Positions 1-53,782 of a stretch of 53,782 nucleotides of DNA are shown here, piece by piece; position 1 is the first letter of the stretch, and every line of letters begins with the position of its first letter. Location of the stretch: the NCBI GenBank assembly GCA_018398765.1, contig JAHBMJ010000214.1:1-53782 (forward strand), given 5' to 3'. This DNA comes from Chromera velia. Taxonomy: Eukaryota. The position numbers and the translations under genes were made by a program. Below the pieces are notes generated by a model. The model worked only from the letters and a program-made list of their open reading frames with translations, was not told where the DNA came from and ran no database searches.

Positions 1-5
1 GAAAA

Positions 6-79
6 TGAGTTACCTGGGATTTGAACCCAGAACTAGTCGGTTAAAAGCCGAATACTCTACCAGATTGAGTTAGTAACTC
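6..79 (-). tRNA. trnK: tRNA-Lys(UUU), copy 1
   Basis: Reverse complement reads GAGTTAC...TTCGG CT TTT AA CCGAC...GGTTCAAATCC...GTAACTC-A, a cloverleaf. Identical to the copies at 52915 and 53426. Confidence 0.95.
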
Positions 80-172
80 GATTTAAGATTTTACTCACAG
101 ATTACGAAAGAAATAGGACGTTTTGAATTCTCTTAGAAAAGGCAGGTTTTATGTACTTAAAGATCCACGATT

Positions 173-1870
173 CTAGTTATTTTGCTTTTGGCTTTGCTTT
201 TCGAGAGCCTCTTCCTCCGCCCGTCTTTTCTGTGCCTCTTCTTCTAAAAAGGTCGCAATTTCTGGAAAGATTTCACCAATTAAAAGTTCCATTTGATTAG
301 AAGGTCCCACTTTGGCTTCCAAAAATTGAATTCCCAGTGCTTGGGCAAAACTTTTCAAATATGCTTTTTGATTTAACGACCCTATCATGAGTAATAACTT
401 CTTTTCCCTACCAACCGAACGACGCAAATTTCTCCTTAAACTGTTAAAATAAGATTCCATCTTAGTGTTTCCACTAGAGTCCACGATTCACTCACTCCAT
501 TGGGAATAAATAAATCACAAATATGTATAGACCACTAGATCAAGTATACGTAAAACAGCCGCAGGTTCGATATTGTTTAAAAATGAATTGACAGTTACGT
601 AGGTTCTAATAAAACTTTGTACTAAATGATAAGGACGCCCTTGTCTTTGAGTTAAAGCTATCTGTAACCTTTCGCCGTTCTGCAAAATCATGGCTGTAGC
701 ATCATCTAATTCAGTTGAGAATTGAGCAAATGATTTTAACTCAATAAATTGTGCCAATGTTATTTTCAAAGGGCCTACCAATTTTTTTATGGGTTTTGGT
801 TGTGCCGCCGAACCAACCCGTGAAACTGATAAACCGACATTTAGAGCTGGTCTTATCCCACTATTAAATAACTCTTGGGAGAGATAAATTTGGCCGTCAG
901 TAATGCTAATAACATTGGTTGGGATATAAGCGGAGACGTCGTTCCCTTGGGTTTCTATTACCGGTAGTGCAGTTAAGCTACCTCCTCCTAGAAAAGACGT
1001 CAACTTGGAAGCGCGCTCAAGTAGACGAGAATGAAGATAAAAAATATCGCCAGGATATGCTTCGCGACCTGGAGGACGACGTAAAATCAGTGATAGCTCC
1101 CTATAAGCTTGAGCGTGTTTTGAGAGGTCATCATAAATAATCAGACAATCATGCCCACTGTACAAAAAGTACTCAGCCTGGGTTGTTCCCACGAAGGGTG
1201 CAATATACTGTAAAGCGGCTCCGGCATCAGAAGCTGCATTAATTAAAACAGTATATTTTAAAGCGCCCCCTTCTTCCAAAACTTTACGAATTTCACCGAC
1301 CGTTACACTTCGTTGTCCGATATTTACATAAATACAATATTCAATGCCGTCAACGCAATTTTGATTAAGTATGGTGTCAATTGCAATTGAAGTTTTTCCC
1401 GTCTGGCGATCTCCTATAATTAATTCACGTTGACCTCGCCCAATAGGCACTAAATTATCGACAACTAAAATACCCGTTAATACAGGTGTGTCCACGGACT
1501 GACGCATAATTATGCCGGGGGAGGCGGTCTCGATTCGTCGATAAGGTAATTTTTTTTTTGATTTTTTGGTGTTAGCCGAAGGTAACTTTAATATAGTTCC
1601 CAAAGGATCTACGACACAACCTAATAATCTTTTACCCACTGGTACTTTTAATAAGTGTTCTGTAGGTCAGATAGAGGTCCCATTAGTCAGTGAAATTAAA
1701 GCTAAGGGTTTTCCGAGTAACAAGATGCAGGTTTCTTTCTGACTTAGGGTAAGGGCGATTCCTTTGTACCCCGTATCAAAAAGAACAAGCTCGCCTAATT
1801 GTAGCTCTGGTAATGTTTTGCTTAGTATGACGCCATCTGACGCTTTACAAAGAGAGGTATTGCTTGAAAT
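173..1870 (-). CDS. atpA: ATP synthase CF1 alpha subunit, about 565 aa with UGA=Trp; probable ATT start; divergent extended C-terminus
   Basis: Motifs [29 protein letters not shown] and [10 protein letters not shown]. ORFs 515-1639 and 173-484 join in frame through TGA. The frame is open upstream through [23 protein letters not shown] to a TAA at 1871-1873 with no ATG. TAG stop at 173. Confidence 0.93.
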
Positions 1871-1935
1871 TTACTAATTTTGCAAATAATGATTTCTCTC
1901 AAACGCCTAGACCATGTGCCTCTTTAGGAGCAAGG

Positions 1936-2190
1936 TTAGGCTCAGTCGACAGTGATAAAGTCCACTTGTACCGTTTGATTGCAAATTAATAATAATGTTC
2001 ACAAAAAAAGAAAGAGTAAACTAATTAGTGCAACCATTAAAACCGAAGTCCCTCACGGAGCAGCATCGTTGGTACTCCCTAAGCCAGAATAAAGATCCAA
2101 GGATTTCAAAAAAGTTCCTATTCGAGTTGTTTTTTTTAAAGTTACAGGTGTAGGGTCCCCTTGAAAAAAATCACTAAACGTTTTAATCAT
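1936..2190 (-). CDS. psbH: Photosystem II protein H (84 aa)
   Basis: MIKTF...TRIGTFLKSL...APWGTSVLM...ICNQTVQVDFITVDWA matches the PsbH pattern (T.LG..LKPL, PGWGTTPLM, YNSSV..D...W). Trp codons are TGA. Confidence 0.88.
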
Positions 2191-2360
2191 CTTAAAGTGA
2201 TTTAAGCGCGAAGAAACTTCTTACTAAAAGATAAAACGTTAGGCGCACTCTGTACAAGCCGCCATTACTCCAAAGTGTGAGAATGGAGAGCCTTCTGTAT
2301 CAATAAGATTACTACGCCCGAACCAACGCCGGCCGCTTATAGGATCTTGGAGAAATGTTT

Positions 2361-2999
2361 TTAAGAAGGGCCAGAAATTCCTTGATTGCGAATCATTAAA
2401 AAATGTGCTAACAGGGCAATGACAACAATAAAAGGTAAAAAAAATGTATGTAAGCTATAAAAGCGGGTTAACGTATACTGGCCAATATTTACATCCCCGC
2501 GTAAAAAAAGGACTAAAACTGGGCCGATGAAGGGAATAACTTCGGGCACACCCGTTACAATTTTACATGCTCAATAACCGACTTGATCTCATGGTAACGA
2601 ATAACCAGTCACTCCAAACGAAACCGTTAAAATAGCCAGTAATACTCCCGTTACTCATGTTAACTCTCGTGGTGCTTTAAACCCGCCCGTAATAAAGACT
2701 CGAAAAATATGTAAGATCATAGATAATACCATCATACTTGCGCTTCACTTATGTAAAGACCGAACAAGTCACCCGAAGTTAATAGAATTCATGATAGCAT
2801 CGACCGAGGATAATGCATCTACAACACTTGGTTTATAATAAAAGGTCATTGCTGCTCCTGTCGCGATCTGGATTAATAACGAAATAAAAGTTATTCCTCC
2901 TAAGCAATAAAAAATATTCACATGAGGGGGTACAAATTTTGTAGAAAAATCTTCTGCTAATTTATTTAAGCCTATTCTTTTGTTTAACCAATTAAACAT
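2361..2999 (-). CDS. petB: Cytochrome b6 (212 aa)
   Basis: [66 protein letters not shown]. Five conserved Trp are TGA. Confidence 0.98.
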
Positions 3000-3596
3000 T
3001 TACAGACTTCAAAGATTTTTGTACATTTTTTAAAAACTCGCAACCAACAGAGATTTGAGCTTTATGGCTCAAACCTTTTCCTACAACTAGTAGGCTAGCG
3101 AGGATCCTTGCTATGTGAAAATTAGGACCCGCGGCAGAAATGATATCTCTAAATCTTGTCTCCACTCAGAAAGCGCGTCTTCTAAGGGAACGAGTTGAAA
3201 TACCATAGGTATGAAATGACGAACAAGTTTCAAAGCTTATGTTTATTTAGGGATTCGTTCATTCTGAACTAAATCAGGAACTGTCCTTGGTAGTGTACCC
3301 TCCGCGTACTAAAAGATCCTTGTGTGAGATTATGAGGCGGGTTAAGACTTTCATCCAATAATGTATATCGCTAGAAACCAACCTGCGAAGATGGATTATG
3401 TGTAACCTCCAACCCCTCATGTTTCTCTTAACCGACCTTAATCAACTCCTTTTCGTGTAAAAAGACATTCTGTCTATTCAAGTATTCGGGAACAGATTAT
3501 TTCTATACACTTCCAAAACCAAGGCTATCATAAGCTTCGAAGCTTATTGTGTAAAAACAATAATTAACAACACACCGAACCTATAAACTCCTTAGT

Positions 3597-3707
3597 TTAC
3601 CGCAATTTCTTTCCTCGAAAAAGTTGGCCATAAGATAAAATATTTAAGCCCACAAACACTACAGTCAAACACCCTATTATAATGCCAAACAAAAGAGGTT
3701 CGTTCAT
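3597..3707 (-). CDS. petG: Cytochrome b6f subunit V (36 aa)
   Basis: MNEPLLFGIIIGCLTVVFVGLNILSYGQLFRGKKLR matches PetG (MVEPLLSGIVLG..GL....Y.Q..RG). Confidence 0.88.
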   Translation of the reverse strand: MNEPLLFGIIIGCLTVVFVGLNILSYGQLFRGKKLR

Positions 3708-4108
3708 CTTTTAGTAATGCTTTCGGACGTTCACCCGCACCCGAATAAGCAAAAGTGAGCGTTTAAGGACTCTAGCAGCAAGCTAAAAATTCTTTGATTT
3801 TATCTGACTATGATTTCGCAAAGTTGATGTTTTGTTATCGGCAGAAACAATTAACACCCCTTAAAAACCCTTTTCCTAGATAATTACTTTAAGGACCTCA
3901 GCTATTTACCCCACCCCTCTGAAGGGGTTGTCATGATATAAATCAGAAAAAAAGGTGACCCTAAGGAACCGGACTGATATTTAATTTCCAAATCCTTCAA
4001 GATTATACACAATAGTTATGCTGCGGATCTGTCAGATGAAGCTTAGTTGGTCCCCCATGCGTTATTTTAACATTAACCAATCAACGTGTCAATATTCCCT
4101 TTGGATAT

Positions 4109-5278
4109 TTAGGCCGGAAATATAGATAGTAATCATAGCCATCAAGGTATAGGTGTGCGTTTTTTAACGGGGCCTAGAGACGTAGGCTTTAAAAAAGCTT
4201 TGGTTGAAATTTCAAGATCCCAACCTTTGGTTAAAAAAGGAATCTCGTTGGCATAAAGTAGACGAAGATCTTTTACATTGTTTAATCATGATTTGGGAAC
4301 TTGTGCCAAATGTAAAAATGGGATATGATCCACCATTCAAAATCACGGGGTGGGTAGTTTAAATTCTAGAAATTTATCTACTGTAGTCAATGGTATATGC
4401 GCCTGCTTAAACAGATCGTCAGATGGAGAATCAAGCTCCAGATAAAATCCAGGTTTATGAAAGATTCGAAGTTTTTTAATATTTTGGTGTCAAAAAGATT
4501 CGTTTCATGTTAGTTGGCAGTCTTCCGGTTGGTTTTGTATTCCTTTTCTTCACCAGGTTGGCGGGGTGCATTTAAACTGCGTGAAAAAGTTAACTCAGCG
4601 GTCACGCGTTCTAAATATCGCGCGTTCACTATCACATTGATATCATTCGTTATTGAAGTTTAATCAATAATTCGGATAATAAATATCAAAGGTATTTTTT
4701 TTATGGTAAAAAAGCCTTAATTCACTTCTGACTAATGGCGGAAGAAATGCCTTGCGTAGCACCAGTCTAGCAGGGCGTAGTTCATTACTTTGCGTCCGAA
4801 TAACATCTTCCCGTATACGAACGGGCCCCAAAATTCGATAAGACCGGTTTCAAAGTTTCTGCGTAGAAAATCATGCAGCTTCTTCTGCATTTAATTTTTC
4901 TCGATATCCAGTAAGAAGTAAAATTCAATGCTTTTGTTCTGTAGTCACCAGTTCTATTAAAAATCGTGAATCCGGTAAGTTAGCACAATCTCAATCCATA
5001 CCAAGGCCGTAAGTCTGCGGAACGCTCGCCTTATCGCGTGGCAACCCTCAGTCGTCCTTTAGCTTAAAGAGTAAACGATAAGTGCAGTAGGAAAAAAACG
5101 ACCATAAATATTCTGCCTGACACTTACTTCGAACGTTTAAATTAAATATTTGATGATCCATAAGCTTACATTTAACAACCCTCCTCTGAAGCTCGACATA
5201 AAAAGGGAATTTATTGAAGGCCGATTGCTTATACGAATTAAACGCATATGTTGCAGCCAACTTAAGACGAGTTAACAT
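4109..5278 (-). CDS. Hypothetical protein, 389 aa, Trp/Phe/Arg-rich orphan ORF
   Basis: ATG at 5278, read codon by codon with TGA=Trp, stays open to TAA at 4109-4111. Same strand as its neighbours. No family recognised. Confidence 0.75.
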
Positions 5279-5432
5279 TATCTCTAAAAAAATTGTTTGT
5301 TTTAAACAAACTTACAAAAGGTTAATTGAGACCCCTAACTTAAAGCACTTTACGGGGCTTAAATCGTTACAAATCATTTATCCTTACCCACTTATTGGTA
5401 GGTCAATTAACATGCCTCCAATTAAATGGAAA

Positions 5433-5678
<246 letters not shown>

Positions 5679-5757
5679 TTAAAAAATAACTTTTTAGTGA
5701 CTATGCACACAAATAATCTTAATTAATCCAATAGCCTCTCTTAAAAATTAAAATAAA

Positions 5758-5877
5758 TTAGAGCTCTTCATCTTCATACTCAATTTGAGGAATTACTGGC
5801 GTTTCTCTAAAGAGTACAGCAGAAATCAATACAATTAATGTCCCGAAAAGTAACGTACAATAAACAATAGTTTCCAC
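5758..5877 (-). CDS. psbT: Photosystem II protein T (39 aa, GTG start, acidic tail)
   Basis: METIVYCTLLFGTLIVLISAVLFRETP matches PsbT (MEALVY..LL.GTL....AI.FREPP). Confidence 0.88.
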   Translation of the reverse strand: METIVYCTLLFGTLIVLISAVLFRETPVIPQIEYEDEEL

Positions 5878-5982
5878 AAGTTTAATTTTAAAATTTTAGG
5901 TATAATCGTTAGTAACGGGTATAAAAACGTTCTAATATTTTTTTATTATTCTGTTAAACAGTAAAAAATGTTCTAGGACCAA

Positions 5983-6056
5983 GAGCTTGTAGCTCAATGG
6001 ATTAGAGCGTATGGCTACGAACTATAAGGATGGGGGTTCGATTCCCTCCAAGCTCA
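5983..6056 (+). tRNA. trnR: tRNA-Arg(ACG)
   Basis: GAGCTTG/CAAGCTC acceptor, anticodon arm TATGG-CT ACG AA-CTATA, GGTTCGATTCC T-loop. Confidence 0.93.
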
Positions 6057-6980
6057 GAACATTCAAATATAGCTTACCTTAGTTTTCACTAAACATTTCA
6101 AATTCGACTTTTTCTAGTCTATCGTGTGTTTTTAACTTACGCTTTGAATCTTCTGAATTCTTGCTATACTTTTAAAGAACCACCCCTAATGCCTCGAATT
6201 AACAAAGCCAGAAAAATTAAATCCTAGACCTTGCCGGACATGAAAATTTTATTGAGTTTTAATCAGAAACCCAAAAAAACGAACACTAGAGTTTATGCAT
6301 TTCAGAAAACTAGGGTTTGTAATCGTTAACAGCAATAGAAAGTTTGTAACCTTTTAACGATGACTTTTATTCTCCCTAAATTTTAAGGAGCAAATGCAAT
6401 CGCAATAAAGATCGGAACTTATATACTTTCTTTACTTTTTTTGCCTGTTCTAGTTCGAGCCCAGTTGGATGAAATAATCTACTTTTATTTAAATGGGCTT
6501 CTGCTGGATGGAGAGATGTTTCTGAACCCCAACTTCACCACCTTCAAACTCTTAAATCTCTCTGCAACACGCTTAATTTGCATAAAATTTCTGTGAATTG
6601 TAAAAACGGTCTCAAAGTCAAATGAAATAATAGAATAAGTATCGAGATACAGAACAAACATTGATTTAGGTTTTTAATTAAGTTGTTCGAAAACCAAGCT
6701 CATGAATGTCCTGCGGGCAGTTGCGTTCAACTAATTGCCTGTCTTTCCAAAATTCTTTCAGGGCTTGACTTGGTTGGCGGCGGGTAGCTCTGGCGTGAAT
6801 TTCCCGTTTTGAAACGCAGCCAGACTCAAAGCTGTACGACCTAACCAAAGTTTAGTAACAGTGTACATCTTATCTTAAATTTTAAATCTTCTTTTTAGTT
6901 TCTAAGTAAATTCGAAAAATGGTTTAAGGGGCCTATTCTCCGAGGCAAAAGACCCCCCAGAACTAACTCCTAAAAACTGA

Positions 6981-7943
6981 CTAAAATCTTCTTCGATAGA
7001 CTTGGCTGATTCGATATTTGAGGCCTAACATCAAACTTATGGTGAATAAGCTAAGAAATAGTTGTACCTTAAGCGCAGGATTGTAAACCAAACGACTACA
7101 AAACAAGCCTCTACTGATTCGAAACCAATCCCACGATTTGCTATAAGAAATAAACCAACTAACCCCATATCCCAGGCAGAGATCATGACGATATAATGCA
7201 CTTTGATCTAAATTACAGTTTATAAAATGTATTCACAATGGAATATAACAAAGTGTCTGGGATAATCAGTTGAAGAGTGCTTCGACATTGGACGCTCGTG
7301 CAATATTTCAGCTAAACCCCCACGGATCAGTATTTCCAGAACTGTCCATTACCAAAATTTTGTGAAAAAATTCGACATTTACGACCGATGAAAAAGTTAC
7401 TGTAAAGGCAAAATTAACCGTAAAAGCGTTCTCTAAACCATAATTCTGAAAAAAACTTGTATATATGAGCGTCTGGTATAAGTAACCTTTTGTTATTTGA
7501 TTAATAAAACTACAAATATGATCGGTATACATGTCCTCGCTTTTTGACCCATAGTCTAAAAATGTTAAGAGGCCTAAGTGAACTAAACTTATATGTACAA
7601 TGCCTGCAAATATTCCGGATAATTGTTCTGACGTTTTGTACATATAATGTTCTTGCAAATTGGTTCGTAGAACGCTTAGAGGCCCCCCTCATTTTTGGCC
7701 CAATAGTTTGATGTAAAAGAATTGATCTAAGAATGTACACGTTACAAAAGCTAAGCACCATAACAATAAAGTTGCATCCGCAGGTCAGGTATAAGGAAAA
7801 AACAGACTTTCCACTAGAACGTGAGTTAAAATAGGCGCTCCGCTGGCCGTAATAATCTTTGGGAAAAACAGTATAAAAAAAGCCGTGCCTATTAATACTG
7901 CAAAAAATTTTATTTGGCTGAGTTTTAACATACTTCGATACAT
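6981..7943 (-). CDS. ccs1: Probable highly divergent cytochrome c biogenesis protein Ccs1/CcsB (320 aa from ATG 7943; 325 aa from TTG 7958)
   Basis: Frame open from 8042 to TAG at 6981 with UGA=Trp. Ordered Ccs1-like motifs: LKLSQIKFFAVLI, YTW..LLLWCLAFVTCTFLDQ (cf. SLISCTFLQQ), GIFAGIVHISLV (cf. GRIAPIIVHFSMI), C-terminal YNP followed by a hydrophobic helix (cf. DPG). Confidence 0.6.
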
Positions 7944-8610
7944 TAGATTCAAAACCAATCAGTTGTCGCGGAGATTTCTTGTAAGGATTCCACGAAGGCC
8001 TGCGTTGCAAAATATTCGCGAAATATCTAACCCATGCCACTCCTAAATCTCATCATAGTGTTAAATTTTTCTGGTTTAACTTATTCGGAAAAAGCTTTAA
8101 TTCTCTTGTCGTTCAAAGGCTTAATGACTTGCTGCACCTCCAACGATGTTTTAAATTTCTAAGACACATCTAAATTATAAAATAAAATTTTTAGTCTGCT
8201 TATGATTAAATCCCCAAAAATGGCCCCGCAACTCTTTCTCAGCATTTGAAAGTAAAGTACTTACCTCTACCCCTCCTTTGGTTTTATCCAAATACGGATT
8301 TTGCTATGACATGCTCTTGCTTTTGACAAGTTTAATGTTTGTAAACCTGTGAATCAGGTTAATCTTTTACTATATTTAACTATCTCCTGACAAATTCGGT
8401 AGGTTTTTAAGGTCCGAGTATTTATCGGTACAAATGTTGCGACTGGTTAGACTTCCCAAATACAGTAAAAATTCTACCTTTTATGTAATAAACACCTATT
8501 TTGAGTGAGCTATAAGTACTGGATTGCAATGATTTCTAAGAGAATTTATTTTGTTGTGCTGTGTAAGATTACGAAGGGCGTTAATTTTCGTTCTTCCTCA
8601 TATTTAATTT

Positions 8611-8693
8611 TATACCTAGATGGATTTGAACCATCGATTCCATTTGGAGCTAGATTATGAGTCTAGTGCTTTCGACCTCTCAGCCATAGGTAT
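8611..8693 (-). tRNA. tRNA with CAU anticodon and long variable arm (likely trnI-CAU lineage, often annotated trnM)
   Basis: ATACCTA/TAGGTAT acceptor, CTAGA-CT CAT AA-TCTAG anticodon arm, long extra arm, GGTTCAAATCC. Confidence 0.85.
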
Positions 8694-8721
8694 CCTATCT
8701 TTGGTTTAATACATGCAAAGC

Positions 8722-8804
8722 TGAGTAGAGAAGGAGTCGAACCCACAAGAATTAAACTTCGTTATATTTTGAATATAATGCGTTTACCATTTCGCCATCT
8801 ACTC
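8722..8804 (-). tRNA. trnL: tRNA-Leu(CAA)
   Basis: GAGTAGA/TCTACTC acceptor, TTATA-TT CAA AA-TATAA, long variable arm. Confidence 0.92.
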
Positions 8805-8805
8805 G

Positions 8806-8878
8806 CGAGACTGGCGGGACTTGAACCCGTAACCCCTACCTTGACAGGGTAGTATTCTAACCATTGAACTACAGCCTC
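8806..8878 (-). tRNA. trnD: tRNA-Asp(GUC)
   Basis: GAGGCTG/CAGTCTC acceptor, CTACC-CT GTC AA-GGTAG. Confidence 0.93.
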
Positions 8879-8893
8879 CTTATTCATAACCCT

Positions 8894-8978
8894 AAGAGAG
8901 AAAGGGGTTTGAACCCTTGACATTGAACTATGTAACAGATTAGCAATCTGCCGCTTTCGACCACTCAGCCACCTCTCC
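8894..8978 (-). tRNA. trnS: tRNA-Ser(GCU)
   Basis: GGAGAGGTGGCTGAGTGG 5' end, GCAGA-TT GCT AA-TCTGT, long variable arm. Confidence 0.93.
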
Positions 8979-9052
8979 TGACTCTGGTTGGATTTGAACC
9001 TACGACCTTGGGCTTATGAATCCCATGCTCTAACCAACTAAGCTACAGAGTC
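8979..9052 (-). tRNA. trnM: tRNA-Met(CAU), probably elongator
   Basis: GACTCTG/CAGAGTC acceptor with a paired 1:72 (so not fMet-type), TGGGA-TT CAT AA-GCCCA. Confidence 0.85.
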
Positions 9053-9082
9053 TTCGTGAAAACTTGTTAACTAATGTCTCTG

Positions 9083-9156
9083 GGCGAATAACGAGACTTG
9101 AACTCGTGAATCATGGTATCACAAACCATTGCCTTTACCACTTGGCTATACCCGCC
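9083..9156 (-). tRNA. trnH: tRNA-His(GUG)
   Basis: G(-1)GCGGGTA...ATGGT-TT GTG AT-ACCAT...TATTCGC-C. Confidence 0.93.
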
Positions 9157-9187
9157 TTGATAGATAAAAAATTTCCACTGAAAATTT

Positions 9188-9258
9188 AGACGATACTCAG
9201 ATTTGAACTGAGGATAGAGGATTTGCAATCCCCTGCCTTACCACTTGGCTATATCGTC
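9188..9258 (-). tRNA. trnC: tRNA-Cys(GCA)
   Basis: GACGATA/TATCGTC acceptor, GGGGA-TT GCA AA-TCCTC, U discriminator. Confidence 0.94.
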
Positions 9259-9265
9259 TCTGATA

Positions 9266-9338
9266 CTGGGATGGTAGGAATTGAACCTTACGAATGATGG
9301 AGTCAAAGTCCATAGCCTTACCACTTGGCTACATCCCA
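9266..9338 (-). tRNA. trnQ: tRNA-Gln(UUG)
   Basis: TGGGATG/CATCCCA acceptor, ATGGA-CT TTG AC-TCCAT. Confidence 0.94.
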
Positions 9339-9370
9339 AATTTAAAACTTTTAGTATATGCAGATGACCC

Positions 9371-9443
9371 TACCAAAAACCAGAATTGAACTGGTGACAC
9401 GAGGATCTTCAGTCCACTGCTCTACCAACTGAGCTATTTCGGC
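9371..9443 (-). tRNA. trnF: tRNA-Phe(GAA)
   Basis: GCCGAAATAGCTCAGTTGGTAGAGCA 5' end, GTGGA-CT GAA GA-TCCTC. Confidence 0.94.
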
Positions 9444-9503
9444 CAAAAGAACAGAGAGTTCAGCAACTTCCGGTTGGGTACACCACCTAGGGTTGTGCTA
9501 ATA

Positions 9504-10655
9504 TTACACTAACAAATATAGTTTTTTGATTGTAAGTAACGTGTCCATAAGGCTGGTGTAAAATAATAAGAGAGAACCAATTATCTGCAGATACAAAGGC
9601 CATAATGGAGCAAAGAAGATGGGTCCGGCATAAAGCAAGGGAATTAAATATATTTGTGACAAAGCATACAAGTTCGTCAGAATTGAATCCAAATAATTGC
9701 GGGTCGGTTTACCTAATTTGGTGCCAGGAATAAATAGCATATTTTTTTGTAAGGTTAAACTGGTTTTAAAAGTGTTAAATGTTCGTTTTTGGGTGAAAGG
9801 TTTATTAATAAATGAGAAACCGATATATAGAAAAAAAAAACTTTCGAGATATAACGACACATTTAACCCCTGGGTTAACAGGTTTAAGATAAAAAAGAAA
9901 ATAAAAATATCTGCAGACAAATTGTTAACCACCGAAATTTTTAAACATTCAAGTTCAGTATTTTTATTAATTAAAGGTATGTATAAAAAAAACAACCTGA
10001 ATTGGTTATTATTTTTATTCGGATTTCATAGTGGAATACGACGATATACCGAGATAAGAAGTAGAGTTATTAACAATAATACAATAAGAAAAAGATACGT
10101 GTTTTGAATCCATATGTATTTCCGCAAATGAAGCAAAAATTCAACACTGAATAACGTTAAAAGGATTTGAGACCCTTTCAACAAACACATTTGATCGATT
10201 TGTTGTACTACTCAATAAAGAATGTATTGGTAGAGAACTAATTGCTCCAACACTAGACTAGCTTCATAAAAACTCAATCCTTGAACAAACTCTTGAGCTT
10301 GTAAAATAAAGCTAATCGCGTAAATGAACACAGCACCTAGTCAAAAACCACGTTTCAAAAAAGCTAAAAAAAGACGTCCTTGAGGCCCATAATAAATATA
10401 ATTTTTTAAACTTGGGCTAACACCCACTACAACCTGTCACAAATTCGTAATATATAATGTTGGTGCAAGTCCTAACTCTAAAACTGAAAAGGTCAGGTAA
10501 GGGGCTTTAATTGGTGCTAAATCAAAGATAAATAAATAATACCCAAACGTTTGATTTATTAAAATAGTAGGGAGTAAATTTAGATATTTTAATACGAACA
10601 AAAGTCCGGTTAAATAACATAGGCGTTGTGTAAAGTTATTGACTTTTCATTTCAT
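9504..10655 (-). CDS. secY: Preprotein translocase subunit SecY (about 383 aa, divergent)
   Basis: Polytopic frame with FSVLELGLAP, GPQGR, RRIPL, FIPGTKLGKPTRNYL and GSLLL. Follows rpl6 as in the spc operon. Confidence 0.85.
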
Positions 10656-10708
10656 ATAGCTATTAGGAGTTATCATTTTGCCATTCAAGTCTCTTGAAGT
10701 TAGGAACG

Positions 10709-11362
10709 TTATCTCTTCTTACCTATTTTTAACATAACAACTTCATTGCTATATTTTATCCCTTTACCTTTATAAGGCTCTGGTTTACGCAATTGTCGTA
10801 TTGCCGAACTTAATAGCCCCACTAGCACTTTATCAGCACTACTCAACCCAATATTATTATCCCTAAGTTGTAAGTTTAGCGTTTTAGGCAAAATCAAATT
10901 TAAACGATGACTATAACCTAGTTCTAATTGTAAAATTAGAGGTGCGAGATCAGGCGTGAAAACGGATGAATGTAGATAACTAAAATCAAACCATAAACGC
11001 TTTGCTATGGTCTTGCGCTCAGTCGGTAAGCCCGAAACCAGTTTTGCGTTATACCCAATACCATTTAAAATAAGTGTTTCGTTATATGGATTCATACTAG
11101 CTTTAATTCAACTTTTTAATAATTGTTTATATAAAGTTTGATATTGCCCCGAAAAGTCGGCTCACTCAAGCTGAAGAAATCCTTGACGAAAAGGACATCA
11201 AATCGTTGTATGATTGAAATATGTACATGATAAAATTTTATCATATGAAAACACCAGCGAGATATGATTAGTGTGGTAGTCCCAGACCCAATATATTTCA
11301 GTTTTTTTAGGAATCAAATGTTTTAAGAGAGTATGTTTTTTGAGCGTAAATATACGAAACAC
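10709..11362 (-). CDS. rpl6: Ribosomal protein L6 (GTG start, approximate)
   Basis: LNGIGYNA, LGYSH, IRQLRKPEPYKGKGIKY. Frame extended upstream through TGA to a TAG at 11381. Confidence 0.93.
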
Positions 11363-11437
11363 TATAAAGGTGTAATTTAACTAAAAAAATGTACCTATTC
11401 TGAACGAGAATTATGAAGACCTTCATACAAGTTTAAG

Positions 11438-12574
11438 TTAAAAAATAGTAAATAATAACTCACCCCCCATATTAATAGTTTGGGCATGCTGTCAATGGAT
11501 TAAGCCTTTGGACGATGATAAAATTACTAGACCAAAAGGGAATTTACGGTTTAAAGTGTGCAATTGCCGTGCTCGAACATGCGGGTGTTTAGTGATCGTA
11601 CTTAATTGTTTAATTTTTATATGGCTAAGGGTTTTTAAGGAAAATCGGGCATCAAATTCTATTACAATAAAACTTTTATGCTCACCCGTAAATCAAGTTA
11701 TTTCTCTCATAAATGGTCACTGCTTTAATATTTTCAATCATTGATAAGTTTTATATGTTGCAGGTAAGAAACAAAACCTTTGATGATTAATGAGTGAGTT
11801 TCTAAAGAGTGTACAAAAATTGGCTAAACTATCTTTAATCAAAGGATTTTGTTGACGCACTTTCGTGGTAATCAACGTGTGAATTTCCTCAGGCTCTTCT
11901 AACATCTGTTGCTTATCCAAGTATTGTTTCTTTTTACCGGAAAGTGGTGGCGATTTAGGAGGTCATAAAGAAGCCTCTCTTAATTTTCTTGCAAGAGAAA
12001 AATTGCGAAACGCAACGGAGGAAAGATCTCCAGTTGTTTTTTTGGTGGCTTTCACCTTATATTGTGTAAAAAAATAACTTGGAAACGAATATCGTGCAAA
12101 CGGTAAAAGAACTGGTAACCAAAAAGGCGAATCCTTAACAGTTATACATCGTTTCTGTATTTTCAGGTTCTTTTTGCTATTACGCTTGTGATAGGTTCGG
12201 TTTTGTAACGCTCAGAACATCGCTTGAGTTAAATAGGAAAATTCAGTCATGTATTTGCGATTCAAGAATCTGTAAGCAATTTGATACGCTCATAAGGGGT
12301 AAGCTAAGACAAAGCCTTCTCCTGCTGATGTTAATGACCGCACCCGACGTGCGGAAAAAGGTTGAAAACTTCTAAGATACCAACGCGAGCTCTTACGACT
12401 TAAAGAAGTATTAAGTTGTAGGCACGGATGTCTATATAAAGTTTTGGGGGTGCCTCCAGCCCCAAAATAGAAGCGCTTTCTTCTAGATCTCACGAATTTT
12501 CGCTTTTTCGACAAAAATTTTTTAAAGATGGGATTCTTTCTATAAAAAAGGGATGAGATACGAGGAAAAAACAT
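11438..12574 (-). CDS. rps8: Ribosomal protein S8 with about 245-aa basic N-terminal extension (378 aa)
   Basis: S8 core from IKDSLANFCTLFRNS to LSSSKGL..A....GGELLFTIF. ORFs 12290-12586 and 11738-11920 are one continuous frame with TGA=Trp. Confidence 0.85.
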
Positions 12575-12645
12575 AGAAAGTTCCAAGCGCTATTATCACA
12601 TCACGTTTAATACAAAGTTAAAGCTGGACATCTTAGTTGAAGGAA

Positions 12646-13194
12646 TTAAAGATCATCAAAAAAAAAGAACCCAAAAAGCTCAAGTAACCTACGACTACTT
12701 GCATGCGTAGCATGAATGTGAATTGAAATATCTAAGCCGTTGGAATCATTTGAATCGATATTTGTTAATTCGGGAAAGCATTTTTGATTTTTAATGCCAA
12801 TATTTAAATTTCCTTGCTCGTCAAAACTACTTAAACCCAACCCTTTGTAATTAGGTACTTGTGGAAATATAACATGGTATAACTTTTCTAAAAAAGTAAA
12901 CATACGTTTACTGCGTAGAGTGACTTTCATACCTATAGGCATGTTTTTTCGCACTCGAAAGGTCGAGACAGATTTTTTTGCATACGTTAAAATAGGTTTC
13001 TGTCCGGTAATTTGTTGCAGCTCATTTAATGCTTTTTCAAGTGTTTTTTTATCAGTTAATTTGATACCAAGTGATCTATGAACAATAATCTTTTTAATAG
13101 AAGGAATTTGTACCGCATTTAATTTTAATAAATTGCGATACTGAGGGACAATATAGCGTTTATAAAGCGACTTAAAGTCAGGTAACCCTTTCAT
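12646..13194 (-). CDS. rpl5: Ribosomal protein L5 (182 aa)
   Basis: ITGQKPILTYAKKSVSTFRVRKNMPIGMKVTLR, SFDEQGN. Confidence 0.97.
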   Translation of the reverse strand: MKGLPDFKSLYKRYIVPQYRNLLKLNAVQIPSIKKIIVHRSLGIKLTDKKTLEKALNELQQITGQKPILTYAKKSVSTFRVRKNMPIGMKVTLRSKRMFTFLEKLYHVIFPQVPNYKGLGLSSFDEQGNLNIGIKNQKCFPELTNIDSNDSNGLDISIHIHATHASSRRLLELFGFFFFDDL

Positions 13195-13327
13195 AATGTT
13201 GAAACAAGAATTTCCGCTTCTTACCTAATGCAACCGCACCGCAATCAGTAAAAGAACTTACTTCATTGGGGCGCCAGCCTAGAAATGTTCCTGCTTTTAT
13301 TAAAAAATTTTCAAATCAAAACATCTT

Positions 13328-13696
13328 CTAAATAATATCTGGCGCAAGTGAGATAATGCGAGCAAAATCTTTGCCCCTAAGCTCAGATGCTACAGCACCA
13401 AATATTCGAGTACCTATCGGATTCTTACGATCATCAATCACTACAATTGCATTATCCTCAAATTTTACATATACATTGTTCTTGCGTTTTTGTTTTTTTC
13501 GAGTCCTTACTACAACGCCTTTAACAATACTCGAAGTTTTTATCTTGGCTTTAGATTGAGCATAAGACTTTAATACTACAGTAGTAATAACATCGCCGAC
13601 TTCTGCTCTTTTTTTATTATTAAATAAACCAATGCATTTTACCCTTAACGCCCCGCTATTATCGGCAACTTTTAAAATAGTATTTACCATAATCAT
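13328..13696 (-). CDS. rpl14: Ribosomal protein L14 (122 aa)
   Basis: LKVADNSGA, FEDNAIV, PIGTRIFG, IISLAP. Confidence 0.98.
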   Translation of the reverse strand: MIMVNTILKVADNSGALRVKCIGLFNNKKRAEVGDVITTVVLKSYAQSKAKIKTSSIVKGVVVRTRKKQKRKNNVYVKFEDNAIVVIDDRKNPIGTRIFGAVASELRGKDFARIISLAPDII

Positions 13697-13775
13697 AATT
13701 CTTTCATATCGCTTCTGTCATTATCTAAATAAAACTGATCAATCCCTAAATAGCCCAATTATTAAGCATGTGTAT

Positions 13776-14399
13776 TTAGAACATGAAGTTATTCATACAA
13801 TCCTTCCTTGCTGTTAGTTTTTGAAGCAAAAACTTATATCATTTATCGATATTAAGCTTATCAAATGTGTAATTGAGGTTGGAATGGGTTTGATTGTTAC
13901 GCGGAATCTTAACCCACTGCATTTTTCATTTTTCTCAAGGTTGCGCAACATCCATATAACGTGATTTAGATAAAAAAAATCTTAACTTAACATATCTAAG
14001 AGGTTGATAGCGCGCCAAATACCATAAATATCAAACGGGATATAATCCAAAGCCCGAAAAATAGCTGGCACTAAAATTGCGAAATCTATAACACAGTTTA
14101 ATTCGAATCAAACGTTTTTGAATCTTAGCTTGTGCACGTTTGATCCTATATTTCCTTTGCTTAGGGCAGGGATAAACATTACAAAATAAAATAAAATGTT
14201 TATACTTACTTTTAGGCCTAGTTTGCCGACCCAATACCACATCCCCAAAATTAACCTCTTGGCGTGGATCATGAATTAAAAATTTTCTATAGGTTATTCG
14301 AGATTTTAATAAAAATGGGTTTTTTATTTCATGAGGCATAAACAGTTTAAACGTATTAGGGGTGCTCTTTTTCAAGACAAACCCAATTTTCAAATACAT
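13776..14399 (-). CDS. rps17: Ribosomal protein S17 with about 125-aa C-terminal extension (207 aa)
   Basis: KFLIHDP..V..GDVV...TRPKSKYK S17 signature. Lies between rpl16 and rpl14. Open through TGA to TAA at 13776. Confidence 0.85.
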
Positions 14400-14487
14400 T
14401 TGGCAACACGTGTACGATCAGCTATCTCTAAAAAAATTTATAGTAGGTCAGTTTTACTATGTTTTAATTTATTAAATGTCGTTATCC

Positions 14488-14937
14488 TTACGAGGGTTTA
14501 AACACGATACATGTAGTCGTGGGAAGTTTAAAGGCCGCAGACCTCAAGGCTTTTAACGCTACCCCAATCCGCACTTTAGGTAATTCCAACAAAACCGTAC
14601 CAGATTTTAATGGAGCCACTCAGCCTTCTACAGAACCTTTACCACAACCCATACGTGTATTTAACCCTTTTTTCGTTTTACTTCAATGAGCAAAAACATG
14701 TATTTTTACTTTACTAATCTTTTTGAGTTTTCGATTAATGACACGTCTGGCAGATTCAATTTGATTTGGGGAACAATTATGACCCTGACTTAATTGCAAA
14801 TACATAGATGTCTTTACGGGAGCCTGTGTCTTGACAAACCATGGCGAAAGACTTACTAAAGTTTGGCGAACCCTAGTTTTGACAAATTTAAATCTTTGGT
14901 ACTTTTTATATTTAGTACGTTTCGGTGTTAAGATCAT
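14488..14937 (-). CDS. rpl16: Ribosomal protein L16 (149 aa)
   Basis: PKRTKYKKYQR, QIESARR, TRMGCGKGSVEGW(TGA)VA, AAFKLP. Confidence 0.97.
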
Positions 14938-15037
14938 AAATTAACATAAACGGTATAATCACATGAACACGAATACTTGGTTATAGTTCCTTGCATCCAA
15001 AAACGGATCGACATTGCCAAGTCGGGTCTATCCGCCA

Positions 15038-18000
15038 TTATGAAATGGTATAAGTAGAAACTTTAACGCCAAGTATACCCTGTTTGGTTTTTCAGGGCAA
15101 AGAAGCGTAACCTATCTGATCTGTTAGGGTATTTTTGGGTATGTTCCCTTTAAACCCAACGGCCAATTTTGTAAGCTTCGAGCGATCTGCTTTTTTACTT
15201 AAGCGGCCAGAAATTTTAATCAGAATGTCCGACATGATAGCAAGTCCCACACCTGCGGCCGCATTATACGCTCTTCGTTGTTCATTGACCTGAATTTGCA
15301 ATTCTCTTCCCACTCTTCTATAGGACATTCTATTACGTAGAGTAAAACCTACTTCATGATTAATTGCTACAGGATGTAAAAATGACATTTTAGTTTTTAA
15401 GTGTGAAATTTTTATGAAAATATTGGTTTTAAATTTGTACTCCATGTAAAACTTTCATTGAATAAATCGCCTAATAATCCGGGATCACTGGGTCCTAGCT
15501 AAAGTACCCCTTAATTTTACGGCTCAGGTCTCGAGTTTGGGCCCGATCTGATTCATATTTAACATTATATATTCTCAAAAATGTTGGTCTAATAACTGTA
15601 TTGTTCGAAAATTCAGACTTGGGGTATTGATTCGGAACTTTCTGACGTTTTCTCGCGCTTTTAATCTAGCTTTGTAAAAGTATCTGCGTTTAAAACGACG
15701 TTTCATTTTATATTGCACTAATGTTGTAGGCATCCGGAATGCCAACGGCACACTAATAACTTTAAGATACTTTTTACTTTTCTTAGCGGGCTTTCATGCC
15801 GCGTTACCTAACCCTGTTTTTCTTCCGAAAGAACGATGAAATACTGGGTTCTTATGGTATTGACGTTTAAGCAGCAAGCCGATGTGTCACGATCCTAAAA
15901 ATTTTAGTTTCCGGGGTGCAACCGGTTTTAACGAAATCATCTGAACTTGAAGTTTTCGTTGTAATCTTGTATAAATAACTTGGAGGTTTGTAGTAATAGA
16001 TGTATGATAAAGATCCTTACTTAAATTAAGAACCATTAAACGCCGAAGCATCTGATAAAATTTTCAAACAATAGACGTCCAGGTGGTCACGGGATACCAA
16101 AAACCTAGCGGATCTCAAGCATACCGAGGACTGTTTAAGATGGCTAGAGGAAATCAGGTTGGTTTATGTTGTTTCCCTTGATGGCCTAATTGACTTAAGA
16201 TAATTTTACAAAAAGGTGGGACCGTAGTTGAGCTCATACACCTAGGGGTTTTTTGTACATAAAAAGGACGGCTTGTTAGTCAAGTCCTAAAGTTTAACTT
16301 AGTTTTTTGTTCCAACAAAGGGTGAAAATATTCAATAGTTTCTAACGTACTAACCACTCACCCTCTTGGATCCCTTCCCCTCATTAAATATCGGTTCAAC
16401 CAAATCATTAAAAGTTTGTTTAAATATTTTCGATGTTTAGACTTAGCTTTGGGACCTCACCTAAGTTTATACAACTTGAGGATACCAACCGGAGGCCTCC
16501 ACCCATTGAAAATTAAAATATTTCTGCCGGTTTCATTTCCACTAAGCACTAGCCTTGGTAAATGTGTTACAACGTGGTGCCAGTGAAGCACAACACGCTT
16601 TTGAGGTAATGTTAATACCATCACATCCGCTCAGAGAAAAAGTTGCTCTACGTCAAGGTCTTGATGACTTACCCCTAAAAAATAACGCGTGACTTGACAA
16701 ACTTTTACAGAACCCATTCACAAAAAATTTTGTGATCACAACTCATCGTTACATAATTTCACAAGGATAAAATCAATTTTTAGGCGAAATCCAACTCAAG
16801 GCAAAACGTTTTGTTTTTTCATACATAAGATAAATTTAGATCAAAAAAACCTTCCTACATATTTAGCCCTCGAAGCTAAATAAATCAGTAACGATAAAGG
16901 CACCTCAGCTTTTCGACTCGTCAGAGAAGAAAAATATAGCTTTTTAAAATAATAAAGAGAAGTTTGGAGATAAAACTTTCTTATGTTAAAAATCTCACTC
17001 TTTAGCCCAATGAGCGGTCGTAGGTTTCACACCAAATAATGGGCCAGGGTGAGCGGATTAACATATGCGAATTGAAAAGTAGAGACACCTCGAGAACAAC
17101 TTGACTGAATAGCGCCAACTCAAAAACTAGGCAAATTTTCATACGCACTTTTAGAATCAAATTTTCATCATGATTCTCTAGTTAAACGAAGACACGGACT
17201 TAGGTCTTGATCCACAACATTTTTTTCATCCAACACTTTTTTAGATGAACAAACTTTGAAATTTAACTGCGTAAAGATAAGCCAATTACTTGTGAATCCA
17301 GGATGGAGTCTTCTTTCTCAAAAATAATAACAAAAGAATAGGGATCCGAGTTTTCTAAGAATTTTCATTGGTAATGTTAATACAGCTTGGGATTGTGCCA
17401 CTAATCAATAATCACGACAGGAACGTAGTCTGAAATGAAATCTATGGATTCAGTATCGAGACTTGTCTAGATTCGACTCTGGACCTTTTTTTAAACAAAT
17501 TGTTTTAGAGCAAGCTTCACTGAACCACCAACTTGGCCCAAAAATAAACCATAGTGACTTGCCGATTTTCGCCCGAGCCATTTTACCACCTAAAAGATTA
17601 GGAACCAGAACCTGTCTCAAGTTTAAGGCAGCAATTTTTTTAGCGGAAAGTGGTAACGCATTATGAAGTTTTACTATGTTATGCATCATTAAACACGGTT
17701 TAAGCCGCTTGAATATAGGGCCCTTGAAGGCACCTTGCTTTTTCGATAGGGCCTGTAACTTAAATACATACTGTAAAAGTGTCTTTTTGGATACCTGAAG
17801 TAAGACTCGATGTTTAGCTTGGAACTTTCCTGCGAGCGGAGTAGTTCTGGAAAACCTAGGATTGTTGAAATTTCTTGGGGTACCAAGAACTAAACTTTTC
17901 TGACTTTTACGTACAAACATCTCATGTGCAAAACTACCAGACCTAAAAGGAGCTAACTTTCCTTTTAACCCTTTCAATTCTTGGGTGGATGACACAAGTT

Positions 18001-18112
18001 TGGTTCTATGGTCAGGGAAAAAAACAATATCAGATTTCATTCTGGATACAAAGAACCACCTAGATCACAAATTACGGCTAAAAAGTTCAAATTTTTTTCT
18101 TGTACTAGGCAT
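15038..18112 (-). CDS. rps3: Giant ribosomal protein S3 (1024-aa frame)
   Basis: C-terminal S3 domain (IKISGRL, G.IP..TL...I.Y, KTKQGILGVKV) directly upstream of rpl16. Possible S3 N-terminal motif MKKQNVLPWVGFRLK at 16822. No TAA/TAG from ATG 18112 to TAA 15038. Confidence 0.85.
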
Positions 18113-18121
18113 AATGTCAAG

Positions 18122-21100
18122 TTAATATTTTTGATGACTTTCAAATTGTGTACCGCTTATAACGCAAGCTTTAGCATCTTGAATTCAGTCAACCTGATTT
18201 CATAATGAGGCTTTTATTAACGTTGCTGTTACTAGTCGAGCACTATATCCCCCGAGAACCCCATTTGCCAAGAGAGTTATCCTCGACATTCCTAAAACTA
18301 AAGGGACTACAAAACAAAGTTTAAATCCTAACTCGCCATAACTACGATTGAGTACTTGAGCTTCAGCCGAGGTTAAAATATCTGTTAGTTCTAAATTGGT
18401 ATCGCCCGGATCAAGTACACGCACCACCGAACTCATTTTTCGCACTAAAAATTCATAGTGCATATAAGGTAAAAAAATTCCACTTCGTTTGTATTGATCA
18501 ACTAACGATTCCAAAATAATCGTCTGTAAATAATGTTGCGAATATTTAAGACTTATAAATAGTGTTGAAAAGTTATAGTGACTATAAAACCTTTTTATGA
18601 CCATGGTTTGAAAATTAAGTGTTTCTGGTACAATATTATCTCCACCTTTCACAATTTCGGTTGGGTTTGGGAGCAGTGTATCAAGATTAGATAGGTGACA
18701 AGGAAGCGTAAAATAATTTCATGTGATCGGTCTGCTAAACGAATCGTTAAAGTGCTCATTTTTTAATAGTGAAAGTCGAGACTCTTTATGAATACTTTTT
18801 TGATCCTGATGGTTTCAAACTCTTTCTGCTAGGTGTTTCTCTGCCACTTTACAAGCATAAACGACTTTTAAAGCTTTTGACATTGATGCTGACCCTTTAG
18901 GTAATGTTCTCAGAAACTTGTATATGGGTTTTATAAATTTAGAGTAAGCCTTGGGGGTTTTTCTGTTTAACGCAGGAAAAGTTTTATTATTATCAGTTCA
19001 ATACCCTTCAGAAACTCCCGTATGTCTCAAATTTTGAACAAAATTATTTAACTGCTTACATTCATGACTATGAGAAGACTTTTGTGTTAGTGGATAAAGG
19101 TTTCTTCACTTCAACAGATTATCTATCTGGACTCGTCGCTGGAACTTTAATATAGGATACGATATTCAATAACCTTCGCTAGTAATCTGCCCGTTGATAA
19201 AACTATGTTCGGGTCTTAACTGATTATAGGATAATAACAATGTTTTTTTATATAACTTGTTATCCTTATCTTTTCATACATACCTAGTATTGTAAAAACA
19301 AAAATGAGTTTTTAACCATAACTCTCAAATCTGGTACCTATGCAACATCACTAACTTAGGATAATATCAAGTAAAAGGTTTAGCAGTTAATGTTTTTAAC
19401 CAAGAAAATTCTATTGTATCTTCTCCAATTAGGAAATTTACTAACTTTGAACCATAGACAAAATCTAAAGGATTGTAAATTTTGTTTCATCTTTGAAGTT
19501 TATTTCAGAAGAGCCGATTCAGAGAGTAGGTTAATAAGTTTTTAATTTCACTTATAAGCGATTGCGAACAGCTGAGATTTTTTAATTTTACATACAGTTC
19601 AAACTTACTAAGATCTTTTCCTAGGTACCGCAAAGAAGCTCGCATCTGCCTAAGTTTTAAACGAATTTTAGGAAGGTTGCTTGGGTCAACTTGTTCTTGT
19701 AACCAGCCTAAGTAAGAATAACTTCGTTGAATTCGATTAGCTACATTATCAGCTTTTCTCGTGCGTAGATAAATTTTAACGTTCTCTCGTGGTTTTCGAT
19801 CTACAACTTGTTTTAAAAAATCACTTCCACTCAATGGTACTTTTTCTGCCGTGGGTGAAGCTACAACTATCTCGTTCTTAGGATTTTGATCTATGACCTT
19901 AGCAGGAGGACATATATTTAGGCTTGAGACTCCTGGGTTCGGCAGCTTTTCATGGACAATACTCTTGAATTGAACGCGAGTCGAAACAAAATTTCTTGCA
20001 TTTTTTGTTGTTGGGAGTTGTCGAGTAGAAAATAATTTGATCTTCTTGTTGTTTCTGTTTATACTAAACGTTTGTGATATAGTGTTTGGCTCATGTAACG
20101 TATCCGAAGCTCCTTTCCTTTGGTCTTGATTTTTGAAAGCGTGATAAAATTTCGACATTTTAGACGTAGATCTTTTTTCCGGAAGGAAACCCACTATGCG
20201 CTTCGCCTTAACTTCTAGTTGGTGACGTTTAGCTTTTAGCTTGTCAACCTGCTTCATTTTACGAACTTTGCTTCTAGTGACACCTTGAAATGCTCCCGAA
20301 GGTCAATTCTTAGAATCCTTTACAGTCCTTTTTAAAGACTTAAGCATTTCTTTACTGCGACCCTTCGGGAACATAAGATCTTTCGATAGCCTACTTTGGC
20401 CGACAAAATTATTTCAGGTCTGCGTTGGTTTCCGTGGAGTAGAGAATATTTTATTTTGACTGTTTAACGTCTCTTGACACCTTGAACTCCTTAGTAGTAT
20501 CACTTTACTTGTGTACTTCGGACCACTTACGACTTCTTTACAGTTTAATTTCTGGCCTGAAACTTGTGCCACTTTCTCAGATTTTCATCTCGAAAAGCTC
20601 TGTTTTGAGTTTTTATAACCTTTATCTTTTGGCAATATAAATTTACCCTTCGACAGCCCCAATTGCTGGGGAGTATAGTCTGACTTAGCGTTTATTTTAA
20701 AGGGCAATTTTTTCTTTTTTGTGGGTTTTCTTTTACGTTTAGCGATCCCAACTTTACTGTCACCATCAGATCTAGAAGACAAACCTTCCTTCCTTAAAGA
20801 CTTGCTAGAATTCAACTTTAGAACCATTTGTGAAGAGGCTTTGACATCAGGCTCCACAGGGCCGAAGGACTGTTTTGATCCGCCCTTGTCCTCATTATCG
20901 CCAGTCAACGAGATTCCTTCTTGCTCATGAACCCAAGGTATAAATAAATCTAAAAACTGTCTAAAACTTTGTGTATTTATTAAGAGGTGAATCTTTCCAG
21001 ATTCATCTTTCTGCAAATGCTTATACTTTAATGGAAGACTTCACATAGCATTTTTTAGGACGAGTTTATATCTTTGATAGTCAGGGATTTCAGGCCAGCA

Positions 21101-24100
21101 AGACGTTTTGTGGGGAGTTGAAAATAAAAACCCTACCGTAGTGCTGAAAGATTTCAAAATAAACGAGTCGTGAACGATTTTATCATTTCAGATTTTAGGG
21201 CATACTAATTTTTTTATTCCCGAAGGTTTTAATAAAAGAGCTAATTGAAGACTGTTTTTGAATATACTACTACTTTTTTGGACCTTGAGTTGATTAGGCG
21301 TAAAGATACTAAGTCAAAGAGGAAGTGCTTCTGGTGAAACAGTCCATATATGGGGGCATCAGTCTGTCACTAAGCCAGTAACATCTGTCACTATAGACTC
21401 GGTACGGCTTTGCCGGGCTTCTACTACATTATCCATGTAACGTAAACCAGCGATTATATCAAAAGTTTTTTCGGGAGCGTCATAAGAAAAGTAATGCTTA
21501 TTGTGATTCCCACCTTCCCAAGGTATATAAGCTAAATAAGGTCAGTTACTTGGAAATGTTCAGGTTTTTAATGCTTTTAAGAAAGATCCTTGATTTTTAA
21601 CAAGTTTGCGTAACCCAGGAGAGCTTGCACTATTAAAATTAGCAACCCATCCGTATATATAAGTTTGAAAAATACCTTCATTTTCTCAAGAAGTTCACAT
21701 TAGTTTAGGAGAAAAGGTTAATTGAGGGTAAATTGACTTTTTATCGCAGTCCTTTTTCATTAAGTGTTGTCACGTGGGCTGCATATTTTGAGGCAGACCT
21801 TTCTCACACTGGCAAAGTTTTGGTACCACTTGTATAATTTTAAAATAATTCATATTTTGAATGCGTTCATTACTTCGGCTTGGTGTCGCTAAGCCTAATC
21901 AAATCTTAGCCTCTATAATAGTTAAGGGTTCCATATAATCACAATTTTGAGGAATGGATAAACGGTTCCCCGAATCTCCCATTACTAAACCCCCTGGACT
22001 AAATTTCCGCAGTTGGAATCTTTGAGTTAAACTATTGAAGGTGTAAGTTCTTGATTCTTTACTTTGCGATGTTCCCATACACCAGGTACCGGGCGTCATA
22101 CGGCGATAGTTTGCGCAAATAGACATTGGTACCTGATGCCCGAGAAAAAGTAGACCTTCAGGCTCCTCCGAGGTTCATCGATTAGAACCCTTAGTTTCAA
22201 TTGATTGTTGATTAACATTGGATATCGCTTCCGGTATGATTTCACTTTGCGATTGCACTCACAACCAAAACCATTTATGAAAAGCAAATGTTCACGAATT
22301 AAATATTTTTTTGCGGTAACTTAAAGTCAAATTATTTCGGTAGTGTAAACTATGGAGTCTAAAATTTAAAGATGAATGACCGTCCAAAATACACCAGGGT
22401 TTCTTTGTAGTGATCTTTAAAGGCGTTAAGATGTTTTCTGACCTTTGGGTGAAAAGATCAGACGTTGAGAGCTTCAAATAATTATAATAATAGAAAAGAT
22501 ACGCCAATGGGAATCAACCGACATTACGTTTAATTGACACGAAGTGTGAAGCCCAAGCCTTATGGTAGGGTCTTTGTTTAAAAGGATTTAAAGCATTAAT
22601 TGTTCCTTGCTTAAAACTTAAGCGTTTAGAAGACTTTTGTCTAAAAATCTCATAAGACAATGTTCAAGAACTAGCATAATAAAATTCTCAACTGAGCCCT
22701 GTTGTACGATCTGGTAAGTATAAGTGCTTGTCTTCCTGGCCAATTTGAAACGCGTTATTTAAAGTAATGCCTCTATATGCGTGACGTTTATTAGACCCGT
22801 CCACGAGATTTTTAAATGTAACATTAATCAGATGCGCACACGTTTTAGCATTACTCGTATTTTTGATTAAACCTGCTAAATTAGGGACGAAAAGTAATTC
22901 TTTGGGATAGGTCGTAAGACCCCCTTCCAAAATTCCATAGCGTTTTCAAAACACTCCTGGTTTTGAGAGTATACTTAAGCATATATTCTCGAATTTAATG
23001 GCTTGTGACTGAGTTGCTTCTAAATGTGTCTCGCCAAAAAGTTGGTCACTATGATAAGTCAAATTCCAGGCACGGAGCGAAGGGCTACTTGGCACACTAT
23101 GGGTAGTCATCAGACGACTTTGCGTAGAGACCCCTATGCCCCATCCTTTTGGTCAATAAGGTAAAGGGCCTGTTACTGATCCTTTTTCCACATCAGACAG
23201 GGAAATAAAAGCACCGTATTCATTTGTCAGAGTTAAATATAAGTTACTAGGACGCACCTTAAATTGTAACCTACTTAACCAGTCAGGAATCCGTGGATCG
23301 AAAGACGAGGAGGGGAGTCTAACAAGGAGATCTAAAAATCTTTGGAGCCATTGTGTGGTTACAGACGCAATATAAGCTCTTTTCTTTTTATACTTAAATG
23401 ATAGAGAATTATTAGCTGGCCAAATGTTATGCTGGGTATATGGAGTTCTTGTATCGGTTTGCTCCAAACCTAATAAATCAAATATTTCTTCTTTGAGCAC
23501 AACACCCCCACTATGAAATGTTCTCAGAACCATTTGAGTACAAGGTTCTCCCACACTTTGCCCAGCTAAAATCCCAATGTTCGTCGTAATCCGGTGGAGT
23601 TGGTCTTTACTTTTGAAACATAAGCCACAGCAAGCTTGACACAAATTAGTAAATCCTCAACATGTCAACGGAGATTTAACATCCAAAAATTCAGCATAGA
23701 GCAATTGCTTTAAAACCAACTTGGTATTCATACGATTTAAAACCGTGTTTCGGCTACAAAGAATTTGGCCGGTTTTTTTATGCATTATAGAGTTAGTTAT
23801 TAGTTTACCGTATAAAAGTAAAAAATCTAATGGCCTACAACTTCCTTGAATCCGGTTTCCTGCTGAAACTTTTAAATAAAAGCGACTGAAACACTGTTCT
23901 TCTTTAATCTTAAAATTATAACTAACTTCTATAAATCGCCTAGTCAAATAGCCTGCGTCCGCTGTTCTTAACCCCGTATCGACAACACCTTTACGGGCCC
24001 CATAAGAGGCTAAAAAGTATTCGAAAGGTTGAATTCCCTCATAAAAGTTATCCATTACCGGTAAACTTCCAATAATCCCTCGAGCATTAGCTGTAAATCC

Positions 24101-24538
24101 TCTAAAGTCAATAATTTGTCGAAGTTGTAAAGGGGTTCCACGGGCCCCCGTCTTTGACATTAAATTAATAGAGGAAGGAAGAATATGTTCTCAACTCGTA
24201 ATATTAAGTAAATTCTTTAAAAATTCTGTACGATCCTCGTAGAAGTTCTGCATATAATAGGCCATATAATCGTGACTGCTTTTGTAACCCTTAATCCCTA
24301 ATAGTAATCCACGATTCGGATCTGTACTTAATGTATCTTCGATTAATTTAGCCCCAATCGATACTTCTAAATCATCTAAATTTATTGAAACAAGATCGCG
24401 TGTACTGTATTCAAACCCCAAAGACATCATATCCTGTAAGTATTGTGGAGCACTTTCTTCCCCCCCGTAATGTTTTAAAAGTAAAATTAAATTTTCTACA
24501 TGCTGTTTGGCTTTTAGATTATTCATAAGTAAAATCAT
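18122..24538 (-). CDS. rpoC2: RNA polymerase beta'' subunit (about 2138 aa, large insertions)
   Basis: TGARG, YGARKGVVDTGLRTADAGYLTRR, CQACCG, AGQSVGEPCTQMVLRTFHSGG, DIIAGL...EAR, VDWIQDAKACVISG. The TGA-bounded ORFs share one frame; most but not all gaps were read through. Confidence 0.92.
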
Positions 24539-24625
24539 CGACTAAAAAATATTATTTTCAAATGACTTTCTTACAGAAATGCTTGTTTTGACAAAAATGT
24601 TCTATCAAGGCGTCACTAAGAATAT

Positions 24626-27600
24626 TTAACAAAGATTAATTATAAAACTATTCCTTCAATTAGGACCAGGAAATCGTTTTCAAACCACAGATGAACTAAT
24701 AATTTCATATGGCGTAAAGCCCGACGAAGATTCTCTCTGTAGATTATGGAGATGAGGCACAGTAGCTTTTATTTTAAACTTTTGAAGTTTTTTTCAAAAG
24801 AGCTGTGTATAGATATACTTCACTAATTCTTTATTTAAATAAATATTTTTTAAAATATGGTTTAATGAAGCACGGTAGGGAGCCACCCGGACAGTATCAT
24901 AGATACTACAGACGAGATTTGGCGCATAAGTCATACAATTGTTTACTAAGATATGTTTCTGTGTAATTAATTTGCGGGCTGCTAAAATAGACGGGGCAAA
25001 ACCGAGCCTATAAATTAAACTATCTAAACGAAGTTCTAATTTGGCTAATAATTTTAATTTAAAATTAGCTTTAACACTATCTCGGCGACGAAGGTAATTT
25101 TTTAATTGATGATCGGTTAGATTATAGTAAAATTGAATTTTTTGTTTTAACTTTAACCGATGCAGAAAAAGTTCTTTTAATTTTAACCCTCAACCTGTAT
25201 CATAAATTAACCGATAGGGAAAACAACTTAATCAGCGTAAAAATCCTAACGGATGAATTAATCCCCGCTTAAAATTAGAGTAAAAAACTAACAGTTTACA
25301 TTTTAACTGATATAATCCTTTAATCCCATTTCGTCAACGTCGTGTTTTCTCATCAGTATGTTGCCCAGGGAGCATAGGCACCCGAAAAGGGCTTGGTATA
25401 GAAGGTTGCTTTAACTTAAGGGAGGACAATTGATTATATTTATACATTTTAGCTCACAGTTGACTAATACTATGCCTGTAGATGTGATAAAATACTTGTA
25501 GCCAACGCCTCATTTTCTGCTCAATAAAAAAACTTGTCCCATTCAAAGGTTTTGACAACAACATCAAACTTTCGGGTTTTGCTGTTAGATGTAAAGGGGC
25601 AAGAAGATCTTTCATTTCATACATCATTGGTTTATTTTTGACAGTTAGTCTAGAAGCCGTTTGGTCTAGAATAGCTAAACGCTCTGCTAGCGGAGACTTC
25701 GTATTCACCACGGGGTAAACTTCCAACCGCGGTTGGGTTAGTGTCTCACAAGAAGGCCTCAAAACTAAATGGTGTACCGGACTCCGCTCTTTGGAAACAC
25801 GCCCATTTCCTACACTATCTAAAAATCTAAAATACCTGTACAAACGTAGATTCTGCTGCCTTTTATATTTAATTTTTTGTGAATTAAGTCAACGATAAAA
25901 AGTAATTTTTTCTTTACACACATAATTCCTTTTCGTCATCTTTATAAAACTAGGAAAAACCGAAATTCAAAGCCTTCGCCCCGGAAAAAACATGTTGCGA
26001 TAACTCAAGGAAGTTTCTGTTCTCGGCACTTTTAAAAGTTTACCAGGGCGCTTATACAATTTTGTACCATCTCTCCTCATTAAATCTCCTCAGACAATTC
26101 TAGACCTGTGTGATGGGCGCTTTGGGAGCCGTGGACGTTTAATCGGCACCTGAAAAATCCCTCGTATACTTCGAGCCCGGCCATGGTGATTTAGTCAGAA
26201 TCGGTTACAATAATATAAAATCAATTTAGCCTGTATTAAATTACGGCTGCGGCAAAATCGAAACTGCGAAGAAAGCTTAGGGATAGGTAGGTCTCAATTA
26301 TGGTATGTTGTTGGGGTCTCGAATTTGTTGAGTCTATAAAGATTCGTGTGGTTAAAATAGAATCTGGGTTCGACGACCTGAGATGAATTCGAAAGCATAT
26401 TTCGACCGGCCTCGAAAAGTAGACGACCTCCAGGAAAAAAGCCATCTTCTTTTCTTACGTAATTGAAAAAGGGTTCTGAATTAGAAAATATAAGTCGCTC
26501 CCGTCCGCATGTGTTAAGGTCGGAAAATTGAGCTATAAAAGTCTTCAAATGCTTGACTGTTCTTCGCAGCACTTGTGATCTTATGAGTGACCCATAGTTG
26601 CTTTCCGAGTTTTTAACTCTAAAAAAGACTTGGCGAGCTACTCGTGATACTTTGTTATTCTGTAACGTCAGATCTAAAACGCCAGAGGATATAAAATCAG
26701 AATTTAATGCATAAAATGTTTTTGCTTTTGCCTGGTAAAAATTGAAAGGAAACGATACTAAACCAATAAAACCACCTCGGTAACGAAATACATTATCAAA
26801 AGTTTTAGTGAGACGATTAACGCTACTCAATATTTTTCCGGATCCAAAGGTGGCAGGCACTCTCTCTATGCACGGAATTTGAAATTTAGTACCTCTGCCC
26901 AAAGACTTGACTCGGTATTTGTTAGCAAACCGAATCTTATTTCAGTAACTAAAAAAGGATAAATCCCGCGTTGTAATACCACCAACTTTTGTTTGGAACT
27001 CCGGTTTTTCTCTACTTTCACACAACGTTTTCTGCGTTTCTTTTCAAGTCTGCAATCAGGAAACTAAAAGTAGATCATCACACAATTGAGGACAAAGCCC
27101 CTGTTTTACTATTTGTAACTGCCAAGTTTTACTTCATAGGTGAGATCATTTCTTAATAAACAAATGTTTCATAAATAAATTAGTCCCTAAAGGTAAAAAA
27201 GGTAGTTGTCGATCCAAATTCTGTTTCTTGTATTTAGAAATACCATGTTGAAAAATGAGGTTTAAATCATGGGCTTTAGATTTACGAGCCGGGTAATGGC
27301 TAAACTTTCGCTGCCAGAAAAAAAACCATGGGCATTTCGGATAAACTTTAGTCTGAAGAGCTTGAAAAATCTTTTGTGGCGTTATTCGCGTTCGTTGAAT
27401 CGGCTTATACTCGACATCTACCATTAAAGTAACCTCTCGGGATAGCCGCTTTCATTTTTTTCACTTAGGTATATCAACCTCATCAAATCTATAATCATAG
27501 AGGGATTTATAAACCGGGTCATAAAGGAGCGTATTTTTATATCTTAAACCAAGATATAAGGATCGGTCAATATCTGCTCAAAAGTTATGTAAGAATTTTT

Positions 27601-30600
27601 GCGGTCGTCACGTTTGAACTCGTGAAGGAAATTCGGACCGTGCCAGTTGTAATAAGTTTGCGTTTGAAAGATGGACTAGGTTGTTTCATTTACGCTGACT
27701 GAGCACAGCAGGTTTACGCGGCGCTTTATACCATCAGTTGGGCATATAAATTTTAGGTCCTTCCAGTCAAAGACTTTTGTTTGTTATCTTTCGAAGAATA
27801 TTCTGAGGGATAGGTTTTCTTGGGTTGATCGGTCAGAAGCGATGAAATCATCAACGTTTCTGCCAAGCTTTATCATCCATTGAATTAACGACTGGTAGTT
27901 CATACATAACTCGAGGTGATATGTGTTTTCATGTTAATAAAGTACTAACATCGTTGGTCTTTCGCCTTACTCGTGAATCAAATCATTGCCCTTGAAATCT
28001 AGGTCCAGGCCAAATTTGGTTTTTACCTTTGATCTGCAACGCCAACGTCATATAGAGTGAATAAGGATCGAAAAGTAACCGGGGCTTATAAACTACCGCC
28101 GAATTCAAAGGTAAACTGGAATCTGCCTTATATGTACTATGAAATAGGATTGGTACAACTGAGGATTTTAACCTGTCCACTTTTCATAGGCTGGAAGTTT
28201 CTGCATCATAGAAATTACCCACTGACTTACGGATCAGGGATTCCCTAGAGTTCATCTTTCGCCTTTTGAAGCTACTCTTATTGGGATTGGTCCGTAATCT
28301 CAGTTTTTCATTTTGAGCAAATCAACTATTTGATTTTAGTATACTATCCAAGACTGGTTGTAAGGATTGAAGAAAACTGTGGAAAGCCTCAAGTCCGTTT
28401 GGAATATATTCTTCTCTCAAAACACAGCCAAGCCTTTTTTTGTTCTTATGCAAGTACTCACGACAGTATATGTCTTTACTATTAAATTTTTTTCAAGTCC
28501 AAAGGACTTTTTGAAGTTTAATAATTTCTCTCTTAACGTTCGGGGTGTAGAAAGATGAGTGCCCAAAACGGCTGGAAAGTCAGGATTTACGACGACTAAT
28601 TTCTCTTTTGACATCTTCCATTAAGTCGCTAATTACTTGGAACCTATGCCAAATATCTTCCATAGGTATAGTATGAGCTTTTAAATTGAAAGGCACAACA
28701 TATCGGTCAGTCATAGAGAATGGTAGTACAACGTGCTTATAAAGATCTATGAGGTAAGCTTTTTGGGGTTTCGATCAATTACGCCAAAATTTCTGAATGT
28801 CCTTAATTCTTCATTTCATAATTAGCTTGTCTTCCTTTTCAAGGAATGAATTCGCTCAGAGCTGTAAGGGACGAGAGTTTCATACTGATCTCTTAAACTT
28901 AGTAGTTTGAGGAGTTTCAAATTCTAATACTTGGTAGGGATAATTTACCGTGTTTCTCATTTGTTTTATGAAGCCTCCAAATCCATACTTCGATTTCTTA
29001 TTGTTAGATATAAATGAGGCAAGCGGAGGCTTATGTATTATTCTTCTTTTCTTTTGCGGTTTTTTGTCCATTTTAAGAAATTTCTTTTCATAGAACTCAC
29101 TCACTCGGTTAATTTTTTCCTGCACTTGCGCTCGAAGTCAATAAAATGAGCTATAGCGCACGTTTTTTCAGTTTTTATTATTTCAGACAGAACGAGCATA
29201 TAGTGATTTATAAAGACTACCTACTTTATGGCTATAATTTTTAAGCAAAGTTCCATAATTTTTTGATGCCGTATTCTTAAGCATTTCTGTATATTCAATA
29301 TTGAGCTCATTAATCTGATGTCCCGGCTTTAATCAATTTTTAGAAAACTTACGCTTCCAATTTTGTCGACGTTTGGAAAACGAACGCTTCAAATGCGTTC
29401 GTCGGTCGAGGACGTAATGATGTGAAGTTTTTGATCTTTTTTGTGGAGAACTATTGTAAGTGTGCAGTAATGTATAAAAAGATCCTACATTATAAATGTA
29501 GTTTTGAAATATTAATGCTTTAATAAGACCAGTCAGTTTTGTTAAAATAAGCCGTGCCATTAATTTCTTGTATAAACGAGGAGCTCTTAGTTTCAGTACT
29601 TTAGAGTTAGCATAGTAAGCCTTGAGTTTGTTAATTGACTGTCCAATACTGAATTTTGGCGAACTATTTATTAGGCATGTTTTTTGAGAGGCCCCGCGAT
29701 AAATTTTTCAGAGATTATACGCGGAAACATTTGCTTGTGAATTTACAAATGTATAATAACGAGGGAGTGTAGGAATATCACGATTGAGTTTCCGATCACA
29801 CATAAACCCATAATTTCTTCCTTTAAAATACTGCGCCGACTTTTTACTATCACATAAAAATTTCGGGAACTGCAGTGTTTGTTTCTTTATAGACCGAAGA
29901 GCAGCTTTTAAACGCTGAAATCTCTTAATCAACTTAATGAATCTTAGGGTTCGTGAGAAGATTATCTGACTCTGGAAAGTCCCCTTACATAGCATCCACT
30001 TTGCGATAGTTTGAGGTAGTATTCACTCGCGCGTATTGTACTTACGCTTGTATAAATATTTTGTAAAGTTGTTATAATTTCTTAAAATTAAAACAGCCTC
30101 CCTATCACCACAGAAGGACGACAAAGTTTGAGCTCCAAAAAATTCTAAATTGTTTGGACGAAGTGTAAAACTCATTAGGGAAGTTTTAACCGCGCTTAAA
30201 TGAATCGAGCGTCGTAAAACTTTAAATAGACGATATTTTATAACGTTATTGATAAAGCTCATTTTATTCGGAAATGTGTAATAACTTTCAAGACCTTGTG
30301 TTTTATGACATCAAGTCTGGGGGCGCAATAGTGGTCCCATAATCTCCTGACGACGTATAGGTGAAGTTTGAGGTAATCGCTTAGATCAAGGAACAGTAAT
30401 TTTTTTTAAAGCTTTTATATTACGTCTATAAATTCTTAACATTGTTAAGCATTCGGGAATGGAAAGTGTTTTTAATCGTTTCCATAGCGCTTGCCAGGCA
30501 AATCTATAATCATATCTTGTTGTAGAAGGGTAACTGTAGATTTTTCCTTGGGCATCGTCAAATGGGTCAGGTCCCACAGGTCCTATGTTAACGGCAATAT

Positions 30601-30844
30601 GACTTATGGAGTAACTACGCAAAACCCAGAAATAAGCTTGTATTCGTTCTCGAAGTTTGCGTATCCTAAGCTTTTCTGGTAAACGCTTAAAGGGAAATTG
30701 CTTTCAGTGTCTTACAACTTTGGGGGTACCTCCAGGTAATAAAGTAAGATGTAACTTTCGTAAAGTTTTTATTACACTTTTATAAGTGTTTTTAGAAGAT
30801 CTTCGGGCAAATTGTTTTTTCTTTACAAATTTTTTAGAGGGTAT
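24626..30844 (-). CDS. rps4: Giant ribosomal protein S4 (2072-aa frame, probable ATA start)
   Basis: N-terminal KTLRKLHLTLLPGGT (cf. RIVRRLG.LPGLT) near 30750. PGQH near 25365, then RLKLKQKIQFYYNL and LELRLDSLIYRLGFAPSILAARKLITQKHILVN. The intervening frame has no TAA/TAG. Confidence 0.88.
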
Positions 30845-31503
30845 ACTTTAATTTAGCTACGTAAAGTCTCTTAAGAAAACAATAAGTCGACAAACATACA
30901 ACAAACTTTGACCAACTTCTTGATTACAAGCGACTTCAAGTATTGCAAAAATGTCCCATTTTATTTTTAATGCTTTTTTCTACGTATTCAGCATGTAAGC
31001 TCTTAGAAAATGTTTTGTTGCTATCATTTCTTTTTTTAGCCATTTGTTTATAACTACTTTTTAAAAAAGATAATTTTCTTTCATTCAATTTTTGCTGAAC
31101 CTAACATGGATATTACCCCTTTTAAATAGACCTACAAGAAACCTCGCAATCAACTTTACATAATTATCAAGGTTTAAGAAGTAGCTTTACGTAAAGACGG
31201 GAAGTAAAATAAAATGGCCACTCACTACTACGGTTAAAGTAACTTCATATCTGTCCTCCCTCCTGTAACTCAGTCTACTTGGGTTGCAAACATAAACCTA
31301 CGAATCACAAACTGTTACGTTATCGACCAATTTATAAGAGCAAATTTAAGCTATAAGATTGACGCGATTGGTTGTTAAAAAGAGAAACAGCTAAACGTAG
31401 CTCTTCACTCGTTGAGTTCCGCCTTAATTGCTAAGTCAAAAAATTTTGCCTTTGATTAAATATCAGATACGCTCTAGTAATTGGCTAGTCAAAGGTTCGA
31501 CTA

Positions 31504-31740
31504 GGGAATGTGGTGAAATCGGTAAACACAACGGACTTTTCTTCCCAGCGAGATATTAGCACTCAAGCTTACGAACTAATAAAAACTAATGTAACACACG
31601 TGAGAGCGGCTTATCCCCGGAAGAGCAAGAGACTTAAAAGCTTTATACTACAAAATAGGCCTCCAAGTCCTTTTTATTTCGCACTTATGAAAATCCGTTG
31701 GCTTTTAAAAGCCTTGAGGATTCAAGTTCCTCCATTCCTA
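31504..31740 (+). tRNA. trnL: tRNA-Leu(UAA), exons 31504-31538 and 31690-31740
   Basis: GGGAATG/CATTCCT acceptor. ACGGA-CT T^AA AA-TCCGT anticodon arm is interrupted at the canonical U^AA site. Confidence 0.93.
31539..31689 (+). other. Degenerate group I intron of trnL(UAA), 151 nt
   Basis: Follows an exon U and ends in G. Remnants of the R (GCAAGAGACTT) and S (AAGTCC) core elements. Confidence 0.85.
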
Positions 31741-31766
31741 CATTTAGTTTCTTCAGCACATATAAA

Positions 31767-31840
31767 GCACTCTTAGTTTAAGTGGTGAAAACATAGATTT
31801 TCAAAATCTAGTATTAAGGGTTCGAGTCCTTTAGAGTGCG
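31767..31840 (+). tRNA. trnW: tRNA-Trp(UCA), UGA-decoding
   Basis: GCACTCT/AGAGTGC-G acceptor typical of plastid trnW. Perfect TAGAT-TT TCA AA-ATCTA anticodon arm. Ordinary 74-nt size, not tRNA-Sec-like. Confidence 0.92.
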
Positions 31841-31843
31841 TTA

Positions 31844-31916
31844 GGGAGTATAGCTTAGTTGGTAGAGTATAGCTTTTGCAAAGCTATGGTCCGGAGTTCA
31901 AATCTCCGTGCTTCCA
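31844..31916 (+). tRNA. trnA: tRNA-Ala(UGC)
   Basis: G3:U70 pair, TAGCT-TT TGC AA-AGCTA. Confidence 0.93.
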
Positions 31917-31934
31917 ACTCAAAGTATAAGGGCT

Positions 31935-32255
31935 ATGCACCTAAAAAGGGATCTTTTTCAACGCAAACTTTTCATGTTTAGCGGGGCTTCATGACCGTCT
32001 GTTAAACAACAAAAGAACAAATGTCTATATCATTTACCCGAGCCCTTAACAACACGCTAAGACCAAAAAAGAAGTGTTCGGCAGTAATGGCAAGTGCGAT
32101 GGAATTTCATCCTAGACAATAACTCTCGTCGTAAGTGGCCTGCTCATAATTTTTTAACATATTCCAAGTTCTTTTACATAATGAAAGTCATAGCTTTTAC
32201 AATGAATACTTTTCATTGAAGAATTTTTAATACGCGATTATTAGAGATTTTTTAG
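31935..32255 (+). pseudogene. rpl20: rpl20-like frame interrupted by two in-frame TAA
   Basis: MHLKR..FSGAS...VKQQKNKCLYH...R*DQKRSVRQ*WQVRWN...LTYSKFFYIMK is collinear with L20 (FRGAH, ANQQVMKAL, KKRDFRRLWITRIN, LNYSKFI). Stops at 32058 and 32085. Confidence 0.5.
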
Positions 32256-32623
32256 CTAAATCTTTAACGTCTGAGCAGCAGAAGCAAATTTTGCCTTAGG
32301 CCTTAAACTTCAAATAATATATGAGCATACAGTCTATGCTATAAAATTGGTGAGTAATAAAGGGAACAAAAAATTCTTGGAACTCCTGCTAAATTGTAAA
32401 CTTAAAAAATCGTAAGCCCTAAGCTTGAGCCTTAGTTAGCCAACATACGCGGTCTAAAGGTAAACTCTTATTTATATAGCATTCTAGAAACGCTTTTCTT
32501 TTGGCCATGTCGCTACATTCCAGACTCACTTTTTTCATTTGTATATTTACTCCACAACACTTTTACGCAATGAATCTGGACTAACTTATTAGATTTGAGA
32601 TGATGATTTGTAAAAACTTGTAG

Positions 32624-32696
32624 GGGTTCATCGTCTAATGGATTAGGACAGAAACCTTCTAAGTTTCTAATGTAGGTTCGATTCCTACTGAACTCA
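32624..32696 (+). tRNA. trnR: tRNA-Arg(UCU)
   Basis: GGGTTCA/TGAACTC acceptor, GAAAC-CT TCT AA-GTTTC. Confidence 0.94.
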
Positions 32697-33077
32697 GTTT
32701 CTAAAAAGTATAAGCCACAGAATAGAACGATGAAGTAGGTATCCTTCAACCGCCAATTCGCACATACAGTATAACGGCTTAGGGGGTAAGTTAGAACGTC
32801 CTGACTTTGGTATCAATTCCTATAGCTGGGCTTTCTTGGGCAATCGGACTATTGAACGTTAAGATCGTAACGACTGTTACTAAGTCATAGATATCCTAGT
32901 AACATATATCTTTTTGTCTTTTATTGAAAGCTGCCTACATTCACCTAACGTATTTCATGAGACCAAGCCTTTAGCGACTCTTAGGTCTACCCGTGGAAAA
33001 CTTTTAGCGACGACGAACCATGAGCCAAAATAGCTCGCGCGGGACCTGGGGAAACCTAAGTAAAACTAACTCAAGAA

Positions 33078-35585
33078 ATGAAATTAAAAACTATATTTGC
33101 TGCGCTGGAAGTCTATAAGTTGTTTTGACAAAATCTACCCAAAACCATCTTTACACATCTTTCTCTCAGATCTCCTAAACCAATGGTGTATCTTTCGACC
33201 AAAATAATTTTAAGTCAACTTAGCTATTATAGACACCTACTTAGACAAACTAGTAGGTATGATTTATACGAAACCCAATTACTGGGTAGTTTATATCTTT
33301 ACACTGGACAAATTTTAAATATGCAAACAGGTGAAGGGAAGACACTTACAGCAGTCTTACCATTATTATTACATGCAGAAATGAATCAAAGTACTCATAT
33401 GTTGACTACCAATGACTACTTAGCAAAACGTGATTTCAATTGATTTACAGAAATCATTAAAGTCCTACCTTTTACAACGGGCTTAATCTTGACAAGTACC
33501 TCCTTGAAAGGGAGGTATACTCAATACCTAAAAAATATAACGTACTTAAATAATACAGAAGTAGGATTCGATTTTTTAAGAGAATTGATTCAACTTAGTC
33601 CAGGTGGGGTGCGGTTACCATCTTTTTATTTTGGATTAGTCGATGAAGTTGATAGTGTATTGTTAGATAGTGCTAATACACCTATGCTTTTGAGTTCCGC
33701 CATATATTCACAGCACAAATCGAATAGTTTAACTGAAATTGTCATTGATGAGCTAGTTAAATTTTTCCGCTTTAGACAAGATTTTTTAGTGGATCTTACA
33801 ACCAAAGGAGTCTTTGTTACCAACTGTGGTTTAAGATTTATTGCAGCTTTTTTAAACTTAAGCCATCTTCCATCTTTTAAAACACTATTGCGACAAATTA
33901 TCGAGTTTGTACCTTTCTTAATTAATTCACTTAGAGCTCGTTTATTTTTTAAACGCTTAAAAGACTATTTAATCTTGAATAAGGGCTTACAAATAATAGA
34001 TAAACTAACCGGAAGAGTTCTTCCGGGAAGACGCTGAAATAAGGGTTTACATCAAGCCCTTGAAAGTAAAGAATGTTTGAAAATTAATCCTGAAACTATG
34101 ACTTTAGCCACTATAACCTACCAAAATTTATATAATTTATATCCTATCTTAAGTGGGATGACAGGTACGACGAGTGGTACCTACAAGGAATTCAGAGAAA
34201 TTTTCGGATTAGAAATAAAACAACTTCCCAACTTTAGAGCTTCATTCCGTACTTACAGCCAAACCCAAATCCTACAATCGGAGTTAACAAAATGACGATT
34301 AGTTGCTGTCAGTACAAAATTACAGAGTCTTCAATGTGGTATTCCAACTTTAATTATTACACCTACGATAGATAAATCAGATTTAGTTTCCGAACTCTTT
34401 CTTTATAACCGGCTTCCTCACCAGTTATTAAATGCAAAGCCGGGGTATGCCCGCTATGAACAAAAAATTCTTAATATTGCAGGTCGTAAAGCAAGTGTAA
34501 CACTCAGCACTCGAATGCTTAGTCGTGGAATTGATATTAATCTAGGGGGAGAAGCTGCTTATATGTTAAATCGAGAAAAAAGTTACCTGACTAATACTTA
34601 TCAGCCTAATAATATAGCTTTAATAATTTTCTGAAAAAATTATAAGTTAAAGGCTTTAAGCAAAGCAGGTTTTCAAAACTTATTACTGCGATCCTCTATC
34701 CAACTATGAAAAAAAAGCCCCTTACCTAAACTTCCAAGATTCTATTATGAACGTTATGCCGCAATTAGATTTACCTTACTTTTTAATAAATTTTATCTGT
34801 ATAAACTTTTACAAGAAGTTGAACTTCAAGCTTTATTAAAATCTAAGGGCTTATTTGTATTAAATACAGAGATTAGTGAAACTAAACGTATTGATGATCA
34901 AATCGCAGGACGCGGGGCAAGACAGGGGGCTCCTGGACTCTATCAACTTTTTTTAAGTTTAGATGACTATTTTATTAAAGAAAATATCTCCTCCAAACTG
35001 CAGGAGCTATTCCATTTTACACGTGGACGCCAGCCAATCTACCTTAATGAATCTGCTTTTAGTTCAGCCCAAATGTACATAAGTTCCACAAACGCTTTTA
35101 CACGCCAACAAAAATTTAATTGACAAATTAATTATAATAATTATGTAAAAGATCAACTTACAGCCTTTACTGCTTTAGAACAAATACCTTTTCCGTTTTG
35201 TGTTAACTTATCTCGTGAAAATACAAATTACCAAGGAAACGTGAGTAAACTTTTTGTCCGTGATCCCTCACAAAATGTTTTTTGAACGAGACGTAAATTC
35301 TGAATTCAATATGTAATTTTTACACTCTACCGAATAAATTGAGAAACCACTCATTTTCTCCGATATTTAGATATAAAAAAGCTCAAGCAGTACTGAAAAA
35401 CCCTAGCAGATTATTTTTTAATTTTATACGATCAGTTTGTTGAAAGTAATTTCATATATCAATTTAAAAGTCAAGAACTTTTATTATTATTGGTCGAATA
35501 TTTACATTTTTGACACTTATTTTTAAATGATTTATACAGGCAATATGCCCTTTTGATCTGGAAAGATTTCCACCTACTAGATTAG
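33078..35585 (+). CDS. secA: Preprotein translocase ATPase SecA (about 835 aa)
   Basis: [33 protein letters not shown](TGA)[38 protein letters not shown]. Confidence 0.95.
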
Positions 35586-35844
35586 TAAAAAGTTGCGATC
35601 TAAAGAATGGAGGCTTACGTGCCATAAATTTTTAGTGCAAAAAACGTGACTTCCGCAAGTAGTGATGTTGTCAAACTACCGGTGTCAAGCTTGGCTCAAA
35701 ATAGCATAGTGAATTGATCCAAGTGTACCACGCAAATCGTGATTAAAACGTATTAAGCTAGTCTAATTTCCTAATCACCTTATAAAAAAATAACCACTTA
35801 AAAAAATTTGAACTATATCCATAATATATAGTTACCTTGCAATA

Positions 35845-36025
35845 GTAAGCAAATTCCCTAACGACAAAAGAAAAAAGAAAGATACCGTGGAGACTGGCTT
35901 ACTAACTTTCTCCGTAACATGGTCATTTTTTGTTTCCTATGGTAAGCAAATTCCCTAACGATAAAAGAAAAAAGAAAGATACCGTGGAGACTGGCTTACT
36001 ACCTTTCTCCGTAACATGGTCATTT
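35845..36025. repeat. Direct repeat, 2 x 84 nt, period 97 nt, 2 mismatches
   Basis: 35845-35928 and 35942-36025 both read GTAAGCAAATTCCCTAACGA...CGTAACATGGTCATTT. Confidence 0.95.
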
Positions 36026-36080
36026 CAAAAGCCTCCTTTGTTAACTTTGTCTGTTTTACAAATAAAAAAGAAAACTAAAA

Positions 36081-36380
36081 ATCAGTGTTGCAAAAATCTC
36101 TAGAGCGAATAAAGCCAAAATTATTCACAACAAACATATAAATAAAACAAAGCACATAAAACAAAATCTTGCAATACAACCTTCATGAGGACATATGTAT
36201 CAAGCTTTTTGACTTTTACATAAGTCTCCTACAAATAAAAATGCTAATAAGAAGCAACGTCTTTGTCCCGGTTCAAACTATTCGCGTGCTTTTAATAGAT
36301 TTACCGGCTTATCTCGACATTATCTAAAAAAAATGATTCATACCCAAAACTTACCGGGTTTTCGTTTATCTTCTTGATAA
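36081..36380 (+). CDS. rps14: Ribosomal protein S14 (non-ATG start, approximate)
   Basis: SRAFNRFTGLSRHYLKKM....LPGFRLSSW*. The terminal Trp is TGA, followed directly by TAA. Absent from the ORF track. Confidence 0.9.
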
Positions 36381-36447
36381 ACACCAAATTCCTTTGAGCC
36401 ACTTAACAAAGATTGCTTAATTTTCATTAGGTTCGAAATTGATCCCA

Positions 36448-37170
36448 ATGTTTCTAAATTTCTCTATTGCCGTTCATTATTGTTGAAATATTTGTAATTT
36501 TACATTTCATGGAGAAACATTATTAATGCAATGATTATTTTTTAGTCTGTTTAATTATTTCTTTCTAAGGTATTGATATCAATATGATTTTTATATTTGT
36601 AAAAACAAAGGTTTTAATCTTATTTCTTTTTTTTGAGCCTATATTACCTTTCGGTATTTTTATAAACAACAGAACACAAATCTTAATTTGCTACATCCTT
36701 GTAATATGGGTGAAGCTTTTATTTGGAGTACTTATATTTTTGTTTGGTTTAGTTTTATTTTTTTTGAAAATTGAGTAGGTGTAATTTTTCCAAAATTTCT
36801 TTTTCATCTTCCATTAGTCGACTTAACAGCTGCTACCGCAGATATTAATACTACAGTAGGTTTAGCGTTATTGGTTGTCATTAGTTCTTTTTATCAACGT
36901 TATAAAACCGAAGGAATTTGATTTGTAAAAAATTATTTAGAACCATTACCTTTACTCTTGCCATTAAACATTGTCGAAGAATTTACGAAACCTCTATCCT
37001 TAAGTTTTCGTTTATTTGGCAACATTTTAGCGGATGAGTTGACAGGCCTGGTTATAACTTCCCTCATTCCTTTAGGTATACCGATTCCGTTAATTGCTTT
37101 AGGTTTATTTGCGGGATATATCCAAACCATTATTTTCATTAATTTAACGTTTGATTATATTTTTGAATAG
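36448..37170 (+). CDS. atpI: ATP synthase CF0 subunit IV/a (240 aa)
   Basis: HYCW....[45 protein letters not shown]. Confidence 0.95.
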
Positions 37171-37297
37171 TACAATGGGTCGTTTTTAAATAAAATGCGT
37201 GGCTACTGCTTCTCATTAATAACTTTAAACTTGAAATTCTTAGACCTTATCCTGATTGAATGATTTTTTTTAGTTAACAAACTTTTTTGTCGTTTTT

Positions 37298-37714
37298 ATA
37301 AAAAAGCTTAAAACTCTTTTAAAATTGTCTTTAGAAGCAAAAAAAGCTAACCCATCTCCACCCGTCGGTCCTATTTTAGGTCAATATGGTGTGAATTTAG
37401 GCCTTTTCTGTTCTACCTATAACGATCTTACTAAAAATTTGGAAGGAATCGTGCCTGTAGAAATCTCTATCTTTAATGATAAAAGCTTTACTTTAAATCT
37501 TAAAACCGCACCGACCAGTATTTTATTGCTTAAACAATTAAAAAAAACCAAAGGATCTAGTAAACCCAATTTACAGAAAATTGGCCAATTAAAGATCTCA
37601 GAATTATTCCCAATTGCAGAAACTAAGTTAAAAGAATTAAATACAAAAAACCTAACCCAGGCTGTCTTGAGTATTCAAGGGACCGCTCAAAGTTTAGGAA
37701 TTAGTATTGTGTAA
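37298..37714 (+). CDS. rpl11: Ribosomal protein L11 (probable ATA start)
   Basis: ANPSPPVGPILGQYGVN, LKTAPTS, IQGTAQSLGI. In-frame ATA-KKLKTLLKL aligns with the L11 N-terminus. Confidence 0.95.
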   Translation: MKKLKTLLKLSLEAKKANPSPPVGPILGQYGVNLGLFCSTYNDLTKNLEGIVPVEISIFNDKSFTLNLKTAPTSILLLKQLKKTKGSSKPNLQKIGQLKISELFPIAETKLKELNTKNLTQAVLSIQGTAQSLGISIV

Positions 37715-37756
37715 AGTTATTTAATACGTATATTCTAGGCAAAGCCTTTTAAGAAA

Positions 37757-40700
37757 GTGATATCTTTGACAGCCTTACCTAAAGCTTTGGATTTATCCAA
37801 TAGTGTAGCGACTACCTTTCATCAATTTAATAGTGAAGGATTGTTAAGAATATTAGAAGATTTAATTCCGTCAGCTTTCTATTTAGATTCCTGCGTTATT
37901 TATTGCTTCCCCGAGTTATGTTCTTTTGAAATCAGTAGTGCAAATCCGTCACATTTAATCGAAGTTTGATTACCTATTTGTTGTAAACTTTGTACTAACC
38001 GACACACAAATACGACAATTCAGTACGCTAGCAAAACTACGGAATGTTACACAAAATTACATCTTTTAGATGTTCCTACCACCTCATCTACCCACACTTT
38101 AACTTTAAATAATTTAAAACGTATAGCCATAAGCCAATTTATGGCAAAAAAAAGTCCGTATGTAAAACCAGGATATCTGACAGAAACACTTTGAAAAGAA
38201 CCTGAAACCTCTTCTTGATCTAAGAACGTTCGGCCAAAAAATAGTTTGACCGAATGAAAAACGAGAAAAAAAAAGAAATCTAAGATAAAGGCCAAATATA
38301 AATTATTTAAAAGAAAAAAGAATATTAAATTAAAGAATTTAAGCCTAAAGCGACCAAAAGCATTTCTGCAAGAAAAATGATTGCATACAAAAACAAAAAT
38401 CTTCACGCGTAACTTAGTTTTTCAACCAACAACAGATATAAGTTACACTCATCCCACTTCTAAAGCGTTTGATTGTTTAATGTTAACTGGGATAAGCAAT
38501 CTTATGTTTTTGACCTTCCAACAGCACAAAATTGTTACCTACTTAGTGAAAAAACAAATTACTCGATCTGCTCTACGCTTATATCTGATAGGTAGAAATT
38601 ATGTACAGGTCGAACTTGATAATATGAAAGTAAAGCCGAGGCTCACTCTGTTAGTCTCATGAAATGGGTTTCGTTATCAGTTTCAATGACCTTTATTTAG
38701 TCATTTATATAGTGGCACGACAATATCCATCGAAGCGTTTTGGTATTTATGAAATCTCCCTCCCAATAATAGGCTAACCCATTCAGTCCAGTGGCAATTC
38801 AAACCTCAAAATCGTCAGATTCAATATGCTCTGACTAATTGATATGCTTTGGCATGAACTAATTTGTGGTTTAAGTCATCTTGATCTAGGCAACTAACAT
38901 CAAGTACTATAGATTCCAAACCTTTGTGGAAATGTGTTTTATTCTACCGATCCGAAAATTGAGACAAAACACAACATTCGAAAGGGAACGCAATTTACCA
39001 AATCGATGGACTCTCAAGATTTTGTATCCGTTATATGAATGTGTTACGTCATCAGTTACGGCCAATGAGACAGAGGTCTGTAGGTTGAGTTCCCGAAATG
39101 TTTTCGTCTCAATCTATCGTCCCATGAGTAAAAAAAAACCCGGTTCAAGATACTCAAGGTCCCTCCGATAAGCAAGAGTTGGTAGCCAAACTTTCACGAA
39201 AACTTGTTCCACCTATTCGGTTATCCGCTATGGATTTAGATTTTCTTTATTATACATTATGAGATATTGCAAGAGTTAAAAAAGATCTTGATTTTACAAA
39301 ACACATTAACTATAAGGGAATTTTTGGTTTTAACGGCCATCTTTGTCGGCATATAGCACGGCAAGGAAAAACCTGAAGTCGAATTTTTTATCAACATGTG
39401 CAAACGTGAAATAAATTATTACAATTTGGCCATTTGAAACGGTGACCATCAGAACAACGCTTGGTAAATGTTGGGATTTTTAGTAGTGATTTATGACATT
39501 GGCGTCTGTATCAGATTCAGACTCGAACGTTGCTTTCAAGGAGCAATAAAAAGCGACAACTAAAACAAAAGATCAAAATAACAAAACCTTTAGTGGCGTC
39601 TCCATATCCACATTTCCCACACGAAGCAAGCCGAGAAGTAAATTGACTACAATCTTTAAGTTTTTATAATCTTGTGCGTAAAACAAGAAATAAAATTCAC
39701 AAATTGAGACCGAAACTGGTCTCAACGAAAAGTTTAGGTTTAAACCATTGATCTTTATTTTTCTGGTTTAGGTTCCTTTTAATAACTAACACAGCTATGC
39801 CAAATTTGTTATATAATCAGTTAAGTTTTGTAACTTTATTACCTACAGAATGAAGCGTAAGAGAATTTTTAATAGAAAGCCCTCTTTTACAGTACTTGGA
39901 TGAAATCAATCCTTTGACCGAAATTGTCCATAAACGGCGTATAAGTGCTCTAGGACTTGGAGGGATATCTGCAAATAGAGAAAGACCGGAAACTGAAGAA
40001 CGGGATGTATATCCAAGTTATTACGGGAAACTTTGTGCAGTGGAAACTTTAGAGGGGGAAAGAGCTGGTTTAGTAGTTTCACATACGATTTTTTCACGTT
40101 TAACTCGTAACCACAATTTAAGTATTGCGCATTTTTCTCTTCTACATGGGCGCCTCGAACCAACCTTAAAATTTTTAAATTTTACCGAAGCCTCAACAAA
40201 TGCTATGCCGTATTACAAAATTGTGAAACGGCGTTCTAAAATTTTCAATGGCCTGCGGCATTTATTTGGAACAGGTGAATACGCCTTCACAAAACTTCAT
40301 CTTCATTTTCGCTATCTTCCTATGAGTCATACAGTGATGTTTTCTCCGGCCGCCGCTTTAACGCCTTTTATGTTTCATAATGATCCTACTCGTACTCTAA
40401 TGGCAGCAAATATGCAACGACAGGCAACCCCCTTACTTTATACTCAACCATCTGCTCTTAGTTTTGGCCTAGAAAGTACTTGAAGTGTTGATACAGCTTA
40501 TACAGCTATTTCACTGAATGAGGGTATTGTTATGACTAGTTCCCCTTGACAAATTGAGGTTCGCGATATAGCTTATCGTGATATTCAATATTTACTCAAA
40601 AATTTGCTTCAAACAAACCAATCTACGGTTAATCAACAAGTCCCGTGCGTTTGACCCGGGGAACGGATTTTTCCTGGTCAATTATTGACTTCGGGATACG

Positions 40701-42022
40701 CTCAAAAAAATTATGAATTAGCTTTAGGCATAAACACTCGAGTTTGTTATGGTGTTTATTATGGTTATACTTTTGAAGATGCTATCCTGTTAAACAGTAC
40801 ATGTATACAAAAGCATATGTTTACGAGTCTTCAGTTGTATGAAAAAAAATTATTGTTAGGTAATCTCTCTCATACCTCTTTAATGTCTTTATTACTCCCT
40901 CAAGAAAGTCTTATAAACGTATCTTCACACGGAATGTTAAAACCAAATTCGTTAATTTATCCTTCTCAGCTACTTATAAGTAAAATTGAGGATACGCGCC
41001 CCAACTTCTTAACTGAAAAATCGTGAAAAACCGTACCAAAACATTACCATAAAATTGATTCATATATTTATGATCAACAACGAGAATTCTTTGAGAATGC
41101 TTCGATATACGCCTTAGAATCGGATCAAGGTAGGCTTATCTCTTTATCACATTGACAAGATGGTTGATTACAAGAACCTCAGATTACTTTTTTAGTAGGA
41201 CATTTAATGCTGATGCAGTTAGGTGATAAAGTGTGTGGTAAGCATGGCAATAAAGGCATTGTTTCGGCTCTGTTGGATACCCCTGATATGCCATATTTAG
41301 AAGACGGAACCTCTCCAGACATGATTGTTAGTGCTTTAGGGGTTCCTTCTCGAATGAATATCGGACAGTTGTATGAATGTATTTTAGGATTGACGGCTGA
41401 ATGATTAAATAGTCGCTTGAAATATAGCCAAGACGATAAATTATTTTGCGGCGAACAATATTTAAGGGAAAACATATATAATTTAATGAAACAAGTGGCT
41501 CTTTTTACAAATAACGCTTGATTTTATAATCCTTATAATCCTGGTAAAATATTACTTCGGGAAGGGGCATCAGGGCAGTTAATTCAGGGCGGGGTGTTTT
41601 ATGGCATGACTTATTTATTTAAGTTAATCCATATGGTAGAAAAAAAAATTCATACGCGTCCTGTCGGTCCTTATACCCTGATTACGCAACAGCCACCACG
41701 TGGTCGTCGCCAGGAGGGAGGTCAAAGATTAGGAGAGATGGAAGTCTGAGCAATTCAAGCTTTTTCTGCAAGTTACACTCTAAAAGAACTACTAGTCCTA
41801 AAATCAGATGATCTATTTTATAGACAACAAATTCATGATCGCTTAGTTTCAGCTGAAAAACTTAGTTTTGGCTATTCCGAAACTTTCAAATTGTTAATCC
41901 GAGATTTAAATATTCTCGGCGTAGGTGTCTCCTTTAATTTGCCACATACAAGTTGTCAACCGCTCCTCGATGGAGACATAACTAAACAAATTTTTGATGT
42001 ATTTGAAACAAGTGTTAGTTAA
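37757..42022 (+). CDS. rpoB: RNA polymerase beta subunit (about 1421 aa, GTG start)
   Basis: [72 protein letters not shown]. One frame through TGA codons. Confidence 0.95.
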
Positions 42023-42152
42023 AAATAAACTGTGAAAAATGGCGTTCGTACTGGACCAATTGTTCGAACAATCTAATATGACGTTTATGTGCAGGAGCAA
42101 GTTGTTCGTTAACTTGAAGAATGGATTCATGCTTTTGTAAAAGCCTAGATAT

Positions 42153-45100
42153 ATAAGGTTAGAAGACAAACTTAACAAAAGAATCATAGATTTGTGTAAG
42201 ATAGATTTTTGATCGATCCCTGATTTAGAAGATTATCTGCCACCAACGGTCATATCCCCTTTTCATCTTGATGGGGGACTAGAAAGTTCGAAAGGCTATG
42301 TATTTGGTTCTTCTACTATACGGAAAACTAGTTTCGAATCTTTATCGTTTGCTCTTTTATCTCCGTCTAAAGTTTTAGCCTGATCCATTAGGATTCTTCC
42401 TAATTTTTGATCAAAATTCGATCCGGCTTGAAAACAGACCAAATCGTATTTACTGCACGGGGAAGTATCTGATCCTAGGTTAATGAGTCGATTTTCTATA
42501 TTCGAAGATGCAGTAATCGCTATTGAAAGAGTGTCGCTACTTCCTCTTTATACCATTTTATATAGACTTAAAGGAATTTTATTTGAATATGGGCTTGACA
42601 AACGTCTTATTTCATTTAGTAACAGCACTTGAGTTGAAAATAACGTTTCTGGAGCTCATAGATATTGAGAAATTAAAGATAACTGATTACAATTTCGACC
42701 ATTTATTCCAGAACTTGTTAAATTATCAATTTTACAAGAATTAAGTATGTATGGCTGTAAAGGAGAAATTTCGGTACCTTTACCTAAACAGAAGACAAAG
42801 ACTTTTAGTGAAAAAGGGCTTTATTCTGAACAAATTTTTGGCCCTTTAACGTCATTTTGTTGTGCTTGTCATTTAATTCAAAATTTTAGTGCCGATGAAA
42901 TTAGTGCCCTGTCTATTGATCCCTTCAATAATTTGTGTCCCATTTGTTATGTTGAAGCCACAAATACTGAAGTTCGTCGACATCGACTCGGTATTATATC
43001 ATTTAAATCTCCTATGGTGCATCCTTGGTATGTATATAACAATCCTTCTTATTTAGCCTTATTCCTCAATATTCCGACACAAATGCTATTTGATATACTC
43101 AATTTGGAACCAATTTTAGGCGAGTTAGCTTTACCCAAGCATGCTTTATATTTACCTAGCATTTTTCTTAATAGTTTTGAAAATGTTAAGGGTTTTCAGA
43201 ACTGACATGAAACTTATGTAGAAAAACCTACCTTATCAGGACGAGAAAAAAACTTAGCTTTACGAAAGTGAAACCGTACATATTGACATGAAAAAGTTTT
43301 CCCAGTTTGATTAAAATCCAAAAAAGTTTCGCACAAGTATTTTAGTTTTTTTTATAATAATTTATTTAAAGATTTTACCAATATTTTATATATTCAACTT
43401 TTACCATTAGAATATTTGTATACGCTTTTAAATTTGATTGAAAGATTTTTATGTACACCGGTACACATTTTTTCTCGTTACACTAAATGAACAAGACTTT
43501 TTCAAGACTTATTTTTACGTACTTATGTAAATTATAGTTTTATTGTCGAAAGTCTATCTGTACGCTTAGATTATGCACCTTTTATTAAATTATGTTTGTT
43601 TACAAAGAAACAACCCGTGTCGATACCCACGTATGCTAAATCTCGATATATGTTAATCAACAAATTGGGTGGAAGTGTTTTGGATATGAGGCGTCAATTA
43701 GTACAACTTATTGCGAGTGAAGAATTTAATATGGACGGAAACTCTACACTTTATGACGCCTCATTGCCGCCTTTCTCTTTTTTTCATTCGAATTTTGCTG
43801 GTTGAGAGGGATTTATACCTCAATTTAATAATATTAAAATACAATCATGTAAGTTATTAGGACATCTTAATAGTACCCATGCTATGCGCTCCGTTTTGGG
43901 ATCACATATTTTTTATAAAAATCCTATTTCTCTAGTTATAAAAAGTTTAAAAAGTATGTTCTACAAGGTATGTTTACAATATACCTTTCTAATTACGGAT
44001 ATTCAACCCTTCGATGGTATTATTGAACCAATTATGCAGTATCGGGATTGACCCAATTATAAAGTTGAAACAACGAGGAGTAACAAACAACCAGCGTCTA
44101 TTATTTTTAAGGGAGAATACACTATTTCTCGAGACTCATTATTAAGTTACTGGCAGCATTGATACACTATATGACAAACATTACAAGTTTTTCGTGTGAC
44201 TGAAGAAAATTGATTTCATCATTTAATTCAGCGTTATTTAGTTCCCTTACTTTTATCCCGTATGCCCCCACTCAATCCTAAGCAAGATAAACGTCCAGTT
44301 TCTACTCTTCTTACTCAACGGTTGGATAAATTTTATCTTCAAGAACCGAAAAAACCAGTGCTCTCAATTCTCCCGCATACCAAAAAAAGACGGTTAAAAA
44401 AACAAAGGAAAATTTTGTATTGATTTATGACTCACAAAGAGGAGTGATTAAACTTTTTCTTTGAGTCTAAACTACACAAGCACAATTTAGTAGAGGATTT
44501 TACTTTAATACCCCCACCATATGATCTTCATTTGATGACGTTTCAAGCGTTGATGAATGAACGTAGAAAAGTTCCTTATTGTAAGTATCGTTGAAAGTAC
44601 TGTACTTTGGGAACTTACCTCCCTAAATTTTGATATGTGTTTACCAGTTTTCATTCTGTCACAACGAATGACCATATGCTCCAGACTTATGGCCAGTTCC
44701 GTAGAAATCGAACATTAACACATACACCGCCCTCTATTGCTAGTGGAGCGACGGTAATTTTTGATTATCTAGGGCGCAAGTATACGCCGTACCGATATAG
44801 TTGAAATTTAAATAGTCCTTTATTTTTTAAAGCGCGGACTTCAACCCATAATTCTGGCATTTCTTGAACATTTAGAACAGTCCAATGAATGCAGAAGCGA
44901 TTATGTTTTATCTTTCATCTATTAAAACTACATCCTAGTTGGTTTTTTTTTGTGTATTTGCCAGTGTTACCTCCTGGATTAAGGCCTATTTATCAGGTAA
45001 GTTTTTTAACTTATACACTCTCAGATTTAACAAAACAATATCGGTCTTTATTGATTCGAAATCAACGTCTTTGTGAACCTTTAAACACCACCTTAAATTT

Positions 45101-46205
45101 AACTTTATACAATAACTTATTTTTACAAGAGAGTATTAATTTTTTATTTAACCACTTCGGGCCACGTAGTTCATGAAATTCGTCGAGATGACGGCCTTCA
45201 AAAGGATTAGTTCTTTTAAAACAATACCAAGGTAAATATGGACGGTTTCGATTTAATTTATTAGGCAAACGAATTGATTATTCCGCGCGTTCAGTGATTA
45301 CTTCAGGATCTGGTTTACCCTTTTCTTATTGTACAATACCATTACAAATGGGCTTTAAATTGTTGGAACCTATGTGGGTAAATCGCATGTTAGAATTTTG
45401 TTTAGTCCAAGAAGAAAATTTAGAGGAAGGATATGTCGATCCATCCTTGTTAAGTGAGCAGGACAATTGAGACGACCTTCAAGTCTATGACGACCTTTTA
45501 GACGAAGACGAAACCTCAGAGGAAATAAATTTAGAACAATCATTGGTTGCCAACGAACAAATGTTATGACCAGAAACCCTTTCACGAAACTTACTTCAGG
45601 AGTTAATTCAAAATCGATTAATTTTAATTAATAGGGCCCCTACGCTACACCGAATGAATTTTCAAGCTTTTCACGGCTTACCAAATTTGGCTCGCAATTT
45701 GGGGTTTTATCCTGTTGCATGTAGTTCATTCAATGCGGATTTTGATGGAGATCAAACTGCTATCTTTATGCCTTTATCTTTTGAAGTACTCTCAGAAGCT
45801 TACCATATCTTGCAGTTTAAACAAAATTTAATTTCGCCAGCCACTCAAAAATTACTTGGAAATGCCTCCCAAGATATAGTACTAGGAATGGTAAGTTTAA
45901 ATTCACCTAATGAAACACGCTATAAATCGTTAAGCCTATATTTTAGTAATTGAAATGACTTTAAAACCACGGCAAATCATGGCTTATTACCCTTACAATC
46001 GAAATCGTGAGTACGCATTATGTATAACTGTTTAACTCTGTCCAAAACCATCAATTATCAACACCTATTTTTACAAGATTTGTCGCTATATTATACATGA
46101 AACACCTGACAATGGAGGCTGAAGACTCATCAGTTGTCTCCAGATTGAAACAATTTATGAACAACATATTTGTACATACCACCCACTAACGCGTTAGAAT
46201 TTTAA
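42153..46205 (+). CDS. rpoC1: RNA polymerase beta' subunit (about 1350 aa; start uncertain, non-ATG)
   Basis: LSPSKVLAWS, GLYSEQIFGP...C.C...CPIC, LPVLPPGLRP, GRFRFNLLGKRIDYS, NRAPTLHR, catalytic FNADFDGDQ. Confidence 0.93.
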
Positions 46206-46374
46206 AAACAGTCTAAAGTCCTTGAATTACGATTTTTTTATATCTTAAAGTTATTTAATACATGTATGCAGGATTCACTATAAAATTTTATTATATCGAC
46301 CTAATCTAAAATCATCTTGAGAATCTACGATTGATAAACTTTGAGGGACCAATTTTAAGCATCGGTTCTCACTT

Positions 46375-47145
46375 ATGTCTCGATTTAGATTTCTGCGGGA
46401 TCCGGTTTGTGCTCTGTCTCCACTGGATCGTGAAGAAATTTTTTTATTTCGCAATCGGCCAACCTTCGTTTTGTTTAATGTGTTTAATAATTATGGTGGA
46501 TTAAAAACTAGACGTGAGACTCGCTTTTCATGAGCACAACAGAAAAAATTACGGAGGGCGGTTTTGAGGCATCGTCTATGTGCAGCATTACCATTTAGAT
46601 CTTTGAAACAAATTCAAGCAGACCAGGTAATTGCTTGTCGCCCTGAAACTCAACAAAGTGTGAGTTTAACCTCCACGCCATTTAGATTAAAAGAAGAATG
46701 AGAACAATTAAAAAAAACTTATCAAGAAGAAGCTGCCAAAAAGGAAGCACAAGCTGCATTAGACGAGTTGGCTGAAGGGGCCGTTCAACAAGTCGAAGTT
46801 AGTTCAAATTCTGAGCAAAATACAAATATAAATCGCAAGTCTTCTGTTATATCTGAAGTCTCTCCCGATCCCGGGGTAGTTACTTCCTCGCAAAGAAAGG
46901 TTCCTGGAAAAAGGAAATTTCCACCTAAAGAGCAGTTCAATCAAACTTCGCTAACAAACGTGACTCCGCCAAAAAAATTGTCGCACAAAATGACGGGATC
47001 CATTGAGGTTAGTGGAAAAAATATGCCTCTAGAAAAAAAGACGACACCATTACGAAAAGCCAAGCTTTGAAAACGCAAAGTATTTAAACGAAAGATATTT
47101 AAGTCTAAATTGAAAAATCCGAAAGCGTCAAAGAATAATAACTAA
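46375..47145 (+). CDS. rps18: Ribosomal protein S18 with long C-terminal extension (256 aa)
   Basis: VFNNYGGLKTRRETRFSWAQQKKLRRAVLRHRLCAALPF matches S18 (GKILSRR.T....QQR....AIK.AR..LLPF). Frame continues into ORF 46768-47070 and ends at TAA 47143. Confidence 0.82.
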
Positions 47146-47504
47146 AGTTCCATTTTTTTAATTACGCACATCTCTACGTAACATAATTTAGAGTGGTTTT
47201 TTCTTACAAAGTAGAAAGTTAAGTTTTAAACTAGTATGGTCCATAATTAACATGCGCGGAGATTGTGGCAACCTTAACTTGTGTTTTGGGCTTCCAAACT
47301 AATGAGTTTAGTTTCCTTATGGTATGCAAATAAAATCTTACAGAAAAGCCAAACACTTTTAATGACAAAATGTATTCTTTTGCCGTCGTAAATATGAAGA
47401 ACGACCTCTTAAATCAGTTTTTACTTCGTCTGTCAAAATTCAGTTTATGTCCATCTAGTATTAGCGTGGTGTGTGTATCTTATTATTGGTAACCAAAGTA
47501 GAAT

Positions 47505-49196
47505 ATGTCAATACCTTCCGATTTTGAACGTAACCAGTGATCAAACCTGCCCAACCGCAAAGCATCTTCACGACACAAAAAGGTTAGAGATAATCGTCCT
47601 ACTACCTCTAAAACTACTAATTTTAGTGTTTCCCAGAAACCTTTGGGTAAGCAAATACCAGAATCGAGGACGGTAGAAGGTCCATTTAAGAAGCGGAAAC
47701 CTTATAAATGAAAGAGCAAAAGGTCTGAAGTGAGAACAGCTGATACAAAGGCTTCTTCTTTGGGTTTAACATCGTTCAAACTAACAAAAACAAGGAACTT
47801 TAAGACACTGTCGGGGCAAAAAGGACCAGAATTGAGGACGGCTGACGTCCCATTTAAGAAGCTTAAACCTTATACACCAAAGAGCAAAATTTCTGAAGAT
47901 AGACCAATGGATAAAAAGGCTTTTTCGTCCGTGGCCGCACCGTGAAAACCAACCAAAACTATGACCTATAAGGTCTCTAAGAAACTTTTCGGGAAAAAAG
48001 GGCCAGAATTGAGAATGGTCGACGTCCCATTTAAGAAGCCTAAACCTTATAAATCCACGAGCAAAATCTCCGAAGGAAGACCAATAGATAAACCTTCGGG
48101 GGCGACATCGGTCAAACTAAACAAAACTAAGAATTTTACTGTCTCTGAGACCATATTAAGTCAACAAAGATCAGAATTGCCCGCGTTAAAAAGCCCAGAG
48201 AAGAAGGAGGAAAGGTATGAACCAAAGAGCAAAATTTCGGAAGGTAGACCAAATGATCAAACAACGGCTTCAGCGGGTAATTCATCTTTAAAATCCACAA
48301 AAAATATGAAAATTGACGTGCGCGGCGCAAAAAAAAAGAAATCCTGGGATCATGTTAGTCGAATGATTCAAATGTATAAATCTACCGTGTGACGCCCAAC
48401 GCCTAAAGAGTTATATAAAACGAATTATTTTACGGATTTTTTTGATGCGTATCCTGCCTTTAGACGAATTTTAAAACAGGATCAAATGGCAATCATTATT
48501 TTATACTTTCAACTGTCAAGAAAGAATACTAAGATTAGTATAATTCAGTCTAATGAAGCGATTCACTTAAAAGTTATTCGAACCATTGATGCTACCACTC
48601 CTTTGTATGGAGAGGTAGCAGTTTTTAATTTAGAAAAACGATTAGAAGGACTAAGATTTTTACCTCAGACGGTCAGCTTTAATGAATTATATATTCAAAA
48701 ATATGCTATTTTAGCAAAGCTAAAAACCTTTATCACTTATTATTCGCAAAAATGAGCAAGTGAAACGTTTTTAAACTGAAGTCATCCAAAGACATACTAT
48801 TTTTTACATAAGTATAACGTACCATATGATTATTTAAAAACGTTTAATTTTGACGATTTAACACAAGCATTTCGTTTACCAAAAAGAAAATTTGTTCGAC
48901 GTTATGAACGATTACTAACCTGTTTTACTGCTGGAATGCTACGTTTAGTAGGTAAACGCCGGAGTACCCCTTTTGCTGCAAGAGAAATTACATCTAAGGC
49001 TATTCGTTATATACGAAAACATGATTTTGTTTATGTAAGAGTCTTTTTTCGTGGAGTTTCAGCTAATCGAACTTACATTATTAGGACTTTATTTTCGACA
49101 AGTTATTTTGGATCAGCTTTAAAAATTCTATCTTTAGCGGATATTACTTCCGCTCCTTATAACGGCTGTCGTCCAAAAAAATATCGTCGCCGGTAA
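47505..49196 (+). CDS. rps11: Ribosomal protein S11 with repeat-containing N-terminal extension and internal insertion (563 aa)
   Basis: ILYFQLSRKNTKISI, TAGMLRLVGKRRSTPFAA, DITSAPYNGCRPKKYRRR. Four track ORFs share one frame joined by TGA. Confidence 0.88.
47605..48310 (+). repeat. Four degenerate coding tandem repeats of about 55-60 aa within rps11
   Basis: Consensus KT.NF.VS...G...PELR..D.PFKK.KPY..KSKISE.RP.D recurs four times. DNA-level similarity includes CCATTTAAGAAGC in three copies. Confidence 0.9.
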
Positions 49197-49263
49197 TTGA
49201 CCTTTTAGTGAATTTAAACTTTTCCCTAAACGTAGACCCCATTAGCGAGGTTTTTTTTAGTTA

Positions 49264-49506
49264 ATAAGATGACGAATCTACTGATTTATTGCTAAGGTAA
49301 GTTCTATATCATGGTTTAAAAAAGTTCCCGTATTTTGTGACGGGACCCTTATTTTATTTACTCAATCAACTAAACCTCAACTAATGGTTGATAATTGATC
49401 TGGGATACATAATGCTTATAAAAAATATCGAGGCGAGATTGTGGATGGAGAGAAAATTGATTATTGGCAATCTAAAATCCGCCGTTACAGACCAGGAAGG
49501 ACATAA
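49264..49506 (+). CDS. rpl31: Ribosomal protein L31 (non-ATG start, approximate)
   Basis: WFKKVPVFCDGTLILFTQSTKPQLMVDNW(TGA)SGIH matches plastid L31 (KVYCDG..I...STKPEL.VDIWSGNH). Confidence 0.9.
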
Positions 49507-49539
49507 GGTTAGAACTATTGATACGGAACTCTTCTATCT

Positions 49540-50256
49540 ATGTTCAAATTTTATGTTGCCCCGAAGATTCGGGTCCATCAACATTATATGTATGCACATT
49601 TTTTTTTTCATAGTTGAGCTCAAGATTTTATGTTAATTGGTATTAACGCTTTACGAAGAACATTTTACAGTAGAACAGGTGGTTATCAAGTTTCTCGAAT
49701 AAAAACTTCTAGTCATTTAAATGAATATTTACCTTTATGAGGGTTTCAAGAATCAATTTTTGATTTTTTAGCGGCCTTGAAAATGTTAATATTTAGGGGT
49801 AAAGATTATAATTCTTATATTGGTTCGTTACAAAGCTCTGGTCCCATACTTCTAATAGCAGCATTTATCCAATTACATCCCAATATTTGTTTAGTGAATA
49901 AAAATCACTATTTAGGCACGTTACTTCCTGGATTTAAATTTAGGTTATATTTAGAAATTGTATTTGTATGGCAGCGACCGGTTCATCTCCACCATTTAAC
50001 ACAACGAGTTTTTTCTAGTTTTTGAGCTTCTCGAGCCGAAGGACGTTATCTACCCAAACTGCATATTCAAAGCTCGGTAAAAGGTTTAACATGAAAAATG
50101 TTAACAGAAGTATTACTCTTAACTGTTTCAAGTCCACCAGGCGGTTCCCCTCCATTAGAAATTTTACAAGGGATAGAAATAATTTTGAGAATTAATGCCT
50201 TAGCATTAGTTGGTCTGCTTAAAGGAGAAAGTCATTTAGTAAATACAGCTTTTTAA
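49540..50256 (+). CDS. rpoA: RNA polymerase alpha subunit (238 aa, no C-terminal domain)
   Basis: GINALRRT, EYLPLWGFQESIFDFLAALKMLIFR, SGPILLIAAFIQL...LVNKNHYLGTL. Confidence 0.88.
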
Positions 50257-50261
50257 ATAGA

Positions 50262-50609
50262 ATAATCGGAGTCACTGTTTTTTTAACATCTCGCAATTCT
50301 GTCTTTAAGACACGGTATCTTGTCAATGTAGCCTTTTGAACGTGGGGTCGGTTAATCTCGATATTAGTTCAATTTCTGTTACATAAAACGAGTATTTACC
50401 GAGTCGTTAATTTATTTTCAATTATTTTAGTAAATTTACACGAAATTAAATACCCGAAGTATAATTGAATTAAGCAGGAAGTCATCGCGGGTAAAGCTCA
50501 TCATGGAGGATGACGATTTTTTGTTAGATTGATAGCAGACGTTTGGCACAGATTGCCTAAAGGATTTAACAAGAAAAGGCTTAGTAAATCATTGAAATGA
50601 GTCTTATAA
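50262..50609 (+). CDS. rpl13: Probable highly divergent ribosomal protein L13 (115 aa, ATA start)
   Basis: [27 protein letters not shown] (cf. KKWYIIDA...LGRLA..IA..LRGK), [10 protein letters not shown] (cf. VIVINAEKI), VWHRLPKG...RLSKSLKWV (cf. VKGMLPKG...KLF.KLKVY). Canonical position after rpoA. Confidence 0.7.
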
Positions 50610-50673
50610 TTTCCTTACAAAGGAAAGCTTTTTTAAAAAGTTAAATATTACGTTATTCTGCGGTTTAAAAAAA

Positions 50674-51051
50674 ATTCCAACTTTTGAGCAGCTCAAACGC
50701 GCTGGTCGTTTTCCCAAAAAACGTCGGAGCAAAACCCCTGCTTTACGTGGGTGTCCGCAAAAAAAAGGTGTTTGTTTTAAAGTATTTGTCAAAACGCCTA
50801 AAAAACCAAATTCGGCATTACGAAAAGTTATTCGTGTAAAATTAAGTACTGCAGTTTTTGTTACAGCTCATATACCGGGGGAAGGACATGCTGTACAAGA
50901 ACATAGTATCGTGTTGATTCGTGGGGGACGGGTTCGCGATTTACCAGGAGTTCGCTATCGATTGATTCGTGGAACCTGTGATGCACAAGGTGTCACTAAA
51001 GGACGTTGAAATGCGAGGTCAAAATACGGTGTGAAAAAACCTAAACTATAA
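50674..51051 (+). CDS. rps12: Ribosomal protein S12 (ATT start)
   Basis: (I)[59 protein letters not shown]. Missing from the ORF track. Confidence 0.98.
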
Positions 51052-51113
51052 CCTCATTGTTGGTTTTTAGCCTTTCATCAAATTAGGTAAGAGGGGTTGT
51101 TATAATTGTAACT

Positions 51114-52442
51114 ATACCACGCGTCTATAAAAAATGAACGTTTGTCCATAAAATTTTTTATGATTTACGTCTTTTCACTAAAGAGAACGAAGGTCGTATT
51201 TTACTAACAGGAAAATTAAATTATTTTATGGTTAATCGGATACAGCGTCGAGGATGCAACTCGTTGGCTCGGAAAATTTGAAGTAAAACTTTATTAAAAG
51301 TAGAAAAACAGTTAAACCGGTCTATTAAAGATATTCTAGAAGAGATCTTTAGATTTTTAATTCCTCCAGTTGGAATTACTTTTCTTAAAAAAGCTAACCA
51401 AGTGACAGAATTACCTGTTATACAGCCTTATTATCGAGCGGTTCCTATGGCTATAAATTGAATTTTAGAGGCTGCAAGAAAAAAGAGGGGTGTGAAATTT
51501 GTAAATGCTTTAGTAACAGAGTTTGTGGACCTGTATAATTTTACTGGTGCGGCTAGTTCACAAAGAAATAAATATCTACGTCGAAGTCTAGCTGCAGAAG
51601 AAAACTTTCATCTACTTTATAGATTACCAAGACGTCGGTTACCTACTCAACCAGCTGTTGTAAAAAGGGATACAGTAACCTCAGAAGAGACAAGTAGCAT
51701 AGATTCATCTTACGCTGTAAAACTATCGACGCGCAAGTCTTCTACTTTCTTCCCTGTTCCACGAGCTAAAAGTTTTTCCAAAGAACAACTGAAAAAACAA
51801 AAAGTATTTTATAAAATTCAAGAAAATCGAAGATATAAGTATGGTGGACGATTTTATTGATTAAAGAAATTATACAGGTCATTTCAAAAACTTGTACCGT
51901 ATTCTGTCTTACTATTGATATGACATAGAACCTTGGTTCGAGAATATAGGTTATTTACACCTGAATTGTTAAGCACTTTATTTCTTAGTTCGAGCCAGAC
52001 GTTGGGATATTTTTGAAATTTATATTTTTGGCAAAGTCAGACACTTTTTACGGCTGTCGAGACTACAGCCCTACTATTTCCGGACCGGAAAAAAAAAAGA
52101 AGAGTTAACTGTGCTTCTGTACCTGGCCCTTTGCGGCCGCACATTTCACAATCTGGATCACGGTCGCTAAAATCTTTTATGTTCAAGCAAAAAAAACCTA
52201 GGAATCAAGGTAGAAAAGCTTCGCATATAGAAGATTTAAAAAAAATAGCTGTAGAAAAACCTCCGGTAACAAAAGGAATACCTTTAACAGAAGGAGTTAA
52301 ACTAAACATCATGAGAAGGTTACGTTGGACAAAAGACTCGAAGTCGTTAATCCTTAGAAAAACTGCAACGCCAAAGCCTAAGCGACCTAAACTCCAAAAA
52401 ATACTTCGGTCTACAAGCCGACACCATAAGAAGGATCGATAA
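51114..52442 (+). CDS. rps7: Ribosomal protein S7 with about 285-aa C-terminal extension (442 aa, probable ATA start)
   Basis: MVNRIQRRG..SLARKI, AINW(TGA)ILEAARKKRG, AEENF. Follows rps12. Frame continuous to TAA 52440. Confidence 0.87.
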
Positions 52443-52866
52443 GGGTGCCATAATTCTCCATAAAATGGCCAATTTAGGTAATGGACTCCGTTTAAAAAAG
52501 ATAAATTAGCAAAACTAACTAAGGTAAATTGATGCAAGCTATGGTATTTATGACAAAGTTTTCTAAACACGTTATACATTAGGAGGCCTAAGCTTTAGAC
52601 CGTTTTTATAGTTTCAAGAAGATTGTTAGTTATATGCATACGTATTCCCTAAAGCCGGTCAACTAGGATTAGCGTACTTTATAAAAACTACAGTGGCTAA
52701 TATTAAGGATTTTCAAAAACTTTCAGTGGGTAACCTCTAGTGCTGCAATAGGATCAATAAAAGGATCTCTTCTCTTTGTACAAATTATAGGTGCTCGTTT
52801 ATCGCCGTAGATTGATTTTAATAAGGTCAAAAATGCCATTCAAAATTTGTGACTCTGAAAAGCAGG

Positions 52867-52914
52867 TTCAAAAAATTCCGGTTTATTCGTAAGTTGTAAG
52901 TAAAATGTAAAATC
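52867..52914 (+). promoter_or_regulatory. Promoter-like leader conserved ahead of all three trnK copies
   Basis: TTCAAA-17 nt-TAAGTT then GTAAGTAAAAT. Gapless equivalents at 53378 (TTCGAA-17-TAATTT) and on the minus strand at 127 (TTCAAA-17-TAATCT). Confidence 0.5.
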
Positions 52915-52988
52915 GAGTTACTAACTCAATCTGGTAGAGTATTCGGCTTTTAACCGACTAGTTCTGGGTTCAAATCCCAGGTAACTCA
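52915..52988 (+). tRNA. trnK: tRNA-Lys(UUU), copy 2
   Basis: Cloverleaf with TTT anticodon, identical to the other two copies. Confidence 0.95.
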
Positions 52989-53006
52989 TTTTCTTTGGTC
53001 CTTTAA

Positions 53007-53309
<303 letters not shown>

Positions 53310-53425
53310 CAATGGACAAGGGACACCACCTTAAGAATCATAAGAGATTGTTATTCTTGTCAATCGTTAGAAAAACTTTCGAAAAGTTAAGTTTTATTCT
53401 TAATTTGTGAGTAAAATATAACATC

Positions 53426-53499
53426 GAGTTACTAACTCAATCTGGTAGAGTATTCGGCTTTTAACCGACTAGTTCTGGGTTCAAATCCCAGGTAACTCA
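53426..53499 (+). tRNA. trnK: tRNA-Lys(UUU), copy 3
   Basis: Identical to copies 1 and 2. Confidence 0.95.
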
Positions 53500-53745
53500 T
53501 TTTTTTAAGTATTCTCTAAGGTAAGAGGGTACTATTCGTGGTATGAATCTTAAAAGTTTACATTTTCTCGAGAGAGAATTATTGCAGCTTGTTCTGTTTG
53601 AAGTAGTTCTGGGATTCCTATTGGTTTCTGTGCGATGAGAACCAGAATCAAATTACATAAACTTTTTCTTTCTAAGTGTGACATAGGTCGAGAAGGTAAT
53701 TAAAGGTAGCGACCAAAACTCATCTGCAAAATCATGTTAGTTAAA

Positions 53746-53782
53746 CTCTCTAGGTAAGATTTGAACTTACGACCCTTCGGTT
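53746..53782 (-). tRNA. 3' half of a tRNA truncated by the window end, probably tRNA-Asn
   Basis: Reverse complement AACCGAAGGGTCGTAAGTTCAAATCTTACCTAGAGAG has a T-arm and acceptor 3' strand resembling trnN. The anticodon lies outside the window. Confidence 0.65.

What the first reader, a model, noticed from the sequence alone, without database searches (positions are those of the whole stretch)
6981..7958. Cryptic ccs1 (system II cytochrome c maturation) hidden as an orphan ORF
Seen: a 320-325-aa membrane protein frame visible only with UGA=Trp, masked by a longer alternative-frame ORF in the track. Known: Ccs1/CcsB has three N-terminal TM segments, a conserved CT motif after TM2, a functionally important His in IVH.S and a late DPG plus hydrophobic segment. 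All appear in order (VTCTFLDQ, GIVHISL, YNP-helix). Inference: a shortened, very divergent ccs1 that pairwise annotation would probably miss.
Basis: partly seen in the sequence, partly recalled or inferred. Interest (0 to 1): 0.7.

Follow-up and report, generated by a model that had tools for sequence, protein, structure and literature searches.

The report
Missing Ccs1 hidden in plastid orphan
An unnamed gene in the chloroplast genome of an alga related to malaria parasites is a real protein-coding gene under purifying selection, and it is likely a shortened, extremely altered Ccs1, the heme-delivery partner that this alga was reported to lack.

Summary
The window is a photosynthetic plastid genome that reads UGA as Trp. 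The ORF at 6981-7958(-) is real and is the published unassigned orf325 of Chromera velia. It is under purifying selection: contigs of two runs give 11 synonymous against 8 non-synonymous changes (pN/pS 0.20, p=5e-4) and put a stop in the overlapping rival frame. It is probably Ccs1 (about 0.7). For: same 3+1 hydrophobic layout; CT..Q, the invariant His and a beta-cap-like block in family order; forced-global alignment to 61 Ccs1 gives z about 6, above 113 of 113 unrelated decoys; signal rises bacteria<cyanobacteria<plastids. Published tables list ccsA, petA and psbV in Chromera, no ccs1, and Ycf44 (recalled: = Ccs1) as absent. Against: Pfam, local HMMER, hhalign and fold searches all fail; Bacillota ResB scores far higher (z about 23); the late DPG block is unsupported (p=0.81).

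The parts
6981..7958 (-). orf325, 325 codons from TTG (320 aa from ATG at 7943, the likelier start); probable divergent Ccs1
   Evidence: purifying selection; N-terminus from M6 lines up with plastid Ccs1 starts (by eye)
7851..7907 (-). hydrophobic segment 1 (aa 18-36), predicted TM1; the family's IEQ motif after it is absent
7722..7784 (-). hydrophobic segment 2 (aa 59-77) ending in C74-T75-x3-Q79, matching invariant CT..Q of Ccs1
   Evidence: block p=0.03
7557..7613 (-). hydrophobic segment 3 (aa 116-134) with H122 (7593-7595), aligned to the invariant Ccs1 His, predicted heme ligand
   Evidence: block p=0.006 at width 20; role of the His from PMC10663686 and PMC5526843 passages
7293..7424 (-). 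aa 179-222, predicted three-strand beta region aligning to the lumenal VN.F..QFYSDLS.....G block (likely beta cap)
   Evidence: strands in the alignment-free AF2 model at pLDDT about 43; block p=0.05; aa 141-255 z=4.2
7020..7079 (-). P294 and hydrophobic segment 4 (aa 295-313), followed by a basic tail (5 K/R in aa 314-325); sequence match to the DPG block not supported
   Evidence: K/R count read from the sequence
7510..8169 (-). overlapping 219-codon frame, most likely spurious
   Evidence: 9 of 10 changes non-synonymous, one a stop; codon score -0.009; no family hit

Best explanation
orf325 is a protein-coding plastid gene under purifying selection that likely encodes the Ccs1 (CcsB/ResB) subunit of System II cytochrome c maturation, about 100 residues shorter than plastid Ccs1 and too diverged for standard searches. 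It would sit in the thylakoid membrane with four helices (both ends stromal), pair with the plastid-encoded CcsA, give His122 as one of the two ligands of the membrane heme site, and hold a trimmed lumenal beta domain over the CcsA active site, so that heme is passed to and attached on cytochrome f and cytochrome c550. Shown: coding status, hydrophobic layout, motif order, alignment signal. Inferred: orthology, topology, heme binding, partnership with CcsA.
For: Coding: 11 syn / 8 non-syn of 19 listed changes over 926 covered nt, pN/pS 0.20, p=5e-4, best of six frames, no stop or indel; frame best of six for codon usage. Layout: 3+1 hydrophobic segments as in 7 of 8 plastid Ccs1 examined. Alignment: forced-global score against 61 Ccs1, 0 of 400 full shuffles reach it at 6 of 8 gap settings; z 6.0 ranks 2nd of 116, behind only a true PF05140 hit, the best of 113 unrelated decoys being 4.1; 0 of 10 other family profiles give full-shuffle z above 1.3; two separate parts carry signal, aa 1-140 z 5.4 and aa 141-255 z 4.2; z 2.1 / 3.7 / 5.4 against bacterial / cyanobacterial / plastid profiles. 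C74, T75, Q79, Y107, H122 fall on invariant columns and are unchanged in the variant contigs. Need: ccsA, petA, psbV listed for Chromera, ccs1 only for Vitrella; Ycf44 reported absent from Chromera in the nuclear genome paper. Other genes of the window are also badly diverged (secY 51 bits, rpoA under cut-off).
Against: No PF05140 or NCBIfam hit; local hmmsearch does not lift it above other window frames (5th with A1, about 42nd with A2, of 545); hhalign probability 3-4% local, nothing global; signal falls to z 0.9-2.5 with stiff gaps and vanishes in 3 of 4 ends-free settings; bacterial ResB gets z 15-24 in the same test; IEQ and GLQIK.DPG motifs missing; at widths 16 and 30 the His block prefers H46, not H122; MAFFT-add test weak (23 of 75 columns, 1 of 40 shuffles reach it); no fold match to CcsBA; variant contigs change T57 and V181, which align to conserved positions; codon bias the weakest of 26 frames scored.
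Confidence: 0.72

Rival explanations
1. orf325 is a real but lineage-specific thylakoid membrane protein unrelated to Ccs1; the CT and VH motifs are chance matches in a four-helix protein, and Ccs1 is nuclear and undetected, or replaced.
For: All standard profile and fold searches fail; unrelated decoys reach z 4.1; only itself found in two large protein collections; the genome holds other orphan ORFs such as orf389.
Against: Ordered motifs at the right helix ends, two separately scoring regions, and a gradient towards plastid profiles; membrane decoys secY, atpI, petB, CcsA, Lgt, CcdA give z of at most 2.4; Ycf44 not found in the nuclear genome study.
Confidence: 0.2
2. orf325 descends from ccs1 but has lost or changed the job (for instance only a membrane scaffold for CcsA), with cytochrome c maturation done by CcsA plus other factors.
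For: Loss of IEQ and DPG motifs, deletions of about 23, 27 and 39 residues between anchors, divergence beyond that of bacterial ResB, weak codon bias.
Against: The one residue that the literature calls invariant and essential, the TM3 His, is kept; selection holds along both halves (pN/pS 0.19 and 0.21).
Confidence: 0.06
3. The ORF is non-coding or a decayed pseudogene, or the overlapping 219-codon frame is the real gene.
For: Weakest codon bias and TGA:TGG 5:5; no poly(U) site and rank 58 of 78 in published coverage; variant contigs have depth under 6.
Against: pN/pS 0.20 with no stop or indel; the rival frame takes a stop and 9 of 10 non-synonymous changes; 9 of 19 changes are seen in both runs.
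Confidence: 0.02

Closest known systems
Plastid-encoded Ccs1 (ycf44; the synonym is recalled) of red-lineage algae, incl. Vitrella brassicaformis
   Same: Plastid location with ccsA in the same genome, 3+1 hydrophobic segments, CT..Q after TM2, Y..G......VH at TM3, beta-rich lumenal block; 18-24% identity in the multiple alignment
   Different: 320-325 aa against 418-450; no IEQ loop, no GLQIK.DPG, ends right after helix 4; undetectable by HMMER where plastid Ccs1 share about 40% identity. Vitrella Ccs1 itself could not be fetched.
Bacterial ResB/CcsB (Pfam PF05140) and fused CcsBA
   Same: Predicted TM3 His (TM-His2) and beta-cap-like region (PMC10663686 passages)
   Different: No Pfam hit; z 2.1 against a 4-sequence bacterial profile; no fold match recovered
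orf325 of the Chromera velia plastid
   Same: The same gene: published primer matches at 7533-7550(-), same length, neighbours psbT, psaC, orf389
   Different: Published as an ORF of unknown function; the ccs1 assignment and the selection test are new here as far as my searches reach

Membership tests
Ccs1/CcsB/ResB (PF05140) | Profile score above the Pfam cut-off | tested here: not met
   no family at E<=1; own 61-sequence HMM E=0.016 for one comparison, below a CcsA decoy
Ccs1/CcsB/ResB (PF05140) | Three N-terminal TM segments, a long soluble domain, a late hydrophobic segment | tested here: met
   hydropathy 18-36, 59-77, 116-134, 295-313; prediction only
Ccs1/CcsB/ResB (PF05140) | Invariant His in TM3 | tested here: met
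   H122 on the invariant column, block p=0.006 at width 20; other widths prefer H46 or give p=0.07
Ccs1/CcsB/ResB (PF05140) | CT..Q at the end of TM2 | tested here: met
   best local match; block p=0.03
Ccs1/CcsB/ResB (PF05140) | Lumenal beta-cap domain | tested here: inconclusive
   strands at 179-222 in a low-confidence alignment-free model; p=0.05; z 4.2
Ccs1 of cyanobacteria and plastids | GT.IEQ after TM1 | tested here: not met
   IEQ absent, loop about 23 residues shorter
Ccs1 of cyanobacteria and plastids | GLQIK.DPG...SQIW block around the last helix | tested here: not met
   p=0.81, tail z 0.16; only the P-to-SQ spacing of 24 agrees, seen by eye
Ccs1/CcsB/ResB (PF05140) | Fold match to solved CcsBA | tested here: inconclusive
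   models pLDDT 40 and 55, no match; true cyanobacterial Ccs1 also has no PDB sequence hit
System II cytochrome c maturation | CcsA partner and c-type substrates present, no other ccs1 | tested here: inconclusive
   met in published tables; no whole genome was held, so not searched directly
System II cytochrome c maturation | Heme ligation and complex with CcsA | not testable with these tools
   needs experiment

The most novel reading that the evidence does not exclude
orf325 is not Ccs1 by descent, and Chromera really lacks Ccs1: it would then mature cytochrome f and c550 with CcsA plus a newly evolved plastid-encoded four-helix partner carrying a convergent His, a System II built on a non-homologous subunit.
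Probability: 0.1. Interest if true: 0.8.

Novelty: new variant of a known kind. Interest (0 to 1): 0.5.

Why it matters
Ccs1 is the essential partner of CcsA, yet the chromerid genome paper reported Ycf44 (recalled: Ccs1) absent from Chromera, which would leave its c-type cytochromes without a complete maturation machine. If orf325 is Ccs1, that gap closes, one orphan ORF is named, and the protein becomes a natural minimal Ccs1 showing which parts (TM1-3, His, beta block) suffice and which (IEQ loop, DPG block, about 100 residues) do not matter. It also warns that other reported gene losses in this fast-evolving plastid may be hidden in its remaining orphan ORFs.

Tried and rejected
No hit: Pfam E<=1, NCBIfam E<=10 except a weak RoxB row, PDB sequences, 5.8-billion protein search and 1.84-billion representative search, self only, metagenome scan with the ORF, viral contigs with the Ccs1 alignment, earlier scan findings. 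The search for shorter proteins gave only 7 Ccs1 fragments. hhalign global gave a 5-column overlap, 9 and 18 of 100 shuffles as good; the script timed out before the local part. The AF2 model built on alignment A3 has pLDDT 70-89 over most of aa 1-135 but is driven by the Ccs1 rows, has no control, and A3 misplaces the C-terminal helix, so it is not counted as evidence. Fold searches gave only generic helical matches, Z<8. No RNA holder is listed on record; X6 and X7 are only guessed to be RNA, so their cover is not used as expression evidence. Environmental runs X5, X10, X11 hold pieces of the ORF region without differences and add no variation. Rfam and repeat scans of the flanks show only tRNAs. 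Literature: no paper pairing Chromera with orf325 or assigning it ccs1; the two primary plastid genome papers are not held, and supplement files 13-16 of PMC4501334 were not searched, so a prior naming cannot be excluded. No ccs1/ResB term in the supplements of PMC6668581 and PMC9847631. No language-model look-alike search was obtained for this protein, which leaves that line open.

Full report
Setting. The window holds atpA, psbH, petB, psaC, psbT, secY, secA, atpI, atpH, rpoA/B/C1/C2 and ribosomal protein genes and 16 tRNAs, one with anticodon UCA. All 5 TGA codons of petB align to invariant Trp in 10 cyanobacterial PetB. It is a photosynthetic plastid genome with UGA=Trp. A primer for ORF325 in the supplement of PMC3894158 matches once at 7533-7550(-), so the ORF is the unassigned orf325 of the Chromera velia plastid. 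No whole genome was held.

Observation. The frame 6981-7958(-) gives 325 codons from TTG, 320 from the ATG at codon 6, with 5 TGA. Under table 11 its longest piece is 126 aa, while the overlapping frame 7510-8169(-) leaves 179 aa. Hydrophobic segments lie at 18-36, 59-77, 116-134 and 295-313; 7 of 8 plastid Ccs1 examined show the same 3+1 pattern.

It is a real gene. Contigs of runs X6 and X7 (same species label, one study, depth 2.5-5.3) cover 926 of 975 nt with no indel and 19 listed differences in the ORF, 9 seen in both runs; one further difference in record 1 is not listed. In the ORF frame 11 are synonymous and 8 not (pN/pS 0.20, binomial p=5e-4); both halves agree (0.19, 0.21). The other five frames give 0.49 or more; the 219-codon rival takes 9 non-synonymous changes of 10, one a stop. 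Codon usage also picks this frame of six, though with the lowest score (0.046) against 0.083-0.243 for 24 named genes. Published coverage is 617, rank 58 of 78, near rps7 and rpoA, without a poly(U) site (PMC3894158 supplements).

Standard homology tests fail. Pfam, NCBIfam and PDB give nothing useful; two large protein collections return only the protein itself. I built Ccs1 profiles from 24 of 29 cyanobacterial loci (5 with odd starts left out) and 37 full-length low-GC plastid-like genes chosen from 120 metagenome loci. hhalign finds only the CT block (probability 3-4%, P 0.012-0.015), and local hmmsearch does not separate the ORF from 544 other window frames.

Whole-length tests give a signal. 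With a forced-global profile alignment to the 61 sequences, 0 of 400 full shuffles reach the score at 6 of 8 gap settings (z 3.6-6.8), 5 and 9 of 400 at the two stiffest; shuffles within 10-residue windows, which keep the hydropathy pattern, give z 0.9-4.4. An ends-free version showed it in only 1 of 4 settings and hhalign global not at all. Among 115 decoys (55 window pieces, 60 locus proteins) only L115 outranks it, and L115 and L110 are true PF05140 hits; the best of the other 113 has z 4.1 against 6.0. Against 10 other family profiles the ORF reaches at most full-shuffle z 1.3. Residues 1-140 (z 5.4) and 141-255 (z 4.2) score separately, 255-325 does not (z 0.16); these cuts were chosen after seeing the alignment. 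The signal grows from bacterial (2.1) to cyanobacterial (3.7) to plastid (5.4) profiles. But four bacterial ResB score z 15-24: if this is Ccs1, it has moved further from plastid Ccs1 than Bacillota ResB has.

Motifs. C74, T75, Q79, Y107, V121, H122, F183, F197, W217, W242 fall on invariant columns of the 55-row alignment. In 29 ungapped block tests, uncorrected, the His block gives p=0.006 at 107-126, the CT block p=0.03, the QFYS block p=0.05; at two widths the His block prefers H46; ordered chains give z 0.3-3.6; the DPG block gives p=0.81. Anchor distances show deletions of about 23, 27 and 39 residues. The alignment-free AF2 model (pLDDT 40.5) places three strands at 179-222, where Ccs1 has its beta block. 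Fold searches found no CcsBA; the models are too poor for this to count either way.

Biological need. The table of PMC3894158 (supplements 2 and 3 read) lists ccsA, petA and psbV for Chromera and ccs1 for Vitrella only. [quoted passage not shown] PMC5526843 (passages) describes CCS1 as poorly conserved apart from an invariant essential His, in complex with CcsA; PMC10663686 (passages) places TM-His2 in TM3 of CcsB and a beta cap in all CcsB. PMC5643376 (passages) stresses the extreme divergence of Chromera plastid genes; secY and rpoA in the window show it too. PMC4603697, PMC3716797 and PMC7511666 were searched for terms only and add nothing on orf325.

Mechanism and verdict. Most likely (0.72) orf325 is Ccs1: four thylakoid helices with stromal ends (basic C-tail, inferred), H122 pairing with the CcsA His to hold heme in the membrane, a trimmed lumenal beta domain over the active site, serving cytochrome f and c550. 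Because the Pfam cut-off and the IEQ and DPG motifs were tested and not met, I do not file it as an established PF05140 member; it is a probable, strongly remodelled orthologue. A lineage-specific unrelated protein remains possible (0.2). I found no print assigning orf325 to ccs1, but the primary genome papers were not readable. Interest 0.5: it would close a reported gap in an essential pathway and supply a minimal Ccs1, within a known system.

Noticed in passing
window 4109-5278 (-): orf389: Trp-rich orphan (16 TGA, 4 TGG) with gene-like codon usage, a hydrophobic C-terminal tip and published coverage 4714 (rank 26); no Pfam, NCBIfam or PDB hit and no Ccs1 signal. A candidate for another 'lost' gene.
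   Followed up: partly
window 173-1870 (-): atpA: the frame runs about 48 codons upstream of the listed TTG to an Ile codon right after two stops, with AtpA-like sequence; a non-canonical start or a shortened N-terminus.
   Followed up: partly
window 24626-30622, 15038-18112, 47505-49196, 51228-52442, 11438-12586: Hugely extended ribosomal protein frames: rps4 1998 aa, rps3 1024, rps11 563, rps7 404, rps8 382, with the family domain at one end.
   Followed up: no
window 31767-31840 (+): tRNA with anticodon UCA, called SeC by ARAGORN, most likely the Trp tRNA that reads UGA.
   Followed up: partly
window 7510-8169 (-): A 219-codon stop-free overlapping frame, longer than in any of 500 shuffles (max 208), yet not under selection.
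   Followed up: yes
window 6195-6226 and 8056-8087: A 32-nt, 75% complementary inverted pair flanking orf325, 1829 nt apart; may be chance.
   Followed up: no
window 5900-8700, runs X6/X7: These runs differ from the window at about 2% of plastid sites, mostly transversions and third positions, i.e. a distinct variant under the same species label that could give selection tests for the other orphan ORFs.
   Followed up: partly
window about 3500-3610 (-): A short petG-like frame (MNEPLLFGII...) between petB and orf389, below the ORF list's length limit (name recalled).
   Followed up: no

What the first reader, a model, noticed from the sequence alone, without database searches (positions are those of the whole stretch)
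11438..52442. Systematic inflation of small-subunit but not large-subunit ribosomal proteins
Seen: S3 1024, S4 2072, S7 442, S8 378, S11 563, S17 207 and S18 256 aa. L5, L11, L14, L16, L31, S12 and S14 are near normal size. Typical sizes are roughly 215, 200, 156, 132, 130, 85 and 72 aa, so about 4,000 mostly basic residues are added to the 30S. Inference: a remodelled protein-rich 30S, analogous to mitoribosomes, in which extensions may replace lost proteins or rRNA segments or recruit mRNAs. This is the best candidate for an undescribed system in the window.
Basis: partly seen in the sequence, partly recalled or inferred. Interest (0 to 1): 0.85.

Follow-up and report, generated by a model that had tools for sequence, protein, structure and literature searches.

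The report
Swollen 30S proteins in Chromera plastid
In the chloroplast DNA of the alga Chromera velia, seven genes for the small half of the ribosome are 3 to 10 times their normal length, and the roughly 4,000 extra amino acids likely form a protein coat around the mRNA path, as already seen on a smaller scale in the green alga Chlamydomonas.

Summary
The window is Chromera velia plastid DNA (PsaC 80/80 identical to PDB 9HYU; TGA=Trp). Read with table 4, S3, S4, S7, S8, S11, S17 and S18 are single open frames 2.9-10.4 times normal length (+3,981 aa, about 470 kDa). None of 6 large-subunit proteins in the window is doubled (Fisher p=0.007).

The extensions look like coding sequence: no stops, in-frame codon bias, and Lys/Arg excess in 6 of 7. 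rps11 and rps18 extensions are transcribed (published). Strain differences suggest only weak constraint (15 of 38 silent, omega about 0.5).

Corrections: residues are about 20% basic, not mostly basic. RNA polymerase subunits are inflated too (+1,951 aa), and L4, outside the window, is about 335 aa.

The long proteins are already in UniRef/nr. A 30S 'arm' built from such extensions is solved in Chlamydomonas, but no homology to it was found. This is probably a larger, convergent variant. Incorporation into ribosomes is unshown, and internal starts could bypass the N-terminal additions. Replacement of rRNA or lost proteins could not be tested.

The parts
11438..12586 (-). rps8: 382 aa from TTG (378 from ATG at 12574); about 245 aa N-terminal addition, core at the C-end
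   Evidence: start 12586 matches PMC3894158 Table S2
13776..14399 (-). rps17: 207 aa; core 5-71, about 135 aa C-terminal addition
15038..18112 (-). rps3: 1024 aa; C-domain 896-1021; about 810 extra aa upstream, no homologue found
24626..30844 (-). rps4: 2072 aa from ATA (1998 from TTG at 30622, the deposited length); core 1893-2012; about 1,870 extra aa upstream
46375..47145 (+). rps18: 256 aa; weak core match 37-74; about 180 aa C-terminal addition
47505..49196 (+). rps11: 563 aa; core 471-562; about 440 extra aa upstream, including degenerate 56-aa (168 nt) repeats at about 47610-48270
51114..52442 (+). rps7: 442 aa from ATA; core in the first about 160 aa, about 285 aa C-terminal addition
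50674..51051 (+). rps12: normal size (125 aa from an ATT start); control
36195..36380 (+). rps14: 61 aa, short; control
10709..11362 (-). rpl6: 217 aa, mildly long (+42); control
12646..13194 (-). rpl5: 182 aa; control
13328..13696 (-). rpl14: 122 aa; control
14488..14937 (-). rpl16: 149 aa; control
37325..37714 (+). rpl11: 129 aa; control
49261..49506 (+). rpl31: at most 81 aa stop to stop; control
18122..24538 (-). rpoC2: 2138 aa (+908); inflation outside the ribosome
37757..42022 (+). rpoB: 1421 aa (+325)
42192..46205 (+). rpoC1: 1337 aa (+718)
31767..31840 (+). tRNA with anticodon TCA (labelled SeC by ARAGORN; inferred tRNA-Trp reading TGA)

Best explanation
Seven Chromera velia plastid genes for 30S proteins carry long, open, lineage-specific additions that are likely translated in full and likely built into the ribosome as a basic protein coat on the solvent side, around the mRNA entry (S3, S4) and exit (S7, S11, S18), convergently with the Chlamydomonas small-subunit arm. 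Shown: the frames, their coding character, and transcription of the rps11 and rps18 additions (published). Inferred: the additions arose by accretion during a genome-wide protein expansion that also hit RNA polymerase (tandem duplication is visible in rps11). They are tolerated where termini face solvent (recalled 30S topology) and are now held by weak purifying selection, probably because they bind rRNA or mRNA and each other and help hold mRNAs that lack Shine-Dalgarno sites.
For: No in-frame stop in 1,841 S4 and 851 S3 extension codons, against 94 and 42 expected; the other five frames carry 60-139 and 14-62 stops. In-frame synonymous codon score is positive and above the +1 and +2 frames in 7 of 7 SSU additions. 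K+R exceeds base-shuffled expectation in 6 of 7 (z 3.5-9.1; S18 0.6), more than in the polymerase inserts (z 1.9-2.9) or SecA (0.2). In contigs of runs X6/X8, 15 of 38 extension changes are silent against 9.5 expected (p=0.03, omega about 0.5); no indel row over 11400-30900 in 4 runs with partial cover. Published rps11 RT-PCR primers lie at codons 12 and about 320, inside the addition, and gave product. rps18 circular RT-PCR clones span the whole CDS, and no editing was seen. C-terminal additions of S7, S17 and S18 (about 600 aa) cannot be skipped by internal starts. SD-like motifs precede 1 of 17 ATG-start genes, against 8% background. Precedents: the Chlamydomonas arm built from uS2c/uS3c/uS4c/uS5c extensions, and structured extensions retained in C. 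velia photosystem I.
Against: No protein-level evidence was found. rps4 alone is not significant (11 of 31 silent vs 7.7, p=0.12), and omega about 0.5 is far above the 0.115-0.141 of the Chlamydomonas arch (within-species and between-species values are not directly comparable). Codon bias of the additions (0.002-0.081) is below that of core genes (0.11-0.23). One X8 contig (depth 3) has a +1 insertion in the rps18 tail. In-frame ATGs lie shortly upstream of the cores of S3 (794, 803), S4 (1800, 1824), S8 (224) and S11 (328), and no canonical N-terminus could be placed at the far start. The same inflation in RNA polymerase shows that it is not ribosome-specific. No homologue of the S3 or S4 additions was found.
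Confidence: 0.55

Rival explanations
1. Neutral baggage: the additions are translated and ride on the ribosome as largely unstructured, functionless mass; selection keeps only the frame open and the charge compatible with RNA.
For: omega about 0.5-0.6 and non-significant for rps4; weak codon bias; degenerate repeats in S11; possible frameshift in the S18 tail; parallel inflation of RpoB/C1/C2.
Against: Silent excess when pooled (p=0.03); Lys/Arg enrichment is stronger in the 30S additions than in polymerase inserts; about 470 kDa per ribosome is costly; comparable additions in Chlamydomonas and in C. velia PSI are ordered and make contacts.
Confidence: 0.25
2. Core-sized proteins only: the N-terminal additions of S3, S4, S8 and S11 are upstream ORFs fused in frame, and the ribosomal cores are made from internal starts or cut out of a polyprotein, while the upstream parts act as separate proteins or are degraded.
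For: In-frame ATG/ATA/ATT codons near each core; a KCKL stretch at S4 1848 sits about where the bacterial S4 N-terminal KCKL would fall if the core were contiguous (not significant); non-ATG starts are used here (S12); this plastid makes split proteins.
Against: Does not apply to the C-terminal additions of S7, S17 and S18; it needs four independent in-frame fusions kept without a stop; the first about 40 residues of S11 have no clear contiguous match before residue 471.
Confidence: 0.15
3. Mitoribosome-like replacement: the additions substitute for deleted 16S helices or for lost 30S proteins.
For: General precedent in mitoribosomes (recalled); ESM Atlas features place S3 1-890 nearest long eukaryotic S3 and uS3m clusters (scores 0.82-0.83, a lead only).
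Against: Nothing here tests it: no rRNA gene in the window and no nuclear genome held. In Chlamydomonas the arm sits on an unchanged 16S with a nearly full protein set.
Confidence: 0.12

Closest known systems
Chlamydomonas reinhardtii chlororibosome SSU arm/arch (PMC12919044, PMC13684679)
   Same: Insertions and extensions in conserved small-subunit proteins, including plastid-encoded uS3c and uS4c; positively charged; concentrated on the small subunit around the mRNA channels.
   Different: There uS2c +666, uS3c +497, uS4c +97, uS5c +512 (1,772 aa); here +3,981 aa over S3, S4, S7, S8, S11, S17, S18, with S4 alone +1,872. No sequence homology found. Red-lineage secondary plastid. Strong purifying selection there, weak signal here. 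Structure solved there, none found here.
Known C. velia plastid protein expansion (Janouskovec et al. 2013, PMID 23974208; PSI structure PMC12830998)
   Same: Same genome. The long S3, S11, S17, S18 and RpoC2 are deposited letter for letter in UniRef/nr, and S4 at 1998 aa. I recall the 2013 abstract reporting expressed proteins with extensions of hundreds of residues, ascribed to intragenomic duplication (paper not held). PSI extensions are ordered in cryo-EM.
   Different: I found no paper that states the small-subunit bias or examines the C. velia plastid ribosome; the 2010 and 2013 papers could not be read and may say so.
Long mitochondrion-encoded uS3m/uS4m (ciliates, eustigmatophytes; fungi and plants recalled)
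   Same: Organelle-encoded S3 and S4 grow by hundreds of residues (Euplotes rps3 767-768 aa; Lys-rich expanded rps4 in Neustupella).
   Different: Mitochondrial; some are split into separate ORFs; whole mitoribosomes are remodelled with nuclear-encoded proteins in both subunits (recalled), which is untested here.

Membership tests
uS3, uS4, uS7, uS8, uS11, uS17, bS18 protein families | Conserved core domain present in frame | tested here: met
   Pfam E 4e-7 to 1e-12 for six (S3 is under the curated cut-off); S18 only E=0.024, supported by the published gene label
uS3, uS4, uS11 | Canonical N-terminal segment retained (decides insertion versus N-terminal extension) | tested here: inconclusive
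   Sub-profiles from 10-30 bacterial sequences gave no position better than shuffles; PDB searches blank; AlphaFold low outside the core
Chlamydomonas-type SSU arm | Large additions in plastid-encoded uS3c and uS4c | tested here: met
Chlamydomonas-type SSU arm | Homology to the chlorophycean uS3c insertion | tested here: not met
   phmmer of S3 over 1.84 billion representatives gave only itself and a 98-aa match to the core
Chlamydomonas-type SSU arm | Extended uS2c and uS5c plus PSRP3/7/8 | not testable with these tools
   rps2 lies outside the window; no nuclear genome held
Chlamydomonas-type SSU arm | Strong purifying selection on the components (omega 0.115-0.141) | tested here: inconclusive
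   omega about 0.5 from 38 within-species changes, p=0.03; rps4 alone p=0.12
Chlamydomonas-type SSU arm | Additions present as ordered density on the ribosome | not testable with these tools
   needs cryo-EM or mass spectrometry; single-sequence AlphaFold of S3 was uninformative (pLDDT 35.9)
Mitoribosome-like remodelling | Reduced or fragmented rRNA replaced by protein | not testable with these tools
   no rRNA gene in the window
Mitoribosome-like remodelling | Loss of canonical proteins and gain of new nuclear-encoded ones | not testable with these tools
   no genome held
Mitoribosome-like remodelling | Expansion in both subunits | tested here: not met
   0 of 6 LSU proteins in the window doubled; outside it L4 is about 335 aa and L2 about 290 aa, derived from published coordinates

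The most novel reading that the evidence does not exclude
Chromera velia has by far the most protein-laden plastid small subunit yet seen: about 470 kDa of new, homologue-free, basic protein, including a 248 kDa S4, forms an ordered mantle over both mRNA channels that recruits SD-less mRNAs and docks the equally inflated plastid RNA polymerase, evolved independently of the Chlamydomonas arm.
Probability: 0.2. Interest if true: 0.8.

Novelty: new variant of a known kind. Interest (0 to 1): 0.5.

Why it matters
Plastid ribosomes were thought to be nearly bacterial. The 2026 Chlamydomonas structures broke that view, and their authors expect greater elaboration in secondary plastids. C. velia offers that test from sequence already in hand: over twice the added mass, on a largely different set of proteins, in a culturable relative of apicomplexans whose photosystem I has been solved. 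If the additions are ordered, two distant lineages independently built protein around the 30S mRNA path, which points to a shared pressure such as SD-independent initiation or polysome organisation. If they are disordered or removed, it is a clean case of neutral complexity. The long ORFs themselves are not new.

Tried and rejected
Table 11 and other stop sets: only TAA+TAG as stops gives gene-sized frames at sensible density. Homologue searches for the additions were blank: S4 near-length (only itself), S4 core among shorter proteins (none), S3 representatives, S4 in viral and metagenome contigs, L14 in metagenomes, Atlas for S4 1-1800. These searches need close words or large clusters and do not show absence. 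Expression from public runs: no RNA holder listed. X6, X8, X11 and X13 are RNA only by guess; X11 and X13 laid nothing, and no joints were seen in contigs; none of this is counted for or against. Placing canonical N-termini in S3, S4 and S11 by eye looked tempting but failed against shuffles. AlphaFold of S3 without an alignment: pLDDT 35.9; no fold search was run on either model. Duplication as source of the additions: a self-comparison found repeats only inside rps11; S3, S4, S7, S8, S17 and S18 match nothing else in the window; the rest of the genome was not available. Rows dropped before the selection count: 4 clustered rps4 changes (29388-29392), 4 rpoC2 rows, 1 intergenic row; 5 rps18 rows from the indel-bearing X8 contig and 11 core, rpoA or intergenic rows. 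No complex prediction was run: no pair with an alignment and an open answer. Earlier scan notes: none. Anti-SD status in the literature: no paper found, one paper not held.
Full report
What the window is. Under table 11 the window has almost no long frames; with TAA and TAG as the only stops it fills with genes, and it encodes a tRNA with anticodon TCA. The genes are petB, psbH, psaC, atpA/H/I, secA, secY, rpoA/B/C1/C2 and ribosomal proteins. PsaC is 80 of 80 identical to PDB 9HYU chain C, the Chromera velia photosystem I (PMC12830998). Seven gene ends tabulated in PMC3894158 map onto the window with one constant offset, to within a base. The window is therefore about 54 kb of the C. velia plastid genome. 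It holds no rRNA gene, and no whole genome was available.

The observation. Lengths under table 4 are S3 1024, S4 2072, S7 442, S8 378, S11 563, S17 207 and S18 256 aa, 2.9 to 10.4 times the profile lengths, +3,981 aa in all, about 470 kDa. Cores lie at the C-end in S3, S4, S8 and S11 and at the N-end in S7, S17 and S18. S4 2072 and S7 442 depend on ATA starts; this is plausible because S12 has no ATG and aligns from an ATT codon, but the deposited S4 is 1998 aa. L5 182, L6 217, L11 129, L14 122, L16 149, L31 at most 81, S12 about 125 and S14 61 are not doubled: 7 of 9 SSU against 0 of 6 LSU, p=0.007.

The additions are 19.5% Lys+Arg and 5.8% Asp+Glu, like ordinary ribosomal proteins. The inflation is not confined to the 30S: RpoB, RpoC1 and RpoC2 carry +325, +718 and +908 aa. 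Outside the window, coordinates in PMC3894158 Table S2 give L4 about 335 aa (typical about 210, recalled), L2 about 290 aa and S19 at most 121 aa. rps2, rps13, rpl3 and rpl36 could not be sized. The contrast is one of degree, though a strong one.

Are the additions coding? They contain no stop where 94 (S4) and 42 (S3) are expected, while the other frames are full of stops; shuffled windows reach at most 321 codons. Synonymous codon choice follows the core genes in frame and not in the +1 or +2 frame in 7 of 7 additions, though more weakly than in the cores. Lys+Arg exceeds base-shuffled expectation in 6 of 7 (z 3.5-9.1; S18 0.6), against z 1.9-2.9 for the three polymerase inserts and 0.2 for SecA. 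This suggests selection for RNA contact rather than an AT-bias effect (inference).

Are they transcribed? From PMC3894158 (passages and supplements 1, 2, 3, 5 seen): the rps11 RT-PCR primers map to 47538-47555 and 48447-48465, inside the addition, and gave product. Circular RT-PCR clones of rps18 run from about -130 to beyond the stop. No editing was found. Mean read coverage of the seven genes (289-891) is like that of rpl14, rpl16 and rpl5 (421, 423, 733); this is a per-gene mean, not coverage along the additions. My own run search listed no RNA holder and is not counted.

Are they conserved? Runs X6 and X8, labelled with the same organism, hold contigs about 1-3% different from the window. 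One search showed 40 of 159 difference rows; 35 lie in the rps4 addition, 11 of them seen in both runs. One search showed all 23 rows for 46300-52600, 12 of them in additions. After dropping 4 clustered rps4 changes and 5 from one indel-bearing contig, 15 of 38 are silent against 9.5 expected for the same substitution types (p=0.03, omega about 0.5). rps4 alone gives 11 of 31 against 7.7 (p=0.12); with the suspect contig the count is 18 of 43 (p=0.01). In cores, 3 of 3 rps12 and 1 of 1 rps11 changes are silent. No indel row appears over 11400-30900 (bins with depth: 30, 24, 25 and 13 of 30). Against: one X8 contig of depth 3 has a 9-nt deletion and a +1 insertion in the rps18 tail; it may be an error, a nuclear copy or a real truncation. 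Depths are mostly 3-10, so single rows may be wrong. Constraint looks real but weak. No outside homologue was found: S3 against 1.84 billion representatives gave itself and one 98-aa core match; S4 gave only itself.

Insertion or N-terminal extension? This decides whether internal starts could bypass 3,370 of the extra residues. Profiles from 30 S4, 16 S11 and 10 S3 bacterial sequences found no significant place for the canonical N-terminal segments. In-frame ATGs lie shortly upstream of each core. AlphaFold was uninformative for S3 and confident only for the S11 core. The question is open. It does not touch S7, S17 and S18, whose roughly 600 added residues follow the core.

Origin. The rps11 addition contains degenerate repeats with a 168-nt period (66-69% identical; visible in protein), so tandem duplication built part of it. 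The other additions match nothing else in the window.

Mechanism. By recalled 30S topology, S3 and S4 line the mRNA entry, S7, S11 and S18 the exit and platform, and S8 and S17 the body. SD-like motifs precede 1 of 17 ATG-start genes, no more than background (8%). The best reading is accretion on solvent-exposed ends, later fixed by contacts with RNA and with each other, giving a coat that steadies mRNA (0.55). Rivals: functionless mass (0.25), core-sized products by internal starts or cleavage (0.15), replacement of rRNA or lost proteins (0.12; not exclusive, untested).

Comparison with what is known. Two 2026 preprints solve the Chlamydomonas chloroplast ribosome with a small-subunit arm made of uS2c, uS3c, uS4c and uS5c additions (+666, +497, +97, +512) around the mRNA channels, on an unchanged 16S (PMC12919044, parts 1-3 of 6 read), under purifying selection of omega 0.115-0.141 (PMC13684679, passages and two sections read). 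Neither mentions Chromera; the first predicts more elaboration in secondary plastids. C. velia works like this case on present evidence but is not a member by homology. In C. velia itself, PSI subunit extensions are ordered and stabilise partners (PMC12830998, passages and Introduction). Of 10 window proteins looked up, 7 are in UniRef/nr letter for letter, including S3, S11, S17, S18 and RpoC2; my versions of S4, S7 and S8 were not, probably for their starts. I recall that Janouskovec et al. 2013 report extensions of hundreds of residues in this genome; that paper and the 2010 one were not held. Nine searches listed no paper on the C. velia plastid ribosome or on a small-subunit bias; only listings were seen for most hits, and subscription papers are not covered. 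Passages only were seen of PMC4137713, PMC13060386, PMC4810238, PMC4873144, PMC3318907 and PMC6733595.

Verdict. A real and extreme feature whose parts are on public record and whose kind is known from Chlamydomonas. The small-subunit bias, the scale and the composition signal make it a good, directly testable target. New variant of a known kind; interest 0.5.

Noticed in passing
window 18122-24538, 37757-42022, 42192-46205: RpoC2, RpoB and RpoC1 carry about 1,950 extra residues, while RpoA (49540-50256, 238 aa) is short and matches only the first half of the alpha profile.
   Followed up: partly
window 30844, 51114, 50674: rps4 and rps7 probably start at ATA and rps12 at ATT; the deposited S4 starts 74 codons downstream.
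   Followed up: partly
outside the window (PMC3894158 Table S2): orf1173 follows rpl4 and orf634 follows rpl2, roughly where rpl23 and rpl22 stand in the usual operon (recalled). They could be unrecognised, inflated large-subunit proteins.
   Followed up: no
window 173-1870: AtpA has a C-terminal addition of roughly 75 aa, and the first ATG/GTG/TTG in its frame lies about 49 codons inside the conserved region.
   Followed up: no
window 46826-47061 (run X8): One contig of depth 3 has a 9-nt deletion and a +1 insertion in the rps18 tail.
   Followed up: partly
window about 15200 and 21016-21080 (runs X6, X8): Contigs match briefly and then run on into unrelated sequence; one carries a stop in the rpoC2 frame. 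Likely plastid-derived pieces in another context, such as nuclear copies.
   Followed up: no
window 1-108, 52867-53131, 53378-53636: Three tRNA-Lys(TTT) copies with flanks: an inverted copy at the window start (95%) and a 76%-identical duplication around atpH.
   Followed up: no
window 35845-36025: 97-bp tandem duplication (97% identical) between secA and rps14.
   Followed up: no
window 4109-5278 and 6981-7958: Two unassigned ORFs of 389 and 325 aa with no Pfam match; the first has no PDB match but is tabulated as well expressed.
   Followed up: partly
whole window: SD-like motifs precede only 1 of 17 ATG-start genes, no more than background.
   Followed up: partly
window 11400-30900 (run X5): A marine sediment metagenome holds near-identical sequence (53 of 63 laid contigs at least 99% alike, all 30 bins covered).
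   Followed up: no

What the first reader, a model, noticed from the sequence alone, without database searches (positions are those of the whole stretch)
24626..30844. 2,072-aa Rps4: a single insertion of about 1,780 aa inside a 200-aa ribosomal protein
Seen: one 6.2-kb frame with no TAA/TAG in AT-rich DNA. It has the S4 N-terminal motif (LRKL..LLPGGT) at about 30750 and the adjacent PGQH plus S4 domain at 25370-24626. Known: uS4 is about 200 aa and these motifs are normally within about 15 residues. Inference: a frame this long must be under selection. The Lys/Arg/Trp-rich insert is either a huge RNA-binding ribosomal appendage, a captured gene, or a segment removed from the RNA or protein. 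I saw no intein ends or LAGLIDADG/RT motifs.
Basis: partly seen in the sequence, partly recalled or inferred. Interest (0 to 1): 0.85.

Follow-up and report, generated by a model that had tools for sequence, protein, structure and literature searches.

The report
Giant ribosomal protein S4, Chromera plastid
This is the already annotated rps4 gene in the chloroplast of the alga Chromera velia, ten times the normal length because of about 1,800 extra amino acids; six other small-subunit ribosomal proteins here are also enlarged, so they likely build an oversized arm on the ribosome, as green algae do.

Summary
The frame is real: 2,072 codons without TAA/TAG, where TGA = Trp, and identical in two independent-looking assemblies that may include the window's source. 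The window is the Chromera velia plastid genome. The ORF is its annotated rps4: the published rps4 primer lies inside the insert, and a 1,998-aa version is in the databases. The uS4 core (aa 1893-2012) and the PGQH motif are solid. The N-terminal S4 motif is plausible but only marginally significant. There is a second insert of about 50 aa, so 'single insertion' is inexact. The large insert has no homolog, domain, intein, intron or repeat signature, and is very basic. A second strain keeps the frame open, but amino-acid constraint is not shown (omega about 0.64, CI 0.29-1.47). Seven small-subunit proteins in the window carry about 3,940 extra residues; five large-subunit proteins carry 78. Giant Rps4 is known in green algae (insert over 2,500 codons, at another site), and Chlamydomonas builds a ribosomal arm from such extensions. 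Best reading: a convergent, translated, weakly constrained ribosomal appendage; protein-level proof is lacking.

The parts
24626..30844 (-). rps4 ORF, 2,072 aa from ATA (table 4), 248 kDa, pI 10.5, net charge +276; database protein P0002 (1,998 aa) starts 74 codons later
30719..30778 (-). Candidate uS4 N-terminal motif, aa 23-42; weakly supported
   Evidence: best site; not significant; no Pfam or NCBIfam S4 hit
25385..30718 (-). Large insert, aa 43-1820 (1,778 aa): K+R 19%, D+E 6%; no homolog, domain, repeat or clear transmembrane segment; holds the published C. velia rps4 primer site (27949-27965)
25355..25384 (-). PGQH motif of uS4, aa 1821-1830
25169..25354 (-). Linker aa 1831-1892 containing a second insert of about 50 aa, predicted helical
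24809..25168 (-). uS4 core, aa 1893-2012 = TIGR01017 positions 45-164; confident model matching chloroplast uS4c at about 2 A rmsd
24629..24808 (-). Divergent C-terminal 60 aa, outside the profile match
31767..31840 (+). tRNA with anticodon TCA (labelled SeC by ARAGORN), the likely Trp reader of the 46 TGA codons
15038..18112 (-). rps3, 1,024 aa (+812); neighbour of uS4 at the mRNA entry
11438..12574 (-). rps8, 378 aa (+247)
13776..14399 (-). rps17, 207 aa (+135)
46375..47145 (+). rps18, 256 aa (+181); identified by the published primer and weak PDB hits
47505..49196 (+). rps11, 563 aa (+443)
51228..52442 (+). rps7, 404 aa (+250)

Best explanation
This is the Chromera velia plastid rps4 gene, whose uS4 core sits behind about 1,800 extra, strongly basic residues; it is likely translated as one roughly 248-kDa protein whose insert would loop out beside the mRNA entry and, with six other enlarged small-subunit proteins, likely forms an oversized arm on the ribosome. 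Shown: gene identity, open frame, code, uS4 fold of the core, basic composition, small-subunit-specific enlargement, open frame in a second strain. Inferred: translation starts at the far 5' end (near codon 1, non-ATG); the insert stays in the mature protein; it lies in the variable loop between the N-terminal motif and PGQH; it binds rRNA or mRNA and the other extensions. Inferred origin: in-frame growth under weak amino-acid constraint, with the frame held open because any stop would remove the essential core.
For: Identity: 6 of 6 C. velia primers from PMC3894158 Table S1 that I searched match the window exactly, the rps4 one inside the insert. Core: TIGR01017 E 6e-22, best PDB hit Chlamydomonas uS4c; model pLDDT about 90 over the core, Foldseek rmsd 2.1 A to spinach uS4c. 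An internal start near the core (Met at 1778, 1800, 1824) would leave the upstream 1,780 codons free to gain stops, yet there are 0 against 57-135 in the other five frames. Second strain (X6, X8): 0 stops among the 35 listed changes in the ORF, no indel or joint listed, and two contigs cross the 5' junction. Composition is like ribosomal proteins: K+R 18.9%, D+E 5.9%, basic in all 14 blocks. Pattern: +3,943 aa over 8 small-subunit proteins (7 enlarged) against +78 over 5 large-subunit proteins. The same loop takes inserts elsewhere: 51 aa spacing in one of 29 homologs, about 85 in P0044. Published RNA coverage of rps4 is 562, against rps3 359, rpl14 421, rps7 625. Precedent: Chlamydomonas arm built from uS2c +666, uS3c +497, uS4c +97, uS5c +512.
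Against: No protein-level evidence was found or could be produced. omega about 0.64 (CI 0.29-1.47), P(syn >= 11) = 0.125, P(0 stops) = 0.31 under neutrality, from 31 changes only: function of the insert sequence is not shown. The N-terminal motif fails or is marginal in several tests, so 'insertion' versus 'N-terminal extension' is not settled. No ATG before codon 135. The single-sequence model of aa 1-1200 is uninformative (pLDDT 34.7). Synonymous codon usage does not single out the frame (0.78 in frame, 0.78 in one antisense frame). RNA polymerase subunits are enlarged too, which fits general relaxed growth as well as a dedicated arm. RNA coverage could come from precursors.
Confidence: 0.6

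Rival explanations
1. Translated in one piece, then cut by a protease: the insert is trimmed or released and a shorter (possibly two-piece) uS4 remains on the ribosome.
For: Weak sequence constraint; no confident fold; this genome tolerates split proteins (psaA, atpB). Cleavage of the insert in Chlamydomonas plastid ClpP is recalled, from no call.
Against: No intein-type motif or family; the comparable Chlamydomonas ribosomal extensions are retained in the structure; the insert is uniformly basic like a ribosomal extension.
Confidence: 0.17
2. Not an insertion but an N-terminal extension or fusion: an unrelated orphan ORF ran into a normal-length rps4 whose old start lies near Met1800, and the N-terminal motif is chance.
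For: MAFFT aligns the homologs' N-terminus with aa 1801-1830 when given only the C-terminal 272 aa; the motif at aa 23-42 is not significant; the genome has large orphan ORFs (orf1173, orf634).
Against: The site at aa 23-42 outscores the Met1800 site (7.2 vs 2.8) and is the best in the protein (10.1 vs 3.3; 9 of 200 shuffles); 20 of 95 homolog N-termini align best within aa 1-49 (homologs are not independent); it lies at the very start of the frame, where it is expected. The product would still be one giant protein.
Confidence: 0.13
3. The insert is removed from the RNA as an unrecognised intron or by an unusual splicing event.
For: The flanks would rejoin to near-normal spacing; the 3' junction was not seen bridged in the listed pieces of the possible RNA runs.
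Against: No Rfam intron model at gathering or E <= 5; no RT, LAGLIDADG, HNH or GIY-YIG pattern; an intron would not keep 1,778 codons in frame with both exons; no joint; equally large insert-bearing rps3, rpoC1 and rpoC2 show the same style.
Confidence: 0.05
4. A captured foreign gene with its own enzymatic function sits inside rps4.
For: Length alone; omega point estimate below 1.
Against: No hit among 5.8 billion clusters at near or shorter lengths, none to aa 873-1830 among the best 150 hits of a search of 1.84 billion representatives, none in Pfam or PDB; GC by codon position and TGA use match the other expanded genes.
Confidence: 0.05

Closest known systems
Chromera velia plastid rps4 (annotated; database protein P0002, 1,998 aa, in UniRef and NCBI nr)
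   Same: Same gene: 100% identical over its length; named rps4 with a primer inside the insert in PMC3894158.
   Different: The database protein starts at codon 75 (TTG) and so lacks the candidate N-terminal S4 motif; the frame is open for 74 more codons.
Giant Rps4 of OCC-clade Chlorophyceae (Floydiella, Stigeoclonium, Oedogonium; PMC2997540) and the 1,550-aa P0158
   Same: Plastid rps4 enlarged by an in-frame insert of thousands of codons, of unknown nature, not repeat-derived, in genomes where rps3 and rpo genes are also enlarged.
   Different: There the insert (over 2,500 codons) precedes the last 40 codons; here it lies in the N-terminal loop, ahead of the core. No homology between P0158 and this protein outside the core. 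Green primary plastid versus secondary plastid: independent origin (inference).
Chlamydomonas chlororibosome small-subunit arm (bioRxiv 10.64898/2026.02.07.704542; PDB 9TVU, 28JW)
   Same: Plastid-encoded extensions confined largely to small-subunit proteins, retained in the ribosome; the uS4c and uS3c extensions at the mRNA entry are positively charged.
   Different: 1,772 extra residues in uS2c/3c/4c/5c, only 97 in uS4c and C-terminal; here about 3,940 in uS3/4/7/8/11/17/18 within this window alone, 1,872 in uS4. That arm is reported as restricted to Chlorophyceae. No structure seen for Chromera.

Membership tests
Ribosomal protein uS4 (uS4c) | S4 RNA-binding domain plus preceding helical domain (PF01479, PF00163 / TIGR01017) | tested here: met
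   PF01479 above cut-off; TIGR01017 positions 45-164, E 6e-22, though below the whole-protein cut-off; fold match
Ribosomal protein uS4 (uS4c) | PGQH motif before the core | tested here: met
   best site aa 1825-1830; 1 of 200 and 2 of 100 shuffles; spacing to core 74 vs 20-34
Ribosomal protein uS4 (uS4c) | N-terminal RRLG..LPG segment | tested here: inconclusive
   top site (9 of 200; 14 of 500; 134 of 150 shuffles reach it); not significant; no HMM family hit
Ribosomal protein uS4 (uS4c) | Conserved C-terminal about 35 residues | tested here: not met
   profile match ends at position 164-168 of 200-202; tail diverged in alignment. Loss of this part is also reported for Chlamydomonas rps4
Ribosomal protein uS4 (uS4c) | Incorporated in the 30S subunit | not testable with these tools
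   needs proteomics or cryo-EM
OCC-type giant chlorophycean Rps4 | Insert immediately before the last 40 codons | tested here: not met
   the extra sequence precedes the core
OCC-type giant chlorophycean Rps4 | Homology of the insert | tested here: inconclusive
   none with P0158; the Floydiella, Stigeoclonium and Oedogonium proteins themselves were not fetched
Chlamydomonas-type SSU arm | Extensions concentrated in small-subunit proteins and positively charged | tested here: met
   (8 small-subunit and 5 large-subunit proteins of this window; S12 left out because its start is unclear)
Chlamydomonas-type SSU arm | Extensions retained and forming density at the mRNA channel | not testable with these tools
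   needs cryo-EM
Intein | Hint domain, terminal His-Asn followed by Cys/Ser/Thr | tested here: not met
   no Pfam hit; no H[NQ][CST] anywhere in the protein
Group I / group II intron with ORF | Intron RNA model; RT, LAGLIDADG, HNH or GIY-YIG ORF; spliced joint | tested here: not met
   Rfam; patterns; no joint; contigs show presence, not absence

The most novel reading that the evidence does not exclude
Chromera's plastid small ribosomal subunit carries a plastid-encoded appendage of at least 3,900 residues, more than twice the Chlamydomonas arm and evolved independently in a secondary plastid, built around a 1,780-aa loop-out in uS4 whose true non-ATG start lies 74 codons upstream of the database annotation; it controls mRNA entry in a plastid with poly(U)-tailed messages.
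Probability: 0.35. Interest if true: 0.7.

Novelty: new variant of a known kind. Interest (0 to 1): 0.4.

Why it matters
The Chlamydomonas structure paper ends by predicting more elaboration in secondary-plastid algae, still unexplored. Chromera is a cultured, cryo-EM-tractable alga (its photosystem I structure is) and a photosynthetic relative of apicomplexans. The sequence predicts where the extra mass is: uS4 and uS3 at the mRNA entry. One ribosome preparation would decide whether kilo-residue inserts in plastid ribosomal proteins are kept and ordered, kept and floppy, or cut away, a question left open for the green-algal giants. The gene itself is not new, and longer Rps4 inserts are in print.

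Tried and rejected
No whole genome is held, so genes outside the window (rps2, rRNAs) were not examined. No RNA holder listed; X6, X8, X11, X12 are only guessed to be RNA, so I use X6 and X8 as second-strain sequence and do not rank depth; X12 laid nothing and X11 one unrelated-looking contig. Uncovered bins in X5, X6, X7, X8 are not used. The metagenome scan gave one mitochondrial-type rps4 locus, L001. Internal duplication: no blastp/phmmer hit below E 0.08 elsewhere in the window; no long repeats. AlphaFold of aa 1-1200 without alignment failed, so no fold search was run on it; aa 1201-1800 were not folded. Promoter scan: 2 found, 2.7 expected. The protein atlas did not complete. Earlier scan findings: none. 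No complex prediction was run. The two C. velia plastid genome papers were not held and may already describe the long rps4. Eight Chromera searches were read as listings; passages of four listed papers say nothing on rps4 size.
Full report
1. The observation. Under table 4 the minus strand holds one frame, 24626-30847, of 2,073 codons with no TAA/TAG and 46 TGA. Under table 11 it breaks into pieces of at most 215 aa. TGA reads Trp: all 5 TGA of petB sit at Trp of cytochrome b6, and a tRNA with anticodon TCA lies next door. The insert has 0 stops in frame and 57-135 in each other frame; the chance of an open frame is about 1e-41, and 300 shuffles gave at most 217 open codons. Runs X1 and X3 each cover 23500-32000 in one contig with no difference, but either may be the window's source; a sediment metagenome (X5) holds near-identical pieces in 29 of 30 bins.

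2. What genome. The window carries atpA, petB, secA, secY, rpo and ribosomal genes. Six of six Chromera velia primers that I took from PMC3894158 Table S1 match exactly (rps4, rpoC2, rps14, secA, rps3, rps18). The rps4 primer anneals at 27949-27965, inside the insert, so those authors treated the whole frame as rps4. A 1,998-aa protein identical to aa 75-2072 is in UniRef and NCBI nr. The gene is known. Their Table S3 lists mean RNA coverage 562 for rps4, like rps3 (359), rpl14 (421) and rps7 (625), and Table S2 lists no poly(U) site for it.

3. Anatomy. The uS4 core is aa 1893-2012, matching profile positions 45-164. The best PDB hits are Chlamydomonas and spinach uS4c. A model built on 52 sequences is confident over the core and matches uS4 at about 2 A. 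PGQH (aa 1826) is the best site for its motif (1 of 200, 2 of 100 shuffles). It lies 74 aa before KQK, against 20-34 in 53 homologs, so a second insert of about 50 aa exists. LPG-to-PGQH is 14-51, median 15, in 29 homologs and 1,790 here; P0044 has about 85, counted by eye, so this loop accepts inserts.

4. Is the N-terminal motif real? All tests: no Pfam or NCBIfam S4 hit on the first 80-100 aa. A profile from 79 bacterial proteins scores it low (shuffle p 0.32; 25 of 87 insert windows score as high). With 95 of the 149 non-self hits (those with an N-terminal segment of 40-100 aa), a local HMM ranks it behind a site at aa 303 and not above shuffles, while 20 of 95 N-termini align best within aa 1-49. 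An 18-column profile makes aa 23-42 the best site (10.1 vs 3.3; 9 of 200 shuffles), and the first 50 aa rank 1 of 74 windows (14 of 500 shuffles; aa 11-60: 29 of 500). A 24-column gapped profile again ranks it first (7.2; next 6.3; Met1800 alternative 2.8) but 134 of 150 shuffles reach that score. It is usually top-ranked and sits where expected, yet significance is marginal; I put it at about 70%. If real, the database start at codon 75 is too late. The first in-frame ATG is codon 135, so the start would be non-ATG.

5. The insert. No homolog: self only among 2,975 near-length candidates, 0 of 6,402 shorter ones, and every one of the 149 non-self hits listed for aa 873-2072 matches only the S4 core region (best 150 of 1,358 shown; longest 570 aa). 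Pfam on five pieces covering the insert gave two hits, at E 0.014 and 0.026, both below cut-off. There is no intein, RT, LAGLIDADG, HNH or GIY-YIG pattern, no Rfam intron, no long repeat or duplication within the window. It is basic throughout (K+R 18.9%, D+E 5.9%), Trp-rich like rps3 and rpoC1, with GC 0.41/0.38/0.32 by codon position like the other genes, and one 19-residue window of hydropathy 1.6. AlphaFold without an alignment gave pLDDT 34.7 for aa 1-1200.

6. Selection. Runs X6 and X8 (one study; RNA is only a guess) differ from the window by about 1.6% (52 in 3,316 nt of the 8 listed X6 pieces), with all change types and no strand bias, so I read them as another strain rather than editing (inference). 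No indel or joint is listed, and two contigs cross the 5' junction. Of 117 differences 40 were shown, 35 in this ORF: 33 codons, 11 synonymous, 22 nonsynonymous, 0 stop. After dropping 4 clustered changes, 31 remain: 11/20/0 against 7.7/22.1/1.1 expected; omega about 0.64, CI 0.29-1.47. The frame is maintained; constraint on residues is not demonstrated.

7. Context. Against family profile lengths, S3 is +812, S4 +1,872, S7 +250, S8 +247, S11 +443, S17 +135, S18 +181 and S14 +3: 3,943 in all. L5, L6, L11, L14 and L16 total +78 (S12 omitted). All are net positive. RpoC1 (1,354 aa stop to stop, profile about 620) and RpoC2 (2,134, profile 1,230-1,338) are enlarged as well. So rps4 is the extreme of a genome-wide trend that, among ribosomal proteins, is confined to the small subunit.

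8. Mechanism. uS3, uS4 and uS5 line the mRNA entry (established knowledge). Most likely (0.6) the whole frame is translated, the core binds 16S rRNA as usual, and the basic insert loops out on the solvent side with the uS3 extension to make a large arm. The open frame needs no function of the insert: a stop anywhere would remove the core. Rivals: proteolytic removal (0.17), N-terminal fusion rather than insertion (0.13), RNA splicing (0.05), captured enzyme gene (0.05).

9. Comparison. PMC2997540 (passages and the first part of section 19 read) reports an rps4 insert of more than 2,500 codons before the last 40 codons in OCC chlorophyceans, of unknown nature. A cluster look-up also gave a 1,550-aa S4 with a C-terminal extension, P0158, resembling Chlamydomonas uS4c in its core and unrelated to this insert. 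bioRxiv 10.64898/2026.02.07.704542 (parts 1-3 of 4 read; supplements not seen) shows such extensions retained as a small-subunit arm around the mRNA channel. This gene works like those but belongs to neither by descent: different site, no homology. PMC3894158 was seen as passages and supplement rows. The 2010 and 2013 genome papers were seen only as references and may mention the size; I cannot claim it is undescribed.

10. Verdict. A real, annotated, giant uS4 in a secondary plastid: a convergent variant of a known phenomenon. Interest 0.4.

Noticed in passing
window 15172-15200 and 21016-21108: One 473-nt contig present in runs X6, X8 and X11 joins 29 nt of rps3 to 93 nt of rpoC2 between unrelated flanks; looks like a mosaic of plastid DNA in another genome compartment.
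   Followed up: no
P0158 (1,550 aa, ENA contig of 7,312 nt; not in the window): A second giant plastid-type Rps4 with about 1,370 aa after the core, chlorophycean-like; may be partial.
   Followed up: partly
window 47505-48300 (rps11 N-terminal extension): The extension contains recurring peptide units (about three copies of a KKxKPYxxKSKISExRP-like stretch), unlike the repeat-free rps4 insert; seen by eye.
   Followed up: no
window 29331-29334 and 29388-29392: In the second strain adjacent Trp-Leu codons are swapped to Leu-Trp, and four changes cluster within five bases nearby.
   Followed up: no
window 37739-42022, 42141-46205, 173-1870: rpoB, rpoC1 and atpA frames show no ATG near the 5' end of their open frames, so non-ATG starts may be common here.
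   Followed up: no
window 6-79, 52915-52988, 53426-53499: Three tRNA-Lys(TTT) copies with identical Rfam scores at the two ends of the window.
   Followed up: no
window 35845-36025: A 97-bp unit in 1.9 tandem copies, 97% alike, just upstream of rps14.
   Followed up: no
window 4109-5311 and 6981-8042: Two orphan ORFs of 400 and 353 codons stop to stop with no Pfam family; by size probably the published orf389 and orf325, not checked.
   Followed up: no
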